Source of the DNA: a candidate division WOR-3 bacterium
GTDB lineage: Bacteria > Hydrothermota > 32-111
Direction: 5' to 3'
NCBI GenBank assembly: GCA_037481815.1
Contig: JBBFKX010000002.1
Coordinates: 128,001 to 192,000 of the forward strand
DNA length: 64,000 nt
Part shown: positions 1-64,000 of the stretch, piece after piece
Numbering within the stretch: the first letter of the stretch is position 1
How the letters are laid out: each line of letters begins with the position of its first letter
Made by a program: the position numbers and the translations under genes
The notes under the pieces: generated by a model
What the model was told of the DNA's origin: nothing
Databases searched by the model: none
What the model saw: the letters and a program-made list of their open reading frames with translations, nothing else

Positions 1-271
1 CAACTGGAAAAGAATCGATCGGTGCAGTTGCTGAGTTGTTGAAAAGGTATGCAAGAAAAGAATATGATATGAGGTTGTTTGTCAGACCTGTGTTCAACCT
101 TAAAAGTTCCCATGAATACCAGGGAGTATCGGTTCTTCCTAAAAATGAAGGGTTGTAGAAAAGAGATGTATATCCTGTGTTCAAAGGTGAATTCATATAC
201 CTGTAGTCATAATCAGCAAAAATGTATGTTACCGACAAAAGTATGATGAAAATTAAAAATAGTTTCTTCAT
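1..271 (-). CDS. Secreted or outer-membrane protein, runs off the window edge (not in ORF track)
   Basis: Hand translation from ATG at 271: MKKLFLIFIILLSVTYIFA-DYDYRYMNSPLNTGYTSLFYNPSFLGR..., open to the window edge. Signal peptide; SLFYNPSFL resembles N-terminal motifs of FadL/PorV/DUF5723-type barrels. Confidence 0.7.
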   Translation of the reverse strand, partial: MKKLFLIFIILLSVTYIFADYDYRYMNSPLNTGYTSLFYNPSFLGRTDTPWYSWELLRLNTGLTNNLISYSFLAYLFNNSATAPIDSFPV

Positions 272-272
272 T

Positions 273-1331
273 TTATTCTCCATCGTTTGGCAGGAAGTAT
301 GGATCAAAATCCATATTCATCTGTAAAGCACCTTTAACCCTTATAAAATCTGCAGGAGTAACAAAAACATCGATATCTGTTGGTGCCGGGATTTCAAATC
401 TCCCTTTGAATTTGAATGTCGAATATCTGAACAAACTATCAAGTTCATGTGTTATATCGATGTTAAGATTACTGTAAACACCAGTGCCAGTTGCTCTTCC
501 AATGCTGTCTTTTGGTGTTTGAGAAAGCAAAAATGTATCTGAAAAAACAATGTTTCCAACCGAATCGTATAACAAAAGAATAAAATTTGAACTTATCGGC
601 AATCTATTCCATATATCAAGGTTCAATCTGACCCAGTTTATCATATTCAAAGGTGATGACTCTGGTGGTGCAAAAGGCAATGTCTGTTCTTTCACAACAG
701 TCATAACTCTATCTCCTGTAAGTTTTGCCTGAAATGCGATCATTGAATATGCTTCAAGAGAATCAACAAAAGTTTGTCCTGAATCTATCTGAACTTCTAT
801 CTCATGATAATAATCACCTATCGGGAAATCATCCACTGAATAGGTATACAAAGTATCAAGAAAACTGCTCTGGTTGAAAAATACCTCAACTGTATCAAGA
901 TATATGAGTCGTCCACTAGAATACATTCTGTGTATAACCCTTCCACCTGTTGTAAATGGAACTTTTCCCCAGAATCTCACAAAGTTATGGACTTTGTTTA
1001 TCGTTGAAGTGAAATATGTGGAATCCCTTGAAGTATCTATCCATTCCTCAGGCAACAATTCCTCAATATTTATACTAATTTTGATAGTATCGCTTTTACC
1101 GTTTAGATGTGCCGCATTGATCCATTTCTCTCTCTGGGTATATCCAAAAACAGTATCTCCTTTTACAGATATTCTTTCTGGGTGGTCAAGAGCAACCTCA
1201 AGAACCGTCATCAAAGTATCGCCAATAGGAAGAGAGTAAGTTAAATTTTCAACAACTGGCGGCTTTTTGGGAAGTGGAATTGAACAGGAAATAAAAAGAA
1301 GTATTAAAAAACAAAAGAATATTTTTTTCAT
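273..1331 (-). CDS. Hypothetical lipoprotein
   Basis: GGAGG RBS before MKKIFFCFLILLFISC (lipobox); beta-rich mature part. Start trimmed from 1382. Confidence 0.75.
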   Translation of the reverse strand: MKKIFFCFLILLFISCSIPLPKKPPVVENLTYSLPIGDTLMTVLEVALDHPERISVKGDTVFGYTQREKWINAAHLNGKSDTIKISINIEELLPEEWIDTSRDSTYFTSTINKVHNFVRFWGKVPFTTGGRVIHRMYSSGRLIYLDTVEVFFNQSSFLDTLYTYSVDDFPIGDYYHEIEVQIDSGQTFVDSLEAYSMIAFQAKLTGDRVMTVVKEQTLPFAPPESSPLNMINWVRLNLDIWNRLPISSNFILLLYDSVGNIVFSDTFLLSQTPKDSIGRATGTGVYSNLNIDITHELDSLFRYSTFKFKGRFEIPAPTDIDVFVTPADFIRVKGALQMNMDFDPYFLPNDGE

Positions 1332-1353
1332 TTTACCTCCATATATTTTAATT

Positions 1354-1382
1354 ATTTTATTCTCTTTTATAAAATCAGTCAA
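1354..1382 (-). promoter_or_regulatory. Sigma70-type promoter for the lipoprotein gene
   Basis: TTGACT-17 nt-TAAAAT. Confidence 0.55.
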
Positions 1383-1391
1383 TAAAAAGAA

Positions 1392-2201
1392 TCAATCCCT
1401 TCTTTCAAATAAAACAACTGTATAATCTATTATGAAATTTAAAAGTTTGAAGACCAGATAGAAAGAAAATGAAAATGTAACAATTTCAAAGAAAGAGAAA
1501 GGATAAAAAAGTGTGACTTTCCTTAAAAGTATGCCTGAAAATGAACAGATAAGAAAAGATATTAAAATATCATAGTAAAGATATTCTGCACCCTTTTTTA
1601 TCGAATAGATTATCCTTGGAATTATCATAAAAGGTAAACATAGAAAAAAATATCCATGCATATATGAGAATATAAAAAGAAAGATCTTTTCAATCTCTTC
1701 AATATAGTAATAATATTTGTCTTTTACAATTTTAATTCTCAAAATTTCATAAAAACTTCTGATAAGATATTTCAAAAAATAAAGGATGAAAATAAGACCG
1801 ATCAAAAGATAAATTACTTTAAAAACAAAATCGTTTCTATACTTTTGGAGAATAAAAAAATTAGACAGTGTTGAAAAAAGCAATATAACAAAAAAATGGA
1901 ACAACTGATCGAGGATAAAATTTATTCCATTATCAAAGTTATTTTTACTTTTCAAAAGGTCAATAAAAAAATGTGAAAACAACGTGAGAAAAGAAAATAG
2001 TGCAGAAAAAAATAAATTTTTTGAAAACAAAAAAAGTGAAACAAAGGTTGGTAAAAATACAAAAAAAGAGTGTAAAAATAAACCTTTGTTACTCTTCAAT
2101 TTAAGACGGAATATTTGATCAGTTTGAAAAATAAAGTCACCTAAAAGGTGACTGATTAACAGAATTATAATTATATCAACATCAGGAATAAAACTATTCA
2201 T
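1392..2201 (-). CDS. DUF3307-like integral membrane protein
   Basis: SHLLGDFIFQT, LFLHS, SHFFIDLLK, ILDQLFH His/Asp motifs; multiple TM helices. Confidence 0.75.
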   Translation of the reverse strand: MNSFIPDVDIIIILLISHLLGDFIFQTDQIFRLKLKSNKGLFLHSFFVFLPTFVSLFLFSKNLFFSALFSFLTLFSHFFIDLLKSKNNFDNGINFILDQLFHFFVILLFSTLSNFFILQKYRNDFVFKVIYLLIGLIFILYFLKYLIRSFYEILRIKIVKDKYYYYIEEIEKIFLFIFSYMHGYFFLCLPFMIIPRIIYSIKKGAEYLYYDILISFLICSFSGILLRKVTLFYPFSFFEIVTFSFSFYLVFKLLNFIIDYTVVLFERRD

Positions 2202-2640
2202 CCTTTACAACCGAAAGGTTCAATACTCCTATAACCTCCGGATGTAATTTGATGTTCACAGTATAATCACCCAACTTCTTTATCGGTTCATCAAGCAAAA
2301 CAGCATGTTCATCTATTTTGATCCCTTTTGCTTCCAATTCTTCAGAGATCAATTTTCTGGAAACCGAACCATAGAGTGTATCATCATCGTGAACCTTCTG
2401 TTTTATGGTTAAAGTTATCGATGAAAGTTTTTCTTTCGCTTGAAGTGCTATCTCTTTATTTTTCAATTCTTTCTGTTCATATTTTATCTTTTCCTGTTGA
2501 AACCTTTTCAGATTGTTTTCAGAATACTCATAAGCGAGTTTGTTTGGGATCAAATAGTTTCTTGCAAAACCATCTTTGACATTTACAACATCACCTCGTT
2601 TACCAAGATTTTCAACATTTTCTCTTAAAATTACTTTCAT
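2194..2640 (-). CDS. rplI: 50S ribosomal protein L9
   Basis: MKVILRENVENLGKRGDVVNVKDGFARNYLIP; LYGSV. Confidence 0.98.
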   Translation of the reverse strand: MKVILRENVENLGKRGDVVNVKDGFARNYLIPNKLAYEYSENNLKRFQQEKIKYEQKELKNKEIALQAKEKLSSITLTIKQKVHDDDTLYGSVSRKLISEELEAKGIKIDEHAVLLDEPIKKLGDYTVNIKLHPEVIGVLNLSVVKDE

Positions 2641-2649
2641 AGAGGACTC

Positions 2650-2919
2650 CTATCTCATATTTTCATCAACATATGGAAGAAGTGCCATCTGTCGTGCTGT
2701 TTTTATCGCTCTTGCAACTTCTTTTTGATGTTTTTCGCAAAGTCCGGTCGCTTTTCTTGGCATTATTTTTCCTCTTTCATTTATGAATTTCGATAAGAAC
2801 TGAATATTTTTATAATCTATTTTTTCTTTTCTGGTACAAAGTTTACAAACCTTTACCTTTTTTGCACCATTTCTCGAATCTGAAGAACCGTTGTTCTCTT
2901 TAGAATGGAATGGACTCAT
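2650..2919 (-). CDS. rpsR: 30S ribosomal protein S18 (Zn-binding type)
   Basis: CKLC...IDYKN...ERGKIMPRKATGLCEKHQ...AIKTARQMALLPY; GGAGG RBS inside the ssb 3' end supports ATG at 2919. Confidence 0.95.
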   Translation of the reverse strand: MSPFHSKENNGSSDSRNGAKKVKVCKLCTRKEKIDYKNIQFLSKFINERGKIMPRKATGLCEKHQKEVARAIKTARQMALLPYVDENMR

Positions 2920-3376
2920 CAGTACCTCCGTTTTCAATTTCTTCGATTTCATTAAAATCTTTTTCCACATCATCTATTATTTTATCATACGAAACATCAC
3001 TAACATCACTTTCAAGATCTGAAACTTCTCTTGATAAAAAGTAGATCTTTGTTGCTCTGATCTGAAACGAAACTTTTTTTTCATGAGTTCTTTTATCCTC
3101 ATAGTTGTTCGCTTCAAGAGATCCTTCAACTATCACAGGTGTTCCAGTTTTCAATCTCTTTTCAAGATTATCTTCAAATCTTGTAAAATATGAAACACTG
3201 ATAAAGAGTGGATTATCTTTCCATTCTCCACTTTTGTCTTTATACCTCCTTGACGAAGCAAGACGAAAACCGATTACACCGGTGTTGTCTGAAGTATACC
3301 TTTTTTCAGCATCCTTTGTGACTCTTCCGGCAATGATAATTCTATTTAGATTCGGAAGGTTTATCTTTTCACCCAT
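2900..3376 (-). CDS. ssb: Single-stranded DNA-binding protein
   Basis: LNRIIIAGRVTKDAE OB fold; acidic tail ending DESIPF; rpsF-ssb-rpsR synteny. Confidence 0.96.
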   Translation of the reverse strand: MGEKINLPNLNRIIIAGRVTKDAEKRYTSDNTGVIGFRLASSRRYKDKSGEWKDNPLFISVSYFTRFEDNLEKRLKTGTPVIVEGSLEANNYEDKRTHEKKVSFQIRATKIYFLSREVSDLESDVSDVSYDKIIDDVEKDFNEIEEIENGGTDESIPF

Positions 3377-3673
3377 TTATACCTTCACTTCATCATTCTT
3401 TTTTATCATGTATCTCCATATCGTTTCATCCAGTTTTATTTCTCTTCTGAGTTCCTCAACTTTCAATGGATCGAGGTTAAAGTTTATTAAAATGAAATGT
3501 CCCTGAGTGGTTTTGTTTATCTCATAGGTGAGTTTTTCAATACCCTTATCCTCTACACTTTCAACTTTACCTGCAAGTTCCTCAACCCATTTTTTAAAAC
3601 TGGAAATCCTTTCTTCAAGAACTTCCTGAGATAATGTAGGATCATAGATGATCAAAATTTCATAGTTAACCAA
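3377..3673 (-). CDS. rpsF: 30S ribosomal protein S6
   Basis: YEILIIYDP...KLTYEINK...GHFIL; TTG start with GGAGG RBS. Confidence 0.96.
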   Translation of the reverse strand: MVNYEILIIYDPTLSQEVLEERISSFKKWVEELAGKVESVEDKGIEKLTYEINKTTQGHFILINFNLDPLKVEELRREIKLDETIWRYMIKKNDEVKV

Positions 3674-3685
3674 AATTTCCTCCTG

Positions 3686-4242
3686 TTATTTTTCTTCTTT
3701 TTTGTTAATTATACTCATAGATCTTTCAAATCCATTTTCAACTATCGTATAAATATGTTCAATTCCTTTTTCTATAACTTTATTGTAATCCTCTTCTTTC
3801 ATTTTCCCTAAAACAAAATCTTTATCCTTTTTTTCTTCGACCTCTCCGATGCCAACTCTCAGTCTTGCAAAATTTTCGGTTCCAAGATGGTAAATTATGG
3901 ATTTTAATCCATTATGACCACCATCCGAACCTGATAACCTCAATCTAAAAGTGAAGAGTGGAATATTAAAATCATCAACGACTATAAGAAGATTGTTTAA
4001 ATCTATCTTATAATAGTTTAAAAACTCCACAACTGCTATTCCACTCTCATTCATATAAGTTGTTGGAACGATCAAAAATAAACCATCTTTCAAAGAACAT
4101 TCAGAAAAAAAAAGTGTCCTTTACCTGTTTTAAATTTCAAGTGCTCTTTTTTAGCAAAACCAATTATAATTTCTTTTCCAATATTATGTCTTGTCTTTTC
4201 ATAAACTTTATCAGGATTTCCAAGACCAACAAACGCAAACAT
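3686..4242 (-). pseudogene. pth: Peptidyl-tRNA hydrolase split by a frameshift (error or recoding)
   Basis: N-terminal part MFAFVGLGNPDKVYEKTRHNIG (ATG 4242) stops at 4090. The C-terminal part (PTTYMNESG, GSDGGHNGLKSI, RLRVGIG) is in another frame. The break falls at a T9 tract (4105-4113). Confidence 0.9.
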
Positions 4243-4251
4243 ACAACCTCA

Positions 4252-4935
4252 TCACTTCTTTTCTTTCTTCTCTTTTTCCTTCTCTTTTCCTTTTTCCTCT
4301 TCCTCTTCTTCATTCTCCTCTTTCTTTTCTCTGATGAGTTCGGGCTCTTTTGCTTCCTCTTCAGGTTTTGGTGTCTCTTCAACATACGCCTTTGGTGCAA
4401 GGATGGTCACAACAACCTCTTCAGGATTCTCAACGATTTCAAACTTTTCAGCTTTAATATCTTTCACATGTATTGAATCCCCTATTGCAAGTTCTGAAAT
4501 ATCAAGTTCAATATGTGATGGGATATCAGCAGGCAAACATTTGATTTCAAGATCCCTTAGAAGGTGCTCAACGATTCCACCCTCTTTAACTCCCTTTGCT
4601 GAACCTTTAAGAATGATGGGTACAGAGAGTTTCAATTTTTCAGATTTGTGAATTATCTGAAAATCGATATGTAAAATCTTGTTCGTCCTTGGACTTCTAA
4701 AAATCTCTTTTATGATAGCGAGAAAATTATCTTTTCCCATCTTAATATTTATAAGAGATTTCTCTCTTCCAATCGTGTGAAACATTTTATTCAACTCAAT
4801 TTCATCCACAGAGAACAACCTGTTCTCCTCTTTGTGTCCATATGCGACACATGGAATTTTATTATTTTTTCTTAACAGGGTAAGAACATGTTTACCCTTT
4901 TCTCTTTTTTCAACAGGTAAATCGTATTGAAGCAT
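4252..4935 (-). CDS. rplY: 50S ribosomal protein L25 / Ctc (long form)
   Basis: IPCVAYGH, ILHIDFQ, GVKEGG, acidic/basic C-terminal tail. Confidence 0.96.
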   Translation of the reverse strand: MLQYDLPVEKREKGKHVLTLLRKNNKIPCVAYGHKEENRLFSVDEIELNKMFHTIGREKSLINIKMGKDNFLAIIKEIFRSPRTNKILHIDFQIIHKSEKLKLSVPIILKGSAKGVKEGGIVEHLLRDLEIKCLPADIPSHIELDISELAIGDSIHVKDIKAEKFEIVENPEEVVVTILAPKAYVEETPKPEEEAKEPELIREKKEENEEEEEEKGKEKEKEKKEKK

Positions 4936-4943
4936 TTATCCTC

Positions 4944-5885
4944 CTAATCAAAAAGTGCACTGATAGATTCTTTATTATAAACTCTTTTTATAGCGTTTGC
5001 AAAAAGTTCTGCCATCGAAAGAACTTCTATCTTTTCAATCTTCTTTTCTTCTGGAATCACAACACTATCTGAAGTGTACAGTTTATCGATTGGCGAATTT
5101 TTAAGTTTCGCAATAGCATCTCCAGAAAGTAGAGGATGTGTCACACATGCTATTATCCTTTTAGCACCATTATACTTCAAAGCTTCCGCTGCTTTTGTGA
5201 TTGTCCCGGCAGTATCGATTATATCATCAACCATCAGAACATCTTTATCCTTAACCTCACCAACAACATGCATCACTTCAGATTGGTTTGGAGAACTTCT
5301 TCTTTTGTCTATAACAGCAATCGGTAGATTGTTCAATTTTTTTGCTATATTCCTGGCTCTGTTAACTCTTCCAGCATCAGGGGAAACCACAACAGTGTTG
5401 TCAAGTTTTTCATTCTTCAAAAGATGTTCGACAAAAACTGGTGCAGAATAAAGATGATCGACTGGAACATTGAAAAAGCCCTGTATCTGTTCAGCATGAA
5501 GTTCAAGAACCATGACTCTTGAAACACCAGCTGCTGTCAGAAGGTTTGCAACGACCCTTGAACTTATTGGAACCCTTGGAGCATCCTTTTTGTCCTGTCT
5601 TGCATATCCATAATACGGGATAACTGCTGTTATCATATCCGCTGATGCTCTTCTTAAAGAGTCGATAATAAAAATCAGTTCAAGAAGATTATCCGCTGGT
5701 GGATTTGTTGATTGAATAACAAATACATGACTTCCCCTCACAGATTCATTTATCTGAACCCTTATCTCACCGTCAGAAAATTTTGTAATAAGAGAATCAA
5801 CAAGTGGAATGTTCAACTTGTTTGATATCTCTTTTGCTATTTTAGCATTCGAATTTCCTGCTATAAGTTTCATAATAAAACTCAC
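4944..5885 (-). CDS. prs: Ribose-phosphate pyrophosphokinase
   Basis: FSDGEI, PYYGYARQDKK, VSPDAGR, VDDIIDTAGT. Confidence 0.98.
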   Translation of the reverse strand: MSFIMKLIAGNSNAKIAKEISNKLNIPLVDSLITKFSDGEIRVQINESVRGSHVFVIQSTNPPADNLLELIFIIDSLRRASADMITAVIPYYGYARQDKKDAPRVPISSRVVANLLTAAGVSRVMVLELHAEQIQGFFNVPVDHLYSAPVFVEHLLKNEKLDNTVVVSPDAGRVNRARNIAKKLNNLPIAVIDKRRSSPNQSEVMHVVGEVKDKDVLMVDDIIDTAGTITKAAEALKYNGAKRIIACVTHPLLSGDAIAKLKNSPIDKLYTSDSVVIPEEKKIEKIEVLSMAELFANAIKRVYNKESISALFD

Positions 5886-5891
5886 ATTTCT

Positions 5892-5964
5892 CTGGGGCGG
5901 TAGGATTCGAACCTACGAATGCGGGAACCAAAATCCCGTGGCTTGCCAGCTTGCCGACACCCCA
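5892..5964 (-). tRNA. tRNA-Gln(UUG)
   Basis: Acceptor stem TGGGGTG/CGCCCCA, anticodon arm CGGGA-TTTTGGT-TCCCG, T-loop GGTTCGAATCC; CCA not encoded. Confidence 0.96.
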
Positions 5965-5996
5965 AAAAGTTCTAACTAAATTTTCTTTTTTAAAGT

Positions 5997-6257
5997 TTAC
6001 TTCTTACTCACTTCCTGCTGATATTTTTCAAGAACGACTTTTTCAATCTTCTGTCTCATCTCATTGTTGATAGGATGGGCTATATCTCTATATGTCCCAT
6101 CTTTAGCCCTTCTTGAAGGCATGGAAATGAAAAGACCTTTTTTCCCATCGATAATCTTTAAACCCCTGATAACAAATGCGTTGTCAAAAGTTACATTTGC
6201 AAATGCTTTCAATTTGGGTTCATCTCTTAATGTGATTCTTACTTCGGTAATTTCCAT
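5997..6257 (-). CDS. spoVG: SpoVG nucleic-acid-binding regulator
   Basis: MEITEVRI...LKAFANVTFD...GLFISMPSRR...YRDIAHPIN. Confidence 0.96.
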   Translation of the reverse strand: MEITEVRITLRDEPKLKAFANVTFDNAFVIRGLKIIDGKKGLFISMPSRRAKDGTYRDIAHPINNEMRQKIEKVVLEKYQQEVSKK

Positions 6258-7168
6258 TCTTCCTCCTGAATTTTTGTTAGTAGTTCTTTTTTTATTCTAT
6301 TTCGAGTTATCGGGGTGGTAAAAAAAATCCTGTTCCCACCGAACTCTTTTTTTAGCGAATCAAAATGTCTTTCGTTTTCAAAGATCGCGAAAATAGATGA
6401 ACCACTTCCACTCATAAGCGAAAGTAGCGGCTCATATTTTGTTATCCTTTCTTTTACATCCTTCAACAAAGGATATTTTTCAAACACAACTCTTTCAAAA
6501 ATGTTATAAAAATATTTGAAAGAACTTTTCAAATTTTTATAATCAATTTTTGAATTTATAATATTATAAGATTTTCCATCATTTGTCAAGTATTTAGATA
6601 GAAGATAGTATGCCTCTTTTGTTGAAACATGTAGATTGGGAGAGATTATAAAAATTTTAAGATTTTCAATTTCTGGTATATCAAAGAATTCGAGTTTTTC
6701 ACCTATACCTCTTCCGATTGCACTCCCTCCTTCAACAAGAAAAGGGCAATCGGCCCCGACTTTTGATGAAAGTTGCCTAAGTTCTTCATTTTGAAATGGA
6801 TAATCATAGTAAAAATTTAAAAAATTCAGGATCGAAGAGCCATCTGCACTTCCACCACCAAGACCGGCACCTGATGGAATCATTTTGTTAACTTTAAAAT
6901 GGAAATCAACCCATTCTCTTTTAGATTTGTTTAAAAAGGCCTCTTTAAAAATTTGATACGATTTGTAAACGGTGTTGTTTTCTGGATCTATCTGGCAATC
7001 ATTGTTAAAAAATTCTATCCCAAAATTTTTACTTTCATAAACTTCGATGCTATCAAAAAGATCTATCGATTGAAAAATCGTGAGAATTTCATGAAAACCA
7101 TCCTCACGCTTGTTCAACACATCAAGAAAAAGGTTTATTTTACAGAAAGATTTTACAAGGTATCTCAT
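6239..7168 (-). CDS. ispE: 4-diphosphocytidyl-2C-methyl-D-erythritol kinase
   Basis: KINLFLDV..KREDGFHEI, PSGAGLGGGSAD, MSGSGSS. Confidence 0.96.
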   Translation of the reverse strand: MRYLVKSFCKINLFLDVLNKREDGFHEILTIFQSIDLFDSIEVYESKNFGIEFFNNDCQIDPENNTVYKSYQIFKEAFLNKSKREWVDFHFKVNKMIPSGAGLGGGSADGSSILNFLNFYYDYPFQNEELRQLSSKVGADCPFLVEGGSAIGRGIGEKLEFFDIPEIENLKIFIISPNLHVSTKEAYYLLSKYLTNDGKSYNIINSKIDYKNLKSSFKYFYNIFERVVFEKYPLLKDVKERITKYEPLLSLMSGSGSSIFAIFENERHFDSLKKEFGGNRIFFTTPITRNRIKKELLTKIQEEEWKLPK

Positions 7169-7896
7169 TTTTTGAAAATGTCAACTACCTCAGAGAATTC
7201 AAAAATTTTATCTGGATCTTTTTCTATCGAGTTTCCGGTTACGATAAAATCTGCTCCATTTTCAAGAATTTCAAGAGCCGTTTTACGATCCTTTATACCC
7301 CCCCCAACAAAAAGAGGTTTTGATAAAATCTTTTTCGCATTTTTAATAAACTTTAACGGAACAGTTTTTTCGGATCCACTTCCCGCTTCAAGGTAAACTA
7401 TTTTGAAATTTGATATCTCGGATAGATAAATATAGTTCAAAAAAGTTTTCATATCTTTTATAAAATTTATAGGTACCCTTTTTGCAACACTTGTTTTCCG
7501 ATCAGCCATACAGAGTATATATGATGTTGGAATGATGTTTAAAGATGATTTATAGAGGTTTTCAGCACCGTTGATATGTTCTCCAATTATATAATCAAGT
7601 TTTTTCGTGTTCAAAAGAAAGAGCAATAAAAGAAAATCTGCATTTTTTGATATCTGATAGTGAGAACCAGGGAAAATGAAAATTGGTTTTTTTGTTTTTT
7701 CTTTTATCGAAAGTATGAATCTATCAAAACCTTTGATCTTCTTATCACTCCCACCGATCAATATTCCATCAACTTTTGCACTGTTTATATTTTTTATGAT
7801 CTTTTCAAAATCTATTTTTTTAGCCGGATCTATTAGAACAAAATATCCTTTTTTGTTTTCCCTGAAAATCTTTTCTATAGGGGAAATCACTTCCAC
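7165..7896 (-). CDS. Geranylgeranylglyceryl phosphate (GGGP) synthase family, group II-like
   Basis: VLIDP, LIGGS, IFPGS..QIS..AD, YLEAGSG, FVGGGI, ADFIVTGN. Confidence 0.88.
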   Translation of the reverse strand: MEVISPIEKIFRENKKGYFVLIDPAKKIDFEKIIKNINSAKVDGILIGGSDKKIKGFDRFILSIKEKTKKPIFIFPGSHYQISKNADFLLLLFLLNTKKLDYIIGEHINGAENLYKSSLNIIPTSYILCMADRKTSVAKRVPINFIKDMKTFLNYIYLSEISNFKIVYLEAGSGSEKTVPLKFIKNAKKILSKPLFVGGGIKDRKTALEILENGADFIVTGNSIEKDPDKIFEFSEVVDIFKK

Positions 7897-9101
7897 AGTA
7901 ACCTCATAATTATTTTCAAAATATATTTATCTTTCATCAAACTGCCCATAAAGTTGATAACCATACCTATCGCTTTAACAGAGGATTTGAAAGAATAAAT
8001 TGTATAATAAAAATCTGACGAAAGGATCTTTTTCCCATTGAAAAGATTTATAGCTGATGTGAAGAACTTATCCCTCTCTTCATCCGACATTTCAAGCAGC
8101 ATCTCTCTTAACTGATTTTGCTTTTTAATAGAGTAACTATTGTCCTTTTCAACGAGTTCCTGATACTGGGACATCCTTTTTGCTGAAAAATCTTTCCCCT
8201 TTAAAACAGAGTTTGCAACTATCGCTGCAAAGTTCGCTGTTCTTAAAGCATTATCTATACCACCCCCCGTTATCGGGTCAGCTGCTCTTGCACTATCACC
8301 TATAACCATAACCCTATCAGAATACATTTTTGCAAGTTGATTTACACTCACACATCCCGGAAATTCTCTTAAAATTTTTGCATCGGGATAATTTTTTTGC
8401 CTGTAATCATTCAAAAGTTTGTAAGGTTTATCACAATCTATCGAAGATGTTATTCCTACTCCAAAATTCGCTTCATTTTTTCCTCTTGGGAAAACCCAGA
8501 GATAACCACCAGGTGCGATAGATGGTGTGAAATCGAAAATTATCTCTTCATCCTTTATCCTGGGATCATATATTATCTGCTGATAGCACGAATAAATATC
8601 GTTAAGATTACAAACAGAGTTTATTCCAACTTTGTATGGTAGATATGACTCTACTCCATCAGCGATTATAAGTATTTTTCCAAAATATTCTTCACCATTT
8701 TCAAGTAATACTTTCACATAATCTTTTTCTATCTTAGCATCAACGACAAAACTATTTGTTTTTATTTCAAAATTGTTCTCTTCTATAACTTTTTGGGCGA
8801 TAAACTTTTCAAACTTAGATCTGTCGATTATAAGCCCCATATCTGGAATATCAACATTCGCTTCAAGTTCTTTATACTTTACTTTCAGTTTCGTGAACCT
8901 GTTTCTTATAAAAGGAAAATCTGTTTCTTTAAAAAACTGTTTTAAAGTGTTGTTCGAAATTCCTTCAGCACAGATTATAGGTTCTCCAATAACATCATCC
9001 TTTTCAAACACTATAACCTTATAATTCTTCTCTATTTTATAAGCAGCATAAAGACCCGCAGGTCCACCACCAACAATGATCACATCATAATTTTTATCCA
9101 T
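7887..9101 (-). CDS. Geranylgeranyl reductase (DGGGPL reductase-like flavoprotein)
   Basis: GGGPAG FAD motif, ICAEG, APGGYLWVFP (PxxYxWxFP), GDSARAADPITGGGI. Confidence 0.88.
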   Translation of the reverse strand: MDKNYDVIIVGGGPAGLYAAYKIEKNYKVIVFEKDDVIGEPIICAEGISNNTLKQFFKETDFPFIRNRFTKLKVKYKELEANVDIPDMGLIIDRSKFEKFIAQKVIEENNFEIKTNSFVVDAKIEKDYVKVLLENGEEYFGKILIIADGVESYLPYKVGINSVCNLNDIYSCYQQIIYDPRIKDEEIIFDFTPSIAPGGYLWVFPRGKNEANFGVGITSSIDCDKPYKLLNDYRQKNYPDAKILREFPGCVSVNQLAKMYSDRVMVIGDSARAADPITGGGIDNALRTANFAAIVANSVLKGKDFSAKRMSQYQELVEKDNSYSIKKQNQLREMLLEMSDEERDKFFTSAINLFNGKKILSSDFYYTIYSFKSSVKAIGMVINFMGSLMKDKYILKIIMRLLWK

Positions 9102-9270
9102 TTTTACTCAACGCTCCTACTGGACAGACTTTTATACATTTATCACACTTAACACAACCTTCATTTATCTGTAACCTATCCTTATACATCACAATAACCT
9201 TAACTGGACAGACAGCAACACAACCACCACAAAGTCCACATTTCTCTTTTTCGACTTTTATATATTCCAT
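9094..9270 (-). CDS. 2x[4Fe-4S] ferredoxin, 58 aa (not in ORF track)
   Basis: Hand translation MEYIKVEKEKCGLCGGCVAVCPVKVIVMYKDRLQINEGCVKCDKCIKVCPVGALSKNG; two CxxCxxCxxxCP motifs; GGAG RBS; overlaps the reductase start. Confidence 0.93.
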   Translation of the reverse strand: MEYIKVEKEKCGLCGGCVAVCPVKVIVMYKDRLQINEGCVKCDKCIKVCPVGALSKNG

Positions 9271-9272
9271 AT

Positions 9273-11831
9273 CTACTCCAAAATTATCTTTTTCAAATTT
9301 TCTAACATCTTTTCATCAAACTCTTTAAAAACAGAACTCCCCGATGCAAGATCTTTTCTTCCACCACCTTTACCTTTTAAGATCTGATTGATTCTCTCAA
9401 TGATCTTTTTTGAATCTATATCTGTGTTTGAACTAAAAACAATATAGTTTATCTTTTCCTGATCCTTACTTAAAATTGTTCCAAACACCTTTTTTTCTTT
9501 ACTTTTAATATTATCCATAATTTTTTTCAGGATGTCAATAGTATAACCTTCTAACAATCCAAAAACAAAAAGGTTATCACCGTTTTTTTTACCCTCAGAT
9601 ATCAATCGATCAGTTATTATGTTAATCTCATAATTCAAATAATTTTCATTCTCTTTTTTCAATCTGTTATTTTCTTCAACGATTTTTTCAAATCTTTTTT
9701 CGAGTTCATCAAAATCTTTGATTTTATGTTTCAAAATAAACATTTCTATTCTGTCGACCAACTCCTGATAACTCTTTAAAGCGTATAGAGAAGTAAGTGC
9801 TTCTATCCTTCTGATACCTGTTGCGACAGATTCCTCTTTAACTATTCTAAAAAGCCCGATCTCTCCAGTTCTTTCAACATGTGTTCCACCACACAATTCT
9901 TTTGAAACATTTTTTATGGAAACAACTCTAACTTCTCTGTCATACTTTTCGTTGAAAAAGGCCAGAGCACCTTCTTTTATCGCTTCTTCGTATGGTAGAA
10001 TCCTCTTTTCAACAGGGATGTTCTGGGATATTATTTCGTTGACACTATTTTCTATCAACTCTTTCTCTTCATCAGTCAATGGTTTAAAATGTAAAAAATC
10101 AAACCTGAATCTATCAAAAGATACAAAAGAACCTTCCTGTTTTACATGTTCACCAAGAACCTTCCTTAAAACAGAATGTAAAATGTGTGTCGCTGTATGG
10201 TTTCTCTGTATGAGATACCTTCTTTTCATGTCAACCTTTTGTCTATAGGTTTTCCCTTTTTCAAATTCACCTGCAATCTTTTTTCCTATAAGCATATTTC
10301 CAAGAGGTGATCTGACACAGTTTAAAACCTCAAACTCAAATTGATCAGAAAAAACTGTCCCCGTATCTGCGATCTGTCCACCGGACTCAGCATAAAATGG
10401 TGTTTCCTTCATCAAAAGTTCATACAAAGAATCTCCCAGATCTCTATACCTTAAAATGTATGATTCATTTTCAAGTGTTTCATATCCAACGAACTTTGAA
10501 ACATCATCTTCAAAAACGACAAAATCTTTTTTGTCTGAATCTGTAAACACCTTATCCTTCCTCGATCTTTCTCTTGCCTCATCAAGTAGTTTTTCAAATC
10601 CATTCTGATCGATTTCAAGGTTATCCTCTTCAGCCATCTGTTTTATAAGATCTACAGGAAATCCAAATGTGTCGTATAGTAAAAATAACGTTTTCCCATC
10701 AACAGTGCTACCTTTCAGATTTTTCTTATAATCGTTGTAAAGTTGCATACCCTGACCTATAGTTCTTAAAAACCTCTCCTCTTCCGACTTTATTATATTT
10801 TTAACTTTATCAACTGTTTGCAAAAGATAAGGATATTGAGTTTTCATTATTTTAACAACCTCAGATGTAAGATCGTAAAGAAAAGGTTTCTCTATCCCCA
10901 TTTTGAATCCAAACCTAACAGCTCTTCTTAGAACTCTTCTTATAACATATCCTCTTCCCTCATTTTCAGGTATGACACCGTCTGATATCGAGAATGTCAG
11001 GGCTCTTATATGATCTGCTATCGAATTTATCTCTTTTTTATACTTTTCATAATCAAGATTGTATTTTTCAAAAAGCGTATTTATGATTGGCATGAAGAGA
11101 TCTGTTTCGAAGATCGACTTTTTATCCTGCATTACGGCTGCAAGTCGTTCAAGTCCCATTCCAGTATCAACTCCTTTATTTTTAAGCAAAGTTCTGTTTC
11201 CCGAACTATCCTGGTTGAATTGCGGGAAAACTATGTTCCAGATTTCAACATACCTTTTACAATCGTTTTCTATTGAACAGGGATGTTTGTTTTCAAGTTC
11301 TTTTCCAAAATCATAAAATATTTCGGTTGAAGGCCCGCATGCACCAGTGCCTCCAGCTGGTCCCCAGAAGTTGGTCCTGTCATCCATCTTGATTATCCTT
11401 TCAACTGGGATTTTTATAATATCCTTCCATATCCTGTACGCCTCACTGTCATCCTTATGAACCGTTACATACAGTTTATCTTTGTCTATCTTCAACTCAT
11501 CAGTTAAAAATTCCCATCCCCATTTTATCGCTTCAAGTTGGAAGTAATCGTTAAAGGAAAAATTCCCAAGCATTTCAAAAAAAGTATCATGAAAAGGTGA
11601 AATCCCAACCTCTTCAAGATCAACCACCCTTAAACACTTTTGAATCGATGTGGCTCTTTTAAAATCAAAATCAACAAGACCTGCAAACATCGGTTTAAAT
11701 TGCACCATTCCCGCAACAGTGAAAAGAAGTGTGGGATCGTTTTCAGGTATCAAAGATGACGACTCAAACACTCTATGTTCTCTATCCTTAAAAAATTTGA
11801 TAAATTTTTCCCTTAAAATCTGACTCTCCAC
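9273..11831 (-). CDS. alaS: Alanine--tRNA ligase
   Basis: LLFTVAGMVQFK, FFEMLGNFSF, DTGMGLER; editing domain NHTATH and ELCGGTH; C-terminal GKGGGR. Confidence 0.98.
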   Translation of the reverse strand: MESQILREKFIKFFKDREHRVFESSSLIPENDPTLLFTVAGMVQFKPMFAGLVDFDFKRATSIQKCLRVVDLEEVGISPFHDTFFEMLGNFSFNDYFQLEAIKWGWEFLTDELKIDKDKLYVTVHKDDSEAYRIWKDIIKIPVERIIKMDDRTNFWGPAGGTGACGPSTEIFYDFGKELENKHPCSIENDCKRYVEIWNIVFPQFNQDSSGNRTLLKNKGVDTGMGLERLAAVMQDKKSIFETDLFMPIINTLFEKYNLDYEKYKKEINSIADHIRALTFSISDGVIPENEGRGYVIRRVLRRAVRFGFKMGIEKPFLYDLTSEVVKIMKTQYPYLLQTVDKVKNIIKSEEERFLRTIGQGMQLYNDYKKNLKGSTVDGKTLFLLYDTFGFPVDLIKQMAEEDNLEIDQNGFEKLLDEARERSRKDKVFTDSDKKDFVVFEDDVSKFVGYETLENESYILRYRDLGDSLYELLMKETPFYAESGGQIADTGTVFSDQFEFEVLNCVRSPLGNMLIGKKIAGEFEKGKTYRQKVDMKRRYLIQRNHTATHILHSVLRKVLGEHVKQEGSFVSFDRFRFDFLHFKPLTDEEKELIENSVNEIISQNIPVEKRILPYEEAIKEGALAFFNEKYDREVRVVSIKNVSKELCGGTHVERTGEIGLFRIVKEESVATGIRRIEALTSLYALKSYQELVDRIEMFILKHKIKDFDELEKRFEKIVEENNRLKKENENYLNYEINIITDRLISEGKKNGDNLFVFGLLEGYTIDILKKIMDNIKSKEKKVFGTILSKDQEKINYIVFSSNTDIDSKKIIERINQILKGKGGGRKDLASGSSVFKEFDEKMLENLKKIILE

Positions 11832-11834
11832 ATT

Positions 11835-12560
11835 TCACCTCTTTTTGATTAGATTTTTTAAAAGCACTAAATAATATTGTAATTTTATATAAATATGTAA
11901 AATCATCAAGAATATAAAAATAATCCCTGTAAAATTATGTGTATATACAAGTTTTGAAATATTTTTAAGATATAAAACTCCATACTCTCTCAAAACAAGC
12001 ATCGATGATGTGAAAAGTACCGGAACAAAGGTGAATATGAGCAGAATGTTAACGATTCTGTTGATATCACAGATATCAACAGGAATTTTTTTTCTTTTAG
12101 AAAAATAGATAAGCACAACTCCAAAAAGAAAAAGGGGAAAAAGAACAAATATAAAATATTTATCACCATCACCAAAAGATCCATCCAAATTATCTTTTTT
12201 TTCATGTGTGGAAGTCGTTGGCAAATTTATATCAGTTTTTTCAACTGGATCAAAATTTTTATCTTCTGGTTGATTCTGTTCAGTTTCATAACCAGTCAAA
12301 TTTTCCTGAACTTTTGCTTCATCCGTTTTTTCCTCTAAAACGGTTTCACTTTTGTTATCAGTGCTGACATTCAAATCCGTATCCTGAACGCTATCAGCAA
12401 GATCCTGTGAAAGATCACATATAGAATCATTATTCTCATCTGTATACCTTCCACATCTACCTGGATACGGGTCATTTTTTTCATCAAATGGACAATACTG
12501 TTCAGAAAAAATGTAAACAAAAACGGATATCAGTAAAAATATCAACAATATTTTTTTCAT
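11835..12560 (-). CDS. Membrane protein with Cys-rich N-terminal motif and DUF4405-like TM domain
   Basis: Signal peptide, CPFDEKNDPYPGRCGRYTDENNDSICD, acidic linker, three TM helices with two His (HNFTG...LHIY). Confidence 0.65.
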   Translation of the reverse strand: MKKILLIFLLISVFVYIFSEQYCPFDEKNDPYPGRCGRYTDENNDSICDLSQDLADSVQDTDLNVSTDNKSETVLEEKTDEAKVQENLTGYETEQNQPEDKNFDPVEKTDINLPTTSTHEKKDNLDGSFGDGDKYFIFVLFPLFLFGVVLIYFSKRKKIPVDICDINRIVNILLIFTFVPVLFTSSMLVLREYGVLYLKNISKLVYTHNFTGIIFIFLMILHIYIKLQYYLVLLKNLIKKR

Positions 12561-12568
12561 AGGTTTAT

Positions 12569-12597
12569 AAAATATCACAAGAAGGAAAAATTGTCAA
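12569..12597 (-). promoter_or_regulatory. Possible promoter directly before a start codon lacking an RBS
   Basis: TTGACA-17 nt-TATTTT with TGn extension; ATG follows 8 nt after the -10 box. Confidence 0.45.
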
Positions 12598-13313
12598 CGT
12601 TTATAGATTTTTCTATAACTTTTTAAAAATTTTTTTCTTTCCTCTTCCTGAAATCTTTCGGTAGCATAACTTATAGTTATCGATGAAAGATCTTCATAAT
12701 TTTCGTTTAAAAATTCTTTCAGGATATGTTCCCCACAATTTTTTCCAACCTCTCTTAACATCCATCCTGTTGCCTTTTTCAAAAGTTCATTCTGATCCTT
12801 GATCAACTTTTTTAAAATCTTTAAAGGAAAATCACATTTTTTTCTTTTTATAAAATAATATAATGAAACAACTGAGATTCTCTTTTCCCATAAATTTTCA
12901 GAATCTGAAAGATCCTCTATCTTCCCATATTCATCCTTTTCAAAGGAGTATCTACCAAGAATTCTATAAGAGGATGTATCAACAAGATCCCAGTTGTTAA
13001 CATATTTTAAGTTTTTCAGGTAAAAATCTAAAATTTTTTCTTCTTTCTCTAAACGATTATCATATTTTAAAACTAATATATTCAATGCAAGAAACCTTAC
13101 CTCGTGGTATCTTGAAGATATCAGTTTCTGTAAAACATTCCAACCAACATCTTTATATTTTTTTGCAAAAATTTTTAAAGTTGGTGTATCTATACCCAAA
13201 AATTCATCTCCTTCTCCATACTCTCCTTTTTTCGTTTTAAAAAACCTTTTATATACCATCTTTTTTTCTTCATCCTTCAATTCAAACAACTCTTTTAAAA
13301 TTTTTGAATACAT
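12594..13313 (-). CDS. DNA alkylation repair protein (AlkD-like)
   Basis: FFKTKKGEYGEGDEFLGI, VNNWDLVD, LWEKR, KATGWMLREVGK. Confidence 0.9.
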   Translation of the reverse strand: MYSKILKELFELKDEEKKMVYKRFFKTKKGEYGEGDEFLGIDTPTLKIFAKKYKDVGWNVLQKLISSRYHEVRFLALNILVLKYDNRLEKEEKILDFYLKNLKYVNNWDLVDTSSYRILGRYSFEKDEYGKIEDLSDSENLWEKRISVVSLYYFIKRKKCDFPLKILKKLIKDQNELLKKATGWMLREVGKNCGEHILKEFLNENYEDLSSITISYATERFQEEERKKFLKSYRKIYKR

Positions 13314-13314
13314 C

Positions 13315-14295
13315 CTAATATCCTTTTTCAAGATCAACTATATTTTTTAGTTTTTTGCCTTCAAGGAGATTTTTAATATTTTCCACTGTAAAAACTATAT
13401 CACCTTTTTCTGCATCTTCTGTGTGTGCACCTTTATGGGGTGATATTACAACATTTTCGAGTTCATATATCGGATAGTTCGAAGGTAGTTTATTGTTCTC
13501 TTCTCCATCCTTTGGATAGTTGTACCACACATCAAGTGCAGCACCTTTTAGAATCTTATTCTTTAAACTTTCATATAAAACCTTTTCATCAACTATTCTC
13601 CCTCTTGAAACATTCACAAGATATTTTCCCTCAAGTAAAGAAATATTTTTTTCGTTTATAAGATTTTCGCTCTCCTTCGTTAAAGGTAAAGTCAGGAAAA
13701 CTATTTGACCAAATCTTAAACCATCAGATAAATTATCTGTTAGAAAATCAAAATTTTCAGGATTTTCATTCTTTTCAAGTTTTCTTTTGATTCCCATTAC
13801 CTTGCAGTTAAAAATTTTTAGAAGACGAGCGAGTTCCTTTCCAATACTTCCTGTTCCAACTATGGTACATTTTTTTTCACGTATCGTATCCCAGTATTCT
13901 CTATAAAGTCCCTCTCTATGCCATATTCCTTTTTTTAGATCGTTATGAAAAAGAACGATCTTCCCAAGAAGTGCAAGAGTCAATGCTAAAGCCCTTTCTG
14001 CAACATATCTTGTATTCTCATGAGAATTACAAACAACAACCTTTTTCTCTTTAAGAATATCAAGTGGGAAATTGTTTAAACCAGCGTAGGGGACAAAAAG
14101 ATATTTTAAATTTTTCGAAAATTCAACCTGGTCTTTTTTCAAACGATAAGTTATAAGAACATCGGTGAATTCGATCTCTTCTTTTCCAAACTCTCTTTTA
14201 ACTTCTTTGAAAAGATGTTGTTTAAAATTATGCCTTAATTCTTCTATCTTTTTTTTCCAGTATTCAGACGAACAACCTGCAAAAGTTATCTCCAT
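13315..14295 (-). CDS. D-isomer-specific 2-hydroxyacid dehydrogenase
   Basis: IVGTGSIG, LPLTKES, VNVSRG, AALDVW, ISPH. Confidence 0.9.
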   Translation of the reverse strand: MEITFAGCSSEYWKKKIEELRHNFKQHLFKEVKREFGKEEIEFTDVLITYRLKKDQVEFSKNLKYLFVPYAGLNNFPLDILKEKKVVVCNSHENTRYVAERALALTLALLGKIVLFHNDLKKGIWHREGLYREYWDTIREKKCTIVGTGSIGKELARLLKIFNCKVMGIKRKLEKNENPENFDFLTDNLSDGLRFGQIVFLTLPLTKESENLINEKNISLLEGKYLVNVSRGRIVDEKVLYESLKNKILKGAALDVWYNYPKDGEENNKLPSNYPIYELENVVISPHKGAHTEDAEKGDIVFTVENIKNLLEGKKLKNIVDLEKGY

Positions 14296-14451
14296 AAAAA
14301 TTATACTATCCAATTTATTTTTTTAGTCAACATTTGAAAATTTAGAAACTCAAAATGTTATCGAATAAGGCAAAAAGATCGATTAAAAATTTTTGTATCC
14401 AATAAAATGTTTTAGATATATTTTTTGTTCAAACAAATGGTTTTATCTCTA

Positions 14452-14479
14452 TTGACAAAACGATGTTTAAATATATAAT
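14452..14479 (+). promoter_or_regulatory. Sigma70 promoter of rpsT
   Basis: TTGACA-16 nt-TATAAT, followed by AGGAGG RBS. Confidence 0.7.
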
Positions 14480-14502
14480 AAAGCAAAAAAATAGGAGGTA
14501 GT

Positions 14503-14754
14503 TTGCCAAAGAGTAAAGCACAGGAAAAATCAGTTAGACAGAATAAGATCAGAAGAGAAAGAAACAGAAAAGAAAAAGAAAAAATCAAAAAGATAATGAA
14601 ACAAGCACTTAAAGCAACAACTGAGGAAGAGAAAGTTAAAATTTTGAAAGAGGGCTATAAAATAATCGATAAAGCTGCTTCGAAAAATGTTATAAAGAAA
14701 AATAATGCTGCAAGAAAAAAATCAAAAATTGCCAAAATCTTAAAGGTTAAATAA
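14503..14754 (+). CDS. rpsT: 30S ribosomal protein S20
   Basis: KSAQEKSVRQNKIRRERNR-like N-terminus; IDKAASKNVIKKNNAARKKS; TTG start. Confidence 0.95.
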   Translation: MPKSKAQEKSVRQNKIRRERNRKEKEKIKKIMKQALKATTEEEKVKILKEGYKIIDKAASKNVIKKNNAARKKSKIAKILKVK

Positions 14755-14768
14755 TCAATCAATAAAAT

Positions 14769-14797
14769 AAAAAACTCCGCCAAATGCGGAGTTTTTT
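14769..14797. terminator. Bidirectional intrinsic terminator between rpsT and tonB
   Basis: AAAAAACTCCGC-CAAAT-GCGGAGTTTTTT between convergent genes. Confidence 0.9.
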
Positions 14798-14820
14798 CAT
14801 TTTCCAACTTTTATAAAATT

Positions 14821-15438
14821 TTATTTTGTTAATCTGAAAGTTATAGGGTATGTTACATAACATCTTATAGGTAAATCTCTCGTCATTGCAGGTGACCATT
14901 TCAACTGGTATGCTGCTTTAACAGCTGCTTCATCAAGTAACGGATGAACGCTTTTTAATACTTTTACCTGGGATACTGTTCCATCTTTTTCAACAACGAG
15001 TTCAAGGAATACTGTTCCTTCTATTCCAAGTTGTCTTGCCATCTGTGGATACTCTGGATCAATCCTTTGAATCAACTGCGGTGCCTGTTCATATATTCTG
15101 AAAATTTCACCTTCATACTTTTCAATGTTTAAATCCTCTGTTTCAAAAGATGTTTGAATATCTATATTCTTTGTTACCTCAGATTCCTTTGTTGTCTCAA
15201 CTATCTTTTTCGGTAGTTGTGGTTTTGAGATTTCCTGAGGTTCATTTATTTTCTGTATCTGGTCGGGTAACTTCTCCATCACGACAACATCTTTTTTCTC
15301 CTTCATTTTGTAGGGGTTCGTTTTCAGTTTTGGAATAAAAAGGAAAAGTATTATGAAAAGTATCAGTGTGGTCAAAAGTGATGACTTCACAAATGTGGGA
15401 TACTTTTCTTTCAAATCATTTTTTATAAATTTTTCCAT
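14821..15438 (-). CDS. tonB: Energy transducer TonB
   Basis: N-terminal TM; PEYPQMARQLGIEGTV...LDEAAVKA...PITFRL. Confidence 0.93.
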   Translation of the reverse strand: MEKFIKNDLKEKYPTFVKSSLLTTLILFIILFLFIPKLKTNPYKMKEKKDVVVMEKLPDQIQKINEPQEISKPQLPKKIVETTKESEVTKNIDIQTSFETEDLNIEKYEGEIFRIYEQAPQLIQRIDPEYPQMARQLGIEGTVFLELVVEKDGTVSQVKVLKSVHPLLDEAAVKAAYQLKWSPAMTRDLPIRCYVTYPITFRLTK

Positions 15439-15447
15439 AATGCTCTC

Positions 15448-15876
15448 CTATTTGATCGCATTGACTTTCTTAGCACTTAAAGAAACATGAAGAGCGTTCG
15501 CTTTTATCAGTTGACCGAAAACATCGTTTGATATCCAATAAGGAGTATTTTTATCAGCCATTATCGAAACTATCAGATTCGGGTTAACTCTCTTTTTCTG
15601 TTCAATTATATTTTTTATCTGTCCTATTGGAACTATTCTGTCATCTATCGATACAACTCCCCTATCTCCATCATATCCAATCCAAACATGGGCAAGATTT
15701 TTTGTTTCAATCTTTTTGGACGATAATGCCTGAGGAAGATCTATCCGTAAGCCCTGTTCCGTTCTAAATACTGTTGTCACCATAAAGAATATGAGAAGGA
15801 GAAAAACTATATCAGAAGTTGTTGATGTTGGAATCGAAGGTGATGTTTCTTCAACTTTTTCAAAATGTTTTTTCAT
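15448..15876 (-). CDS. exbD: ExbD/TolR family protein
   Basis: SDIVFLLLIFFMVTTVF with the conserved Asp. Confidence 0.92.
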   Translation of the reverse strand: MKKHFEKVEETSPSIPTSTTSDIVFLLLIFFMVTTVFRTEQGLRIDLPQALSSKKIETKNLAHVWIGYDGDRGVVSIDDRIVPIGQIKNIIEQKKRVNPNLIVSIMADKNTPYWISNDVFGQLIKANALHVSLSAKKVNAIK

Positions 15877-15885
15877 CTTTCCTCC

Positions 15886-16323
15886 TTACATCTCATCATC
15901 TTCTGCTGGAGATAGAGATATTTTCTCTTTCTTCTGAGTTTTTTCAAATGCTATTTTTAATTGGTCAAAAACTCTTATCATATAATCGTATTTTGCAGAT
16001 CTTGTTGGTATTATGGAAAATATCAAAGAATCTCCATTCGGTTGATTTAAAAGTTCTATCGCCTTATCAGCAACGGATGTCCATTCAACTGGATCATTTT
16101 CTATCCTAACATCTCCAAACCTGTTGATTCTAACATGCACGATATTCTTTGATAAAACCGTGATCGTCTCTTTTGATTCTTCGGGTAATACAATTTGAAG
16201 CCCCATCTCGGTGTTAAAACTTGATGTCACAAGAAAGAATATGAGCATCAAAAAAGTAATATCACCCAAAGATGCTGTTGGAATCTCAGGTTTCTGGAGT
16301 GTCTTTTTTCTTTTAAATAACAT
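15886..16323 (-). CDS. exbD: ExbD/TolR family protein (second copy)
   Basis: IPTASLGDITFLMLIFFLVT. Confidence 0.92.
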   Translation of the reverse strand: MLFKRKKTLQKPEIPTASLGDITFLMLIFFLVTSSFNTEMGLQIVLPEESKETITVLSKNIVHVRINRFGDVRIENDPVEWTSVADKAIELLNQPNGDSLIFSIIPTRSAKYDYMIRVFDQLKIAFEKTQKKEKISLSPAEDDEM

Positions 16324-16335
16324 ATTATCTCCTGA

Positions 16336-16962
16336 TTATGCTTCCTCTATCTCCAAACTCATCAAAATTTCAACTATTTTGTTTGATGCATCTTCAAGTG
16401 TTCTTGAATAACCGTTAACAACCGTCTGAAAATATGTAAATGCAGCAGAAACAGGTATCGCAATCACAAGACCTGTGAGTGTTGTTATCAAAGCTTCCGA
16501 AATACCACTTGCAACGAGTTTTGGTTCAACCGTTCCCGCAAGTGCTATAGCATCGAATGCGTTTATCATTCCAGAAACTGTTCCCAAGAATCCAAGCATT
16601 GGAGCAAGTGTGATAACTGCTGATAGGAATGGCATTCCTCTATCAAGGAAAGCGAGTTCTGTTACACCTGCCTTTGCTATTGCATCCTCTATTGCACCTT
16701 TGTCTTTTCCAACATATTGAAACTCTGTCAAAGCTGCCTCAATGACTCTTGCAAAAGGACTTGGATTTTTTGCACAATGTTGTATCGCTGCTTCAATTCC
16801 CTCTTTTTCTATTTTATTCTTTAACTCTTCAACAAACTTCTTAGGATTCTTATTCATTATAAGAAGAGTTACGAATCTTTCAATGATAAAAACAAGACCA
16901 ATTATGGCGCATGCAAGTAGTGGCCACATCGTCCATCCACCTCTCTGGAATAAATCTAACAC
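16336..16962 (-). CDS. exbB: MotA/TolQ/ExbB proton channel protein
   Basis: GGWTMWPL, APMLGFLGTVSGMI, GISEALITT. Confidence 0.94.
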   Translation of the reverse strand: MLDLFQRGGWTMWPLLACAIIGLVFIIERFVTLLIMNKNPKKFVEELKNKIEKEGIEAAIQHCAKNPSPFARVIEAALTEFQYVGKDKGAIEDAIAKAGVTELAFLDRGMPFLSAVITLAPMLGFLGTVSGMINAFDAIALAGTVEPKLVASGISEALITTLTGLVIAIPVSAAFTYFQTVVNGYSRTLEDASNKIVEILMSLEIEEA

Positions 16963-17005
16963 AACTTCCTCCTGGTTAATTTTGGTTTATCTTTTTAAGT
17001 AGTTT

Positions 17006-17033
17006 ATTATACTTTCTAATCCAATTTTGTCAA
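17006..17033 (-). promoter_or_regulatory. Promoter of exbB-exbD-exbD-tonB
   Basis: TTGACA-16 nt-TATAAT. Confidence 0.65.
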
Positions 17034-17036
17034 TAA

Positions 17037-17387
17037 TTATCTTGTTGACCAGATATAGTATATCAAAGAAGCGAGTATTGCAAAAAGTCCTGCAAGAAGG
17101 ATCATCAAACCTTCAAGAGATCCAACCTGCATCGTCTTTGCTATCTGAGGTAAAAGATCATAAGGGTTTGATCTTGCAAGTGCTGGGAAGTAAACTGTGA
17201 GTTTGATTATATGCACAACAGCACCAACGAGAACCAGAATACTACCCAAAATTTCAAGGACCCATATCGATGGTTTTCTTATTATTTTCAACAATCTTTT
17301 CAAAATCAACGCTGATATGAAAAGAGATATTGAAAAAAGAATTATCCCTATAGCAAGCATTATCTCTGCTGGAAATAGAACTTTCAT
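17037..17387 (-). CDS. Small 3-TM hypothetical membrane protein
   Basis: Three hydrophobic segments; ATGA overlap with the upstream gene; resembles 17384-17773. Confidence 0.75.
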   Translation of the reverse strand: MKVLFPAEIMLAIGIILFSISLFISALILKRLLKIIRKPSIWVLEILGSILVLVGAVVHIIKLTVYFPALARSNPYDLLPQIAKTMQVGSLEGLMILLAGLFAILASLIYYIWSTR

Positions 17388-17773
17388 TTCGCCCCTCCTT
17401 TGTGAGGTTTAACAACATTGTAAAATTTTAAACTTCCGATGAGGGAAAGGACTCCTGAAAGGAAAAAGAAAAAGTATCCAATCCATGTCTGGATATCTGT
17501 CATCTTCAAATTTCCAACTATTATCAAGCTGTATGCCTGTATCATAGCATAAACTATTATTCCCGTAGGTGAAATCATTATAAACTGCCAGTCAGTTTTT
17601 TTGTGCAAAACCTTTTCATATCTTTGTGCTATTATACCAACAAGAAAAAGAGAAAACCAGAGAAGAACAGCACCTAAAATTGTGAGAACACTTGATAACA
17701 TTTTTGAATCCGTAACATATTTGGGAATTCCAGTTTGAGTTATCGAAACAAGTTCAAAAAGTTTTAACACCAT
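17384..17773 (-). CDS. Small 3-TM hypothetical membrane protein
   Basis: Three TM segments; GGAGGAG RBS. Confidence 0.75.
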   Translation of the reverse strand: MVLKLFELVSITQTGIPKYVTDSKMLSSVLTILGAVLLWFSLFLVGIIAQRYEKVLHKKTDWQFIMISPTGIIVYAMIQAYSLIIVGNLKMTDIQTWIGYFFFFLSGVLSLIGSLKFYNVVKPHKGGAK

Positions 17774-17783
17774 ATCTCCTCCA

Positions 17784-18461
17784 TTATTTCAAACTTTGTA
17801 AAATTTTTTCAACCATCTTCTGTGATTGACTTGGACCTATGATCATCGATGATGCTTTCGAAAATCTTTTCAAAAATTCATCAAGTTTATTCTGGTTTAG
17901 ATTTTTTATATCGAGTTTCATTTCGGTTATTATATTGTTGATTATATCATCGGCAAAATCTTCAAGGAACTCTGCTGCTATTTTTTTAATCTTGTTAAAA
18001 GATTGATCATCTATCTTGAAAGTTGGAGCACTCTCCTCTTTTTCAACAGTTTTTTCTTTAACCTCTTCTTTTACCGGCTGTGCAGGTTTGACAACTATTT
18101 TCTTCTTATCTTTTAATGCAACTTTTACCTTTCCTTCCTTTTCCTCTTCAACAACCTCTTTTTCTACGATTTCAGCAAAATCTATACTATCAACTGGAAC
18201 ATTTTTGTTCACTATGATACCAAAAAAAGAATTGTTTTTTTGAAAAAATACTATCTTTTTATTTTCATTTTGAAACTCAATTTTTTCAACTCTCGAAACA
18301 TTCGCAGCATCAAGAGATTGTTTCAAAACAACTATTACCTGTTTTACAACATCATCTGTATATCCAACGATTCCGGTTTTTGAAATCGTTTCGTTTTCAT
18401 TTGAGAAAACAAAATCAGCGTTGAATTTCTCCCTTATTTTCTCAATGTTGTACCCCATCAC
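17784..18461 (-). CDS. Hypothetical protein with degenerate Roadblock-like N-domain and helical C-domain
   Basis: Alpha-beta-beta-alpha-beta-beta-beta pattern, charged linker, C-terminal IIGPSQSQKMVEKI. Confidence 0.55.
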   Translation of the reverse strand: MMGYNIEKIREKFNADFVFSNENETISKTGIVGYTDDVVKQVIVVLKQSLDAANVSRVEKIEFQNENKKIVFFQKNNSFFGIIVNKNVPVDSIDFAEIVEKEVVEEEKEGKVKVALKDKKKIVVKPAQPVKEEVKEKTVEKEESAPTFKIDDQSFNKIKKIAAEFLEDFADDIINNIITEMKLDIKNLNQNKLDEFLKRFSKASSMIIGPSQSQKMVEKILQSLK

Positions 18462-18468
18462 TTCCCCC

Positions 18469-19239
18469 TTACCTTTTACTCAATTTTTCTATAACATTCT
18501 GAACCATCTTTTTCGCTTCAGATGCTCCATAAACCTCAACAGCTTTTTTACACACTCCATCGATCAAAACTTTTGTTGTTCTCTGGATATCATCTCTACT
18601 GATCTCAACGGGAACTATATCCTTTACATCGATTTTATCTTTTATATCAAGGGCTTTTTCAAGAATATCGACACTCGATAGGTTTTCCTTAATAAAATTG
18701 TTCCAGATCTTCCGATCTCCACCCTGTGAAAACTCATCAACAAGATAGTTCAACTGTAATACTTTTGAAAGTAAAAGTTTCCTTTCAATTTCACCCAACC
18801 TGTTGACTTCCTGTGTTTGAAACTCCTGTTTGAGTGAAGTGAAGGTTTGTTCAACAACCGGTTCCTTTATAGGTTCACTCTCAACGATTTTTGGCTCCTC
18901 AACTATTTTTGTAGTTTCAAAAATATTTTTAAATTCATTATAAAACTTATCAGTATCAACTTCTCCATTGACTTTAAAAAGTAGAAACTCACTTTTCTGA
19001 GAAATGAGAATAAGGTTGTTGCCATCAACCTTCATAAATGAAATCAAAGGATAGTTCATTTGAAACTTTTTAAATATAACATCACCAGCAGAACCGAGAA
19101 ATGCACCAATATCGCCAAGGTTCGCTGGTTGTTCTCCGAATTTTTCAAGTACCGTCCCATCCTCTTTGTTCAACCTCATAGCCCCAAATATGGGAACAAG
19201 GTTCTTCAATTTTTCAACCATTTCAGAAAGACCCATCAC
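18469..19239 (-). CDS. Roadblock/LC7-like domain protein with helical C-domain
   Basis: VEKLKNLVPIFGAMRLNKEDGTVL...LGDIGAFLGSAG; C-terminal VYGASEAKKMVQNVI. Confidence 0.6.
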   Translation of the reverse strand: MMGLSEMVEKLKNLVPIFGAMRLNKEDGTVLEKFGEQPANLGDIGAFLGSAGDVIFKKFQMNYPLISFMKVDGNNLILISQKSEFLLFKVNGEVDTDKFYNEFKNIFETTKIVEEPKIVESEPIKEPVVEQTFTSLKQEFQTQEVNRLGEIERKLLLSKVLQLNYLVDEFSQGGDRKIWNNFIKENLSSVDILEKALDIKDKIDVKDIVPVEISRDDIQRTTKVLIDGVCKKAVEVYGASEAKKMVQNVIEKLSKR

Positions 19240-20116
19240 TCACCCCTTCTTTATTTAAAAGTTCCCTGTATTTTTTCTTTGCTATCATCCCCCCAAGTTC
19301 CTCAACTCCTTTTTCAAGAACCTTTTCAAAAAGAATCTTTTTCATATTTCTGATCTTCGCTTCATCCAAAAATCTGTCAGCACTTTCATCTATTTCAATC
19401 ATTTCATCTTTAAATTTTAGAAGACCACCAATCGTTTCGAACCCAGAATTTGTTAAAACATCAACTATGAAATGGAACCAATCTTTTGTGTTAGTGTTTT
19501 TGACTGCAAAAGTATCAAGAATATTGTTTAGACTCTGTTTGAATTCATTCCTGATATTTTCAACAAATGATTTATCAAAGATCAGTCCTTTTGAGATAAG
19601 ATACTCGAGAGATTTATATGATTCAAGCAGAGGAAGGTTGCTCTCCTTGATTATGGTTCTTATATTCTTTTTACCATCAACTATCCTTATTATAACCCAA
19701 TCAGTTTTTCTTAAACTTATATTATCACCAAGACCCTCAGCTCTCTTTTCAAGAACAGCATCAAAAGATGGTAACCTTTTTAGTATATCATCGAATTCGA
19801 TTCTTCTTTTTTCTATCTGGTCCATCAAAGATGATGTATTCGACTGTGTTATCGAAACCTCATCTGTTGTTTCCCCATTTTTATACAAAACTGTCCCGAT
19901 CCTTTCAATCGAGAGATTATACAATGCCTCTTCACCTGTGAAAGAGTTGTAAACAGCATGTTTTGGTAAACCTTTTTCAAAAAATATTTTTCCCTCTTTG
20001 TTATCGATCTGAAAAATCAAAACACCGGTTCTCTCTCTCGATGATATCAAACTTATGAACTCAACTGGACTGAAGATCTCAAGATTAGCTTTTAAATCTA
20101 CCTTTTCTTTATCCAT
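19223..20116 (-). CDS. DUF4388 (PatA-N-like) domain protein
   Basis: LKANLEIFSPVEFISLISSRERTGVL...GKIFFEKG...GEEALY; winged-helix-like IVDGKKNIRTII. Confidence 0.85.
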   Translation of the reverse strand: MDKEKVDLKANLEIFSPVEFISLISSRERTGVLIFQIDNKEGKIFFEKGLPKHAVYNSFTGEEALYNLSIERIGTVLYKNGETTDEVSITQSNTSSLMDQIEKRRIEFDDILKRLPSFDAVLEKRAEGLGDNISLRKTDWVIIRIVDGKKNIRTIIKESNLPLLESYKSLEYLISKGLIFDKSFVENIRNEFKQSLNNILDTFAVKNTNTKDWFHFIVDVLTNSGFETIGGLLKFKDEMIEIDESADRFLDEAKIRNMKKILFEKVLEKGVEELGGMIAKKKYRELLNKEGVSDGSF

Positions 20117-20844
20117 TCCTCATCCTTATATTTTTGAATTAAATTTTGCAACTCTTCATCTTCAAAATCTAATTCAACTTCTTCCCATTCAAAATCTAAC
20201 TCCCTAAAAAAAATATTATAAAACAAAGAAGACATATTTTCGATATTATAAGTTAAACCTGTTAAATTTTCAATATTGTTTGAAAAATTTTTTCCATAAA
20301 TTTTTTCCTGAGAAACAACACTCTCTTTTACAAGAATCGTTCCCTGTTGCAAAAAATTTGTTTCTGAGAACATCTGTGCACTTCCAACGATCTTTTCTCC
20401 ATTATAACTGATTTCATATACCGATTGCGATCCAAAGCAGTTTGCTATAAAATTTTCTTTTTTTTCTCCCTGTGTTAGTTTCGCTTCTATTCCGAGTTCT
20501 TTGAAACCTTTGATAAAAATCTCCGCTATCTTTTTATACCTGTCTAAAAGTCCATGATTTTTTCCAAAATGTTCGATGTTTCCAGCAAAGGAATATGTCA
20601 GATCACCACTGTGGAGAACCGCCCTTCCGCCTGTTATTCTTCTTGTGATATCAATTTTTTCCTTTACAACATAATCGTAATCGATACCAACATTGTATCT
20701 TTGATTGTACCCTATGGTAATCGACGGTTTTGAAAATGAATAAAATCTAAAAAATATTGTATCAATATTTTTATAAGCCCATTCATCTATAGCCATATTT
20801 GTATAGACATCAAAAACAGAGTAATCCAAAAAATAACCTTTCAT
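20098..20844 (-). CDS. Lipoate-protein ligase family, short LipM-like octanoyltransferase
   Basis: NMAIDE, RFYSFSKPSITIG, RRITGGRAVLH, ANCF (candidate catalytic Cys), KIVGSAQ; no LplA C-domain. Confidence 0.88.
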   Translation of the reverse strand: MKGYFLDYSVFDVYTNMAIDEWAYKNIDTIFFRFYSFSKPSITIGYNQRYNVGIDYDYVVKEKIDITRRITGGRAVLHSGDLTYSFAGNIEHFGKNHGLLDRYKKIAEIFIKGFKELGIEAKLTQGEKKENFIANCFGSQSVYEISYNGEKIVGSAQMFSETNFLQQGTILVKESVVSQEKIYGKNFSNNIENLTGLTYNIENMSSLFYNIFFRELDFEWEEVELDFEDEELQNLIQKYKDEEWIKKR

Positions 20845-21458
20845 TTTAAAATTTTAAGCCAGTCAGATAAAAGGAAATAGATTCTTCCGATAAGAAGTGA
20901 AATACGTGCCATCACAGTATAACCAAAAGATGCACCGAATGCAACCATGATAAAGGTTATTCCTATTTTTGAGCCCCATTTTAAAACACCTTTCTGCTCT
21001 TTTGAAAAATAGAAGTAGATAAGGGTTGTTAAAACTCCAAAGATTATCAAAAAGTTGTTAAAAGTTTCAAAATTGAAACCTGTGATTGGAACAAGTGTTG
21101 CTTGAACCTGTGGAAGTATAAAACCCTGTATCGCACCTGTAACCCCAAGTCCCGCTCCAATACCCACAGTGAAAGCGATAGACCATCTTGAAAGCCATGC
21201 GATGTTTGGAAACCATCTCGTCAACATGATTATTCCAAAAAATGCTGGAATAAGCAAAACAAACTCTTTGTTTTTAATCATCGGATCAAGGAGCATCGGT
21301 TGTATAACATAAGCCCAGGTATAAATAAGCCAATAGCCCGCTGTTATTCCAACATAGAGATGTTCTGCAAATTTATAGAAAGGGTTATCCTTATACAGAA
21401 AGGAATATATAAAAAGGGTCAAACCAGCAGCTATCCAGATTCCTATCGTTGTTCCCAT
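20841..21458 (-). CDS. Uncharacterised multi-TM protein, subunit D copy 2
   Basis: About 6 TM; YSFLYKDNPFYKFAE and FIMVAFGAxFGYT shared with 24252-24857. Confidence 0.85.
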   Translation of the reverse strand: MGTTIGIWIAAGLTLFIYSFLYKDNPFYKFAEHLYVGITAGYWLIYTWAYVIQPMLLDPMIKNKEFVLLIPAFFGIIMLTRWFPNIAWLSRWSIAFTVGIGAGLGVTGAIQGFILPQVQATLVPITGFNFETFNNFLIIFGVLTTLIYFYFSKEQKGVLKWGSKIGITFIMVAFGASFGYTVMARISLLIGRIYFLLSDWLKILK

Positions 21459-22294
21459 TATTTTCCTCCTTCTTTACTTTTTGTTCTCTTTTCAATAAAA
21501 TATGCTATGTTTCCTAAAATGATGAAAAGTATTATAACAAGATGTGAATATGACTGTGATGCCATTCCAGCAACAGCTAAATCTGGTTTACCAACAAGCA
21601 CTTCATATTCAGCAGCTCCCTTCATTCCACCAACGAGTCCAACGATCTGGCCTGATTGATAGAAATAGTAAGCATCTGGAGCAGAAACAGCGTTTAAAGC
21701 GAGTGCTATTTTCTGTTTGAATCTTCCCCCTGCATATTCGATCCAGACAAGATAAGTTGCTCCCGCTTCAAGACCGACAAGGAGTGCTATATCGTTATAG
21801 TTATGAACATTCTTCATCATCGGAAAAGAATCGAGAGGAACATTTCTGTAATCAACTTTGAAATAATCCCTTATCTCCTTTCCAATTCCAACTATCTGTG
21901 CAACATAACCAGGTCTATATCCAAGGTTGATATAGTCGACTCCATATTTAGCACCCATCTCTTTTGCGATCTTTTCAAGACCCATCGTTCCAAGAGGTGC
22001 CCCCAGTTGCCATTGAACTATAAGAATTGGTTTCAATTTATTTCTAAAGAGTTGTCTTAAAAGTGCTTCTAAAAATGGCTGCTGCTCTGGCATCGATGCT
22101 GCATCATAATCTATGGATATCATCACATTGCTTCCCTCTGGTAAATTTTCGATATAGTTGTAAACATCCTTTACTGGCTGTGAGGGAACAACTGGAAATT
22201 TTGGTTTTAGAAGTAAAGGTAAAATCACAACTATTGCAATGAATATATATATGAACCTTCTATCGACTTTTAAAAGTTTTAGAAAGATATTCAT
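21458..22294 (-). CDS. Uncharacterised membrane-anchored alpha/beta protein, subunit C copy 2
   Basis: N- and C-terminal TM; DYD, GLVGGMKGAAEYE, IILGNIAYF shared with 24857-25723. Confidence 0.85.
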   Translation of the reverse strand: MNIFLKLLKVDRRFIYIFIAIVVILPLLLKPKFPVVPSQPVKDVYNYIENLPEGSNVMISIDYDAASMPEQQPFLEALLRQLFRNKLKPILIVQWQLGAPLGTMGLEKIAKEMGAKYGVDYINLGYRPGYVAQIVGIGKEIRDYFKVDYRNVPLDSFPMMKNVHNYNDIALLVGLEAGATYLVWIEYAGGRFKQKIALALNAVSAPDAYYFYQSGQIVGLVGGMKGAAEYEVLVGKPDLAVAGMASQSYSHLVIILFIILGNIAYFIEKRTKSKEGGK

Positions 22295-22303
22295 AATAAC
22301 TCC

Positions 22304-22942
22304 TTATGAAAGATAACTTCTTTCAATACCTAAAATTATTCTTATTGAAACACCTAAAGCACCAAGGGAAATTCCAAGACCAATACCTCTTTTTGCAGCC
22401 ATCTGTGGAACCTGCATGATCCATTCCGTAAACTTTGGAAGATAAGGTGAAATCTGTTCTCCAAGAGGAACCCTTCCAAGCATAACTATTATCGCTGTGA
22501 TCAGAAGAAGTGTTGCATCAAAATTTCTCGCTCTAAAAGCTCTGTATGCGGCCGATGCTATAAAGAAAGCGAGCAGTGAAAACATCGTCGTCTGAAGTGG
22601 AACTATAAAATAGTTATATATGTATGTAAAATATGACTTATCATCAAACGCTGTTCCAAACCTGACAGTTTCTATTATTCCAACAACTACTGTTGCAACA
22701 AAACCAAAAATCAATACAAGTGAAAAGAACCAGTTCTCATCTTTCCTTTTAACCTTTCTAAAATGCATACCTATCAAAGAATCAACTCCAAGAAGCATTG
22801 TAAAACCTGCAATTATCGAATACCAGTTCAAAGAAATTTTTTCTATATCACCAAAAGGTTTATGTGGAATAAAAAAAGAAACGATCATGATCATGCCAAC
22901 AAGAAAGGTTATAAAAATCGGGATACCTTTTCCTTTTAACAT
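22304..22942 (-). CDS. Uncharacterised multi-TM protein, subunit B copy 2
   Basis: FSLLAFFIASAAYRAFRARNFDATLLL...GRVPLG...ILGIER shared with 25720-26397. Confidence 0.85.
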   Translation of the reverse strand: MLKGKGIPIFITFLVGMIMIVSFFIPHKPFGDIEKISLNWYSIIAGFTMLLGVDSLIGMHFRKVKRKDENWFFSLVLIFGFVATVVVGIIETVRFGTAFDDKSYFTYIYNYFIVPLQTTMFSLLAFFIASAAYRAFRARNFDATLLLITAIIVMLGRVPLGEQISPYLPKFTEWIMQVPQMAAKRGIGLGISLGALGVSIRIILGIERSYLS

Positions 22943-22953
22943 TTATCCTCCTA

Positions 22954-24243
22954 CTATACCTGTAACAAATTGATCAACCAATCGAATACACTTTTTAACA
23001 CTTCTATCTTAAACCCATATCCTAAAACTGAAAGAACAAAACCTATGATGATCAAAAACATAATAAAAACTTTTAAAAGATCCTCAGCCGCTATTGAACC
23101 AAGCATCATCGGTTCTTTCTGTAAATAAACTGAAGCAGCCATCATCTCTTCACCAATAAGAGTGTAATCACAAGCTGCAACAAAGAATGGTAACTGTGCT
23201 GTTTCTGTTGTTCCAGATATCTGTATTGCACCTATCGAATGTCCGGTTTCAGCAAGGATCAAAGATTCTGCAAAGAAAAGCCCCTGTAAAAACACAGCAC
23301 CCGGCTTTTCTCTCATCATCATACCATCAACTCCAGCAGCATATCCGAACTGATCCTGTGTTATATACATTATATCGTTTTTGTTGTAAAGATCGGGTCT
23401 TCCAGCCTCTGTAAAAGCCTCCTTCACAACTTCCTGTGCTGTTGTCATAACAACTGGATCATAGGAAGGAACAAGAATCCTCGTTTCATAATCGGCGACC
23501 TTTTTCGCGACTCTTCCAAGAATCGTCAGACCCGCTATCGTTGGTATATCGGTTACATATCCTATCCCCAGGATATACATGATAGGTTTTCCCATCTCTG
23601 TACTTCTTCCAACCGCTTCTTCAACAGCATCAAGTCCGTTTATTTTTCTTATATAAAGATCTTTTCCACTCTTTGCAAGGTTCAAATAATATAAAAATAC
23701 AAAAGCGATTATGATTAAAGAAACAAGAACAGGTATCCTTGAAAGATTAAACCATGATGATTTTGAAACTATCGCTTCTGTCTCTCCTGTTATGTAAAAA
23801 GTATCGTTTCCAAATATATAAGTACCGTTTTTTAAATATTCTGATCCATTTGAAATCAGTTTGTTTAAAAACTGTTCGTTGATCATGTTTTGGCTCAAAA
23901 TTCCCGTGTAATAATAATTCGTATTATCCTTTACTCTTGAGGGTTCCTCTTCAGAACTAACATCTCTTACCTGCATCGAAGAGACGAGAAGATCTGTTGC
24001 AACAACCATTAAATTGTTTGAATCATCCCTTCTTAAAACAGTTAGAAACCAGTTTCCCAAAGAATCAGGAAAACACCAGTTGATCTGGATTCCTCCACCA
24101 CCATCGTTCGGTATATCGTTTCCTGTAAGTTTAAAATCCAAAAAAGGGTTTTGGTTTTCTAAAAAGATTAAACTATCATTTTCCTGAGAAAAGAGAAAAA
24201 CTGAAAAAACTAAAAAAATCAAAAGAAGGGTTTTTTTTAACAC
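22954..24243 (-). CDS. DUF6754-like protein, subunit A copy 2 (signal peptide, Fn3-like ectodomain, TM, alpha/beta domain, TM)
   Basis: IRKINGLDAVEEAVGRSTEMG, QFGYAA, AESLILAE, QLPFFVAACDYTLIGEEMMAASVYL. Confidence 0.8.
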   Translation of the reverse strand: MLKKTLLLIFLVFSVFLFSQENDSLIFLENQNPFLDFKLTGNDIPNDGGGGIQINWCFPDSLGNWFLTVLRRDDSNNLMVVATDLLVSSMQVRDVSSEEEPSRVKDNTNYYYTGILSQNMINEQFLNKLISNGSEYLKNGTYIFGNDTFYITGETEAIVSKSSWFNLSRIPVLVSLIIIAFVFLYYLNLAKSGKDLYIRKINGLDAVEEAVGRSTEMGKPIMYILGIGYVTDIPTIAGLTILGRVAKKVADYETRILVPSYDPVVMTTAQEVVKEAFTEAGRPDLYNKNDIMYITQDQFGYAAGVDGMMMREKPGAVFLQGLFFAESLILAETGHSIGAIQISGTTETAQLPFFVAACDYTLIGEEMMAASVYLQKEPMMLGSIAAEDLLKVFIMFLIIIGFVLSVLGYGFKIEVLKSVFDWLINLLQV

Positions 24244-24251
24244 CTCTCCTC

Positions 24252-24857
24252 CTATTTAATAATTCCAAGCCAATCGGACAGAAGAAACTGAATTCTACCG
24301 ATGAAAAGGGAAACCCTCGCCATAATCGTATAACCGAACGCTGCACCAAATGCAACCATTATGAATGTGATTCCCACTTTCGAGACCTTTCCTACAAAAC
24401 CTTTATGTTCGAGTGAAAAGAAAAAATAAACAAGAGTTGAAATAACTCCAACAACTATGATCAAACTTCCAACATCAAGTTTCAACGGCATCGTTGCATA
24501 GATCTGTTTGAAGAGAAACTCAAAAGAGGATGGAACCGAAAGCCCTGTTCCCGCTCCAACAACAAACGCTATCGGTATCCTTGAAAGATATGCAACATTC
24601 TTGAAAAATCTTGAAAACATTAAAAGACCTAAAATAAGCGGTATAAGAACAAGAAAATTTTTATCATAAACAAGTGGATTGAAAACTTTTGTGATTATCG
24701 TATTATGCCAGTAAACAGATATTCCATAACCTATCGAGATTCCAACAAGCAGGTATTCTGCAAACTTATAGAAGGGATTATCTTTATATAAAAATGAATA
24801 GATTGCAAGAGTGAGTAATGCAGCTATCCATATCCAGATATTTGTTGATATAGCCAT
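24252..24857 (-). CDS. Uncharacterised multi-TM protein, subunit D copy 1
   Basis: Paralogue of 20841-21458. Confidence 0.85.
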   Translation of the reverse strand: MAISTNIWIWIAALLTLAIYSFLYKDNPFYKFAEYLLVGISIGYGISVYWHNTIITKVFNPLVYDKNFLVLIPLILGLLMFSRFFKNVAYLSRIPIAFVVGAGTGLSVPSSFEFLFKQIYATMPLKLDVGSLIIVVGVISTLVYFFFSLEHKGFVGKVSKVGITFIMVAFGAAFGYTIMARVSLFIGRIQFLLSDWLGIIK

Positions 24858-25723
24858 TATTTACCCTCCTTTTTCTTCTTAACAAAATATGCAATATTAC
24901 CAAGTATTATCAAAATTATAAAAAAGATGTGTGCTGATGATTGAGCATCCATCCCTATTGAAGCATCCTTTCTTCCTCCATAAACATTTTTCTTACCAAG
25001 TAAATGTTCATACTCAGCAGCACCTTTAAGACCTCCAAGCATTCCTATTGCCTGTTTTGATTGTAGATATGAATAATACTCTGCTGCTGAAACTGCGGTT
25101 GTTCCAATTCCCATTTTTAAACCATATCTGCCATTTGCATAAATGAGCCATGTTAAAACAACAGAACTTCCCGCGAGTTCAACCATCAGATTTATGTCTT
25201 TATAATTTTTTATTCCATTCATTATTTCAAGTTCAGAAAGTTTATTCCCATAACCATCCTCATTAAAAGTTTGTGTAATGTCCTCTCCCATCTTCAAAAC
25301 TACAGCACTGACTCCAGGAACATAAGCAAGAAGTGTTATATCCTTTCCAAGTTTTTTTGGATTATCGGGATTACTCTTGTTCCACTCTCTTAAAACGTTA
25401 TCTATAGCATCCTGAGCCATTCCAGCACCCTGTGGATAAAGTGTCACAAAAAGAACCCTTAAATTGTTTGATAGTGCATGTGCTGCGATAACTTTTGCCA
25501 TCGGATGGAGTTCAGCCATCGTTGAAGGATCATAATCAGCACCAATAAGAACGACTCCACCTTCAGGAATCGAATCTTCTATAAAATCGTAGATCGATTT
25601 TACAGGAGGTGTTGTTTTCATTGGAAATCCTACGGGAAATATGAAAGGAATGATTATGCACAAAGCGAGCACAAGATAGATCCATCTTTTATCGAGATTG
25701 TTGATAAAGTTGATAAATTTCAT
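24857..25723 (-). CDS. Uncharacterised membrane-anchored alpha/beta protein, subunit C copy 1
   Basis: Start MKFINF at an ATGA overlap (trimmed from 25849); GMLGGLKGAAEYE. Confidence 0.85.
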   Translation of the reverse strand: MKFINFINNLDKRWIYLVLALCIIIPFIFPVGFPMKTTPPVKSIYDFIEDSIPEGGVVLIGADYDPSTMAELHPMAKVIAAHALSNNLRVLFVTLYPQGAGMAQDAIDNVLREWNKSNPDNPKKLGKDITLLAYVPGVSAVVLKMGEDITQTFNEDGYGNKLSELEIMNGIKNYKDINLMVELAGSSVVLTWLIYANGRYGLKMGIGTTAVSAAEYYSYLQSKQAIGMLGGLKGAAEYEHLLGKKNVYGGRKDASIGMDAQSSAHIFFIILIILGNIAYFVKKKKEGK

Positions 25724-26397
25724 TTTCCACCCCCAAGATATTTCCTTTCGATTCCAAGGATAATCTTTATAGAAGTCGCAATGATACCAAGTTGGACTCC
25801 TATAAGTATTCCCCTCTGTGCTGCCATGTTTGGATATTTCAAGATCCATTCAACAACATCTGGAAGACCTTTATATATAAACTCTCCAAGTGGAACTCTT
25901 CCAAGTGTAACAATGCCTGCTGTTATAAGAAGTAATGTAGCATCAAAACTTCTCGCCCTGAAAGATCTAAACGCTGCTGATGCCATATAGAAAGCAAGAA
26001 GTGAAAAAATCGTTGATTGCATCGGCATCTGCATATACAGATATGTATACATCAAAGGTGTCGTATCGGATGGTTTTACCGATGGAAAAATTTTCATCCA
26101 TAGAGTTGTTGGCATGAAAGCCCCGCCAAATATCCCAAGTGCTGCTGTAACAAAAAGAGAAACAAGCACTATTATCGAGTACTGCCAACCTTCAACTTTT
26201 CTTTTTATCTTTGTAACATGGAGTTCGACAGTTGATTGAACAGCAATTAAGTATGTGAATGCAGAAACGATTATCAACCAATCAAGCATCATATTATAAA
26301 AATTTTTCGATGCTGGATGTGGAACGAAAAATTGCAATATGAGCGCTACACCGAAAATCGCTGAAACTAAAAGTGGTAATGTTCTTCTTACAAACAT
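25720..26397 (-). CDS. Uncharacterised multi-TM protein, subunit B copy 1
   Basis: Paralogue of 22304-22942. Confidence 0.85.
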   Translation of the reverse strand: MFVRRTLPLLVSAIFGVALILQFFVPHPASKNFYNMMLDWLIIVSAFTYLIAVQSTVELHVTKIKRKVEGWQYSIIVLVSLFVTAALGIFGGAFMPTTLWMKIFPSVKPSDTTPLMYTYLYMQMPMQSTIFSLLAFYMASAAFRSFRARSFDATLLLITAGIVTLGRVPLGEFIYKGLPDVVEWILKYPNMAAQRGILIGVQLGIIATSIKIILGIERKYLGGGK

Positions 26398-26405
26398 ATT
26401 AACTC

Positions 26406-27611
26406 CTAACTTTTGAATATGAATCTTAACATTTCAAGAATCTTATCAAGAAAAACTATATGCCCGCCGGTTAACCATGAAATTAAGAGAATGAAGAAAT
26501 AAAGAGTGATCAAAATTATTATAAATCCTTTGAAATAATCCTGAGCTTTCAAAGTTCCAAGAAGTAGTGGCTCTCTCGAAAGGTAAGCACTTGCAGCGTA
26601 AAGTTCTTCTCCGATTATCGTGTAATCACAAGAGGTGATAAAGAAAGGAAGTTGAGTCACAGCATCAGTACCTGCGATCTGAATAGCACCAGTTGTGTTT
26701 CCTGCTTCAGCCATGATAAGTGATTCAGCCCAGAACATTCCAAGTAAAAGGTTTGTTGCTGGCCTTTCTCTTGTCATGATACCTGAAACAGCAGCAGCAT
26801 AACCAAACTGTGAGTCGGTTAAGAAGAAAATATCGTTATCGTTGTAAACATCAGGTCTTCCCGCCTCTGAATAAGATTCCTTCACTACCTCTTTTGCAAC
26901 AGTCATAACTATTGGGTCCCTGTTTGGAACGATCAGTTTTGTTTCATACTCTGCTATCTTTTTCGCAACAGGACCAAGGATATTCAAAGAAGCGATTGTG
27001 GCAATATCTGACATCGTTGAAGATCCGGGGACATACAAAACAGGTCTTCCCATTTCGGTTGCTCGTCCAACCGCCTCATCGAGTGTATCAAGTCCGGAGA
27101 TTTTTCTAACAAAAAGATCTTTTCCCTTTCTTACACTCTCAACGAGAAAAACGATTATCGCAGTGTAAACTATTATCATCAAAAGCAATATGGTCTTTTC
27201 AGTTCTGAACAGGTTCGGTTTTGGAGATACAGAACCTGTGATCAAACATTTTTCAGATTCGTTACCCAAACTATCGGTTACTGAGATATAGTAGTCATAT
27301 TTTTTCTGATAAGATAACCCTTCATCCACTATCTTTACAGGAAATGAGTTGAAAGTTTTTACAACTTTTAAAGTTGTATCGTTTTCCTCTTTTCTGTAAA
27401 GTTTGAAAAGATAATTTTCACCCTCAAGAATTTTTTGACAGGAAATTTCAAGTTTTGTTCCATCATCGTCTCTCACATCCTTTATGGTGAACTCTTTTAA
27501 AATTGCTGGATCAAGTTTTAAACCATTTTCATCTTTAACTGTTTCATTCTGAGGGAAAGATAAAACAAACGATAGAAGGATTAAGATGAAAAAGAAGATT
27601 TTGTTTTTCAT
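26406..27611 (-). CDS. DUF6754-like protein, subunit A copy 1
   Basis: VRKISGLDTLDEAVGRATEMG, QLPFFITSCDYTIIGEELYAASAYL; Fn3-like YDYYISVTDSLGNES. Confidence 0.8.
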   Translation of the reverse strand: MKNKIFFFILILLSFVLSFPQNETVKDENGLKLDPAILKEFTIKDVRDDDGTKLEISCQKILEGENYLFKLYRKEENDTTLKVVKTFNSFPVKIVDEGLSYQKKYDYYISVTDSLGNESEKCLITGSVSPKPNLFRTEKTILLLMIIVYTAIIVFLVESVRKGKDLFVRKISGLDTLDEAVGRATEMGRPVLYVPGSSTMSDIATIASLNILGPVAKKIAEYETKLIVPNRDPIVMTVAKEVVKESYSEAGRPDVYNDNDIFFLTDSQFGYAAAVSGIMTRERPATNLLLGMFWAESLIMAEAGNTTGAIQIAGTDAVTQLPFFITSCDYTIIGEELYAASAYLSREPLLLGTLKAQDYFKGFIIILITLYFFILLISWLTGGHIVFLDKILEMLRFIFKS

Positions 27612-27621
27612 TTGACTCCTT

Positions 27622-28743
27622 TTATTCCTCGATTAATTCTACATTCGCTCTTGGAAGTATTATCCTTTTACCATCTTCAAATTCAAACTCAAGAACTCTG
27701 ACATGTGCTTCTGTTTCTATTTTTTGCAACTGTGAAGGAAGTCCAACAACTCTTCCAATCGCACCAAAATATGGTTGTCTTATGATTCTGACTATAGAGT
27801 TTATGTCCATTCCCATCTCAGCATGTTTTGATTCTTCAACAACAGTATCTATATCATATGTTACGATAACTTCCGGTCTCATAACACCAGCTCTTATCTG
27901 TGTTGCCCCATTTATAGATGCTCTTTTTCCATCATTTTTTGAAAGTATTTCAAAAGTTTTCTTTGCCATCGTCATCTTACCAAAACCTTCCGTAACGATA
28001 ACAGTGATTCCCTTTTCCTCCTGACCGGTTATCGCAACACCTATCTCTTCACCAAGGAAATCTTTAAGATCCTTATCATCTATACCACCAACAACTATTC
28101 CCAGAACACCTTTCTTTACACACTCGTTCAAAACTTCACTCGTCACAAGAGAACCACCGATAACAATCTTTCCTTTCAGTTCATCTGTGATATCATTCTT
28201 TGTCAGAATATAGTCAGGTGATTTTGCAACGAGTTTCAACTCTCCCTTAACCTCTCCACCGATTCCAAATATTCCCTGAATGAATGTTGCTGGTGTTTGA
28301 ACAACTATTCCTTCATTTTCGATAACTTCAACAACTTTTCCGTTAACATAAGCATCGATTTCAACTTTTTTTGGTGGTTTTCTCAACGTCAACATTCCCG
28401 TTATATCAGAATAGTTTTCAACTATTCCCTCTATCGGAGAAGGAATCGAAGTTTTGAAAAGTCCAAAGAATCCTTTTGATTCTGCTATTATCTGATCCTT
28501 TTTTATCTTTTCACCTATCGATACCTTTAAAAACGAAGAAGCTTCTTTTGGTGGTACTCCAAGTTTTCCAGCAAGATTCAATCTTTCAACATCTCCAGGA
28601 AGTTCTGTTCTTGCAACTATATCGTCCGCCTTTACTATGTCTCCAACTTTTACAAGAACCTCACCTTTTAAAGGTAATCTTCTCTCCTTCTTTACTATCG
28701 CTTTTTCAGTAACTTTTAAACCAGGTGTATATGAATGTGCCAT
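27622..28743 (-). CDS. Conserved hypothetical protein with barrel-sandwich hybrid (biotinyl/lipoyl-like) motifs and SH3/KOW-like C-terminus
   Basis: GEVLVKVGDIVKADDIVA, VSIGEKIKKDQIIA, SPIEGIV, AYVNGKVVEV; C-terminal IVRIIRQPYFGAIGRV...PRANVE. Confidence 0.75.
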   Translation of the reverse strand: MAHSYTPGLKVTEKAIVKKERRLPLKGEVLVKVGDIVKADDIVARTELPGDVERLNLAGKLGVPPKEASSFLKVSIGEKIKKDQIIAESKGFFGLFKTSIPSPIEGIVENYSDITGMLTLRKPPKKVEIDAYVNGKVVEVIENEGIVVQTPATFIQGIFGIGGEVKGELKLVAKSPDYILTKNDITDELKGKIVIGGSLVTSEVLNECVKKGVLGIVVGGIDDKDLKDFLGEEIGVAITGQEEKGITVIVTEGFGKMTMAKKTFEILSKNDGKRASINGATQIRAGVMRPEVIVTYDIDTVVEESKHAEMGMDINSIVRIIRQPYFGAIGRVVGLPSQLQKIETEAHVRVLEFEFEDGKRIILPRANVELIEE

Positions 28744-28754
28744 AATTCCTCCAT

Positions 28755-30548
28755 TTATTTCTCAGGATAGACATTTAACGCTTTAATCCATTTTTTCAAC
28801 TTCTCTACCCTTTCATTATCGTTTTCAGGCAGATTGAAAGGTCTTCTTCCTCTTGCATCTACAATAACTCCAACAACTCCACCTTCAAGTTCCGCTTCAA
28901 TCTCTTTACCTTTACCGTTTCCAAGATCGAGCCCTTTTGATGGAGTGATAATCGCTTTTACCTTTTTGTTGAGTTCAAGAGGAATAACTCCCATATCACC
29001 AAAATTGAAACTATACTCTTTTCCGTCAAATTTTATCTTTACAGCTTCCTGCCCCTCTTTTATGTTTCCAATCGGTGCAACACATGAACCCAATCTTATC
29101 AAGCAGTCCTTTTCAAAAACTTCAGTTGCTGCCTGTTCATGTACTGTTGACAGAACACCAAGTTGTGGCATCATGAATATAGAATCAACCGTTAACATCG
29201 TTATCCCTTCAGGTAAAAATGCATCTATCATCATCAAAGCCGACTGCACTCTTCTTGGAGCATGAGAAAGAACACCACCTGAACCTACTATAAGATTCAA
29301 TGTTAACATGTTCACGAGTGTCTCTCCTGTACTCGTCTGTTCAAAAGCATCTGAAATTGTTCTTTCCTTCTGGACTCCTTTTAACCCAACAGCCATCGTC
29401 TTGTGCTGTTCTAATGCCAATCTCAACGCTTCTCTTGATATCGCCTGCTCTATCTGTAATTCATCAAGAGTTGATGGAATCGTTGTTGGTCTTATCATCT
29501 TATTTCTTATCCTGTTCCTTAAATCCTTTTCATCCATGTGAAATGGAACCCATCTCATTATATTTTTTAAACCTGCTTCTTTCACAACATTTGAAATTGA
29601 GTAACTCATACCAAGGTTAGCAGAAACGGTTCTGTTGAAGGTATTCTGAAAGTATGAGAATACATCAGTGGTTGCTCCTCCGATATCAACGCCAAGCACT
29701 TCTATCTTATCCCTTTTACCAATAGTTTCAATAAGAAGTCCAACAGCACCTGGTGTTGGCATAATCGGAACGTCGGTCATATCCATAAGTTTTTTGTATC
29801 CTGGTGCCTGAGCCATAACATGTTCCATAAAAAGATCATGAATCTTATCCCTTGCTGGCTTCAAATTTTCCTTTTCAAGTGTTGGTCTCAGATTTTCAAC
29901 TATGTAAAGTGCGGTTTTCTTTTCGAGTCGTTCTTTTATTTCTTCAACAGCTTTGTTGTTTCCAGCATAGATAACGGGAAGTTTGTATCCGGCGCCAAAT
30001 CGTGGTTTCGGATCAGCTGCCTGTATTATTTCAGCGAGTTGAACGACATGTGTTATCGTTCCTCCATCTGTTCCACCTGAAAGAAGAATCATGTCAGGCC
30101 TTAAAGTTCTGATCCTTTTTATTCTCTCATGATCCATCCTTTTATCGTTTGTAGCTATAACATCCATCACTATCGATCCAGCACCCAGTGCAGCTCTTGC
30201 CGCTGATTCTGCTGACATTTTATCTACAACACCAGCAACCATCATCTGTAAACCACCACCCGCTGAAGATGTTGATATATAAATATCGACACCATCACCT
30301 TCTGCTTTATCTCTTTTTATTATTTTGTCTCCATCAAGGATTTTTATCTCAGCAAGTTCTTCGACCTCTTTTATAGCGTTGAGTACACCTTTTGTAACAT
30401 CCTCATATGGTGCCTCAACAGTTGTTGGTGCCTCACCTCTAACTATTAAACGATACTCGTTATCTCTTTTCTCTATTAAAATAGCTTTCGTTGTGGTGGA
30501 TCCACAATCGGTTGCAAGTATTCGTATGATTTGATCCTTCTCTTTCAT
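28755..30548 (-). CDS. GlmL/MutL (glutamate mutase L)-family ASKHA ATPase
   Basis: TDCGSTTTK (phosphate 1), STSSAGGGL, LLSGGTDGG, MPTPGAV, VDIGGATTDVFS (phosphate 2), GSGGVLSH. Confidence 0.88.
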   Translation of the reverse strand: MKEKDQIIRILATDCGSTTTKAILIEKRDNEYRLIVRGEAPTTVEAPYEDVTKGVLNAIKEVEELAEIKILDGDKIIKRDKAEGDGVDIYISTSSAGGGLQMMVAGVVDKMSAESAARAALGAGSIVMDVIATNDKRMDHERIKRIRTLRPDMILLSGGTDGGTITHVVQLAEIIQAADPKPRFGAGYKLPVIYAGNNKAVEEIKERLEKKTALYIVENLRPTLEKENLKPARDKIHDLFMEHVMAQAPGYKKLMDMTDVPIMPTPGAVGLLIETIGKRDKIEVLGVDIGGATTDVFSYFQNTFNRTVSANLGMSYSISNVVKEAGLKNIMRWVPFHMDEKDLRNRIRNKMIRPTTIPSTLDELQIEQAISREALRLALEQHKTMAVGLKGVQKERTISDAFEQTSTGETLVNMLTLNLIVGSGGVLSHAPRRVQSALMMIDAFLPEGITMLTVDSIFMMPQLGVLSTVHEQAATEVFEKDCLIRLGSCVAPIGNIKEGQEAVKIKFDGKEYSFNFGDMGVIPLELNKKVKAIITPSKGLDLGNGKGKEIEAELEGGVVGVIVDARGRRPFNLPENDNERVEKLKKWIKALNVYPEK

Positions 30549-30877
30549 TTATCCTCCTTAATATCCTTCTTGTTTCTCTTATGAGTATTTTCAACTTCTT
30601 CTATATATTTTATAAGTTTTTCAACAGAATCTCTTTCTTCAAAGATTAAAGATGCTTCGCGGTATTCCGATATGTTGAAAAATGTCAAAATTATCGGTTC
30701 GAGAAAAATCATTATTTGAGCACTGATAAAATTCATCGGTTTTATCGATTCAAGAAACATTATCGCCGGAGCAGTCAGTCCTCTTTTGACTATACTTTCG
30801 GCAATCTTTTTTAAAATCTCCTCTTTTCTTTCAAGAGGTATCTCTTTCGGACTTACGGGTTGAAAACTCTTATCCAT
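30545..30877 (-). CDS. Conserved hypothetical small protein
   Basis: KIAESIVKRGLTAPAIMFLESIKP; overlaps both neighbouring genes. Confidence 0.75.
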   Translation of the reverse strand: MDKSFQPVSPKEIPLERKEEILKKIAESIVKRGLTAPAIMFLESIKPMNFISAQIMIFLEPIILTFFNISEYREASLIFEERDSVEKLIKYIEEVENTHKRNKKDIKEDK

Positions 30878-32321
30878 TATTTTCCCTGTACCAGTTCACA
30901 TAAAGATTTTTTAAAGCGTATATATCATCAGGCCTCGAAACCGGAGTGTTTGAAGGAGCGTTTTTAACTTTTTCAGGTTCGTTTTTCGATTCCTCATCTA
31001 TACTTTTCATAGCATCTATAAAGCCATCGAGTGTTTCTTTTGATTCGGTTTCAGTTGGCTCTATCATGATCGCCTCAGAAACTATAAGGGGGAAATAAAC
31101 TGTTGGTGCATGGAATCCATAATCGAGTAAACATTTGGCTATATCAAGTGTTGTTACATTGTAATCCTTTTTATGTTTTCTTCCACTGAAAACAACCTCA
31201 TGCATCGTTTCTGTTTTATATGGTAGATCGTAAATATCAAGAAGTTTCCTTTTGATATAATTTGCATTCACTATGGCCATCTCGGTTGCTTCTTTTAATC
31301 CATCACTTCCCATTATTTTAAGATACGCCCATGCTCTCACCATTATGTTCACATTACCATAAAACGAATGCAATGAACCTATCGAGTTTTTAGGATAATC
31401 AAGAAAATATTTTCCATTTTCAAATTTCACAATGTAGGGTGGTAAAAATTCTTTCAAACTCTCAACTACCGCAACACCACCTGCACCAGGTCCACCGCCA
31501 CCATGTGGTGTTGAAAAGGTCTTGTGTAGATTTAGATGCAGAATATCAAAACCTATTTTCCCTGGTTTTACTATTCCCATTAGAGCGTTCATGTTTGCAC
31601 CATCCATATATATAAGTCCACCTTTTCCATGAACTATTTCAGAAATCTTTTCGATTTTACTTTCAAAAATCCCCAAGGTGTTGGGATTGGTTATCATTAT
31701 CCCTGCGGTATCCTCATCCATATTTTTTTCAAGATCTTCAAGATCTATTTCACCTGAACTGTCCGACTTTATCTGTACAGATCTAAACCCTGACAGAGTT
31801 GCCGAAGCAGGATTTGTTCCATGCGCTGAATCAGGAATTAAAATCTTTGATCTTTTTTCACCTTTACTTTTAAAGTAATCGCTTATGATCATCATCCCGG
31901 CGAACTCACCATGAGCACCTGCAACTGGTTGTAGAGAAATCCCATCAAAACCTGTAACCTTCAAAAGCATATCCTGCAATTCATACATTATTTCAAGTAT
32001 GCCCTGAACATCCTCTTCATCCTGATAGGGATGAAGTTTTGTAAATTTTGGATTTGAAGAGATCTCTTCATTTACAACAGGATTGTATTTCATCGTACAT
32101 GATCCTAAAGGATAAAAACCTTTCTGAAGATGATGGTTTTTATTCGATAATAAAACAAAATGTCTCAACACATCGATTTCTGATACTGTTGGGAGATTCG
32201 GTTCATCTTTTCTGAGATTTTCTTTGATACAATTTGAAACCTCAAGGGGAAAATTATTTTCAGGTAAAGATACAATATTTGAATTTTCATCTGACAACTT
32301 GAATATCAATCTATCATACAT
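30870..32321 (-). CDS. gcvPB: Glycine dehydrogenase (decarboxylating) subunit 2
   Basis: YPLGSCTMKYNP, PDSAHGTNPASA, HLNLHKTFSTPHGGGGPG (PLP Lys), IEPTETESKE. Confidence 0.96.
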   Translation of the reverse strand: MYDRLIFKLSDENSNIVSLPENNFPLEVSNCIKENLRKDEPNLPTVSEIDVLRHFVLLSNKNHHLQKGFYPLGSCTMKYNPVVNEEISSNPKFTKLHPYQDEEDVQGILEIMYELQDMLLKVTGFDGISLQPVAGAHGEFAGMMIISDYFKSKGEKRSKILIPDSAHGTNPASATLSGFRSVQIKSDSSGEIDLEDLEKNMDEDTAGIMITNPNTLGIFESKIEKISEIVHGKGGLIYMDGANMNALMGIVKPGKIGFDILHLNLHKTFSTPHGGGGPGAGGVAVVESLKEFLPPYIVKFENGKYFLDYPKNSIGSLHSFYGNVNIMVRAWAYLKIMGSDGLKEATEMAIVNANYIKRKLLDIYDLPYKTETMHEVVFSGRKHKKDYNVTTLDIAKCLLDYGFHAPTVYFPLIVSEAIMIEPTETESKETLDGFIDAMKSIDEESKNEPEKVKNAPSNTPVSRPDDIYALKNLYVNWYRENNG

Positions 32322-32351
32322 AATCTGCTCCTTAAAATTTTTTAAAGAATT

Positions 32352-32380
32352 ATTTTATATTATTAAGATAATAATGTCAA
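32352..32380 (-). promoter_or_regulatory. Promoter of the gcvPB-led operon
   Basis: TTGACA-17 nt-TAAAAT. Confidence 0.7.
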
Positions 32381-32413
32381 CATTTTAATTTTAAGAAAAA
32401 GTAAAGTTTTTTA

Positions 32414-32441
32414 TTGAAAAAGAAGTTTATTTTGTTATAAT
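32414..32441 (+). promoter_or_regulatory. Divergent promoter for 32471-33241
   Basis: TTGAAA-16 nt-TATAAT with TGn extension. Confidence 0.6.
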
Positions 32442-32470
32442 TTATAAGGGGAAAATCTGGGAGGAAAAAT

Positions 32471-33241
32471 ATGAAAAAAATCTTATTCATAATCTTAGTA
32501 ATTCTAATAGTTCAAATTTTATTCTCATATGATTACTATCTACAAAACGATGATGGGACATTCAACTATTACTGGTATGGGAATGTCAGAAGAGCATCAA
32601 AGTATTATGTTTCGGATACGTGCACTTTAAAAATGGTCTATTGGGGAAGGTATACGAAAAGACCCGAAATCGATACGATTTTAATCTTTAATGACAATTC
32701 AGGTTTTCCTGGAAATGTGATTTACAGTGACACACATTCAGTCAACACGAACAGCACACCTATGATAGTTTCAGATACAGTTTCAACTCAAGTTCTGGTA
32801 TATGGTACATTCTATGTGGGAATGTATGCGAGATGTCAGGATCAGCCAGCAAACGCTTTATGTTACTTTTTGTCAGATTCCACTCCTTCCTTTAAAACAT
32901 TCTGGGATAGCACTGGTACATGGGTTGTCCAAACAAGAGGAGATTATATAATTCATTCAAAAGTTTCAGGTCCTTATGGTATAAGTTTGAGGTTGTATGA
33001 AGAAAATTTTCTCGGAGAAAGAAGATCCAGCAGTAATTTCAGTTTTCTTATGAACGAAAATTTGGTTGTATTGAACAACATCAAAAGTTTTACAATAATA
33101 GATAAAAATGGAAGAAAAATACTCGATGGTGTTTCAAAAAATGTTATACTCGATTTAACAAGATTTAAAACTGGTATTTACTTTCTCATAGTAAAAGATC
33201 TGAACAATCAAACATACAAAAAGAAGTTCGTAAAATTCTAA
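32471..33241 (+). CDS. Secreted protein with T9SS-like C-terminal sorting tail
   Basis: Signal peptide; LQNDDG; ends LDLTRFKTGIYFLIVK...KKKFVKF. Confidence 0.7.
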   Translation: MKKILFIILVILIVQILFSYDYYLQNDDGTFNYYWYGNVRRASKYYVSDTCTLKMVYWGRYTKRPEIDTILIFNDNSGFPGNVIYSDTHSVNTNSTPMIVSDTVSTQVLVYGTFYVGMYARCQDQPANALCYFLSDSTPSFKTFWDSTGTWVVQTRGDYIIHSKVSGPYGISLRLYEENFLGERRSSSNFSFLMNENLVVLNNIKSFTIIDKNGRKILDGVSKNVILDLTRFKTGIYFLIVKDLNNQTYKKKFVKF

Positions 33242-33282
33242 ATAAAATTCTTCCAGAAAAAATCAAGAATTTAAAATCAAGG

Positions 33283-33309
33283 AAAACGCCATCTTTAAGA
33301 GGGCGTTTT
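33283..33309. terminator. Bidirectional intrinsic terminator
   Basis: AAAACGCC...GGCGTTTT inverted repeat between convergent genes. Confidence 0.7.
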
Positions 33310-33334
33310 CGGGAGGGGGTTGAGGAAGATAGAA

Positions 33335-35251
33335 TTAGGGGATTATCGTTATCTTTTTTGTACTCTTTTCAAAACCTGTTTGAAGAATCACAAGATATAT
33401 TCCAGGAGAAACTTTGTTTCCATTTGGACCTATATTTCCGTTTAAAATAGCATCGCTCAGATTTGGTACTCCGTTCCATTCAAAACCTTTATTGTAAACT
33501 CCCGGAAGTACATTTTCTTTCTCTGCATAATAAACGAGTTTACCATCAAGTGTGTAAATGTACAACATAAGATTTGATATCTTTCGTTTGATTTCAAAAG
33601 GAATTTTTAGAGTTCCCGTTTTTAAAGAGTATGGATTCGGATAAGGGGGAAGCAATCTACTTGAATTTATCTCGTAAACATCCTCAGTATCTGCATACAT
33701 AACCGCTTTATAAAAATCTGGGACTCCATAACCAACGATCTGGTTTGGATACTCTGAAAAATATGTTGTATCAGGGATCAAAGATGCAAACGGCTTTTTT
33801 GCTGTTTTTGTCAGGGCCTCTTTTACTTTTGCAGGCGTCCAATCTGGATGTGCCTGCAAAACAAGGGCACAACCAGCACTCACGAGTGCTGTCGATCCGC
33901 TCGTTCCAAGTATGTAGTTAAATGAGTTCGAACTGTCAGATACAGTGTAAGGCCATTCAGCCAAAGCAACAACCTCAGGTTTATACCTTTCGATCGTTGA
34001 ATCAAGGTAAACATCATAAGTTGGTCCAGTTACAGAATACTGTGAATACACCATCGAATCATCGACTCCACCAACAGTTAAAACAGAATACGCATCAGCA
34101 GGTGCAATGATGGAGGTATCCGCTCTATCGATACCGACATTCTGTAAATTTCCTATAGCGTTGACAACAAGTATTCCAAAAGAATCCGACGCTATGTTCG
34201 CTGCTTTTGAAATTTTTGTTGAATCACCTGTCATAACCGAATAGGGATACCAATCCTTGTATCCAACAGAACTTGAAATTATATCCGCTCCCAAAGAATC
34301 AGCCCATTCAACCGCTGCAATCCAGTTATCCTCTTCTGAAACGATTTCAGAATCAGCTATCTCAGTTTTCGCTATAAGATAGGAAGCACCAAACGCTGGG
34401 GAGATCAACTCTCCAGAATAATAAGATGCCATAAGACCAAGCATTTTGGTTCCATGGCTCAACTGATTGATTTCATCCGGAGAACCACCATAAACTATTC
34501 CAGCAAAATCTTTGTTTTCGATAAAATCGTATGAGCCAAGAATTTTTACATCCTTTAAAGCTCTATGTATGGGTTTACATGTGTAGGTAAAAGTTGTCTC
34601 AAATGGTATTGAGGAAGAATCTATGACCATGGATGAATCTTTCAACATTAAAACACCAGTATCAAAAAGAGCGATTACAACATCCTTTCCAGTGTATCCT
34701 TTGTTATGAAGTGTGTTAACATTCAACATCTTTATCTGGTTATAAGAATAATCACCATAATAGTAAACATCATCGGTTTTCGTATTTTTGAAATTTTTAC
34801 TTTTCACAGCATCTTTTACAAGAAAATCTTTTTTCTTCTTTATCGAAGAAACCGGTGATATCGATTTTACAAACGAAAGTTGTGACAATCTTTCTATATC
34901 TTCTTTTTCCACATAGATTGAAACAGCGTTGAGCCATTTTGAAATTCTTTCGATTCTATAACCTTTACTTTCAAGAATCGAAATATACTTTTTGTTAACT
35001 GGAAGATCAAGGTATCTGTACTCGGGTAGATTTTTGTTTCTTCTTCTCTGTTTTGATTTTTCAGTTATATAAGAAGTGTTAATTTTAAAATAATTTAACA
35101 TGTTCTCTTTTGTGTTTTCCCCTTTATCTTTGAAGAAAACCCATACTTTAACTTTGTCTAACACTTTTGTTTCGCCTGAGAAAATGTTGATCGAAAATGA
35201 CAAAGAAACAAAAAGGATTAAAGTCAAAATGTATAAAGAATTTCTTTTCAT
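33335..35251 (-). CDS. S8 subtilisin-like serine protease with T9SS/FlgD-like C-terminal domain
   Basis: Signal peptide; propeptide WVFFKDK; catalytic triad FDTG / HGT / GTSGS; PYPNP...PGIYLV...KKITII. Confidence 0.9.
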   Translation of the reverse strand: MKRNSLYILTLILFVSLSFSINIFSGETKVLDKVKVWVFFKDKGENTKENMLNYFKINTSYITEKSKQRRRNKNLPEYRYLDLPVNKKYISILESKGYRIERISKWLNAVSIYVEKEDIERLSQLSFVKSISPVSSIKKKKDFLVKDAVKSKNFKNTKTDDVYYYGDYSYNQIKMLNVNTLHNKGYTGKDVVIALFDTGVLMLKDSSMVIDSSSIPFETTFTYTCKPIHRALKDVKILGSYDFIENKDFAGIVYGGSPDEINQLSHGTKMLGLMASYYSGELISPAFGASYLIAKTEIADSEIVSEEDNWIAAVEWADSLGADIISSSVGYKDWYPYSVMTGDSTKISKAANIASDSFGILVVNAIGNLQNVGIDRADTSIIAPADAYSVLTVGGVDDSMVYSQYSVTGPTYDVYLDSTIERYKPEVVALAEWPYTVSDSSNSFNYILGTSGSTALVSAGCALVLQAHPDWTPAKVKEALTKTAKKPFASLIPDTTYFSEYPNQIVGYGVPDFYKAVMYADTEDVYEINSSRLLPPYPNPYSLKTGTLKIPFEIKRKISNLMLYIYTLDGKLVYYAEKENVLPGVYNKGFEWNGVPNLSDAILNGNIGPNGNKVSPGIYLVILQTGFEKSTKKITIIP

Positions 35252-35306
35252 AAAATTTTCTCCTTTAAAAATCATAACAGAAGAATATAAAATTTCAAGG
35301 TTCTTT

Positions 35307-36578
35307 TTACCCTTTGAAAACTCTTAAAAGATCGTTGAATGTAACAAGTATAATCAAACTGAAAAGAATAAATATTCCAACATACTGGTATATCTGCATA
35401 AACTTTTTACTTGCTTTAATCTTTGTTATAAGTTCAAAAATATAGATCAAGATATATGAACCATCAAGTGGAGGAAAGGGGATCAGATTGAATATGAAAA
35501 GGTTAATAGAAAAGAAAGCGAGAAAAGATAAAAAAGTTTCAAAACCTATTTTTAATGTTTGATCCGTCATCGTGTATATCGAAACAGGTCCCCCCAGATT
35601 TTTTAACGCCATTTTTCCCATAAACATTTGTTGTAAAAATTTCAATATCGATAAAGAAATAATTTTTACACGTTCAAATGATAGTTTTAAAGAGTTAATA
35701 AAGTCAACCTTTTTCGTTTCATATGAAAAACCGATTCCCAGAAAACCATATTCTTTGTATTCCCCTAAAACACTATCTTTTTTAATCTCAGGTTTTATTT
35801 TCAAAAGGAGAGTATCGTTTCCTCTTAACACCAGAAAATCCATCTCCTCTTTAAAATGGTATCTCATAATGTTGGAGATGTCCTGCCAGGCAAAGATGTT
35901 GAAAGTATCAATTTTAATGATTTTATCACCTTTTCTTATACCATACTTTGCAGCAGATGAACTTTCGTTGACTATTCCAACAACTGGAGGAAACTGGGGT
36001 GTTATAAAAAGTGAATCTGGTTTATCGAGTTTAAACTTTACTTCCACTTTTTCATCATTTCTTAAAATTTTGAAAACATTTTCTTTGTCGGGAATCAGAT
36101 TTATAAAAACATCGTTAAAATTTTTTATATCATTTCCATTAACATTTAGAATAAGATCATTTTTACTAAAATAATCTTTATATGGACCGGATATATCATA
36201 TAGAGGAGTATTTTCAATATTCGTTACTCCATAAAAATAAACTGTAAAAAAAATGATTAAAAAAGCAAAGATGAAATTAAAAAATGGTCCAAAAAATATC
36301 ACGAGAATCCTTTTTAGTGGACTTTTCTTCATAAAATCATCTTCATCCCTTTCCTTACTCTCAAAATCTTCCATACCTTTCAATCTCACATATCCACCAA
36401 AAGGGAGAATTGAAAAAACATATTCTGTTTCATCTTTTTTGAATCCAAAAAGTTTTTTACCCAAACCAACTGAAAATGTTAAAACTCCAATTCTGAAAAT
36501 TTTTGCAACTATGAAATGACCGAACTCATGAACTATTACCATTATACCTAATGTTAAAACCATTATCAAAAAACTCAT
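35307..36578 (-). CDS. rseP: RIP metalloprotease RseP
   Basis: HEFGH, PFGGYV, PDZ domain, NLIPFPPLDG. Confidence 0.96.
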   Translation of the reverse strand: MSFLIMVLTLGIMVIVHEFGHFIVAKIFRIGVLTFSVGLGKKLFGFKKDETEYVFSILPFGGYVRLKGMEDFESKERDEDDFMKKSPLKRILVIFFGPFFNFIFAFLIIFFTVYFYGVTNIENTPLYDISGPYKDYFSKNDLILNVNGNDIKNFNDVFINLIPDKENVFKILRNDEKVEVKFKLDKPDSLFITPQFPPVVGIVNESSSAAKYGIRKGDKIIKIDTFNIFAWQDISNIMRYHFKEEMDFLVLRGNDTLLLKIKPEIKKDSVLGEYKEYGFLGIGFSYETKKVDFINSLKLSFERVKIISLSILKFLQQMFMGKMALKNLGGPVSIYTMTDQTLKIGFETFLSFLAFFSINLFIFNLIPFPPLDGSYILIYIFELITKIKASKKFMQIYQYVGIFILFSLIILVTFNDLLRVFKG

Positions 36579-37705
36579 AATCTTTCTCCAAATATTTCTG
36601 TTAATCTTTTTGCTTCTGTTTCACTTCTCTGGATATTTTCAATCGTTACCTTTTTTACAAAATCTATACTTTCCATAACTTTTTCGATAAGATCAACTAT
36701 TTGACTGAACTTTATCTTGCCTTTTGTAAAAAGTTCTACAGCTTTCTCATTTGAAGCGTTGAACACTGCAGGCATATTGCCACCTTTTTCAATAGCCATA
36801 TAAGCGAGTTTTAAAGATTTATACTTTTCAGGTGGTGCTGGATGGAAGGAAAAATCGATTTTCATTTTTTCATCCAATAAATCTATGGATGGTGTTTCTG
36901 CTCTATCTGGATGTAAAAGAGCATATTCTATTGGCAAAACCATATCGGGTTGTGCCATATGACAAATGTATGTACCATCTTTTAAAAGAACAATAGCATG
37001 TACCAGAGAGTTTGGATGAATCATTACTCCAACCATTTCGGAACTGAGGTCAAACAATCTGCACGCTTCGATTATCTCAAGACCTTTGTTCACCATCGTT
37101 GATGAATCAACTGTAACTTTAACTCCCATATTCCAGACAGGATGCTTTAAGACCTCTTCTATCGTTAAATCATTTTTTTTCATTTTGAAAGGAACACCAC
37201 CTGATGCAGTTATATAACATTTTTTGATTTTTTTTCGATCGATGAACGATAGAAGTTGCCATAAAGCAGAATGCTCTGAATCTATTGGTTTTATAATTGA
37301 CCTTCTGTGCTTTTTCAATTCTTTTTTAATTATATCACCATATGAAACTATGGTTTCCTTATTTGCGAGTGCTATGATCTTTTCCCTTTTGATTCCAAAA
37401 TAGGTTGGGAAAAAACCTATTGATCCTACAAGAGCATTTAAAACAATATCATAGTCAAGATTTTTGACAAAGTACGAGTTAACATCCTCTTCTATAGTCC
37501 TTTTTCTTTTTCCTTCATAGATCAGAGATTCGTTATAAAGCCCAATATTTTTTACTGAAAACTCTTCAGATATTTTTATAAGTTGTTCTTTATTTTTGTT
37601 AGCGGTTATTCCAACAATTTTGAATTTTTCAGGATATTTTCTTACAACTTTCAAAGCACTTTTTCCAATCGAACCGGTTGCTCCAAGAATCAGAATCTTT
37701 TTCAC
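36575..37705 (-). CDS. dxr: 1-deoxy-D-xylulose-5-phosphate reductoisomerase
   Basis: LGATGSIG, LANKE, PIDSEH, HPVWNMG, NKGLEIIEA. Confidence 0.97.
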   Translation of the reverse strand: MKKILILGATGSIGKSALKVVRKYPEKFKIVGITANKNKEQLIKISEEFSVKNIGLYNESLIYEGKRKRTIEEDVNSYFVKNLDYDIVLNALVGSIGFFPTYFGIKREKIIALANKETIVSYGDIIKKELKKHRRSIIKPIDSEHSALWQLLSFIDRKKIKKCYITASGGVPFKMKKNDLTIEEVLKHPVWNMGVKVTVDSSTMVNKGLEIIEACRLFDLSSEMVGVMIHPNSLVHAIVLLKDGTYICHMAQPDMVLPIEYALLHPDRAETPSIDLLDEKMKIDFSFHPAPPEKYKSLKLAYMAIEKGGNMPAVFNASNEKAVELFTKGKIKFSQIVDLIEKVMESIDFVKKVTIENIQRSETEAKRLTEIFGERL

Positions 37706-38541
37706 AATAGCCTGCTTTTTATGACGAATATAAAATAATAATAAAACAATGGTAAAGCGAAAAGTATGGAATCAAATCTATCGAGCACTCCACCATGTCC
37801 TGGTAAAAATGATGATACATCTTTCAATTTTGCGTCCCTTTTCATCGCTGATTCAACAAGATCTCCTGCAAGTCCACCAAGCGAAGATATCAAGGAAAAA
37901 ACGATTACATCAACCATGTTGAGTTCTTTAAAAAAAATTAAGGAAAATATAAAACCTGATATCAGTGAAAAAATAAATCCACCCAGAAGACCTTCATAAG
38001 ATTTTGATGGACTGATTTTCGGTATTATCTTATGTTTTCCAAATTTACTTCCAACAAAAAAAGCACCTGTATCAGCCATCCATATCATTAGAAAAGATAA
38101 GTAAATTAGTTTCGGAGAGTTTAATATATTATAACTTTCACTTCCAAGAAGTATCATATGACCACCAAGCCAGCCCGTGTACAACACTCCAAATGTTGTT
38201 ACTGACATATAAACTATAGATTTTGCAGGATCGTTTCTTTTGAGTTCAAATATAGAAATAAACATCAAAAGAAGAGTTATCAAAAAATATGTGAAGAGTG
38301 CTGACGAATAGTTCATTATAAAACCAAGAAGTACTGACGCAAATATTCCGGTTCTCAAATAAGGATTCAAGCCCTTTTCTCTTAAAAGGTAGAAAAATTC
38401 GTAAGCCATTATAGCGATTATGCCAAGCATTAAAAAAAGGTATGGGTACGATCCATAATTGAAAATTACAAGAAAAAATGGAATGAAAAGAAAAGAGGTT
38501 AAAAACCTATAAGAAAGGTTTTCCTGATTAAACTTTGCCAA
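37702..38541 (-). CDS. cdsA: Phosphatidate cytidylyltransferase
   Basis: DTGAFFVG, ISPSKSYEG, GDLVESAMKR, PGHGGVLDRFDS; start trimmed to TTG at 38541. Confidence 0.95.
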   Translation of the reverse strand: MAKFNQENLSYRFLTSFLFIPFFLVIFNYGSYPYLFLMLGIIAIMAYEFFYLLREKGLNPYLRTGIFASVLLGFIMNYSSALFTYFLITLLLMFISIFELKRNDPAKSIVYMSVTTFGVLYTGWLGGHMILLGSESYNILNSPKLIYLSFLMIWMADTGAFFVGSKFGKHKIIPKISPSKSYEGLLGGFIFSLISGFIFSLIFFKELNMVDVIVFSLISSLGGLAGDLVESAMKRDAKLKDVSSFLPGHGGVLDRFDSILFALPLFYYYFIFVIKSRLL

Positions 38542-39247
38542 ACCTTCTCTCCCTCTTTGAATAATCCAACAACGCCTTGTCAAACTCTTTCTCATCAAAA
38601 TCTGGCCAGAGAACATTGGTAAAATAAAATTCTGAATACGCTGTTTGCCAGAGAAGAAAATTTGAAATTCTATATTCACCACTTGTTCTAATGACAAGAT
38701 CCGGGTCTGGAACATCCGGGAGATACAAATGTTTTGAAAATTCTTCGTTATCCAAATTTTCGAGTTGGTTCAATTTGAGTTTTCTACATATCTCTTTACA
38801 CGCATCAACGATTTCCTGTCTTCCACCATAATCGAAAGCAAGAATAAGAGTTAAACCTGTATTGTTTTTCGTAACCTCTTGAGCATTTTCCATCCTTTCG
38901 AGTAACTCTTTTGACAACCTGTTTCTCCTTCCAATAAAAAGCATTTTAACATTGTTTTTGTAGAGTTCCGGGATTTCCTGCTCAAGAAGTTTTGAAAAGA
39001 GTTTCATCAAACCATCAACTTCACTTTTAGGTCTATCCCAATTCTCAGTTGAAAATGAGAAAAGAGTTAAATATTTTACTCCAACTTTCGCTGAGTGTTT
39101 AACAATCCTTCGGACAGATTCAACTCCCTTCTTATGCCCATACAATCTATTCTTCCCTCTCAATTTTGCCCATCTTCCGTTACCATCCATAATGATGGCA
39201 ACATGTTCGGGAATAGATTTTTCTTTTTCAACTTCCAAGGATTTCAT
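38528..39247 (-). CDS. uppS: Undecaprenyl diphosphate synthase
   Basis: HVAIIMDGNGRWA, FSTENW, RTSGEYRISNFLLWQ. Confidence 0.97.
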   Translation of the reverse strand: MKSLEVEKEKSIPEHVAIIMDGNGRWAKLRGKNRLYGHKKGVESVRRIVKHSAKVGVKYLTLFSFSTENWDRPKSEVDGLMKLFSKLLEQEIPELYKNNVKMLFIGRRNRLSKELLERMENAQEVTKNNTGLTLILAFDYGGRQEIVDACKEICRKLKLNQLENLDNEEFSKHLYLPDVPDPDLVIRTSGEYRISNFLLWQTAYSEFYFTNVLWPDFDEKEFDKALLDYSKRERRFGKV

Positions 39248-39785
39248 TTTCCTTCTTTGTGACTATATCATCGATTTCACCAATATATTTTTCTGTCAAT
39301 TTCTGGATCTCTTTTTCCAGCCTTTCCTCATCATCTTCTGAAATCGTTCCATCTTTTTTCATATTTTTAAGTTTTTCAATGTTATCCCTTCTTATCTGTC
39401 TTATGACTATTCTCGATTCCTCAGCGAGTTTTTTAATAGTTTTAACTATTTCCTTTCTTCTTTCTTCTGTAAGAGGTGGAACAGAAATTCTTATAACATT
39501 TCCATCATTCGTTGGGGTAAGACCAATATTCGCTTTCAGTATCTCTTTTTCAATAACAGAAAGTATACTTTTATCCCACGGTTGAACAACGATCAATTTT
39601 GGGTCAGGAGTTGATATCGTTGAGACCTGATTTAAAGGTGATTTCACACCATAATAATCTATATGTATTCCATCAAGTAATGCAGGAGTGGCTTTTCCCG
39701 TTCTGATCTTTGAAAGTTCGCTTTTAAAATTATCAACACTTTTTTTCATAGAAACTTCAGAATCATGTAAAAGTTTTTCAGGCAT
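39228..39785 (-). CDS. frr: Ribosome recycling factor
   Basis: IRTGKA, PPLTEERRKE. Confidence 0.97.
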   Translation of the reverse strand: MPEKLLHDSEVSMKKSVDNFKSELSKIRTGKATPALLDGIHIDYYGVKSPLNQVSTISTPDPKLIVVQPWDKSILSVIEKEILKANIGLTPTNDGNVIRISVPPLTEERRKEIVKTIKKLAEESRIVIRQIRRDNIEKLKNMKKDGTISEDDEERLEKEIQKLTEKYIGEIDDIVTKKENEILGS

Positions 39786-39795
39786 ATTTCCCCCT

Positions 39796-40512
39796 TTAAC
39801 TAACAAGTGTTCCTATTTTTTCACCTTTTACGATCTTTATAAGGTTACCATATTTTAAAATGTTGAAAACTATAATCGGAAGTTTGTTCTCTTTACTCAG
39901 TGATATTGCTGTCATATCCATAACATTGAGTTCTTTGATGAGAACAGAAGAATAGTTAATATTTTTGAACATTTTTGCATTCTTATTTTTAACAGGATCA
40001 ATGTCAAAAACTCCGTCAACCTTTGTTCCCTTCAAAAGCACCTCACAACCGATTTCGGACGCTCTTAAAACAGCTGCGGTATCTGTTGTGAAAAAGGGGT
40101 TTCCAGTCCCACCTGTAAAAATAACTATCCTTTTTTTATCAAGATGTGATAAAGCTTTTCTTCTAATATAAGGTTCTGCGATCTGTTTTATCTCGATTGC
40201 CGTCATCATCCTCGTGTTTACACCTTTTTTTTCAATCATCGCCTGTAAAACCATTCCATTTATAACCGTTGAAAGCATCCCTGTATAATCTGCAGTAACC
40301 TTATCAAGGTGAAGTTGATTTACAAGTTTCGATCCTCTTATGATGTTCCCTCCACCAATAACTATTCCTATATCAACTCCCATCTTATAAACTTCAACTA
40401 TTTCATCTACAAGTGTTGACAGAGATTTTTCAGAAAAAACATAATCTTTGTCTCCAAGGATCTCGCCTGAGAGTTTCAACAGGATCCTTTTATATTTCGG
40501 TCTCGTTTTCAT
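39796..40512 (-). CDS. pyrH: UMP kinase
   Basis: LLKLSGE, GGGNI, GTGNPFFTTD. Confidence 0.98.
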   Translation of the reverse strand: MKTRPKYKRILLKLSGEILGDKDYVFSEKSLSTLVDEIVEVYKMGVDIGIVIGGGNIIRGSKLVNQLHLDKVTADYTGMLSTVINGMVLQAMIEKKGVNTRMMTAIEIKQIAEPYIRRKALSHLDKKRIVIFTGGTGNPFFTTDTAAVLRASEIGCEVLLKGTKVDGVFDIDPVKNKNAKMFKNINYSSVLIKELNVMDMTAISLSKENKLPIIVFNILKYGNLIKIVKGEKIGTLVS

Positions 40513-41109
40513 CTATTCTCCGATTTTAAAAATCGAGAATCTACTGACGATTATATTTTCTCCAAATTTTGCTATATTCTCTTTTATATAGTCCTCAACA
40601 GTTTTCTTGTCCTCAGATCCAAAGAACTGTTGTCTGTAAAGACAATTTTCCTCAAAGAATTTCTGTAATTTGTTCTCGATGATCTTATCGATAACATTCT
40701 GAGGTTTCTTTTGATCTTTCAACTGTTCTTTATAAATCTCTTTCTCTTTTTCGATAACTTCCTGTGGAACATCGGTCTCCCTTATATACTGTGGCTCCAT
40801 AGCACCGATGTGTATCGCTATCTGATGAGCCATATCCATAAACTCCTGTGTTTTTGCAACAAAATCTGTCTCACAGTTAACCTCGACCAAAACTCCAAGT
40901 TTTTTGTTGTAATGTATGTAAGCATCAATAACTCCCTCTGTTGCTGTCCTTGAGGATTTTTTTGCAGCTTTTAGAATACCCTCTTTTCTTAAGTATTCAA
41001 TAGCTTTTTCAATATCTCCATCATTCTTTATCAATGCATTCTTACAGTCCATTATTCCAAGGCCTGTTCTTTCTTTTAATTCTTTTATCATATCCATTGT
41101 TATATTCAT
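40513..41109 (-). CDS. tsf: Elongation factor Ts (short 198-aa form)
   Basis: [27 protein letters not shown]. Confidence 0.97.
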
Positions 41110-41125
41110 AAAATCTCCTTGAAAA

Positions 41126-41941
41126 TTATTCTATTCTTCTTCTTCTTTTGATCCTTTCAACCTTTTCACCTTCATCATCTATATCTTCAACAATACTTTC
41201 TTTCTTTCTTGTTTCACTCTGCATCGACTCTTCTCTCTTCTGGTTGTCAAGGAAATCTTTTCTCTCTATAAGACCTTTGTTAACAGCATCTGAAATAACT
41301 TTCGTCACTATCTCGATAGATTTTATGGCATCATCGTTTCCTGGAATTGGAATCGTTACCATATCGGGATCAGAGTTTGTGTCAACGAGTGCAACAACAG
41401 GGATGCCCATGAGGTTCGCTTCATTTATCGCTATCTTATGCTTTTTTGTATCGACAACGAACATCACATCAGGCAATCTTGTCATCTCTTTGATTCCGGA
41501 AAAAACCTTTGAAAGTTTCTCTATCTCCCTTTCCTTCATACTCTTTTCTTTTTTTGTGAGTTTGTCATAATCTCCATTTTTCAATTTCGCTTCACTCTCT
41601 TTTAATTTATCTATCGTTCTTTTAACTGTTGAGAAGTTTGTTAAAAGACCTCCTAGCCATCTTTCATTGATATAGAAAGAATTACAACTTTTCGCTTCCT
41701 GTTCGATTATATCTTTTGCCTGTTTTTTTGTTCCAACAAAAAGTACCTGACCACCGTTAGCCACTATTCCTTTAACAAACTCGTTTGCTTTTTTCAACTG
41801 TTCAAGTGTTTTTAGAAGATCGATAATATAGATACCGTTTCTTGATGAAAAAATAAACGGCTTCATCTTTGGGTTCCATCTTTCGGTTTTGTGTCCGAAA
41901 TGAACACCACACTTCAAAAGTTCTTCAATTGTGATCTGCAT
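41126..41941 (-). CDS. rpsB: 30S ribosomal protein S2
   Basis: GVHFGH, WNPKM, RWLGG, PGNDDAI; AGGAGG RBS before ATG at 41941. Confidence 0.98.
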
Positions 41942-41949
41942 AGAAAATC

Positions 41950-42025
41950 CTCCTTCGGTTAAATCTTCCACTGATCCTATGGGAACAGATGAACTGCACC
42001 GCCCATAGGATTTGACCAGTGTGCT
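41950..42025 (-). promoter_or_regulatory. rpsB (S2) ribosomal leader RNA
   Basis: CACACTG...ATCCTATGGG...CCCATAGGAT CAGTG GAAG...TAACCGAAGGAGG; nested stems, with CGGT/ACCG able to form the pseudoknot. Confidence 0.75.
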
Positions 42026-42036
42026 TTTTTGTTAAA

Positions 42037-42426
42037 TTATCTCTTAGAGAATTGGTATCTCTTTCTTGCTTTAGCAAGTCCGTATTTTCTTCTTTCTTTT
42101 TCTCTTGGATCCCTTGTCAAAAGTCCATTATCCTTAAGAACAACTTTAAAATCTGGATACTTTCTTGCTATTGATCTTGCGATCCCGAGTTTTATAGCAT
42201 CCTTTTGACCAGTGATTCCACCACCTGAAACTTTTGCATACACGGAAACTTTTCTTTCAAGGTTACACAAGCGTAAAACGTTCAAAAGTTCCTCTCTGTG
42301 ATCAAATCTTTTAACATAATCCTCAAGTTTTTTTCCATTTATCAAAAATTTTCCTTTACCTTCAACCAATCTGACTCTTGCAACCGCTTCTTTTCTTCTT
42401 CCAACAAAAACATTATTTTCAGCCAA
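42037..42426 (-). CDS. rpsI: 30S ribosomal protein S9
   Basis: GRRKEAVARV, GGGITGQ, ends QFSKR. Confidence 0.98.
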   Translation of the reverse strand: MAENNVFVGRRKEAVARVRLVEGKGKFLINGKKLEDYVKRFDHREELLNVLRLCNLERKVSVYAKVSGGGITGQKDAIKLGIARSIARKYPDFKVVLKDNGLLTRDPREKERRKYGLAKARKRYQFSKR

Positions 42427-42435
42427 AGTTCCTCC

Positions 42436-42864
42436 TTATAATTTTATTTCCACTGGATTCTGTGCTTTATGTTTATGGTTTGAATCGTTGTAAATTTTTA
42501 ATCTCGTTAACATCTTCCTTCCAAGTTTATTTTTGGGAAGCATCCTTTTCACAGCAAGAGTGATAACTTTTGATGGATTCTTTTCAAGCATCTCCTTAAG
42601 AGTGCTCTCTTTTAGATTTCCAATATAACCTGAATGGGAATAATAGATTTTGTTAGAAAGTTTATTGCCGGTAACTTTTATATCCTTTGCATTTATAACT
42701 ATAACACCATCACCATTATCCACATCTGGCTGATAGGTAACTTTGTTTTTACCCATAAGAATAGTTGAAATCTTTGTTGACAGACGACCCAAGGTTTTTC
42801 CTTTTGCATCAACTATGTACCAGTTATGTTTGATCTCGTTCTCTTTTATTCTCGTCGTTTTCAT
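42436..42864 (-). CDS. rplM: 50S ribosomal protein L13
   Basis: WYIVDA..KTLGRL, MLPKNKLG. Confidence 0.98.
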   Translation of the reverse strand: MKTTRIKENEIKHNWYIVDAKGKTLGRLSTKISTILMGKNKVTYQPDVDNGDGVIVINAKDIKVTGNKLSNKIYYSHSGYIGNLKESTLKEMLEKNPSKVITLAVKRMLPKNKLGRKMLTRLKIYNDSNHKHKAQNPVEIKL

Positions 42865-42873
42865 TTAAACTCC

Positions 42874-43950
42874 TTACTTCCCCTGTTTTTTTAACTCTTC
42901 ATATTTCTTGTATTCTTCTTTTGCTTTGTCGTTCATTTTCATTCTCGAATAGCAGTCGGCTTTTATCAGATAAAGATCGCTTATCTCAATTCCACTTTTG
43001 GAGATATATTCATCGATAATTTTTATAGCATCAGCATAATTTTGATTTTTGTAATATGCGAATCCCAAGTTCAACATCGATTCAAAATCATCCTCTTTAA
43101 CCTTCAAAGCGTTCTCAAAGTTAACAACTGCTTCTTTGTAGTTCTTTTTTTCATCAAGATAGATTTTCCCAAGTTTGAAAGAAACATCATTTTTGTATGT
43201 CGAGAGTTTGGATTTCATGGTTGAATCTGAAGATTCATAAATTTTGTTGAAACTGTTAAAATTCTTTATTGCCTCATCAAAATTTTTCTTTGAATATGCT
43301 ATTTCTCCAAGCCAGTATATGATCTGTGGATTTTCAGCATCTATATCTTTTGCTTTATCCAGATACTTCTTTGCTTCATCGAACTTTTCGATTCCAATAT
43401 AATATTTTGCAACATTGAAAAAGAGTGAAAGATTTTTTGGGTTCTTTGAAACAGATTTTTCTATAGTTTTTGTCATGTTCGTTTCATCACCAGTTTCAGC
43501 GTAAAGTAGTACAAGATAATCATAGTTTATAGAAGTATCTTTAACTTCCTCCGCTTTTAAAAGATATTTTTCATACTTTGATTTATTCTCTTTACTATCC
43601 TTATTTCTCAAGAAACCCGTTCCCGCATTGAAGAGTACTGGCCAGTAAAATTCAACATTCTCTTTCATCTCTTTTAAAACTTGTCCTGTAGTATCCTTTT
43701 CAAGTGCGATAATAAAATACTCTGATGCTTTATCAAACTCACTCTTTGAACCGTATGCCTTACCCATCCAAAGATACGCCTGTGGGTTGTTCGGTTCAAG
43801 TTTTATCGCTTCGTTGAACTGAACTATCGCTTTATCAAAATCGTTCTGTTGCATATATATTATACCTGATGACATATATTGATTGTTACATCCAACCATA
43901 AGTATAACTACCATTGCAACGATTAACAACAAATTAAAAAACCTGTACAT
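42874..43950 (-). CDS. TPR-repeat lipoprotein
   Basis: Lipobox LMVGC followed by multiple TPR repeats. Confidence 0.85.
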   Translation of the reverse strand: MYRFFNLLLIVAMVVILMVGCNNQYMSSGIIYMQQNDFDKAIVQFNEAIKLEPNNPQAYLWMGKAYGSKSEFDKASEYFIIALEKDTTGQVLKEMKENVEFYWPVLFNAGTGFLRNKDSKENKSKYEKYLLKAEEVKDTSINYDYLVLLYAETGDETNMTKTIEKSVSKNPKNLSLFFNVAKYYIGIEKFDEAKKYLDKAKDIDAENPQIIYWLGEIAYSKKNFDEAIKNFNSFNKIYESSDSTMKSKLSTYKNDVSFKLGKIYLDEKKNYKEAVVNFENALKVKEDDFESMLNLGFAYYKNQNYADAIKIIDEYISKSGIEISDLYLIKADCYSRMKMNDKAKEEYKKYEELKKQGK

Positions 43951-43989
43951 TTAAAACCTCCTGAAAAAAGAGCAGAATTTTAGTTTTTC

Positions 43990-44017
43990 ATTTTATCAAA
44001 AAAAAGTTTTTTGTCAA
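43990..44017 (-). promoter_or_regulatory. Promoter upstream of the TPR lipoprotein-rplM-rpsI block
   Basis: TTGACA-16 nt-TAAAAT with TGn extension. Confidence 0.6.
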
Positions 44018-44058
44018 TAGTAAGAAGAAAGAGGTATACAATAATATCTTTTTAATAA

Positions 44059-44529
44059 TTACCGAAACAGGTTATCAATTATGTTGTCAACTTGATTTTT
44101 GAAATCTCTGTCAAAAGTTATTTTTTCATCCTCCTCTTCCTTCATAAGTTTAACTATATTCTCACTTAATTTTTTCATCATCGTTTGAACAACTCCTATT
44201 ATGGTATCTTTTGAAAAAAGAGAAACTATAATTATCTCATCGTTTACTGCAAGATAAAAAAAGGAAAATTTTTTTCCTTCCTGAAAGAGTGTAAAAAAAT
44301 AATCCTCTTTAACAAGTTTTGCGATACTTTTTGTTGCATTGAAAATTCCAGCACATAAGGCACCTAACGATTGAGTGTAATAGTTATCCTTTTTCATACC
44401 CATCTGAAAAAGCACCTGACCTGCACTATTTATAATAAGAACATTCAGGACCTTTGTATCCTGAATGAATGTCTTCAAAAACCGTTCAACATCTTTGACG
44501 GTTGGCTCATCAAGAACAAGTTTTTTCAT
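44059..44529 (-). CDS. Roadblock/LC7 protein, MglB-like
   Basis: LIINSAGQV, SLGALCAGIFNATKSIAKLVKE..F..LFQEG; C-terminal DNIIDNLF resembling the MglB C-helix. Confidence 0.85.
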   Translation of the reverse strand: MKKLVLDEPTVKDVERFLKTFIQDTKVLNVLIINSAGQVLFQMGMKKDNYYTQSLGALCAGIFNATKSIAKLVKEDYFFTLFQEGKKFSFFYLAVNDEIIIVSLFSKDTIIGVVQTMMKKLSENIVKLMKEEEDEKITFDRDFKNQVDNIIDNLFR

Positions 44530-44535
44530 AAAATT

Positions 44536-44880
44536 TTATATATTCCCCTGAAGTTGTGCTGCGATATTTTTTATTTGTATTATCAAAGCCCCAATGTTCA
44601 CATTCTTTTCAGCAAGAGCAAACAGTATAAACTTTTCTTTTGAAATGAAAAGTACTTCACCTTTTTCAGTGTATATCGTTGAAAATATTGGAAGGGAGTC
44701 GGTACTCTTTCCCAAACTTTTTTCCATCTCACTGTTTATCTTTGCAACCATCGCTCCAAGCAGTTCCGCCATTTCACTTTCATAGAAAATTTTATCAACG
44801 ATGAGTCCATCTTTTGTAAGAACAGCAACACCTTTAACTCCAGTTATCTCCATTATCTTCTCAATTTTCTCTTTTATCAT
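44536..44880 (-). CDS. Roadblock/LC7 protein
   Basis: ITGVKGVAVLTKDGLIV...NVNIG. Confidence 0.88.
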   Translation of the reverse strand: MIKEKIEKIMEITGVKGVAVLTKDGLIVDKIFYESEMAELLGAMVAKINSEMEKSLGKSTDSLPIFSTIYTEKGEVLFISKEKFILFALAEKNVNIGALIIQIKNIAAQLQGNI

Positions 44881-45593
44881 TGTTCAAGCACCTGTTTTAT
44901 ATTTTTTAACAACTGTTTCGCTTTTATAAGTATAAGACCTATCTTTACAACCTCTTCAGTGAAAATCCCCAGTATATATCCATTACCTTTAAAAAGATAT
45001 ATTCTGACTTTTCCAATTTCGATAAAGATCCTGTCTATCAGACCAAGATCGGTTTTACTTATAGAATCCTCTGAAACAGAAAAAATCGTCGAAAAAAGTG
45101 CAGAGGTGATTTCAGGGTCAAGGTTTTCCAGTATCTTTGCTCTTATAACAAGGCCTGATTCTTCAATTATGATACTCCCCAAAACTCCATTTATAGAGTT
45201 TATCTCTTCAAGCGATCTGTCAAGTAAACTTTCCGCCTCATTTGCGGTTATAACATTGTCCTTTTCTATCTTTTGCAAATCTTCTTTTTTTATCTCAGAG
45301 TTTTTTGAAATCCCACCCTCTTCGACTCTCACAGGTTGTATTAAAGATCTTACCGAAGGATCATCGGGAAATTCATTCAAAAGTTGATTCAAAACTTCTG
45401 TGGCAGATGGATCGTTCAATTCCTTTAAAGATCTATAAAGCAGAATTTTTGCATCCTTTATATCGGGAAATTCTGAAAGAATAAGTTTACAGTAGTTTAT
45501 AGTTTCGTTGAACGCTTTGTTCTTATAAAGATCCTCAGCGATCATTATAAGTAGTGAAATACTATCCCGATCAACTTTCATTCCTTCATTCAA
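44877..45593 (-). CDS. TPR + Roadblock/LC7 domain protein
   Basis: N-terminal TPR-like helices; INGVLGSIIIEESGLVI...VKIGLI. Confidence 0.85.
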   Translation of the reverse strand: MNEGMKVDRDSISLLIMIAEDLYKNKAFNETINYCKLILSEFPDIKDAKILLYRSLKELNDPSATEVLNQLLNEFPDDPSVRSLIQPVRVEEGGISKNSEIKKEDLQKIEKDNVITANEAESLLDRSLEEINSINGVLGSIIIEESGLVIRAKILENLDPEITSALFSTIFSVSEDSISKTDLGLIDRIFIEIGKVRIYLFKGNGYILGIFTEEVVKIGLILIKAKQLLKNIKQVLEQ

Positions 45594-46701
45594 ATTTACC
45601 TCCTAAAAGTTCATCAAAGATTTTTTGACACTCTTTAAGAGATTCTACAAGTTTTTCAACCTTACTCATCTGATCCGGTGTTTGGAGATTATCATAAAGA
45701 GAAATCAGTTCATCTATACTCTTCTTTACATCTCCCCTTTTAAAGTAAGCAAAAGAATTATACTTTTTTATAAAAGGATCATCGATTCCCTCGTTTTTTG
45801 CTATCAGAGTGAACTCGTTTATTTTATCAAACTGATTAGTTGCAAAGAATGAATAAATAAGCATTCTGTAAGCATCGAGATTTTTTGGATCCTTTTTAAC
45901 ATAATTTTTCAACTCGTTTATAGCTTTATCGAACAATCCATCATTGAAATAATGTTTTGCAACATCAAAACTACTTTCCACATCACCTTTTTGAGCGCCT
46001 TCGATAATAACTATACCAAGAGTTATCATTCCATATATCAATTTTGCTATTTCAAACTCATCACCATATTTTTCGGCGATATCTTTAATCGTGTTTTTAC
46101 CATTTATCATCGAAAAAATTTCCCACTCTTTTGGTTTAAGATCCAAAAGGTCCATTTTGTCTGGATTGTCAGAGATTTTTGGAATCACCGATGAGTTTGG
46201 AATCTTTGCGGATAACCTTGACCATTCATCTATTCTTCTTGAGCCCTCCATTATCAAAGATTCGGTTTTGATTTTGAATTTGAACAGGTTGTCGAGAATG
46301 AAATTACCTTCCTCAAATTTGAAATATCCTTCTCTCCATTCAAAAAGTTTGTATATGGTATCTTCGATTCTGAGTTGTAAAAATTTTCTGAACTCGTTTT
46401 CAGTCATAATGTTCATCTTTATTATCTCTTTTGCGATTTCAACATCATCGTTTTGAATTTTGTTCATTATCCTCTGTTCATAAAATTCTTTGGTTATTTT
46501 CCCAGCTTTTATCAAAAGCAAAGGCAAAGTTATCCCTTCCATACTAACATACACAACATTCCCATTTTCAAAATAAACGTTCGCTTTTTCTTCTTTATTT
46601 GAATCTATTTTTAATATTCCACTCTTCTGATTGAAAGATAGTATCTGAAACAGATCTATGAGATTCAGTTCACTGATTGGTCCTTCAATAGCCACATCCA
46701 C
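45586..46701 (-). CDS. DUF4388 + TPR protein
   Basis: AIEGPISELNLIDLFQILSFNQKSGIL, LFEWREGYFKF, LIMEGSRRIDEW. Confidence 0.88.
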   Translation of the reverse strand: MDVAIEGPISELNLIDLFQILSFNQKSGILKIDSNKEEKANVYFENGNVVYVSMEGITLPLLLIKAGKITKEFYEQRIMNKIQNDDVEIAKEIIKMNIMTENEFRKFLQLRIEDTIYKLFEWREGYFKFEEGNFILDNLFKFKIKTESLIMEGSRRIDEWSRLSAKIPNSSVIPKISDNPDKMDLLDLKPKEWEIFSMINGKNTIKDIAEKYGDEFEIAKLIYGMITLGIVIIEGAQKGDVESSFDVAKHYFNDGLFDKAINELKNYVKKDPKNLDAYRMLIYSFFATNQFDKINEFTLIAKNEGIDDPFIKKYNSFAYFKRGDVKKSIDELISLYDNLQTPDQMSKVEKLVESLKECQKIFDELLGGKFE

Positions 46702-46703
46702 TC

Positions 46704-49412
46704 CTATTCAAAAATTGATATCCAGTTTCTTGCTGCTTCTATCGCTTTTGCGCTCTTCTGTGCAAATTCTGATTCAGGTGAATTCTTTACAACAAAATTC
46801 CACCTTTCCATAGCTTCCTTAATATATCCTTCCTTTGCTATTATCTTTGCAAAATTGAAATTCGCTTCAGGATTTGCGGGATCTATTTTTAGAGCGTTTT
46901 GATAAGCATCCTTTGCAACATCAAAATTTTCGATCTCCTGACAGACCGAACCTATTCTTAAAAATGCTCTGAGGTTGTTTGGATCAATCTGAACAATTCT
47001 TGTATAGATCTGAATAGATTTTTCAAAATCCTCGACTAATTCATAGATCGTTGCAAGTTCCCACAAATAACCAAGATTCTCTACATCTTTACTTATCAAC
47101 GATTCAAGAATTTTGATCGATTCATCGTACATTTTCATACTTCTTAAAACTATCGCTTTTTTGTAAAGGATATCTAGATTCTCTGGATCCTTATTCAGGA
47201 TTCTTTCGTATATTTCGAGTGCATCCCTATCTCTTCTCTGACTGACATATATTTCAGAGAGATTCGTTAGAGTTTCAATATTTTCAGGATCCTTTAAAAG
47301 TATCTCACCGATAATTTTTATCGCCTCTTCAAGGTTTCCATTTTTCCAGAGTAACATCGAATATAGATTCAAAACATCTATTTTATTTCTATCCTTTTCA
47401 ATTATCTTTGAAAGATATTCTATCGGTTCTGAATAGATCCCTTTGTTATAGAGTAGTTTGGAGAGTTTTAAAACCACTTTTTCGTTAAGAGGAGAGAGCG
47501 AAACTATTTTTCGATAATACTCTTCTGCTTCTCCATAGATCTGTTTTATATTGTAAACATCAGCGATTATTTCAAACATTTCCACATCGCACTCATCTTT
47601 TCTTACAACTTCAAAAGCACTCTGTGAAGCAAGATCATATTCACCCTTTTCAAAATATTCTTTTGCTTTTTTTCTCTTCTCCTCAAGTTGATCGACTTCC
47701 TTTAATTTAAGATCCTCTTTTTCAAAAGTATCCTCTGTTTCCTCTTCAAAAACACCTGTAAAAATATCTGAACTCTTCTCTTCTCCGATTGTGAAACCTT
47801 CTAGTTGTTCTGATGATGTAACCTGAACATCCTTTGACAGACTACCACTTATCAAAACATCCACTTTATCTGCGTAATAGTCAAGTCCAAGTTTATATCT
47901 TGTCTCAACATAATAGGGATTAAGTTTTAATGCTTCTTTCGTATATTTGAGTGCATCCTCATACCTTCCAACTTTTGTTAAGGTGAAAGCAAGGTTGTAG
48001 TATGCCTCAGCGAAATTTTCATCATACTGGATCGCTTTTTCAAAAACTTTTATCGCATCCTCAAATTTTCCTTCCTCTCTATAGATTATTCCAAGATAAT
48101 TGTATGTTAAAGGATAATCACCTTTTATCTCAAGAACTTTATCGATATATTTTTTCGCCTCTATAAAATTTTTATTTTCGATAAAGATTATCGATAGATT
48201 CAAAAGAGCATCAACATAATCATCCCTTATCTGTAAAGATTTGTTAAACATTTTTAATGCTTCATCCGTCTTATTTTTATGAAGCATTGCGATTCCAAGG
48301 TTATTGTATGCCATCACATATGATGGATCCATCTTTATAGATTTATTATAACAATCTATCGCATTTTCAAGTTCACCTTTTCTGTGAAAAGCGATACCCA
48401 TATCGTTGTACGCTTTTGCTGCAAACGATTCATCTTTAAGTGCAAGTTTGTATTCCTCTATCGCTTTATCGTTTTCTCCAAGAAGAAGATAGATCTCACC
48501 GATCTGAATGTGAATCAGCGCTCGATCCGGCTCAACAGATTCAGCCTTCTTAAACTCTTTTAGCGCTTCATTGAAAAGCCCTTTGTTCCGAAAACCAATT
48601 CCAAGTGTAAAGTATGTTAAAAAACTGTTCGGTTGAATCGAAACATTCGATTCTTCCTGAACAAAACTCTGATACATCCCCTGCTGATAAAAATCTATTC
48701 CAAGGTTTGCCTGTGTTTTTCCGTAAGCGGGATTCAACTTAATCGCTTTTTTTGTTTCCTTAATCGCGTCATCAAAAAGCCCTTTCTCTCCATAAACAAA
48801 GCCCAAAAGAAAATGTGCTTCAGCAAGGTTGGGATCGAGTTCAAGAGCTTTTTGGAATTCTTTTATAGCAGAATCAAGTATTCCCTTGTTATAGTAAACC
48901 TCACCAAGCATCGAGTGTATTTGAGCTGAATCGGGCTGTGTTTTTAAAGCTTTTCGATACTCTTCGATCGAATCATCATACATACCTAAAGATTTATATA
49001 TCTTCGCAAGGTTCAACCTCGCATCAACAAATGATGGGTTACTCTTTAAAATCTTCTTATACTCAGCGATAGCATCAAGCGATTTTCCCATGTTGTTCAA
49101 AGCTTCTGCAAGTTTAAACCTTGTGTTCAAATCTTCGGGATTCTTTTCAAGAACTTCTCTGTACTCTTTTATCTTTTCATCATACATCCCTGTTTCTTTG
49201 TAGATGAGTTCGAGATTCTTTTTCGCCAGGGTAAATTTCGGATCTATCGCAAGTGCTTTTTCAAGTTCTTCAATCGCTTCATCATAAAGACCTTTGTTGT
49301 AATACACAACAGCAAGATTGTTGTGTGCACCAGCATCCTTTGGATCTATCCTCTGGGCGAACGACTTTAAAACTCTCTTTTCTGCTTCAGATATTTGAAC
49401 CTGTTTTTTCAT
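46704..49412 (-). CDS. Large cytoplasmic TPR-repeat protein
   Basis: Many TPR units (AHNNLAVVYYNKG, AYNNLG...) split by an acidic linker; no signal peptide. Confidence 0.92.
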   Translation of the reverse strand: MKKQVQISEAEKRVLKSFAQRIDPKDAGAHNNLAVVYYNKGLYDEAIEELEKALAIDPKFTLAKKNLELIYKETGMYDEKIKEYREVLEKNPEDLNTRFKLAEALNNMGKSLDAIAEYKKILKSNPSFVDARLNLAKIYKSLGMYDDSIEEYRKALKTQPDSAQIHSMLGEVYYNKGILDSAIKEFQKALELDPNLAEAHFLLGFVYGEKGLFDDAIKETKKAIKLNPAYGKTQANLGIDFYQQGMYQSFVQEESNVSIQPNSFLTYFTLGIGFRNKGLFNEALKEFKKAESVEPDRALIHIQIGEIYLLLGENDKAIEEYKLALKDESFAAKAYNDMGIAFHRKGELENAIDCYNKSIKMDPSYVMAYNNLGIAMLHKNKTDEALKMFNKSLQIRDDYVDALLNLSIIFIENKNFIEAKKYIDKVLEIKGDYPLTYNYLGIIYREEGKFEDAIKVFEKAIQYDENFAEAYYNLAFTLTKVGRYEDALKYTKEALKLNPYYVETRYKLGLDYYADKVDVLISGSLSKDVQVTSSEQLEGFTIGEEKSSDIFTGVFEEETEDTFEKEDLKLKEVDQLEEKRKKAKEYFEKGEYDLASQSAFEVVRKDECDVEMFEIIADVYNIKQIYGEAEEYYRKIVSLSPLNEKVVLKLSKLLYNKGIYSEPIEYLSKIIEKDRNKIDVLNLYSMLLWKNGNLEEAIKIIGEILLKDPENIETLTNLSEIYVSQRRDRDALEIYERILNKDPENLDILYKKAIVLRSMKMYDESIKILESLISKDVENLGYLWELATIYELVEDFEKSIQIYTRIVQIDPNNLRAFLRIGSVCQEIENFDVAKDAYQNALKIDPANPEANFNFAKIIAKEGYIKEAMERWNFVVKNSPESEFAQKSAKAIEAARNWISIFE

Positions 49413-49417
49413 TCAAC

Positions 49418-50035
49418 CTACCTGTTTAAAAAATCGAGAAGTTTCTTTAAAGATATTGGATCAGGCAAAAGTATTAGATACCCTTTTAACGGATGTGGAT
49501 CATCCTCAAAAGTGAACTCTGTTTCAACACAGAAAACAACATCCTTGTTCGCACTGAAATCGATGTATGCTGAAGTTACTACAGCTGATCCTATATCAAT
49601 CACAAGATTTGGAACCGATGGTAAAATCAACATGTTCAAAAAATCACTCATCGCTGTAAGATATGAACTTATAACTATGTTTGCAACTTCTTTGATCGCT
49701 GATTGTTCTATCTCACTTAAAATCGTTGTCGTTCCAACAGGTTTTCCCATAACCATATCGACAAGAAGCATCGATTCATCTCTTGGAAATATCAAAAGTG
49801 TTCTACCTGTTAAATCTCCAAGAAATTTCACAAGAACACCTGTTACGATCTCGTCCTGGTTATTGATTATCCTGTATATCTCTTCTGAAGATATTATGTG
49901 AACTTTTGGAACCGAGACCATTACTCTTTTGTTCACAAGTTGTGAAAGAACGGTCGCAGCATGTCCTCCACCAATGTTGGAGATCTCTTTGATTCCATCC
50001 AGATGAAAATCTTTTAAGTTGTTAAAATCTATCAT
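49418..50035 (-). CDS. cheC: CheY-P phosphatase CheC
   Basis: KEISNIGGGHAATVLS and KEVANI (two ExxN sites); PSVP. Confidence 0.93.
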   Translation of the reverse strand: MIDFNNLKDFHLDGIKEISNIGGGHAATVLSQLVNKRVMVSVPKVHIISSEEIYRIINNQDEIVTGVLVKFLGDLTGRTLLIFPRDESMLLVDMVMGKPVGTTTILSEIEQSAIKEVANIVISSYLTAMSDFLNMLILPSVPNLVIDIGSAVVTSAYIDFSANKDVVFCVETEFTFEDDPHPLKGYLILLPDPISLKKLLDFLNR

Positions 50036-50038
50036 AAA

Positions 50039-51919
50039 TTACCCCTCTTTAGCCATCGAAACAACACCTGGAACATCAACTATGAAAGATGGCATTCCGT
50101 TGTTTAAAATTGACACACCTGCAAGCCCATGAATACCTGAAAGTATTCCCTTAAGTGGCTTGACAACTACCTCTGATTGTTCTAGGAAATTATCCACAAG
50201 TATCCCGTATAAAGAATCCTCCACTTCAACAAGAACTATGGAATATTTGTCCCTATCTTCAACTTTTTCACATTTAAAAATTTTTGATAACCTTATAAGC
50301 GGTATTATTTGATCTCTCAATACGAAGACCTCTTTTTGCATAACCGTAAATATTTCGTTTTTGTTTATGTCTATCGTCTCCACGATGTGAGTTAAAGGTA
50401 TTATATAAACTTCACCACTCACCTCGACTATCAAAGTTTTTATTATGGCGAGTGTCAAAGGAAGTTTTAAAGTGAAAACTGTTCCTTTATCTTTCTGGGA
50501 CGAAATTTCAAGTGTTCCACCTATCTGTTTTAAAACATTGTAGACAGCACCAACACCCACACCTCTTCCTGAAATATCGTTAACCTCTTCTTTGGTGGAG
50601 AAACCTTCATTCATTATCAACGAATAGATATCGTTTTCATTTAGATGTTGTAATTTTTCTTCATCTATCAAATTTAATGACAATGCTTTTTCTATAATTT
50701 TATTTTTATCAAGTCCTTTACCATCATCTGAAACTGTTATCAAAACTCCATTTTTAACCCTTTTCGCTTCAAGTATTATCGTTCCGGTTTCATCTTTTTT
50801 ATTTTTTATCCTTTCCTGTTGAGTTTCTATTCCATGATCCACAGCATTCTTCAGAAGATGAAGCAATGGATCCGCAAGGGAATTCAGAATCGCTCTATCA
50901 AGTTCAATATCTCTTCCCTTTATTATAAAATTTACTTTCTTTTTCAACCTGTTTGAAAGATCCCTGATATACCTTGGATACCTATCAAAAACCTGTCCAA
51001 CTGGAACCATCCTTATCTTCATTATTTCATCCTGAATATTTGAGATTATCTTTGAAGTTGAGTTCAGAGAATTTATCAATTCTTCATTCTGTAAAGAGTA
51101 TGCTATCTGTTGCAACCTCCCTCTGGCTATAACAAGTTCTGAAGCATAGTTCTGGAGATTGTCAAGGCGTTCGAGTGAAACCTTTATATCCTTTTTTTCT
51201 ACAACGATTTCCTGATCACTTTTTGCTTCTTCTTTCACAAGGAAAGCATCTTTTATTTCAGGTATACCTTTAATCTCATCTATAACCTTTTCAATTTCAG
51301 TTGTATCTTTTATGTAAAGGGTGATCTCATCTTTAAAATTTTCCTTCATTATCGAATCAAAGTCCGGATCACTTTTTATGAAAATATTTCTATCCTGAAG
51401 ATTTTTAATAACGACGAAAGCTCTCGCTGATTTTAAAACAACATCTTCAGAAAAAATTATTTTTATCGCTTTTTCTGATGATAGAGAAACTTTCTCTATA
51501 GGGATCTTTTTTGTTTTTACTTCCTCTATCTTTTTCGTTTCCTTAACGATCTCAGAACCTGTTTTTATAGATTCAATCACCTTTAAAAAACTTTTTATAA
51601 TATTTTCATCTACATCTTTTTTATGGACAAGGGATTGTATATAATCTGTCCCCTTTAAGAGTAGGTCTATAAGTTCAGTGCTTACCTGTAATTTTTCATT
51701 TCGTATAAGATCCATAACATCTTCTATCGAATGGGAAATTTTTGTAATCGAAGAATAGCCCATTGAAGCTGCCATACCCTTTATCGTATGCATACCCCTA
51801 AAAATCGAGTTTATTGCCTCTATATCGTTCATATCCTTTTCAAGTTTCAAAATGGAATCAGAAACCTGCTCAAGGTACTCTTCAGCTTCACTTATGAACA
51901 ATTCTTCATAATTTGTCAT
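50039..51919 (-). CDS. cheA: Chemotaxis histidine kinase CheA
   Basis: FRGMHTIKGMA (Hpt), P2 domain, HLLKNAVDHG, SDDGKG, GFST, SGRGVG, C-terminal CheW-like P5. Confidence 0.97.
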   Translation of the reverse strand: MTNYEELFISEAEEYLEQVSDSILKLEKDMNDIEAINSIFRGMHTIKGMAASMGYSSITKISHSIEDVMDLIRNEKLQVSTELIDLLLKGTDYIQSLVHKKDVDENIIKSFLKVIESIKTGSEIVKETKKIEEVKTKKIPIEKVSLSSEKAIKIIFSEDVVLKSARAFVVIKNLQDRNIFIKSDPDFDSIMKENFKDEITLYIKDTTEIEKVIDEIKGIPEIKDAFLVKEEAKSDQEIVVEKKDIKVSLERLDNLQNYASELVIARGRLQQIAYSLQNEELINSLNSTSKIISNIQDEIMKIRMVPVGQVFDRYPRYIRDLSNRLKKKVNFIIKGRDIELDRAILNSLADPLLHLLKNAVDHGIETQQERIKNKKDETGTIILEAKRVKNGVLITVSDDGKGLDKNKIIEKALSLNLIDEEKLQHLNENDIYSLIMNEGFSTKEEVNDISGRGVGVGAVYNVLKQIGGTLEISSQKDKGTVFTLKLPLTLAIIKTLIVEVSGEVYIIPLTHIVETIDINKNEIFTVMQKEVFVLRDQIIPLIRLSKIFKCEKVEDRDKYSIVLVEVEDSLYGILVDNFLEQSEVVVKPLKGILSGIHGLAGVSILNNGMPSFIVDVPGVVSMAKEG

Positions 51920-51922
51920 ACA

Positions 51923-52291
51923 CTATTTCAAATTTAAAACTCTGTTGACAGATTCAAGAACCCTTGATGGTTGAAAAGGTTTAACGACAAAATCTTTGGC
52001 TCCCGCCTGAATCGCCTCTACTACAAGCGATTGTTGTCCCATGGCGGAAACCATCAATATCTTTGCGTTTGGAAACTCTTTTATAATTTCCCTGACAGCA
52101 TCTATACCTGACATATCAGGCATTATGATATCCATAGTTACAAGATCCGGCTGCAATTCTCTGTACATCTGCACAGCCTGAGATCCTGTCCCCGCCTCCC
52201 CACAAATTTCAAAACCTTCTTTTTTCAGAATATCTGCGATCATTCTTCTCATAAAAATTGCGTCATCAACTATAAGCACCCTTGTAGCCAT
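51923..52291 (-). CDS. cheY: CheY response regulator
   Basis: VDDAIFMR, TMDIIMP, SAMGQ, VKPF. Confidence 0.96.
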   Translation of the reverse strand: MATRVLIVDDAIFMRRMIADILKKEGFEICGEAGTGSQAVQMYRELQPDLVTMDIIMPDMSGIDAVREIIKEFPNAKILMVSAMGQQSLVVEAIQAGAKDFVVKPFQPSRVLESVNRVLNLK

Positions 52292-52302
52292 ATTTTTTCC
52301 TC

Positions 52303-52701
52303 CTAATTTTTGTTGATAATATTTTTCAAATTTAATATTATAATCTCTTTACCATCTTTTTCAACAAAACCTTTTATATATTCACCTTCACTCTCTTCAT
52401 CTTTTACCTTTGAAACGTTTATTATGCCTTCTATTTCATCTATTAGAAGGCCATACTTTTCTTTGTTTTTTTCACAGATGATTATATAATTTTCCTCAAC
52501 CTTTTTCATCATTTTCAGTTTTTTCTTCAACGAGATCAAAACAACAACATCTCCCCTTAAGTTTATTACACTTTCGATATAATCTTCAGCGTTTGGAATT
52601 CTAATACCTTTTATTCTCTCATAAATATCTATTATCTCGGATATCTTTATCCCATATATTTTACCTTCGATCTTAAACGTTATATACTGTTCATTTTCCA
52701 T
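52303..52701 (-). CDS. cheW: CheW coupling protein
   Basis: IPNAEDYIESVINLRGDVV, GLLIDEIEG. Confidence 0.93.
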   Translation of the reverse strand: MENEQYITFKIEGKIYGIKISEIIDIYERIKGIRIPNAEDYIESVINLRGDVVVLISLKKKLKMMKKVEENYIIICEKNKEKYGLLIDEIEGIINVSKVKDEESEGEYIKGFVEKDGKEIIILNLKNIINKN

Positions 52702-52705
52702 TCTG

Positions 52706-55700
52706 TTAAATCTCCTTCCATGTGAATTCTATTGGAAGAACACTCAAAGGATGCGCATAGAAACCATGAACATCGTCATGTATCGCGATCTGCCGATAGT
52801 TGTGAGTTAAAAATACCCAGGGTGCATCATCGACAATTATTCTTTCAATATCCTGATACAATTTATTTCTTTCTTCAAAATTAGTTGTCATCCTTGCTTT
52901 TAAAATGAGATCGTCCACCTGTTTGTTCGAGTAAAAAGAGTTGTTTCCACCATCACCAAAACTTTCACTATGGAAAAGTGGATAAACGAAATTGTCAGGT
53001 TCACCTGTATCACCAGCCCAACCCATCATAAAAAGATCACATTTCCCGGAGTGCATCCTGTCAAGAAGTTCCACCCATTTCAAGGGAACTATTTTTATCC
53101 TGATACCTATTTCCTGCCACATACTCTGTAAGAGTTCCGCCCTCTTTATAACCCTTTCAGAATTTGAACATATCATTTCAAAACTGTGATTTATACCGTT
53201 AGGAAAACCGGCTTTTAACATCATCTCTTTTGCTTTTGATGGATTGTAAGGATAACCTTCAAGAGATTTGTTGTAACATGGAAGTGCTGGGGGAAATACA
53301 CCTTTTGAAATGATCCCGAGACCAAACATTGTTTCGTTGATGTACCTTGATTTATCGGTAGCATAGTTTATTGCTTTTCTTATCTCTTTTGTTAATGTGA
53401 TCTCATTTTTTCTTGACATGTTGAAACCAACATACTGAACATCAAGAGATGGTATCGTTAGAACTTTTATATCAACTCTGTTCTGTTTTTTTAATTTTTC
53501 AAGATCCTCAGCGTTTACAGAACAATAATCTATGTTTTTCGCCAGGAGTTCTTCAAACTCATCCTCTTCCCTTTTTATCTTTATTTCAACATTTTCAACA
53601 AAAGGTTCTCCTCCAAAATAATGTTTGTTGGATTCCATAAGAATCCTTTCATCATCAACATATTTTAAAATGAATGGTCCACAACCGATGCAGTTGTTTT
53701 TCATCTTTTCATCGGAAAATTTTACCATATCCTTTTTTATTACCGCAAGACATATCACAGCAAGATTTGATAGGAATGGAATATAAGGATATTCAAGAGT
53801 AAACTTTATCGTATGTTCATCGAGTATTTCAATTCCCTCAATATCACGGGCTCTTCTTTTTATGTAATTCTGGGCTCCCTTTATCATATTCACAAAAGGA
53901 GCGTTTGGAGTTAAAAGAACATTTTTTATGCTCTCTTTCACATCCTCTGCTGTTACAGGTGTTCCATCATGAAAGTAAGCGTTTTTTCTTAAAAAGAAAA
54001 CCCACTCCGTTGCATCAGAGTTGATATGCCAGTATTTTGCAAGTGCTGGGATAACACTTGTATCCTTTCCAAATCTCACAAGTCCAACATGGATCTGTTG
54101 TAAAACTGTATTACTCGTTGAATCACCAACGAGTGCTGGCTGCCAGTGAACGGGCAGGTTGTTCATTATGAATTTAAACCTATTCTTTTCAGGATCCCTT
54201 TTGATTATGAACTTCTCTGAAAATGTTTCCTGTATACCTGAAACCATCTTTAATGACTCTTCACTTTTCAAAATATCATTTTTAAAAATCCTGTTAAGTT
54301 CATCAGCCATCTGGTTTATTTTTTCAGATTTTGAAATTATGTTCATGTATAGTTTGACAATCTCATCCTTTAAAATTTCCTGCTGGGTTATGGTATCGTA
54401 AATCTCTTTCAAAAGATTTTTAAAATTCACTGCTGAGTCCTTTACATCCTTTACAACCTTGTTGCTCGTTTCTATTGAGAAAATAATCTTTTCCGCAGAA
54501 TCGAGTTCTTTATCAACAATGCTTAAAACATCGTGTAAAAGTTTTTCCATATTTTTTACTATATCTTTTATCTCAAGTGAGGCATCAGTTGCTTTTTTTA
54601 TGAGTTCTTTTGTCTGTGAAACTATAACAACAAGATTCTGTTGATATTTGCCTGATCTTGCTGCCTCGATCGAAGCATAGAGAGAAAGCAATTTTGTCTG
54701 TTCTGAAAGTTCTTTCAATTCTAAACTCGTTTCAAAAATTGATTTCAAATTTTTTGAAATTTCGTTGAAATCATCTTTAAGATTGACTATCATCTCAAGT
54801 GTTTTTTCGATATCATTTTTCACATTAACTACACTCGTTGAGAACTCGTTTACTGCACCAAGGAGAAGGTTAAGATTATCCTCTATCTCTCCAACATTTT
54901 TTAGCATCAACTGTTCACTTTCCTCTATTGATTCGATGGCACCGAAATAGTTTTTAACAACCTTTGATTGTTCATCGTTTCTTTCGATGAACTCGTTTAT
55001 AACTCCCATCGTTTGATCTATAATGTTTTTACTGTTTTCAAGGAAAAATTCTATCTTTTTGAAAATCTTTATCTCTGTTGCTATAGAATTATCTAATGAT
55101 TTCTTTTCATAAATAAGATCTGACAGAGGTTCAAGTTGTTGCATAAGATTCGATAGTCCAACCTTTACATCGGATTGTGTTTTAACCATTGTCATAAGTT
55201 TTTCGGTCGACTGTAAAGAAACATCAATTATATTTTGAACACTTTTGTTAAGGTCGTTGATCAGATTTTTATTTTTATCCTGTATGTTTATATATTCTTT
55301 CATCTTGTCCGACTTCAAAACAATATCAGAAAGGTTCATCTCAACATTTTTTAACCTGAAATTCAAAAGATCTATGTTTCTTTTTAATGCATCGATTCTG
55401 AACTTAATGTTATCGACAGATTCAATAACATTTTCTGTTTTCACTTTTATGTTCTGAATACTTTCAGGAATCCTTTTTGTTAGATTGAATGTTTTGTTCG
55501 CAAGAAGAAGCATCCTGTCAGCGATAACTTCAAAACCTCTTCCACTCTCTCCAGCATGATACGATTTTATCCCTGCGTTTCTTGCTGCCGATTCAGTCAT
55601 CTGTGCTATACCAATTATGATCTCGGTTATTTGACCTATGTGTTTTGAATACTCGTTAAATGGTTTTACAATATCGAGAATCTGGGATGAACCACTCGTA

Positions 55701-56044
55701 AAAATATTCAACTGGTTTATCACCTGATCAAACTCTTTGACACTATTTTTGATACTTTCCGTTGAGTTTTTTGAATAATCTATTAAAACATCCGCAGCTT
55801 CAGAAACTATCTGTATCGAAGCGTAAAGTTTGTTTCCTTTGTCTTCAATCTTTTCTATTTCATCAACCAATCCTTTTTCTTCAAATGAAATCGAAGAGAG
55901 TATAGAATGTGCGTTTCTGTTTATCTCAAGAAGTTCATCATCATCTATTTTTATAGTTTTCAAAGCATAGATCAGGGCTGTTGGATCAAATTCCTCTTCC
56001 TGTATTACTCCCTTTCTTTTAAAAAAATTGAAGAAAGACACCAT
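52706..56044 (-). CDS. Soluble chemoreceptor-like protein with two MCP signalling tips fused to a family-5 solute-binding domain
   Basis: Tip 1 AGESGRGFEVIAD; tip 2 SEQTKLLSLYASIEAARSG; C-terminal PALAKYW, FHDGTPVTAEDV, GCGPF, IRKAINYA, GWAGD; no TM or signal peptide. Confidence 0.88.
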   Translation of the reverse strand: MVSFFNFFKRKGVIQEEEFDPTALIYALKTIKIDDDELLEINRNAHSILSSISFEEKGLVDEIEKIEDKGNKLYASIQIVSEAADVLIDYSKNSTESIKNSVKEFDQVINQLNIFTSGSSQILDIVKPFNEYSKHIGQITEIIIGIAQMTESAARNAGIKSYHAGESGRGFEVIADRMLLLANKTFNLTKRIPESIQNIKVKTENVIESVDNIKFRIDALKRNIDLLNFRLKNVEMNLSDIVLKSDKMKEYINIQDKNKNLINDLNKSVQNIIDVSLQSTEKLMTMVKTQSDVKVGLSNLMQQLEPLSDLIYEKKSLDNSIATEIKIFKKIEFFLENSKNIIDQTMGVINEFIERNDEQSKVVKNYFGAIESIEESEQLMLKNVGEIEDNLNLLLGAVNEFSTSVVNVKNDIEKTLEMIVNLKDDFNEISKNLKSIFETSLELKELSEQTKLLSLYASIEAARSGKYQQNLVVIVSQTKELIKKATDASLEIKDIVKNMEKLLHDVLSIVDKELDSAEKIIFSIETSNKVVKDVKDSAVNFKNLLKEIYDTITQQEILKDEIVKLYMNIISKSEKINQMADELNRIFKNDILKSEESLKMVSGIQETFSEKFIIKRDPEKNRFKFIMNNLPVHWQPALVGDSTSNTVLQQIHVGLVRFGKDTSVIPALAKYWHINSDATEWVFFLRKNAYFHDGTPVTAEDVKESIKNVLLTPNAPFVNMIKGAQNYIKRRARDIEGIEILDEHTIKFTLEYPYIPFLSNLAVICLAVIKKDMVKFSDEKMKNNCIGCGPFILKYVDDERILMESNKHYFGGEPFVENVEIKIKREEDEFEELLAKNIDYCSVNAEDLEKLKKQNRVDIKVLTIPSLDVQYVGFNMSRKNEITLTKEIRKAINYATDKSRYINETMFGLGIISKGVFPPALPCYNKSLEGYPYNPSKAKEMMLKAGFPNGINHSFEMICSNSERVIKRAELLQSMWQEIGIRIKIVPLKWVELLDRMHSGKCDLFMMGWAGDTGEPDNFVYPLFHSESFGDGGNNSFYSNKQVDDLILKARMTTNFEERNKLYQDIERIIVDDAPWVFLTHNYRQIAIHDDVHGFYAHPLSVLPIEFTWKEI

Positions 56045-56066
56045 ATCAAATCCTTTTTAAAAATAA

Positions 56067-56095
56067 AATATAACATAATAATAAAAATAAATCAA
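56067..56095 (-). promoter_or_regulatory. Putative promoter of the che operon
   Basis: TTGATT-17 nt-TATATT with TGn extension. Confidence 0.45.
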
Positions 56096-56114
56096 TATGG
56101 TGGATTTTGAAAAA

Positions 56115-56705
56115 TCAATCTATATTCTGTCTTTTTTCAACAGAACATTGAAGTGTAAAATCATCTATATATTCAAAATCTGTTCCAAAAGGTATACCTC
56201 TCGCTATCGTTGTAATCTTATCAACTCTGTCCTTCAAAAGTTTTGTAAGATAAATGGTTGTCGTCTCTCCTTCGGTTGAGGGTGATAGAGCTATGATCAC
56301 CTCTTTTATCTTTCCATCTTCAATTCTTTTAACAAGTTTTTCAAAAGATAATTTTTCAGGTGTTATACCATCAAGTGGTGATATCAATCCACCGAGTATA
56401 TGGTAAAGTCCATTGTATCTTTTGGTTCTTTCAAAGATGAATAGATCACGAGGTTTTTCCAAAACCATCAAAATATTCTCATCCCTTTTGTTGTTCGAGC
56501 AGATACTACAGGGATCGGTTTCATCAACACTCCCACAGATTGAACATATTTTTATACTTTCAGAAAGTTCAAGTATCGATTCTGATAACTCTTTAGAAAA
56601 CTCTTTACCTTTTGAGATCAAAAAGAATATCAGCCTTTCAGCTGATTTTTCACCTATACCTGGAAGTTCTTTTAAATTCTTTTTCAACCGATCAAAACTT
56701 GTCAT
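56115..56705 (-). CDS. recR: Recombination protein RecR
   Basis: LPGIGEKSAER, C4 zinc finger, YHILGG.ISP, EGETT. Confidence 0.97.
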   Translation of the reverse strand: MTSFDRLKKNLKELPGIGEKSAERLIFFLISKGKEFSKELSESILELSESIKICSICGSVDETDPCSICSNNKRDENILMVLEKPRDLFIFERTKRYNGLYHILGGLISPLDGITPEKLSFEKLVKRIEDGKIKEVIIALSPSTEGETTTIYLTKLLKDRVDKITTIARGIPFGTDFEYIDDFTLQCSVEKRQNID

Positions 56706-56706
56706 A

Positions 56707-57021
56707 TCAAAATCCCATCATGTTTGGTAACTGGATTCCACCGGTTATTTTTGCCATCTCTTCTCTGTTTAAAACATCAACCTTACTTTTTGCTTCATTA
56801 AATGCTGATTTCAAAAGATCTGTTATTACCACAGGTTCCTCGTTTTTCAAAATTTCCTCTAAAATCGTTATATCAACAACCTCATACTTACCATTCATTT
56901 TAACATTGACCATTCCTCCACCTACACTCGCTTCTACAACAGTGTTTTTCAATTTTTCTTCCATCTCATCCATCATCTTCTGCATCTGTTGTGCCTGCTT
57001 CATAAGTTTCTTCATGTCCAT
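56707..57021 (-). CDS. ybaB: YbaB/EbfC nucleoid-associated protein
   Basis: MKQAQQMQ, SVGGGMV; dnaX-ybaB-recR synteny. Confidence 0.95.
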   Translation of the reverse strand: MDMKKLMKQAQQMQKMMDEMEEKLKNTVVEASVGGGMVNVKMNGKYEVVDITILEEILKNEEPVVITDLLKSAFNEAKSKVDVLNREEMAKITGGIQLPNMMGF

Positions 57022-57031
57022 TTTATTCCTC

Positions 57032-58564
57032 CTAATATATTATCTCACCATCAAACCTTTCGATTATTTTCAACACATTTTCATTTTTATCTAATCCTGT
57101 ATTTAAGATTTGATTATCCTTTTTTTCATTTTTAAAAAAAATGATTTCAAGAACTATTTTTTCATTAAAATCTTTTACAAGACCTTTTATCTTTTGATCC
57201 TTTAAAATGTACTCAAGTGATTCGGGAAAAGAAATTTTTATATACTCTTTTTTCCTTTCGATAATATTACCGTTTTCAAGTGCAGTTCCAACGACTGGAT
57301 CTTTCTTCTTACAGAATTCTATAAATTTTTCAAAAACTAAATTCTCTTTCTCCTGTTCAACTTTTTCTACAGTATTCAACTCAACGTTTTTTGTTGTTGC
57401 TTCAACCTTTTTTTCGATCCTTGTATCCGAAAACTTTTTTTCGTTGAGCAATTTTATTATCTCATCTATATCTCTTCCATCTATCATAAAAGGTATTCTC
57501 ATCAACTGATTTTCAACTACAATTTTTCTATTCGATGCAAATTTTAATTTGTTTGATAGTTCGATCAACTCTCTTATTATCTGGTTCAAAGTTGTGTTTG
57601 AAAAATGTTTTGCCTGCTCTTTTGCTTTTTCTAATATTTCGGGATGTAGAGATGAGATTTCATCAGTTGTTATATCATTTTTTAAAAGCACAAGATAATG
57701 AAAGTAAGTTGCAAACTCTGAAACAAAAGTTTCTATATCAAAACCCTTAAGCAAAAGATCTTCAAAACTCTCAACAATTCCCTTTAAATCCTTATCTATA
57801 ATCTTTTGAACGAGTTTAACAAAAAAGTATGTATCCAGACGTCCAAAAATCGAATTAACATCATCGTATGTTATCTTTTTATGCATAAGTGCTATCTGAT
57901 CAAGCATCGACAACGCATCCCTCATTCCTCCATCAGCCATCTGGGCGATCAGGTTAAGCCCTTCAACCTCATATTCTATTTTTTGATCCTCGCATATTAT
58001 CTTCAATTGTTTAACTATTTCAGATATAGGTAACCTTTTGAAATCGAACCTCTGGCATCTTGAAAGTATCGTCGGTATAACATTAAAAGGTTCTGTTGTA
58101 CAGAATATGAATTTAACATGCTCTGGAGGTTCCTCAAGTATTTTCAATAATGCGTTGAATGCCTCTTTTGTTAACATGTGAACTTCATCGATGATAAAAA
58201 CTTTGTTCTTCGCTGAAATCGCTACATATCCGGCTTTATCCCTTAGATCCCTTATCTCATCGATCCCTCTGTTTGATGCTCCATCTATTTCAACGACATC
58301 AACATCTCTTCCATCGATTATATCTTTACACGATTTGCATTTTAAACATGGTTCGCCATTTTCAACATTTTCACAGTTCAAAGCCATCGCAAGAATCCTT
58401 GCTGTTGTGGTTTTTCCGACTCCCCTTGGCCCTGAAAACAGCAAAGCATGCGGTATCCTGTTGTTTTTTACAGCATTTTTCAAAACTTTTACTATATGAT
58501 CCTGCCCTATAACATCCTCGAACCTTTGAGGTCGATATTTTCTTGCAAAAACTATATATGTCAT
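57032..58564 (-). CDS. dnaX: DNA polymerase III subunit gamma/tau
   Basis: ARKYRPQ, GPRGVGKTT, EIDGASN, IIDEVH, SRCQ, GGMRDA. Confidence 0.98.
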   Translation of the reverse strand: MTYIVFARKYRPQRFEDVIGQDHIVKVLKNAVKNNRIPHALLFSGPRGVGKTTTARILAMALNCENVENGEPCLKCKSCKDIIDGRDVDVVEIDGASNRGIDEIRDLRDKAGYVAISAKNKVFIIDEVHMLTKEAFNALLKILEEPPEHVKFIFCTTEPFNVIPTILSRCQRFDFKRLPISEIVKQLKIICEDQKIEYEVEGLNLIAQMADGGMRDALSMLDQIALMHKKITYDDVNSIFGRLDTYFFVKLVQKIIDKDLKGIVESFEDLLLKGFDIETFVSEFATYFHYLVLLKNDITTDEISSLHPEILEKAKEQAKHFSNTTLNQIIRELIELSNKLKFASNRKIVVENQLMRIPFMIDGRDIDEIIKLLNEKKFSDTRIEKKVEATTKNVELNTVEKVEQEKENLVFEKFIEFCKKKDPVVGTALENGNIIERKKEYIKISFPESLEYILKDQKIKGLVKDFNEKIVLEIIFFKNEKKDNQILNTGLDKNENVLKIIERFDGEIIY

Positions 58565-58585
58565 ATTTTTTCCTTTTTTGATATG

Positions 58586-58657
58586 GCGGCGGAGACAGAG
58601 GCCTTTTACTGCTGCTTCCTTTCAGACCTGACAGGGTTCAAGACATATCTCCCCGCG
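58586..58657 (-). ncRNA. ffs: Small bacterial SRP RNA (4.5S)
   Basis: GAACCCTGTCAGGTCTGAAAGGAAGCAGCA helix-8 motif closed by a GCGGGGAGA/TCTCCGCCGC stem; upstream of dnaX. Confidence 0.9.
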
Positions 58658-58664
58658 TGTTTTT

Positions 58665-58692
58665 ATAATACCATTTATAAAACTATTTTCAA
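58665..58692 (-). promoter_or_regulatory. Promoter of ffs-dnaX
   Basis: TTGAAA-16 nt-TATTAT with TGn extension, about 7 nt before the SRP RNA 5' stem. Confidence 0.55.
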
Positions 58693-58699
58693 GAAGGAA

Positions 58700-59698
58700 T
58701 CAATCCCTGTTTTTTCTCTGTGCTTTTATATGTTCGTTGTAAGTTTTTGTAAAAGTATGTGTGCCATCCCCGTTAGATACATAAAAAAGAAAATCATGTT
58801 TTGATGGATTTAAAGCAGCATCAACGGATACACTTCCAGGTGAACATATCGGTGTTGGTGGAAGTCCTGCATTTTTATAAGTGTTGTAAGGAGAGTTCAC
58901 TTCAAGATCCTTATATGAGAGTTTTCCTCCATCTTTTCCAAGAGCATAAAAGACGGTTGCACAACATTGTAGATTCATACCTTTTTTCAATCTGTTATAG
59001 TAAACTCCAGATATGAGATACTTTTCCTGATCAACTTTTGCTTCCTTCTCTATTATGGAAGCAAAAATTATATATTCATACCTTGTAAATGAAAACTCAT
59101 TTGTTTTGAATAAAGACTCTGGATACTTTTCTTCAAAAAGTTCCAACATTTTTAAAACCATCTCTCTTGCTCCCATATCCTCAGTGAAATAGTATGTTTC
59201 CGGTAGAAGAAATCCCTCACAATTTTTTCCCTTTATGTTATACTTTTTCAAAATCTCTTTCGAAAAACATGTTGAAAAAAATTCTGTTGAATCTATATCA
59301 AACTCTTCATTCAGTCGTCTGTATATCTGTTTCAAAGTGAAACCTTCAGGAATAACAACTTTTTTCTGTAAAACTTTTCCTCTATAAATTTTGTAAAAAG
59401 CATCATATTCATTTTGTTTTTTTTCAAGCAGGTAAATCCCCGCCTTCATCTTTCTATCAGCATTGTACACTTTTACAAAAAACCTGAAAAGATTGGGATT
59501 ATTTATTATCGAACTATCAACAAGAATTTTTTCTATCTCCTTTAAACTCATTCCATTTTTTATTTCAACTCTGATATACTCTTTAGGTGTGTTCTCTTTT
59601 TCAGTTGAAAAACTTCGATAGTTGAGTTTTATAAAAATGATCGAAATCAGTAATAAAAGTAAAAAACCGAAATATTTATTTTTCTCTTTCAAATTCAA
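58700..59698 (-). CDS. mltG: Endolytic transglycosylase MltG
   Basis: IPEG, EGFLLPETY, ASIIEKEA, SPYNTY, GLPPTPI.SPG. Confidence 0.96.
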   Translation of the reverse strand: MNLKEKNKYFGFLLLLLISIIFIKLNYRSFSTEKENTPKEYIRVEIKNGMSLKEIEKILVDSSIINNPNLFRFFVKVYNADRKMKAGIYLLEKKQNEYDAFYKIYRGKVLQKKVVIPEGFTLKQIYRRLNEEFDIDSTEFFSTCFSKEILKKYNIKGKNCEGFLLPETYYFTEDMGAREMVLKMLELFEEKYPESLFKTNEFSFTRYEYIIFASIIEKEAKVDQEKYLISGVYYNRLKKGMNLQCCATVFYALGKDGGKLSYKDLEVNSPYNTYKNAGLPPTPICSPGSVSVDAALNPSKHDFLFYVSNGDGTHTFTKTYNEHIKAQRKNRD

Positions 59699-60074
59699 GA
59701 TACTCCTTCATAATTATCATCGCGGATACAGAATCTACGATCTGTTTTTTTTTATCTTTTAAACCACTCTCATTAATGAACCTTTCAGATTCTTTTGTAG
59801 TTAACCTTTCGTTAAAAAATATTTTTTCGATACCATCAATGTCGATACTGTTGATTAAATTTTTTATCCATAAAGACATTTCGTTATCGTTATCATTCTT
59901 ATCAAGGGGAACGCCGATTATTATTTTCTCTATACAATAGTCCTTTAAATATTTTTTCAAAACTTTTTCAAGTTCATCGGTTTTCACAGGTTTCTGTGGT
60001 AAAAGTATCCCATCGATAGAAAGACATAGGCCTGTTCTTTTTTTCCCAACATCAACCGATAAAAGGTTTGACAT
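59676..60074 (-). CDS. ruvX: RuvX/YqgF nuclease
   Basis: LSVDVGKKRTG, GVPL, NERLTT, VDSVSA. Confidence 0.9.
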   Translation of the reverse strand: MSNLLSVDVGKKRTGLCLSIDGILLPQKPVKTDELEKVLKKYLKDYCIEKIIIGVPLDKNDNDNEMSLWIKNLINSIDIDGIEKIFFNERLTTKESERFINESGLKDKKKQIVDSVSAMIIMKEYLEFEREK

Positions 60075-61098
60075 ACTCTTCTATGATTCCATCTATCAAT
60101 TTTAAAATTTCAAATCTTGAAAACATTTTTGCTTTTCTGTTTCCGAAAACAGAAAACTCAAAAAGATTTTCCCTTTTTTCGAAAAGTTCATTCAAACCTT
60201 TCAAAAGATCATTTAGATTAAAATCAACAATAACTGCACTACCTTTAAAATTTTTTTCTATATCGAAACTGCTTGTAGTTAAAACAACACATTTTGAAGC
60301 CATCGCTTCAAGTATTGTCCTTCCCTGTTGTTCTTTCCATGAATTTGTATCTTTTGAAAGGTTGATAAAAATATCAACATCTTTATAAAAGTTATGCATA
60401 TCCTTATGCTCAACAAATCCCAAAAACTGGTAATCGATTTTCGAACTTTTCAAAAAATCAAGAAGCAATTTTTCTTCTTTCCCTTTACCAGCAATCTTTA
60501 TACTATAATTCTGCTTGAGATTCTTCAAAATCTCAACAAGAAGCTTAACACCTTTATTCTCTTCCAATCTCCCTGCAAAACCAAGAGTCAATTTTTCTTT
60601 CGAGAAATTTTTATCTTCACTTAAAAAGAATTCATCAGGTATATGTAATGGGACAATTTTTGTTTCTTTTCTAAAAATCTCTTCGAGAACCTGTTTTGAA
60701 CCTTCGCCAACTCCAATAAAAAGATCGACCCTGTTCTTAACAAAATTGTAGAGAGTGTCTCTAAAAATATCCTTTTTTAAGATGTTTTGTGCACCTCTTA
60801 AAATTGATCTTTTATATTTCAAATTTTTCAAGAGAAAGTAGGTTTGTGGAAGATATGGTTCTTCATCTATCCACAAAAGATCATAGAATTCTTTATCATT
60901 TATGATCGGAATATAACCATTTTTTGTAAAAGGAAACTTTATTTTTTTGAAACCATTTTCGTCAAAATACTTTTCCCCAAATTCCCCTGTCCATGATTCT
61001 GGATATATTATTTTCACATCATATTCTTCCATAAGCATCTGAAAAACTTCTCTGTTTTGAGGATTAACATGCATATGTCCAACAACCAAAATCTTCAT
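60052..61098 (-). CDS. Glycosyltransferase family 4
   Basis: GFAGRLEENKG, WKEQQGRTILEAMAS. Confidence 0.88.
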   Translation of the reverse strand: MKILVVGHMHVNPQNREVFQMLMEEYDVKIIYPESWTGEFGEKYFDENGFKKIKFPFTKNGYIPIINDKEFYDLLWIDEEPYLPQTYFLLKNLKYKRSILRGAQNILKKDIFRDTLYNFVKNRVDLFIGVGEGSKQVLEEIFRKETKIVPLHIPDEFFLSEDKNFSKEKLTLGFAGRLEENKGVKLLVEILKNLKQNYSIKIAGKGKEEKLLLDFLKSSKIDYQFLGFVEHKDMHNFYKDVDIFINLSKDTNSWKEQQGRTILEAMASKCVVLTTSSFDIEKNFKGSAVIVDFNLNDLLKGLNELFEKRENLFEFSVFGNRKAKMFSRFEILKLIDGIIEEYVKPFIG

Positions 61099-61101
61099 AG
61101 A

Positions 61102-61821
61102 TCACCTCAAAATCTTTACATCTCCTGCAAGAAAACTTTTTTTTCCTGAAGATGTTTCCAAAACTATGGAACCATCTTCTTCAAATTTTATAACTTTACC
61201 CTCAAAAATCTGTTCAGAAGAGGTTATCCTCACTCTTTTCCCAATCATACCACTTTCGTTTAAAAATTTTGAAATCTCCTGGTAACCTTTTACCTGAAAG
61301 ATGTTCATCAAAACCGAAAACAGAAGATCTTCAAGTTTTCTTTTCTTTCCAGTTTGTAGATAAATTGAAGTTGCTATCTGTTCAAGATTTTGTGGAAAAC
61401 GATCATTGTTAACATTGATTCCTATACCTGCAACGATAATGTTGTCAAAATATTCAAGAAGTATTCCGGAGATTTTTCTATCCTTCACCAGAATATCGTT
61501 CGGCCATCTATAGGTTAAATCTTCTATCTCATTTTTTAGATTGTTGTAAACACCCATACAACAAACGATTGAAAAAAATTGTGAAGGATATGCTAACCTT
61601 TTTGAATCATATGAAAAAGTGAAATAGAGTCCACCCTCTTCTGACTCCCATTTTCTGTTGAACCTTCCATAACCTTTTGTTTGTCTTTTAGCCACGATCA
61701 AAAAATTTTTTTTACCTGATTTTAAAAGTTCTATCGCTTGTAGATTTGTTGAATCAACACTATCAAAATAAATATAATCATCAAAATCAAATTTTTCTTT
61801 TATTCTCAAAAAGTCAAACAT
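61102..61821 (-). CDS. birA: Biotin protein ligase without an HTH domain
   Basis: DSTN, QTKGYGRFNRKW, WPNDI, KISGIL, GIGINVN. Confidence 0.94.
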   Translation of the reverse strand: MFDFLRIKEKFDFDDYIYFDSVDSTNLQAIELLKSGKKNFLIVAKRQTKGYGRFNRKWESEEGGLYFTFSYDSKRLAYPSQFFSIVCCMGVYNNLKNEIEDLTYRWPNDILVKDRKISGILLEYFDNIIVAGIGINVNNDRFPQNLEQIATSIYLQTGKKRKLEDLLFSVLMNIFQVKGYQEISKFLNESGMIGKRVRITSSEQIFEGKVIKFEEDGSIVLETSSGKKSFLAGDVKILR

Positions 61822-62662
61822 TTTCCACCTTCATACTCATATCAAGAGCTTTTGCTGAATGTGTTATTTTACCTATCGAGATAAAATCTGGATATTTCTG
61901 GGCATAACTTTCTATATTTTTTTCGTCGATGTTTCCAGACACTTCAATCTCACATCTTCTATTTATGATTTTTATTGATTTTTCAATTTCTTCAGGTGTC
62001 ATGTTGTCAAGAAGGATTCTATCAACTGGATAGTTTAAAACCTTTTCAATCTCTTCAATATTTTTTACTTCAACTATGATCTTTTTATCCGGGTATTTAT
62101 TTTTCATTCTCTGTGTTACCGTGAAATCATCTTTCAAAAAAGAAATATGATTATCCTTAATCATTATCTGATCATAAAGATCAAACCTATGGTTAACTCC
62201 ACCACCACATAAAACAGCGTACTTTTCAAGTGCTCTCAGGCCAGGTATAGTTTTTCTCGTATCAAGAATTTTAACATTATATTTTTCTACAAGTTTTACA
62301 AATTTATTTGTGTATGTTGCAACACCTGAAAGATGTTGTACAAAATTAAGTATCGTTCTTTCAGAAGAGAGTATTCCTCTTAATTTTCCTTTAACTTTTG
62401 CAAGTTTTTCACCTTTTTTTATAAAATTTCCATCTTCTGAGAAATACTCTACAACATAGACACCAAAATTTTGAAGAACGATTTCCGTAATCTGTATGCC
62501 TGAAAGAATACCATTTTCTTTTGCTATTAGGTTTGCAACACCTTCACTTTCTTCAGGTACACACATCTGTGTTGTTATATCCGTGAATGCCTTGTCCTCC
62601 TTAATCGCTTCCATAACAATAGATTCGATTGTGGATCTATCGACAATTTTAAAAATGTTCAC
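61814..62662 (-). CDS. nadC: Quinolinate phosphoribosyltransferase
   Basis: ERTILN, DTRKTIPG, NHRFDL, IKDNH, LLDNM; GTG start at 62662. Confidence 0.96.
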   Translation of the reverse strand: MNIFKIVDRSTIESIVMEAIKEDKAFTDITTQMCVPEESEGVANLIAKENGILSGIQITEIVLQNFGVYVVEYFSEDGNFIKKGEKLAKVKGKLRGILSSERTILNFVQHLSGVATYTNKFVKLVEKYNVKILDTRKTIPGLRALEKYAVLCGGGVNHRFDLYDQIMIKDNHISFLKDDFTVTQRMKNKYPDKKIIVEVKNIEEIEKVLNYPVDRILLDNMTPEEIEKSIKIINRRCEIEVSGNIDEKNIESYAQKYPDFISIGKITHSAKALDMSMKVENV

Positions 62663-63341
62663 ACAACACCCCCTTTTCGTCAATCTTAAGATAACTTCCC
62701 TTCTTTTTGAAATCTGCCAAAGAATAGATTTTATGATCCTCTGAAACAAAATCTATATGGTAATGTGCGACTATAATTTTTTTAAAATCTTTACCAAAAT
62801 TCTCTCTTACCTTTTTTTCTATCGATTTGACATTTTTTTCCTCTTCCATGACCCTCATATTGCAAAGGTCTGACACAAAAATACCTAAAATGTATCCCAA
62901 ACTCTCAGGTAACAGAGAAAACAGAAATCTATCAAAATTGTTCTTTAAAATAGAATATAAAATTTTTTTTACAAATCCATCGTTTATGAAAATATGACCA
63001 TGAGTTAAAAAGATTTTTTGGTCACCATTTTCTATACAGATCTGGTCAACAACCTCTTTACAACCTGTATAACTTTTCAACATTTTTCCCATATACATGT
63101 CATGGTTTCCTCTTACAAGATATACATCGTATTCTTTTGAAATCTCTTTCAAAAAATTCAAAAGATTCAAATTTTCTCTCTTATAAAATTTATTTTTGAA
63201 CTCAAAAAAAAAGTCAAATGTATCTCCAAGGAATATAACATCTTTGAAATTATCTCTCTTCAAAACTTCCTTTATCATGTCAAAAAGATGATCATCACCC
63301 TTTCTATAATGAAGATCAGCAAACACCACTTTTTTGGTCAT
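62649..63341 (-). CDS. LpxH-like metallophosphoesterase (UDP-2,3-diacylglucosamine hydrolase family)
   Basis: ADLH, LGDTFD, GNHD, THG, AHYH. Confidence 0.75.
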   Translation of the reverse strand: MTKKVVFADLHYRKGDDHLFDMIKEVLKRDNFKDVIFLGDTFDFFFEFKNKFYKRENLNLLNFLKEISKEYDVYLVRGNHDMYMGKMLKSYTGCKEVVDQICIENGDQKIFLTHGHIFINDGFVKKILYSILKNNFDRFLFSLLPESLGYILGIFVSDLCNMRVMEEEKNVKSIEKKVRENFGKDFKKIIVAHYHIDFVSEDHKIYSLADFKKKGSYLKIDEKGVLCEHF

Positions 63342-64000
63342 AACTTTCGAATATCCATTTTAAACTCTCTTCAATTGAGTATCTATTCTTATAACCAGTC
63401 AAACTTTTAAAAAGTTCACAACTTCCAAAAAATTCTTCAGGTTCATTTTTTCTTAAAAGGGAATCATCGACCTGAAAATGAATCTTTTTTCCTGATATTT
63501 TTACAATGTATTCGGCGATATCTCTTAACAGAAAACTTTTTCCTGAACAGATATTATAAACACCTTTTTCAAGATCCATTGCAAGAGAGTAAGCATAAAC
63601 CATATCTCTCACATCTGTAAAATCTCTTTTCAAATCAAGATTTCCAACTTTTACGATTCCATCATTCGATTCAATTATCTTTTTTATTAAAGATGGAATA
63701 AAAAAATTCTCATTCTGTCCAACACCTATATGGTTGAACGCTCTTATGATAACATAATCGAGTCCAAACTTATCGTAACTTTTTATCATCTCTTCACATA
63801 TCTTCTTTGAAATCGAATAGGGGTTCTGAGGGTTCAGTGGATGTTTTTCATCTATCGGTAAATATTCAGGTATTCCATAAACATCTGAAGTTGAAACGAA
63901 TAAAAATTTTGTTTTTCTTCTATTCACCCTTAAAGATTCTATTATGTTTAAAGTTGAATTGATGTTTACAAAATATGTAAGATAAGGATCATTTAAAGAA
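63316..64000 (-). CDS. NAD-dependent nucleotide-sugar epimerase/reductase (Rmd/Gmd-like), 5' end outside the window
   Basis: Frame open to the window edge; STSDVYG, PQNPYSISK (YxxxK), RAFNHIG, GNLDLKRDFTDVRD. Confidence 0.88.
   Translation of the reverse strand, partial: SLNDPYLTYFVNINSTLNIIESLRVNRRKTKFLFVSTSDVYGIPEYLPIDEKHPLNPQNPYSISKKICEEMIKSYDKFGLDYVIIRAFNHIGVGQNENFFIPSLIKKIIESNDGIVKVGNLDLKRDFTDVRDMVYAYSLAMDLEKGVYNICSGKSFLLRDIAEYIVKISGKKIHFQVDDSLLRKNEPEEFFGSCELFKSLTGYKNRYSIEESLKWIFESYDQKSGVC

What the first reader, a model, noticed from the sequence alone, without database searches (positions are those of the whole stretch)
20098..32380. Uncharacterised membrane machine: orphan GlmL-type ASKHA ATPase, lipoyl-like protein and a duplicated four-subunit membrane complex, bracketed by gcvPB and a LipM-type ligase
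Seen: one promoter (32352-32380) heads a tightly packed run of gcvPB, a small ORF, a GlmL/MutL ATPase, a 373-aa hybrid-motif protein, A1-B1-C1-D1, A2-B2-C2-D2 and a lipoyl/octanoyl ligase. Genes overlap or are about 10 nt apart. Established: GlmL/MutL proteins normally accompany B12 mutases (glutamate mutase, ornithine aminomutase) as putative reactivases; no mutase gene is in this window. Inference: the ATPase and the hybrid-motif protein form a shared cytoplasmic module that energises two paralogous membrane complexes. This could be a novel non-ABC ATP-driven transporter or an energy-conserving step tied to glycine or amino-acid catabolism. Best candidate for an undescribed system here.
Basis: partly seen in the sequence, partly recalled or inferred. 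Interest (0 to 1): 0.88.

Follow-up and report, generated by a model that had tools for sequence, protein, structure and literature searches.

The report
Uncharted actin-fold ATPase membrane machine
This operon encodes a widely conserved but undescribed cell-membrane machine, built from an actin-fold ATPase, a three-domain partner protein and two sets of four membrane proteins, that nearly every member of several uncultured bacterial phyla carries and whose job is still unknown.

Summary
The A-D duplication is real (35-54% identity). The operon does not end at 20098; it runs on to at least 17037.

Core of the system: a small hydrophobic protein, a GlmL/MutL-family ASKHA ATPase (597 aa), a 373-aa partner protein, and four membrane proteins A-D. 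Only A has a Pfam family (DUF6754). The partner has three domains: an NqrA/RnfC-type barrel-sandwich, a swivelling domain and a KOW barrel.

Main evidence:
- The order is kept across distant lineages.
- ATPase and partner are one fused ~1000-aa protein in about 50 clusters.
- DUF6754 and the partner co-occur in 131 of 151 genomes of the phylum, and both are missing from one genus (15 of 15).
- The genome has one ATPase/partner pair; genomes of the phylum have 1-6 DUF6754 copies.
- No glutamate mutase gene was found in the genome.
- No solved structure matches A, C or the ATPase, and no paper was found.

Function is inferred only. Envelope genes (ExbBD-TonB, Wzi-like, Wza-like, OmpA-like) recur as neighbours, so my best guess is an ATP-driven machine acting on the cell envelope. 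The "lipoyl-like" label and the link to glycine catabolism are weak.

The parts
32352..32380 (-). Promoter-like site upstream of gcvPB (TTGACA-17-TAAAAT).
   Evidence: 11 of 12 consensus matches, in the 149-nt gap before gcvPB. This is a consensus match only.
30870..32321 (-). gcvPB, glycine dehydrogenase subunit 2. It is the only copy in the genome and is split from gcvT-gcvH-gcvPA.
   Evidence: NF003346, 700 bits (cut-off 441); gcvT-gcvH-gcvPA lie about 205 kb away on the same contig. The adjacency gcvPB-small ORF-ATPase recurs in families f1, f4, f7 and f11 and in L016/L017.
30545..30877 (-). Small 110-aa protein with one hydrophobic stretch (residues 51-69). It is a conserved partner gene just upstream of the ATPase and a possible membrane tether.
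   Evidence: no Pfam family; hydrophobic segment; found upstream of the ATPase in 11 of the 20 first loci and in both unlinked loci L039 and L041. Its end overlaps the ATPase start by 4 nt.
28755..30548 (-). GlmL/MutL-family ASKHA ATPase, 597 aa, with a C-terminal extension of about 115 aa.
   Evidence: PF13941, E 5e-128, covering residues 10-482; below the cut-offs of all three curated GlmL models; the nucleotide-binding motifs D14xGSTxTK, TSSAGGG, D288xGGATTD and GxGG are invariant in 19 of 19 sequences; single copy in the genome.
27622..28743 (-). 373-aa three-domain partner of the ATPase: barrel-sandwich hybrid (about 10-125), swivelling beta/beta/alpha domain (about 130-300) and KOW/SH3-like barrel (about 305-373). 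Its N-terminal peptide M-A-H-x-Y-T-P-G-L-x-V is highly conserved.
   Evidence: AF2 model, pLDDT 82.5. RnfC 8ahx_C Z 7.2, NqrA 4u9o Z 7.1, Enzyme I 2wqd Z 9.3, RraA Z 8.8, KOW domains Z 7.5-8.6. H3 in 28 of 29 and TPGL in 29 of 29; fused to the ATPase in other lineages.
26406..27611 (-). A1: signal peptide, FN3-like ectodomain, TM helix, cytoplasmic DUF6754 domain, TM helix.
   Evidence: DUF6754, E 5e-117; hydrophobic segments 1-19, 140-158 and 362-380; residues 36-133 match FN3 domains with Z about 10; the second half of DUF6754 is poorly modelled.
25720..26397 (-). B1: polytopic membrane protein, 225 aa, in no Pfam family.
   Evidence: It is 45% identical to B2.
24857..25723 (-). C1: 288 aa, with TM helices at both ends and a domain of about 220 aa between them. 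The domain is periplasmic by the positive-inside rule. No Pfam family.
   Evidence: It is 35% identical to C2; no solved relative at E<=1.
24252..24857 (-). D1: polytopic membrane protein, 201 aa, in no Pfam family.
   Evidence: It is 54% identical to D2; a profile of the family finds 2791 cluster representatives at E<=1e-3; 2 of the best 150 are C-D fusions.
22954..24243 (-). A2: second DUF6754 protein, 429 aa, with a different ectodomain.
   Evidence: DUF6754, E 3e-112; 41% identical to A1, and the identity is concentrated in the DUF6754 part.
22304..22942 (-). B2.
21458..22294 (-). C2.
20841..21458 (-). D2.
   Evidence: In the tree, D2-type proteins from 11 WOR-3 families fall on one side of a branch (support 86/89, not starred).
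20098..20844 (-). Lipoate/octanoate-protein ligase family protein, 248 aa, catalytic domain only.
   Evidence: PF21948, E 7e-27; below all NCBIfam cut-offs; one of two BPL_LplA_LipB genes in the genome. It follows D2 also in L053 (f6), L062 (f7) and L094 (f19).
17037..20116 (-). Continuation of the operon: a DUF4388 protein (19223-20116), two proteins of no family (18469-19239 and 17784-18461) and two small three-TM proteins (17384-17773 and 17037-17387).
   Evidence: The same five genes follow D2 or the ligase in L007-L010, L025 and L026. In L063 (f14) four of them follow D2, with a 195-aa ORF where the 225-aa gene lies here; in L090 (f24) all five do.
14821..16962 (-). ExbB-ExbD-ExbD-TonB cluster. 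It has its own 12-of-12 promoter-like site (17033-17006) and a strong terminator (14797-14769). It is a recurrent neighbour of set 2.
   Evidence: The same four genes follow set 2 in L063, L090 and L094, and lie upstream of the sets in L012.

Best explanation
The locus encodes a conserved, undescribed multi-subunit machine of the inner membrane.

Cytoplasmic module. It consists of a GlmL/MutL-family ASKHA ATPase and its 373-aa partner (NqrA/RnfC-type barrel-sandwich, swivelling domain, KOW barrel), probably with the small hydrophobic 110-aa protein. There is one such module per genome.

Membrane modules. The cytoplasmic module serves one to several four-subunit modules A-B-C-D. In each:
- A exposes a variable FN3-type ectodomain outside and the strongly conserved DUF6754 domain inside.
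- C contributes a periplasmic domain.
- B and D form the membrane core.

Most likely mechanism. ATP binding and hydrolysis in the ASKHA module is passed to the membrane module through the partner protein. The candidate contact elements are its conserved N-terminal peptide and the hydrophobic KGFFGLFK loop. This drives work in the cell envelope: export, insertion or tethering of an outer-membrane or surface component. The two ancient paralogous membrane sets would serve different envelope partners (Ton-type for set 2, Wzi/Wza-type for set 1).

Shown: the parts, their conservation, the ATPase-partner fusion, the co-occurrence, and the intact ATP-binding motifs.

Inferred: physical docking of the soluble module on A-D, the direction and nature of the work, and the envelope target.
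For: Synteny. The order small ORF-ATPase-partner-A-B-C-D is contiguous in 8 of the 20 loci from public genomes. Four more loci have an extra ORF between ATPase and partner. The loci come from records labelled TA06, WOR-3-like, 'Desulfuromonas SDB', Planctomycetota and Brocadiia.

ATPase and partner are one unit:
- About 50 of the 120 listed long homologues are MutL+partner fusions of about 1000 aa at 43-51% identity and 99-100% coverage. One was read and confirmed.
- Paralogous pairs are fused in L049, L050 and L051.
- The pair stays together where A-D are elsewhere.

Co-occurrence in 151 genomes of the phylum: both DUF6754 and the partner present in 131, both absent in 15 (all 15 of one genus), DUF6754 alone in 4, partner alone in 1. 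MutL is found in 0 of 15 genomes of that genus and in 5 of 5 sister genera.

Copy number. G000 has one MutL gene and one partner gene, and most sampled genomes have one partner copy. DUF6754 is present in 1-6 copies.

The ATP-binding motifs are invariant in 19 of 19 sequences.

A-D form a unit:
- In 40 further loci, A is present in 40, C in 38, and B and D in 37 each, in the same order.
- 2 of the best 150 D-family proteins are C-D fusions.

Envelope neighbours:
- ExbB-ExbD-ExbD-TonB lies next to set 2 in f1, f14, f19 and f24, and upstream of the sets in L012.
- A Wzi-like outer-membrane protein lies right after D1 in 13 of 40 loci.
- A Wza-like SLBB protein lies right before A1 in 4 of 40 loci.
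- A PD40 propeller and an OmpA-family protein lie inside the Brocadiia locus.

Topology and the variable or giant ectodomains of A.
Against: - No result shows transport, export or any activity.
- No fold or sequence match links A-D to a known transporter or envelope machine.
- The envelope neighbours differ between lineages, and such genes are common in these genomes. The genus that lost the system keeps Wzi-like, LptFG and MreB genes, so no dependence is shown.
- The most widely conserved neighbour in this phylum is gcvPB, a metabolic gene.
- Paralogues of the ATPase-partner pair carry HTH domains, which suits a sensor or regulator as well as a motor.
- In some genomes the partner gene stands alone.
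- Co-loss rests on a single genus, that is, one evolutionary event.
Confidence: 0.4

Rival explanations
1. Solute importer. A-D is a new type of primary-active uptake system, with C as a periplasmic binding-type domain. It is powered by the ASKHA module and takes up amino acids, peptides or compounds that Ton-dependent receptors bring into the periplasm.
For: - The parts list looks like a binding-protein-dependent importer: periplasmic domains on A and C, two polytopic subunits, and a cytoplasmic ATPase shared among several membrane sets.
- Ton clusters are adjacent to it.
- It is co-transcribed with gcvPB in four families.
Against: - C has no match to any solute-binding family, and B and D have none to any permease family.
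- The variable FN3 ectodomains of A, up to about 1000 aa long, are unusual for a solute importer.
- Near-universal presence, with sequence identity of about 55-65% across phyla, suits a housekeeping machine better than a substrate-specific carrier.
Confidence: 0.2
2. Energy-converting complex tied to glycine cleavage. The partner's barrel-sandwich domain would work as a carrier or coupling element between GcvP and a membrane ion pathway in A-D. This would be analogous to the biotin-dependent Na+-pumping decarboxylases. The ligase at the operon end would modify it.
For: - gcvPB, the only copy in the genome, heads the operon here. It is adjacent to the ATPase-partner pair in f1, f4, f7 and f11 and in L016/L017, even where A-D lie elsewhere.
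- A lipoate-ligase-family gene follows D2 in four families.
- The partner's N-terminal domain has the lipoyl/biotinyl-type fold, with a lysine (K90) after strand 85-88.
Against: - K90 is K in only 24 of 29 sequences and K97 in 27 of 29, so no lysine is invariant.
- The Biotin_lipoyl match is below its cut-off.
- The genus that lost the system keeps gcvPB: all 15 genomes match, 13 of them over the cut-off.
- The Planctomycetota-type loci have no gcvPB.
- GcvH is present, and it is the only strong lipoyl-protein candidate that I found, so the ligase has an ordinary client.
- The role of an ATPase in a decarboxylation-driven pump is unexplained.
Confidence: 0.08
3. No physical coupling. The ATPase-partner pair is a soluble enzyme or chaperone, like the proposed reactivase role of GlmL or the ASKHA-plus-swivelling-domain reactivase DdrA. 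A-D is a separate membrane protein set that merely shares an operon and a phyletic range with it.
For: - The pair is unlinked from A-D in several genomes, and in G153 and G011 the partner stands alone.
- Paralogous pairs and fusions occur with no A-D next to them.
- No docking was demonstrated.
- From recall: the diol dehydratase reactivase combines an ASKHA ATPase domain with a swivelling domain.
Against: - Synteny with A-D is kept in very distant lineages.
- Co-presence and co-loss: 131 both present, 15 both absent, 5 discordant, out of 151.
- A divergent second pair sits directly upstream of A-D in G009.
- No glutamate mutase gene was found in the genome; the aminomutase search rang nowhere and is uninformative. 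Its acyl-CoA mutase subunit has its own MeaB chaperone.
Confidence: 0.15
4. Sensor or regulator. The ASKHA module binds a metabolite, as ROK-type ASKHA regulators do, and controls or is controlled by the membrane complex. The variable ectodomains of A would then act as sensors.
For: - Paralogues carry N-terminal HTH domains: GntR in L053, and HTH_3-type domains in several fused proteins.
- The ectodomains are variable.
- DUF4388 and chemotaxis genes lie nearby in this window.
Against: - The canonical ATPase and partner have no DNA-binding or signalling domain.
- Four conserved membrane subunits in fixed order, with strongly conserved polytopic cores, are more than a sensor needs.
- The catalytic ATP motifs are invariant.
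Confidence: 0.1

Closest known systems
GlmL/MutL, the accessory protein of glutamate (methylaspartate) mutase, and the GlmL-related ornithine-degradation protein Or-4
   Same: Same Pfam family (PF13941, E 5e-128) and the same ASKHA nucleotide-binding motifs.
   Different: - Scores fall below the curated cut-offs of all three NCBIfam models: 228.6 against 475, 217.9 against 600, and 165 against 204.
- It has an extra C-terminal domain of about 115 aa.
- No glmS/glmE was found in the genome.
- It is linked instead to the 373-aa partner, sometimes by fusion, and to membrane genes.
RnfC / NqrA, the peripheral cytoplasmic subunits of the Rnf and Na+-NQR membrane complexes
   Same: - The partner's N-terminal barrel-sandwich hybrid domain matches RnfC (8ahx_C, Z 7.2) and NqrA (4u9o, Z 7.1).
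- Some homologues carry precomputed RnfC_N or NQRA Pfam hits.
- Like them, it is a soluble subunit encoded next to several membrane subunits.
   Different: - Pfam finds no Fe-S or flavin/NADH-binding domain in it.
- The rest of the protein is a swivelling domain plus a KOW barrel.
- B, C and D have no match to Rnf/Nqr membrane subunits, even at E<=10.
- The Z scores are in the range the tool calls common.
Swivelling-domain phosphotransfer enzymes (PTS Enzyme I, PPDK, rifampin phosphotransferase) and, from recall, the diol dehydratase reactivase DdrA (ASKHA plus swivelling domain)
   Same: The partner's middle domain matches the mobile domain of Enzyme I (2wqd, Z 9.3), of rifampin phosphotransferase (Z 8.4), RraA (Z 8.8) and the AcnX small subunit (Z 8.0). 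It is paired with a nucleotide-binding module.
   Different: - No invariant histidine lies in the swivelling domain. The only near-invariant His is H3, in the N-terminal peptide.
- There is no ATP-grasp or PEP-binding domain.
- The DdrA parallel is recalled, not tested.
Mechanotransmission ABC systems of the envelope (LolCDE, LptB2FG, MacB, FtsEX)
   Same: The overall logic that I propose: a cytoplasmic ATPase, polytopic membrane subunits with sizeable periplasmic domains, and work done outside the membrane.
   Different: - There is no ABC ATPase and no FtsX/MacB or LptF/G family match.
- LptF and LptG are present in all 20 genomes tested, both with and without the system, so it does not replace them.
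- The resemblance is functional analogy only.
Biotin-dependent Na+-translocating decarboxylases (OadABG, GcdABCD)
   Same: A barrel-sandwich (biotinyl/lipoyl-type) domain protein is encoded with membrane subunits and next to a decarboxylase gene (gcvPB).
   Different: - There is no invariant carrier lysine.
- No Pfam family was found for B, C or D, hence no beta-subunit match.
- An ATPase is present, which those pumps lack.

Membership tests
GlmL (methylaspartate mutase accessory protein) / GlmL family TIGR01319 | Match to the Pfam MutL domain (PF13941). | tested here: met
   428 bits, E 5e-128, covering residues 10-482.
GlmL (methylaspartate mutase accessory protein) / GlmL family TIGR01319 | Score above the curated cut-off of the equivalog (NF040745), of Or-4 (NF040744) or of the subfamily model (TIGR01319). 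| tested here: not met
   228.6 against 475, 217.9 against 600, and 165 against 204.
GlmL (methylaspartate mutase accessory protein) / GlmL family TIGR01319 | Encoded with glutamate mutase (glmS/glmE) or with ornithine/lysine aminomutase genes. | tested here: not met
   - no Met_asp_mut_E match in the 95%-complete genome.
- no Lys-AminoMut_A match, but this search rang in no control genome, so it is uninformative.
- the B12-binding protein about 205 kb away sits with MeaB and a corrinoid adenosyltransferase, not with the ATPase.
ASKHA ATPase/kinase superfamily | Conserved PHOSPHATE 1, PHOSPHATE 2 and ADENOSINE motifs (motif names recalled). | tested here: met
   D14xGSTxTK21, D288xGGATTD295 and G422xGG425 are invariant in 19 of 19 sequences, paralogues included.
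Lipoyl/biotinyl carrier domain proteins | An invariant modified lysine at the tip of the hairpin, and a match over the Pfam cut-off. | tested here: not met
   - Biotin_lipoyl scores 20.1 bits against a cut-off of 22.1.
- K90 is K in 24 of 29 sequences (R 3, P 1, N 1), and K97 is K in 27 of 29.
Rnf / Na+-NQR complexes | RnfC/NqrA-type subunit with cofactor-binding domains, plus RnfA/D/E/G- or NqrB-E-type membrane subunits. | tested here: not met
   - only the N-terminal domain resembles RnfC/NqrA (Z about 7).
- B, C and D match no Pfam family at E<=10, and A matches only DUF6754.
ABC transporters | An ABC ATPase subunit and ABC-type permease domains. | tested here: not met
   none of the 13 proteins has an ABC_tran or permease family match.
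DUF6754 (PF20539) | Match over the gathering score. | tested here: met
   A1 scores 389.9 bits and A2 374.5 bits against a cut-off of 27. The family has no assigned function.
LipM-type octanoyltransferase versus LplA-type lipoate ligase | Assignment to a curated subtype model. | tested here: inconclusive
   - the catalytic domain PF21948 is met.
- every NCBIfam subtype model scores far below its cut-off. The best are TIGR00545 (66 against 280) and NF053750 (60.7 against 480).
Known anti-phage defence systems (PADLOC) | Match of any component to a defence-system model. | tested here: not met
   14 of 15 proteins have no match. The small ORF has one weak CARF hit (18.4 bits, E 3e-4).

The most novel reading that the evidence does not exclude
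This would be a new class of primary-active, envelope-directed membrane machine. Its motor is an actin-fold (ASKHA) ATPase joined to a swivelling-domain adaptor, not an ABC, AAA+ or P-loop ATPase. One soluble motor serves several interchangeable four-subunit membrane stators, and three of the four stator families are unknown to Pfam. The machine is a near-universal housekeeping device of WOR-3, of a second small phylum sampled here, and probably of many other FCB/PVC lineages. It split early into two paralogous stators, wired to different outer-membrane partners (Ton-type and Wzi/Wza-type).
Probability: 0.3. Interest if true: 0.92.

Novelty: categorically new. Interest (0 to 1): 0.82.

Why it matters
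If the reading holds, a whole machine of seven protein families has gone unnoticed. Four of the families have no Pfam entry, one is a DUF, and the ATPase is annotated by analogy to a mutase accessory protein of unproven function. Yet the machine is present in almost every genome of several uncultured phyla and in thousands of metagenomic proteins.

It would give the GlmL/MutL family its first context outside B12 mutases. It would also add an actin-fold ATPase to the short list of motors that power membrane complexes.

Because it is near-universal in these lineages, it probably does something basic for their envelope or physiology. That function is currently a blank in metabolic and cell-biological reconstructions of these phyla.

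The natural ATPase-partner fusions and the compact operon offer a starting point for biochemistry and cryo-EM.

Tried and rejected
Complex prediction of B+C+D with A residues 131-401 as partner. The verdict was 'no answer'.
- The score was 0.73 in all three runs.
- Controls with the partner replaced scored 0.00 and 0.31.
- The control with C replaced scored 0.75.
- The job therefore counts neither for nor against binding.

RNA evidence: no RNA holder was listed.

Cluster look-up to name the organisms behind the 2.5-4.4 Mb contigs that carry DUF6754: the database was switched off and the query could not be made. I therefore cannot say which cultured species carry the system.

Literature:
- 'DUF6754': 0 papers.
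- 'GlmL'/'ASKHA': nothing relevant among the 15 listed.
- 'GlmL' plus 'glutamate mutase': 1 paper, on mesaconase, seen as a listing only.
- 'TIGR01319', 'PF13941' or 'glutamate mutase L': 1 unrelated paper.

Solved structures by sequence:
- Single-sequence searches with the ATPase (E<=1), the partner and A1 (E<=10) gave no meaningful hit.
- Profile searches with A, C (E<=1) and the ATPase (E<=0.1) gave none. The partner profile hit only RraA, at E 0.009.

Fold search with the A1 model was filled by FN3 matches. The DUF6754 fold stays untested, because the model is below pLDDT 50 over residues 272-357.

ESM Atlas returned only the proteins' own hypothetical or DUF6754 clusters, and no structure search was possible.

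Internal homology: B against D (probability 0.4) and C against A (probability 3.3) show no relation.

Complementary-distribution idea: the system does not replace Lpt or MreB. LptF/G and MreB are present in 20 of 20 genomes of family f11, with or without the system. Wzi-like genes are also present in 20 of 20.

Roadblock idea for the two unnamed proteins after DUF4388: no Robl_LC7 match at E<=0.1 in 13 homologues. Rejected.

The 707-aa 'partner+DUF6754 fusion' (P0121) keeps A's signal peptide and FN3 domain after the partner's normal end. I take it for a read-through or gene-call artefact, not a Rosetta stone.

Neighbours of the fused paralogues (TIR, restriction-modification genes, tRNA synthetases, lipoyl synthase) show no common theme.

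Defence-system models: no real match.

Full report
WHAT IS THERE

The minus strand between 32321 and 20098 carries 13 close-packed genes:
- gcvPB
- a 110-aa ORF
- a 597-aa MutL/GlmL-family protein
- a 373-aa protein
- A1-B1-C1-D1
- A2-B2-C2-D2
- a 248-aa lipoate/octanoate-ligase-family protein

Pfam and NCBIfam confirm the named genes. gcvPB matches NF003346 at 700 bits (cut-off 441). The ATPase matches PF13941 at E 5e-128. A1 and A2 match DUF6754 at E 5e-117 and 3e-112. The ligase matches PF21948 at E 7e-27. The small ORF and B, C and D match nothing, even at E<=10.

Neighbouring genes overlap by 1-8 nt or are separated by 8-11 nt (coordinates). C1 starts at its second Met, giving 288 aa, as its homologues do. 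The two membrane sets are true paralogues: A 41%, B 45%, C 35% and D 54% identical. The promoter-like site at 32380-32352 exists (11 of 12 matches).

The left border of the finding is not an operon end. The ligase overlaps a DUF4388 gene by 19 nt, and four more genes follow tightly, down to 17037. An ExbB-ExbD-ExbD-TonB cluster comes next. It has its own perfect promoter-like site (17033-17006) and a strong terminator at 14797-14769.

THE PARTS

ATPase. It keeps the ASKHA nucleotide-binding motifs (D14xGSTxTK, TSSAGGG, D288xGGATTD, GxGG) in 19 of 19 aligned relatives and paralogues. It has a C-terminal extension of about 115 aa beyond the MutL domain. It scores below the curated cut-offs of GlmL, Or-4 and the GlmL subfamily model.

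373-aa partner. The model has pLDDT 82.5 and shows three domains:
- A barrel-sandwich hybrid domain like the N-termini of RnfC (Z 7.2) and NqrA (Z 7.1).
- A swivelling beta/beta/alpha domain like the mobile domain of PTS Enzyme I (Z 9.3), RraA (Z 8.8), rifampin phosphotransferase (Z 8.4) and the AcnX small subunit (Z 8.0).
- A KOW/SH3-like barrel (Z 7.5-8.6).

These Z values are in the range the tool calls common, so they name folds, not functions.

The lysine at the lipoyl position (K90) is K in only 24 of 29 homologues, so a covalent cofactor is unlikely as a family trait. The most conserved features are the N-terminal peptide M-A-H-x-Y-T-P-G-L-x-V (TPGL in 29 of 29, His3 in 28 of 29) and a hydrophobic loop, K-G-F-F-G-L-F-K, at the tip of the barrel-sandwich domain.

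Membrane proteins. By hydrophobicity and the positive-inside rule (my inference):
- A has a signal peptide, an ectodomain, one TM helix, the cytoplasmic DUF6754 domain and a second TM helix.
- C has a periplasmic domain of about 220 aa between two TM helices.
- B and D are polytopic.

The ectodomain of A1 is FN3-like (Z about 10). In relatives it varies and can exceed 1000 aa, and Pfam finds only fn3 or nothing in it. The DUF6754 domain was modelled poorly (pLDDT below 50 over residues 272-357), so its fold is untested. B against D and C against A show no profile similarity. They are therefore four separate families.

IT IS A SYSTEM, NOT A CHANCE NEIGHBOURHOOD

In 20 loci found in public genomes, A is always followed by B, and by C and D where the contig goes on. 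Eight loci have the contiguous order small ORF-ATPase-partner-A-B-C-D. Four more have the same order with one extra ORF between ATPase and partner. These records are labelled TA06, 'Acetofilamentum', 'Desulfuromonas SDB', Planctomycetota and Brocadiia.

In 40 further loci from the window's own phylum, A is present in 40, C in 38, and B and D in 37 each, in the same order.

ATPase and partner are one unit. Among the long homologues of the partner, about 50 listed clusters are ~1000-aa MutL+partner fusions. They are 43-51% identical to the partner over 99-100% of its length, and sources name them 'glutamate mutase L' of Neomarinimicrobiota or Planctomycetota. I read one sequence and confirmed the order. 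A more distant paralogous pair is likewise fused in three genomes of the phylum. Where A-D lie elsewhere in the genome, ATPase and partner stay adjacent.

C and D are fused in 2 of the best 150 D-family proteins.

PHYLETIC PATTERN

By the source names of close homologues, the phylum is WOR-3/Stahlbacteria-like.

| Gene (same 151-genome sample) | Genomes | Genera |
|---|---|---|
| DUF6754 | 135 of 151 | 75 of 76 |
| 373-aa partner | 132 of 151 | 74 of 76 |

Broken down by genome:
- Both present: 131.
- Both absent: 15, all of one genus (completeness 62-95%).
- DUF6754 only: 4.
- Partner only: 1.

The MutL family is found in 0 of 15 genomes of that genus and in 5 of 5 sister genera. This is one loss event, so it is suggestive rather than statistical.

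In a second, small phylum reached through locus L020, DUF6754 is in 22 of 24 genomes.

Other counts:
- A D-family profile finds 2791 cluster representatives at E<=1e-3.
- None of 14 model-organism control genomes has DUF6754.
- Most sampled genomes carry one partner copy and 1-6 DUF6754 copies, and G000 has one MutL gene.

The D tree puts D2-type proteins of 11 families of the phylum on one side of a branch (86/89, not starred). Nine families, f1, f4, f6, f7, f13, f14, f19, f21 and f24, have members on both sides. The duplication into two sets is therefore old.

THE B12-MUTASE QUESTION

The genome (1.58 Mb, 95% complete) has a single MutL-family gene and no Met_asp_mut_E match. The Lys-AminoMut_A search found nothing, but it rang in no control genome and so is uninformative. 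A B12-binding protein about 205 kb away sits with MeaB and a corrinoid adenosyltransferase, just downstream of gcvT-gcvH-gcvPA. That is an acyl-CoA-mutase-type set with its own chaperone. So the ATPase is indeed 'orphan' with respect to the mutases with which GlmL proteins are known.

NEIGHBOURS AND WHAT THEY SUGGEST

There are two kinds of recurrent neighbour.

Glycine-cleavage genes:
- gcvPB, the only copy in the genome, directly precedes the small ORF-ATPase-partner block in family f1, in f4 (where A-D are elsewhere), in all five system-bearing genera of f11 (where only gcvPB, MutL and the partner were located), and in L016/L017. In f7 two ORFs lie between them.
- The ligase follows D2 in f1, f6, f7 and f19.
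- The genome has only two BPL/LplA/LipB-family genes. GcvH is the only strong lipoyl-protein candidate that I found. The ligase therefore probably serves GcvH.
- Against a functional tie: the genus that lost the system keeps gcvPB (all 15 genomes match, 13 over the cut-off), and the Planctomycetota-type loci have no gcvPB.

Envelope genes:
- ExbB-ExbD-ExbD-TonB lies next to set 2 in f1, f14, f19 and f24, and upstream of both sets in L012.
- A Wzi-like outer-membrane protein lies directly after D1 in 13 of 40 loci.
- A Wza-like SLBB/Poly_export protein lies directly before A1 in 4 of 40 loci.
- A PD40 propeller and an OmpA-family coiled-coil protein lie inside the Brocadiia locus.

These neighbours differ between lineages, but all concern the outer membrane or the surface.

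HOW IT MOST LIKELY WORKS

Shown:
- The ATPase and partner form a soluble unit with intact ATP-binding motifs.
- A-D form a fixed four-gene membrane unit with domains on both sides of the membrane.
- The two are linked by synteny across phyla and by co-occurrence.
- One soluble unit goes with several membrane units.

Inferred: the soluble unit docks on the cytoplasmic face, and nucleotide turnover drives work in the envelope. Candidate docking sites are the DUF6754 domain or the B/D loops on the membrane side, and the partner's conserved N-terminal peptide and hydrophobic loop on the soluble side, perhaps helped by the small hydrophobic protein.

I give about 0.4 to this envelope-directed reading. 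The rivals are:
- a solute importer, 0.2
- no physical coupling, with the pair acting as a soluble enzyme or chaperone, 0.15
- a sensor or regulator, suggested by HTH-bearing paralogues, 0.1
- a glycine-decarboxylation-coupled energy converter, 0.08

The one complex-prediction job gave no verdict, so it is listed only under things tried.

COMPARISON WITH WHAT IS KNOWN

The ATPase belongs to the MutL/GlmL Pfam family, but it fails the curated GlmL models and lacks the mutase context. The partner shares single domains with RnfC/NqrA, with swivelling-domain phosphotransfer enzymes and with KOW proteins, but matches none of them as a whole. A-D match no transporter, respiratory, secretion or defence family. 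A, C and the ATPase have no solved relative. The system does not replace Lpt or MreB. Four literature searches found no description. Subscription journals and supplements are outside that library.

VERDICT

- The functional guesses are open, and the 'lipoyl' and glycine-energy readings are weak.
- The system appears to be undescribed and widespread.

Noticed in passing
window 42874-56044 (minus strand): A chemotaxis cluster: an MCP fused to an SBP_bac_5 solute-binding domain (1112 aa), CheW, CheY, CheA and CheC. It is followed by a 902-aa TPR protein, a second DUF4388 protein, three Roadblock/LC7 proteins and another TPR protein. The window thus holds two DUF4388 modules, one here and one inside the operon under study.
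   Followed up: partly
window 7165-9101 (minus strand): A PcrB-family (GGGP-synthase-like) gene overlaps a geranylgeranyl-reductase-family gene. These are the kind of genes discussed, from recall, for archaeal-type ether lipids in FCB-group bacteria.
   Followed up: no
G000:C2:355000-372000 (locus L061): The gcv operon is split. gcvT-gcvH-gcvPA lie about 205 kb from gcvPB. They are followed by a corrinoid adenosyltransferase, MeaB, a 134-aa B12-binding protein and an acyl-CoA dehydrogenase. I did not look for the large mutase subunit.
   Followed up: partly
L049:6763-9612, L050:6519-9521, L051:3798-6365, L052:4161-6949, L053:8086-11218: A second, divergent family of ATPase+partner pairs exists (28-44% identity). 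They are often fused and lack the KOW end. Some carry an N-terminal HTH: GntR in L053, and HTH_3-type domains in several database proteins. In G009 the divergent pair, not the canonical one, sits upstream of A-D.
   Followed up: partly
window 17006-17033: A perfect sigma-70-type consensus (TTGACA-16-TATAAT, 12 of 12) lies in the 74-nt gap before ExbB.
   Followed up: no
window 3686-4093 (minus strand): The peptidyl-tRNA hydrolase ORF matches only profile positions 53-183 of 183. Its start may be upstream at an unusual start codon, or the gene may be truncated.
   Followed up: no
40 WOR-3 loci L062-L101: A MazG-like ORF of about 102 aa lies directly upstream of A1 in 15 of 40 loci. In 34 of the best 150 D-family proteins, an insertion of up to about 280 aa interrupts D near profile position 130.
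   Followed up: no
window 32471-33241 (plus strand), L061:183-2078, and several related loci: Proteins with a type-IX-secretion C-terminal sorting domain (Por_Secre_tail) are frequent around these loci. The one next to the operon promoter is below the Pfam cut-off (21.4 bits against 27).
   Followed up: no

Follow-up and report, generated by a model that had tools for sequence, protein, structure and literature searches.

A soluble double-hairpin chemoreceptor with complementary tips and a fused SBP_bac_5 domain in a candidate division WOR-3 bacterium

In the chemoreceptors that have been studied, identical subunits sit in different places, one facing the trimer axis and the other facing CheA and CheW, and their separate contributions are therefore hard to dissect. 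A gene of a candidate division WOR-3 bacterium (GCA_037481815.1, contig JBBFKX010000002.1, positions 128,001-192,000 of the forward strand, a 64,000-nucleotide stretch referred to below as the window) raises the question of how a receptor is built when two different signalling tips are encoded in one polypeptide. An earlier note on this DNA had described the two tips as complementarily degenerate and had proposed that the two hairpins of one chain fold together as a pseudo-dimer. The explanation that we favor overall, at a probability of roughly 0.6, is an operon-encoded soluble receptor whose unlike hairpins form a heterotypic bundle, likely within one chain, and which carries a cytoplasmic SBP sensor.

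A two-hairpin soluble receptor in a che operon

The receptor gene encodes two tandem MCP hairpins, N1-C1 and N2-C2, followed by a solute-binding protein domain. Positions are those of the window.

52706..56044, minus strand: double-hairpin soluble chemoreceptor gene, 1112 aa, stop codon included in the coordinates (ORF list and translation; Pfam MCPsignal twice and SBP_bac_5)
55556..55981, minus strand: helix N1, descending, hairpin 1, residues 22-163 (AF2 helices at 22-31 and 35-163)
55487..55621, minus strand: tip 1, residues 142-186, turn at E166 (alignment to Tsr 6s1k_E 352-427 and Tm1143; family alignment)
55109..55540, minus strand: helix C1, ascending, hairpin 1, residues 169-312 (AF2 secondary structure; predicted-complex contacts to N2)
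55097..55108, minus strand: hinge or loop EKKS, residues 313-316, midway between the tips (AF2 helix break in both models; indels and proline in the family)
54656..55096, minus strand: helix N2, descending, hairpin 2, residues 317-463 (AF2; family alignment)
54587..54721, minus strand: tip 2, residues 442-486, turn at K466 (Pfam MCPsignal 418-562; family alignment)
54212..54643, minus strand: helix C2, ascending, hairpin 2, leading to the sensor, residues 468-611 (AF2; contacts to N1; covariation)
54125..54211, minus strand: linker from the coiled coil to the sensor, residues 612-640 (pLDDT 59-61, no regular secondary structure predicted)
52709..54124, minus strand: DppA/HbpA-like SBP_bac_5 domain, residues 641-1112 (Pfam SBP_bac_5, 273 bits)

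When each half was scored alone, MCPsignal (PF00015) matched residues 91-274 with 62.8 bits (E 4.7e-17) and residues 418-562 with 54.0 bits (E 2.4e-14), both far above chance level and above the Pfam gathering cut-off of 34.6 bits. The turn residues E166 and K466 are equivalent and lie exactly 300 aa apart, and the arms of both hairpins are about 145 residues long. We found no membrane segment anywhere in the protein, in which no 19-residue window reaches a Kyte-Doolittle value of 1.6 (maximum 1.51). MCP methylation sites follow the consensus [ASTG][ASTG]xx[EQ][EQ]xx[ASTG][ASTG]; a pattern search of residues 1-640 returned no strict match and one loose match, at residue 602.

The genes that follow the receptor on the same strand make up a chemosensory operon.

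52303..52701, minus strand: cheW, 132 aa, a single CheW domain, directly downstream of the receptor (Pfam CheW, 88.9 bits)
51923..52291, minus strand: cheY, 122 aa (Pfam Response_reg, 107 bits)
50039..51919, minus strand: cheA, 626 aa, with Hpt, P2, dimerisation, HATPase and CheW-like P5 domains (Pfam)
49418..50035, minus strand: gene for a cheC-type CheY-P phosphatase, 205 aa (Pfam CheC and CheX)
42874..49412, minus strand: downstream genes for a TPR protein (902 aa), a DUF4388/PATAN protein, three Roadblock/LC7 proteins and a TPR protein (358 aa) (Pfam)

The cheC-type product scores 177 bits against NCBIfam CheC_Thtogales, under the cut-off of 250. This gene order recurs: of the 31 phylum loci whose sequence runs on for about 1 kb past the receptor gene, 30 have cheW downstream of it and 29 have cheY, while 37 of 50 metagenome loci, among the matches listed, have both. 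Within this genome, which is 95% complete, the cheA product is the only CheA-type CheW-domain protein that we found, FliG was not found, and CheR, CheD and CheB are encoded elsewhere. CheW domains number three, in three proteins (CheA, the 132-aa CheW and a 245-aa CheW on contig C3), and CheW3, a protein of three concatenated CheW domains, was not found. The che genes adjoin genes for PilT, a small GTPase and Roadblock proteins, and it is possible that the TPR, PATAN and Roadblock genes form an output or polarity module. The receptor would thus serve the sole Che pathway of a non-flagellated bacterium, with type IV pilus or polarity control as its likely output. The operon CheW has hydrophobic residues at four of the five positions with which T. 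maritima CheW contacts its receptor, so that the hydrophobic receptor groove is kept.

Of the 272 genomes of the phylum, 61 encode a collinear homologue of the receptor, spread over 29 of the 110 genera, and all of these homologues have open frames of 1047-1139 aa except one that is cut at a contig end. A protein 96% identical to the receptor carries the label candidate division WOR-3. The sequences used here came from this phylum scan and from a metagenome scan with a coil-only query, the metagenome members being among the matches listed, with more in existence. Word-index searches added few family members (14, then 4). A wider scan of genome contigs gave 79 loci, mostly ordinary SBP proteins, with three full-length family members and one partial.

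Complementary tips conserved in their derived form

To describe the tips we took as canonical references PDB chains of T. maritima Tm1143 and E. coli Tsr and two ordinary MCPs from the same genome. Both peptides quoted in the earlier note are present, at residues 146-182 (IAQMTES...LLLA) for tip 1 and 446-481 (LSEQTK...TKEL) for tip 2, without the gaps that had been inserted into them there. Alignment to Tsr and Tm1143 and within the family showed that each tip is canonical on one side only. Tip 1 has a derived N side and retains the canonical G168-R-G170-F171-x-V motif on its C side; tip 2 has a canonical N side, and on its C side, conserved in a form of its own, YQQNL stands in place of the G-R-G-F motif. 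As a description of canonical identity the complementary pattern reported earlier is therefore right: tip 1 departs before the turn and tip 2 after it.

The earlier note had called the divergent halves eroded, and in this it was wrong, since these halves hold some of the most strongly conserved positions in the family alignment. The C-terminal end of N1 is a derived invariant motif, R155-N156-A-x-I159-K160-x-x-H163-A-G. N156, G168, G170 and E460 are invariant in 69 family sequences, at least 90% of which retain R155, I159, H163, F171, L455, Y456 and L471; the family alignments further show that orthologues keep the complementary pattern. On this sequence conservation, the divergent halves are read as a conserved derived motif and not as erosion. 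That one signaling domain is a decaying, non-functional duplicate is hardly credible: one half of each tip does depart from the canonical sequence, as decay would have it, but the departures are among the most conserved columns across proteins just 15-30% identical overall, and both domains are retained in every family member examined, with no stops in the 61 phylum matches. We rejected an eroded or pseudo-domain on the high conservation of the divergent halves.

The contact positions for CheA and CheW were mapped onto both tips. In Tsr, residues Q374, I377, L380, N381, V384 and R388 contact CheA or CheW in each of the two array models (PMC13098124, Table 1). Using the offset from the Tsr alignment, their equivalents are M149, S152, R155, N156, I159 and H163 in N1 and Q449, L452, L455, Y456, I459 and R463 in N2. 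The contact stripe is thus kept in N2, where Y456 replaces the canonical Asn, and replaced in N1. That only N2 retains these residues fits a single conventional docking face, and agrees with the one composite CheA/CheW face proposed earlier.

Predicted pairing of hairpin 1 with hairpin 2

Two lines of analysis suggest that the hairpins probably pair with each other in register, one being covariation and the other complex prediction. Covariation was measured as MI-APC band sums over 129 offsets in 144 sequences (Neff 67; the metagenome part is among the matches listed); only band sums were used, as the top single pairs were dominated by clade effects. All four neighboring helix pairs had their global maximum (rank 1 of 129) within four residues of the in-register offset. 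The z-scores are modest, at 2.0 for N1-C1 and 2.3 for N2-C2, which served as control pairs, and at 2.0 for C1-N2 and 3.3 for N1-C2, the test pairs, of which N1-C2 gave the strongest band of all. Variability that changes gradually along the helices could contribute to these in-register maxima, though the diagonal pair C1-C2 has no in-register signal (rank 32 in the same band sums). In a smaller set of 94 sequences N1-C2 ranked 1-5 of 129 in six of six variants, while N1-C1, the positive control, failed with ranks of 4-68 and the ranks of C1-N2 were unstable, running from 1 to 96. A reduced alphabet weakened every signal.

Against 0.00 for the best of three controls, prediction of a complex between residues 20-313 and 317-612 gave ipSAE values of 0.62, 0.63 and 0.62, a mark that 116 of 157 solved complexes attained, as did 2 of 215 mismatched pairs. 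The runs have at least 91% of their contacts in common, with a partner pLDDT of at least 81. The best predicted contacts (122-509, 52-576, 199-432 and 195-436) have i+j values from 627 to 632, a register that matches the peak in covariation. The prediction covers the heterotypic pair alone and shares its input alignment with the covariation analysis, so that the two results are not independent, and its score may reflect a mere resemblance of the pair to solved MCP homodimers. AF2 models of the monomer, with pTM values of 0.55 for the coil alone and 0.44 for the full-length protein, do not settle the packing. In the predicted interface and the alignment, heterotypic pairing would set N156 with Y456, K160 with E460 and F171 with L471.

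Contacts within one chain and contacts between two chains are indistinguishable by either method, and a folded-back monomer and a swapped antiparallel dimer are both compatible with them. Of the pseudo-dimer proposed earlier, the packing of the hairpins with their tips level as a four-helix bundle, resembling the bundle of an MCP homodimer, is thus supported by the complex prediction (ipSAE 0.62) and by in-register covariation, whereas folding within one chain would be one of two arrangements that yield these contacts, the other being an antiparallel swapped dimer. In the explanation that we favor, hairpins 1 and 2, joined by a short variable loop, would lie side by side with their tips level, forming a hetero four-helix bundle in place of the homodimer bundle, most likely by fold-back of one chain at the hinge. 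Such a pairing would make the composite tip asymmetric. N2, beside C1, would present the hydrophobic stripe that conventional receptors use for docking CheW and CheA-P5, and N1, beside C2, would present a strictly conserved polar and basic stripe for another contact, either between receptors or with a further partner. A stricter and more detailed form of this explanation is tentative, and we hold it to be possible rather than probable: an obligate natural single-chain pseudo-dimer in which evolution has divided two jobs, shared by identical subunits in the chemoreceptors studied so far, such that N2/C1 docks CheW and CheA-P5 while N1/C2 (R155, K160, H163 and the non-glycine turn of C2) makes a new receptor-receptor or partner contact, with a fixed orientation, a lattice other than trimers of dimers, a cytoplasmic peptide sensor and an output to pili or polarity and not to flagella.

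Two other arrangements have to be weighed against the fold-back. The first is an extended, DosM-like, antiparallel domain-swapped dimer, in which the hinge stays open and each chain pairs its hairpin 1 with hairpin 2 of the other; the result would be a rod about 44 nm long, with an identical composite asymmetric tip at each end and the SBP domains of both chains at its center, and it could bridge the two CheA/CheW layers of a cytoplasmic sandwich array. We judge this arrangement unlikely, if a serious competitor. Its contacts between hairpin 1 and hairpin 2 are those of the folded-back chain, so that complex prediction and covariation fit it equally; the DosM-like proteins are collinear with the coil and have the 300-residue spacing in common with it; DosM is described as an extended rod across two baseplates in passages of PMC7534058, and passages of PMC4692393 report subunit swapping in engineered single-chain Tsr. 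Against it, the genome has no F9-type triple CheW, its three CheW domains being in separate proteins, and its other three MCPs have hydrophobic segments, leaving no second soluble receptor for a sandwich array of the kind suggested for V. cholerae. A rod with two sensor domains, each about 470 aa, in its middle would also be unusual and may be crowded, and the midpoint, with its proline and indels, behaves like a loop. The simplest form of such a rod, with one unbroken central helix from tip 1 to tip 2, was rejected: tip-to-tip distances in the family are 281-306 residues (324 in one protein) in steps that are not multiples of 7, the family alignment has proline and indels at the midpoint, and AF2 breaks the helix there.

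An ordinary parallel homodimer, pairing hairpins 1-1' and 2-2' to give two different symmetric tips, seems to us improbable, more so than the swapped rod. One or both tips would then have a different partner, tip 2 for instance engaging CheW and CheA and tip 1 another protein. Each hairpin alone is above the MCPsignal threshold, every solved MCP signaling domain is a homodimer (as is established and as the PDB matches show), and the structure predictions, covering the heterotypic pair alone, are compatible with it. It leaves unexplained, however, the in-register covariation of N1 with C2 and of C1 with N2, which is unexpected if the hairpins never touch, and it would bring Tyr456, Lys160 and the non-glycine turn (Q468, N470) each up against its own copy. 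The complementary split would moreover be a coincidence in a homodimer, whereas the canonical halves C1 and N2 are neighbors in the hetero bundle.

A putative cytoplasmic sensor and relation to known receptors

The C-terminal domain matches SBP_bac_5 with 273 bits over profile positions 2-366 of 368, and its best solved relatives are HbpA (3m8u, E 1.9e-64) and DppA (1dpp, E 3.9e-60). It does not reach the DppA equivalog NF043070 (DppA_dipep; 225 bits against a cut-off of 1005). An invariant aspartate, D1012, aligns with D408 of DppA, and an asparagine aligns with R355. In DppA, D408 binds the amino group of the peptide. The ligand of the domain would probably be one with a free amino group, for example a dipeptide or a peptide resembling glutathione.

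We found no export signal or lipoprotein anchor for the domain, which starts at about residue 641 behind a 610-residue soluble coil in a protein without a hydrophobic segment. No ABC permease or ATPase genes lie beside the receptor gene, which is flanked by recR and ybaB on its upstream side and by cheW and cheY on the other. Judging from its sequence, the domain is fused to the receptor without an export signal and must therefore act in the cytoplasm, and we take it to be a putative cytoplasmic sensor. In the favored reading, ligand binding would be signaled down C2 to the tip, modulating CheA and with it CheY phosphorylation. E. coli DppA, a DppA-type SBP_bac_5 protein, likewise serves as the ligand binder of a chemoreceptor pathway, through Tap, in passages of PMC8050422; there the binding protein is a periplasmic protein in its own right and docks on a transmembrane receptor, whereas the domain described here is part of the receptor chain and lacks an export signal. 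The family would thus make a DppA-type binding domain a receptor-fused intracellular sensor.

To our knowledge, DosM is the only characterised type of double-domain receptor. Like DosM (V. cholerae VC1403) and the F9 class, the receptor described here is soluble and has two tandem MCPsignal domains. Its coil is collinear with DosM-like proteins of 630-667 aa at 21-24% identity, "DosM-like" referring here to architecture, with the VC1403 sequence itself outside the comparison. With one of them, P0068, the receptor aligns in a single stretch (residues 36-574 to 57-591, E 5.7e-17), and the 300-residue tip spacing recurs in four of six, those in which the pattern matched both tips. Hairpin 1 scores higher against DosM-like hairpin 1 than against hairpin 2 in four of four comparisons; hairpin 2 prefers DosM-like hairpin 2 in four of four by single sequence, two of them marginal, and in two of four by profile. 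The DosM-like proteins have two canonical tips, whereas the tips here are complementarily derived. According to passages of PMC9321776, 98% of DosM-like proteins have no sensor domain, and their partner is the triple CheW, CheW3; the receptor here, by contrast, has a 470-aa SBP_bac_5 domain at its C terminus and a single-domain CheW, and no FliG was found in its genome. The C-terminal sensor, the absent membrane segment and the DosM-like relationship had all been missed in the earlier note.

Natural single-chain double-domain receptors are already in print with DosM (in parts of PMC7534058, where it is modeled as an extended rod, and of PMC9321776), and the family described here is a variant of them that differs in its complementary tips and SBP fusion. 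Full-text literature searches returned no description of an asymmetric double-domain receptor or of one fused to SBP_bac_5, and the DosM homologues with sensors in the supplement of PMC9321776 may include relatives. Natural soluble single-chain MCPs, of R. centenum and others, are noted as unexplored in passages of PMC4692393. One polypeptide also supplies all four bundle helices in engineered single-chain Tsr~Tsr and in the soluble single-chain Tar kinase-control constructs (Greenswag et al., as cited in parts of PMC4692393), although these are artificial and start from identical subunits, the Tsr construct is membrane-bound, and subunits swap. As set out in passages of Mowery et al. 2015 (PMC4692393), single-chain Tsr was meant to allow different sequences for the inner subunit at the trimer axis and the outer subunit facing CheA and CheW, and the natural family appears to have diverged its two pseudo-subunits as that engineering intended, with one canonical docking helix only. 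The system would suit asking what each face does, whether symmetric dimers are required for arrays and how receptors of the DosM type are arranged. It also links a Che pathway of an uncultured phylum without flagella to genes for PilT, a small GTPase, Roadblock proteins and a PATAN protein.

Two ordinary transmembrane MCPs of the 44H type in the same genome share with the double-hairpin receptor the MCPsignal fold, the sole CheA and similar arms; unlike it, they have one hairpin per chain, homodimers with symmetric canonical tips, and membrane segments. The arm after the tip is 154 residues long in the ordinary MCPs of the genome, against about 145 in the double-hairpin receptor.

Receptor architecture and conservation of the two tips

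The receptor gene and the turns (tips) of the two hairpins that form the coil of its product are located as follows.

52706–56044 (−): receptor gene, single open reading frame, 1112 aa
within 55487–55621 (−): tip 1, turn residue E166
within 54587–54721 (−): tip 2, turn residue K466

Exactly 300 residues separate E166 from K466, which occupy equivalent positions in the two turns. Pfam placed SBP_bac_5 at residues 664–1029 (273 bits) and MCPsignal in two stretches of the same protein, and both halves of the coil passed the MCPsignal gathering cut-off of 34.6 bits when scored separately (residues 91–274, 62.8 bits; residues 418–562, 54.0 bits). With two domains above the cut-off and the quoted tip peptides found in place, we confirmed the observation of the earlier note that one chain carries two signalling tips. 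No hydrophobic segment was detected in the receptor (top 19-residue Kyte-Doolittle mean, 1.51), from which the whole protein, solute-binding domain included, should be cytoplasmic. A pattern search found no canonical methylation motif in the coil. Conserved polar positions do lie about 88 residues from each tip, the methylation-site height of ordinary MCPs, where the receptor lacks the canonical consensus: in the descending helix of hairpin 1 (N1) at residues 73–86 (A75-S/T-x-Q/E78...E82; about 55787–55828), in its ascending helix (C1) at Q255 (about 55280–55282), and in the ascending helix of hairpin 2 (C2) at residues 547–555 (E547, S551 and Q555; about 54380–54406).

Relatives with the same architecture were recovered by word search (14 full-length, including a 96%-identical protein labelled candidate division WOR-3), in a representative library (12 more full-length, 19–28% identity) and by profile search (a further 4 full-length). 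All 12 library relatives had SBP_bac_5 and MCPsignal by Pfam, 10 of them with two MCPsignal stretches. Of 272 genomes of the phylum scanned in full, 61 had a collinear match; these cover 29 of 110 genera and, among the high-quality genomes, 42 of 181. The reading frames were open over 1047–1139 aa, bar one cut at a contig end, and had no internal stops. Scanning metagenomes with the coil alone added at least 50 family members among the 78 loci listed.

In an alignment of 69 sequences, in which identity to the window protein falls to 24% overall, N156, G168, G170 and E460 were invariant, and at least 90% conservation was seen at R155, A157, I159, A161, H163, A164, G165, F171 and V173 of tip 1 and at L453, L455, Y456, A462 and L471 of tip 2. 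The family consensus of tip 1 is ...RNA-x-I-[KT]-[AS]-[YF]-H-A-G-x-x-G-[RK]-G-F-E-V..., and that of tip 2 is ...L-L-[SG]-L-Y-A-x-I-E-[AS]-A-R-x-G..., after which comes a conserved helix without GRGF (...L-x-V-[IV]-[VT]-x-x-[IT]-K-x-L...). The strict tip-1 motif was present in 57 of the 61 phylum loci, the other four having Q, R or K at H163. Orthologues in the alignment and the phylum thus retain the complementary tip pattern, but the halves that had been described as eroded are the best-conserved part of the coil. Judged by this conservation, the tips are specialised, not eroded.

Probable pairing of the two hairpins and the proposed composite tip

AF2 models of the full-length protein (pLDDT 76, pTM 0.44) and of the coil (pLDDT 84.2, pTM 0.55) both contained four helices of equal length, at residues 35–163, 165–312, 317–463 and 465–611 in the coil-only model, with a break at 313–316. 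Across the family this midpoint between the tips accumulates indels and prolines, and it is a loop. These features, together with variable tip-to-tip distances (281, 283–287, 292, 294, 295, 299–302 and 306 residues, and 324 in one protein), exclude one continuous coiled-coil helix between the tips. The spacing data fit a closed and an open hinge alike.

The earlier note had proposed that the two hairpins of one chain fold together into the four-helix bundle normally formed by a homodimer. We measured covariation between helices anchored at the tip without gaps, using mutual information with APC averaged in bands 7 wide of constant height difference (d), and ranked the in-register band against every other offset. 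In the set of 144 sequences (Neff 67), the highest of the 129 offsets (rank 1) fell within |d| ≤ 4 for each of the four pairs of adjacent helices. This held for the intra-hairpin controls (N1–C1, z 2.0, d = 3; N2–C2, z 2.3, d = 2) and for the inter-hairpin pairs (C1–N2, z 2.0, d = −1; N1–C2, z 3.3, d = −3). The diagonal pair C1–C2 had no in-register covariation in this set (rank 32), and N1–N2 ranked 2. The signal is of modest size, and clade effects dominate at the level of single pairs. In six variants of a 94-sequence set, N1–C2 (ranks 1–5) and N2–C2 (ranks 1–3) held throughout, and N1–C1 (ranks 4–68) and C1–N2 (ranks 1–96) were unstable; MAFFT coordinates gave the same N1–C2 peak, at i+j = 624–631.

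Complex prediction of residues 20–313 with 317–612, from a 56-row alignment, gave ipSAE values of 0.62, 0.63 and 0.62 for hairpin 1 with hairpin 2 and 0.00 for the best of three controls; the mark was calibrated on solved complexes (reached by 116 of 157) and mismatched pairs (2 of 215). The prediction covered the heterotypic pair, and its high score may stem from resemblance to MCP homodimers of known structure. The runs shared at least 91% of contacts, with partner pLDDT of at least 81 and 423–425 contacts spread over the entire length. The pairs of highest confidence (122–509, 52–576, 66–565, 199–432, 195–436 and 213–418) have i+j = 627–632, so that the tips are level and the register is that of the covariation. 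The two analyses are not independent because the predictor was given our family alignment.

Hairpin 1 and hairpin 2 therefore probably pair, as had been proposed, and we consider their hetero four-helix bundle, with a composite tip, the best-supported arrangement, at a probability of roughly 60%. The interpretation given in the earlier note is in part supported. The same contacts could be made between chains, if two chains formed an antiparallel swapped rod in which hairpin 1 of one pairs with hairpin 2 of the other; covariation and complex prediction respond alike to contacts within and between chains. Of the two, fold-back within one chain seems somewhat more likely than the swapped rod.

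Table 1 of PMC13098124 lists Q374, I377, L380, N381, V384 and R388 as the Tsr residues touching CheA-P5 or CheW in both array models. Using the offset of 225 from chain 6s1k_E (352–427 aligned to 127–202 of the receptor) and the 300-residue repeat for hairpin 2, these map to M149, S152, R155, N156, I159 and H163 in N1 and to Q449, L452, L455, Y456, I459 and R463 in N2, the descending helix of hairpin 2. N2 keeps the hydrophobic stripe (three residues identical, two conservative, Asn replaced by Tyr), and the N1 stripe carries a nearly invariant polar and basic replacement. Of the single composite CheA/CheW face put forward in the earlier note, what this mapping upholds is that there is probably one conventional docking helix, N2. 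The operon CheW is hydrophobic at 4 of 5 receptor-contact positions of T. maritima CheW, which would fit docking on N2. The predicted bundle leaves residues 152, 155, 159 and 163 of N1, and 452, 455, 459 and 463 of N2, outside the hairpin–hairpin interface; 156, 160, 456 and 460 lie within it, so heterotypic pairing sets N156 with Y456 and K160 with E460, where homotypic pairing would oppose like residues. Because N2 adjoins C1 (the canonical halves) and N1 adjoins C2 (the derived halves) in the hetero bundle, this arrangement offers the simplest explanation of why the tips are complementary. The derived N1/C2 face could be a modified receptor–receptor contact or could bind a new partner, such as the second CheW of the genome or the TPR or PATAN proteins.

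Relation to double-domain receptors and the fused sensor

The library search also returned proteins of 630–667 aa that match in one collinear stretch over the coil and both tips (P0068: 36–574 to 57–591, E 5.7e-17). All six tested had two MCPsignal domains and nothing else by Pfam; both tips were canonical, with a spacing of exactly 300 residues in the four with both tips pattern-matched. This is the architecture of V. cholerae DosM, and the receptor coil has the same spacing as these proteins. According to PMC7534058 and PMC9321776, DosM is an F9-class double-signalling-domain receptor; it forms an extended rod whose two ends each carry a signalling domain and which spans two CheA/CheW layers, has a triple CheW as partner and lacks a sensor domain in 98% of homologues. 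In Mowery et al. 2015 (PMC4692393), a single-chain Tsr was engineered so that its two subunits differ in sequence, swapping is mentioned as something that might occur, and natural soluble single-chain MCPs are noted in R. centenum and others. The general idea of a natural single-chain double receptor is therefore not new. Searches of full-text literature found no description of asymmetric tips or of an SBP-fused receptor. By architecture the receptor belongs to the DosM type of Che receptors. It is soluble and encoded in an operon, and it has gained a DppA-like sensor in the cytoplasm and two tips that are specialised in complementary ways. Among the DosM-like proteins, P0068, P0109 and P0162 have LAVNG, LAVTG and LAVSG at the second tip versus LALNAA at the first, two of them with T or S for the Asn equivalent to Tsr N381, which hints that mild asymmetry may be general in double-domain receptors.

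HbpA (3m8u, E 1.9e-64) and DppA (1dpp, E 3.9e-60) are the nearest solved relatives of the C-terminal domain, which was not classed as a DppA equivalog. The family-invariant D1012 of this domain aligns with DppA D408, and an Asn stands at the position of R355. In DppA, D408 binds the amino group of the peptide and R355 its carboxylate. The ligand may plausibly be peptide-like, with its amino group free. In Tap-mediated dipeptide taxis DppA serves as the binding protein (table in PMC8050422), but there it is separate and periplasmic, whereas here the DppA-like domain is fused and cytoplasmic. A second signalling protein with a fused, not free-standing, binding domain is P0206 (1277 aa; Ser/Thr protein kinase domains and SBP_bac_5).

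Chemosensory operon and likely output

The receptor gene is preceded by recR, ybaB and dnaX, and chemosensory genes occur in two places.

directly downstream of the receptor, same strand: cheW (132 aa), cheY, cheA and a cheC-type phosphatase gene (Pfam)
locus L141 (source genome contig C3:54000–70000), about 4835–13656: second chemosensory cluster

The domain order of CheA is Hpt-P2-dimerisation-HATPase-P5. Beyond the cheC-type gene follow genes for a 902-aa TPR protein, a DUF4388/PATAN protein, three Roadblock/LC7 proteins and a second TPR protein, then ribosomal genes; the DUF4388/PATAN protein and the three Roadblock/LC7 (MglB-like) proteins lie in a row at 44059–46701 (−). No MglA-type GTPase was found in the window; one small GTPase sits in the contig C3 cluster.

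That cluster encodes a PilT-like ATPase (367 aa), the small Ras/Arf-like GTPase (206 aa), a STAND/AAA NTPase, a PATAN(DUF4388)-TPR protein, CheR, CheD, CheB, a TPR protein and a 245-aa CheW that is extended at its N terminus by ~90 residues. The genome (1.58 Mb, 95% complete) has three CheW domains spread over three proteins, and therefore one CheA and no triple CheW. Six T2SSE-family ATPases scored above cut-off, four PilB/GspE-sized and two PilT-sized. A search for FliG_C in the 95%-complete genome gave no hit, which an assembly gap could explain; the bacterium is probably non-flagellated. The content of the C3 cluster suggests type IV pili or cell polarity as the target of Che control, and we infer this output for a single Che system linked to pilus/polarity-type genes.

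The genome has four MCPsignal genes, for the receptor and three ordinary MCPs; all three of the latter have hydrophobic segments, and two have canonical tips with 154 residues after the tip. One of the three, MCP_a (575 aa; contig C2:306882–307343), gave no match to the simple tip pattern; with about six hydrophobic segments among its first 220 residues, it is a multi-pass receptor of an unusual kind.

Across the phylum, cheW follows the receptor in 30 of the 31 loci having ~1 kb of downstream sequence, and cheY in 29. Among 50 metagenome loci, 37 have both genes after the receptor. Of the remaining 13, some are too short; a subgroup (L148–L151, L197 and L202) has neither despite enough flank. 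One MAG carries two receptor paralogues on two contigs: L003 is followed by cheW-cheY-cheA, and L001, which has no che neighbours within 7 kb, has tips that diverged further (tip 1, ...AENIEVKAYQARDEGKGLAVIA; tip 2, ...LAIFSKLEKSHS...).
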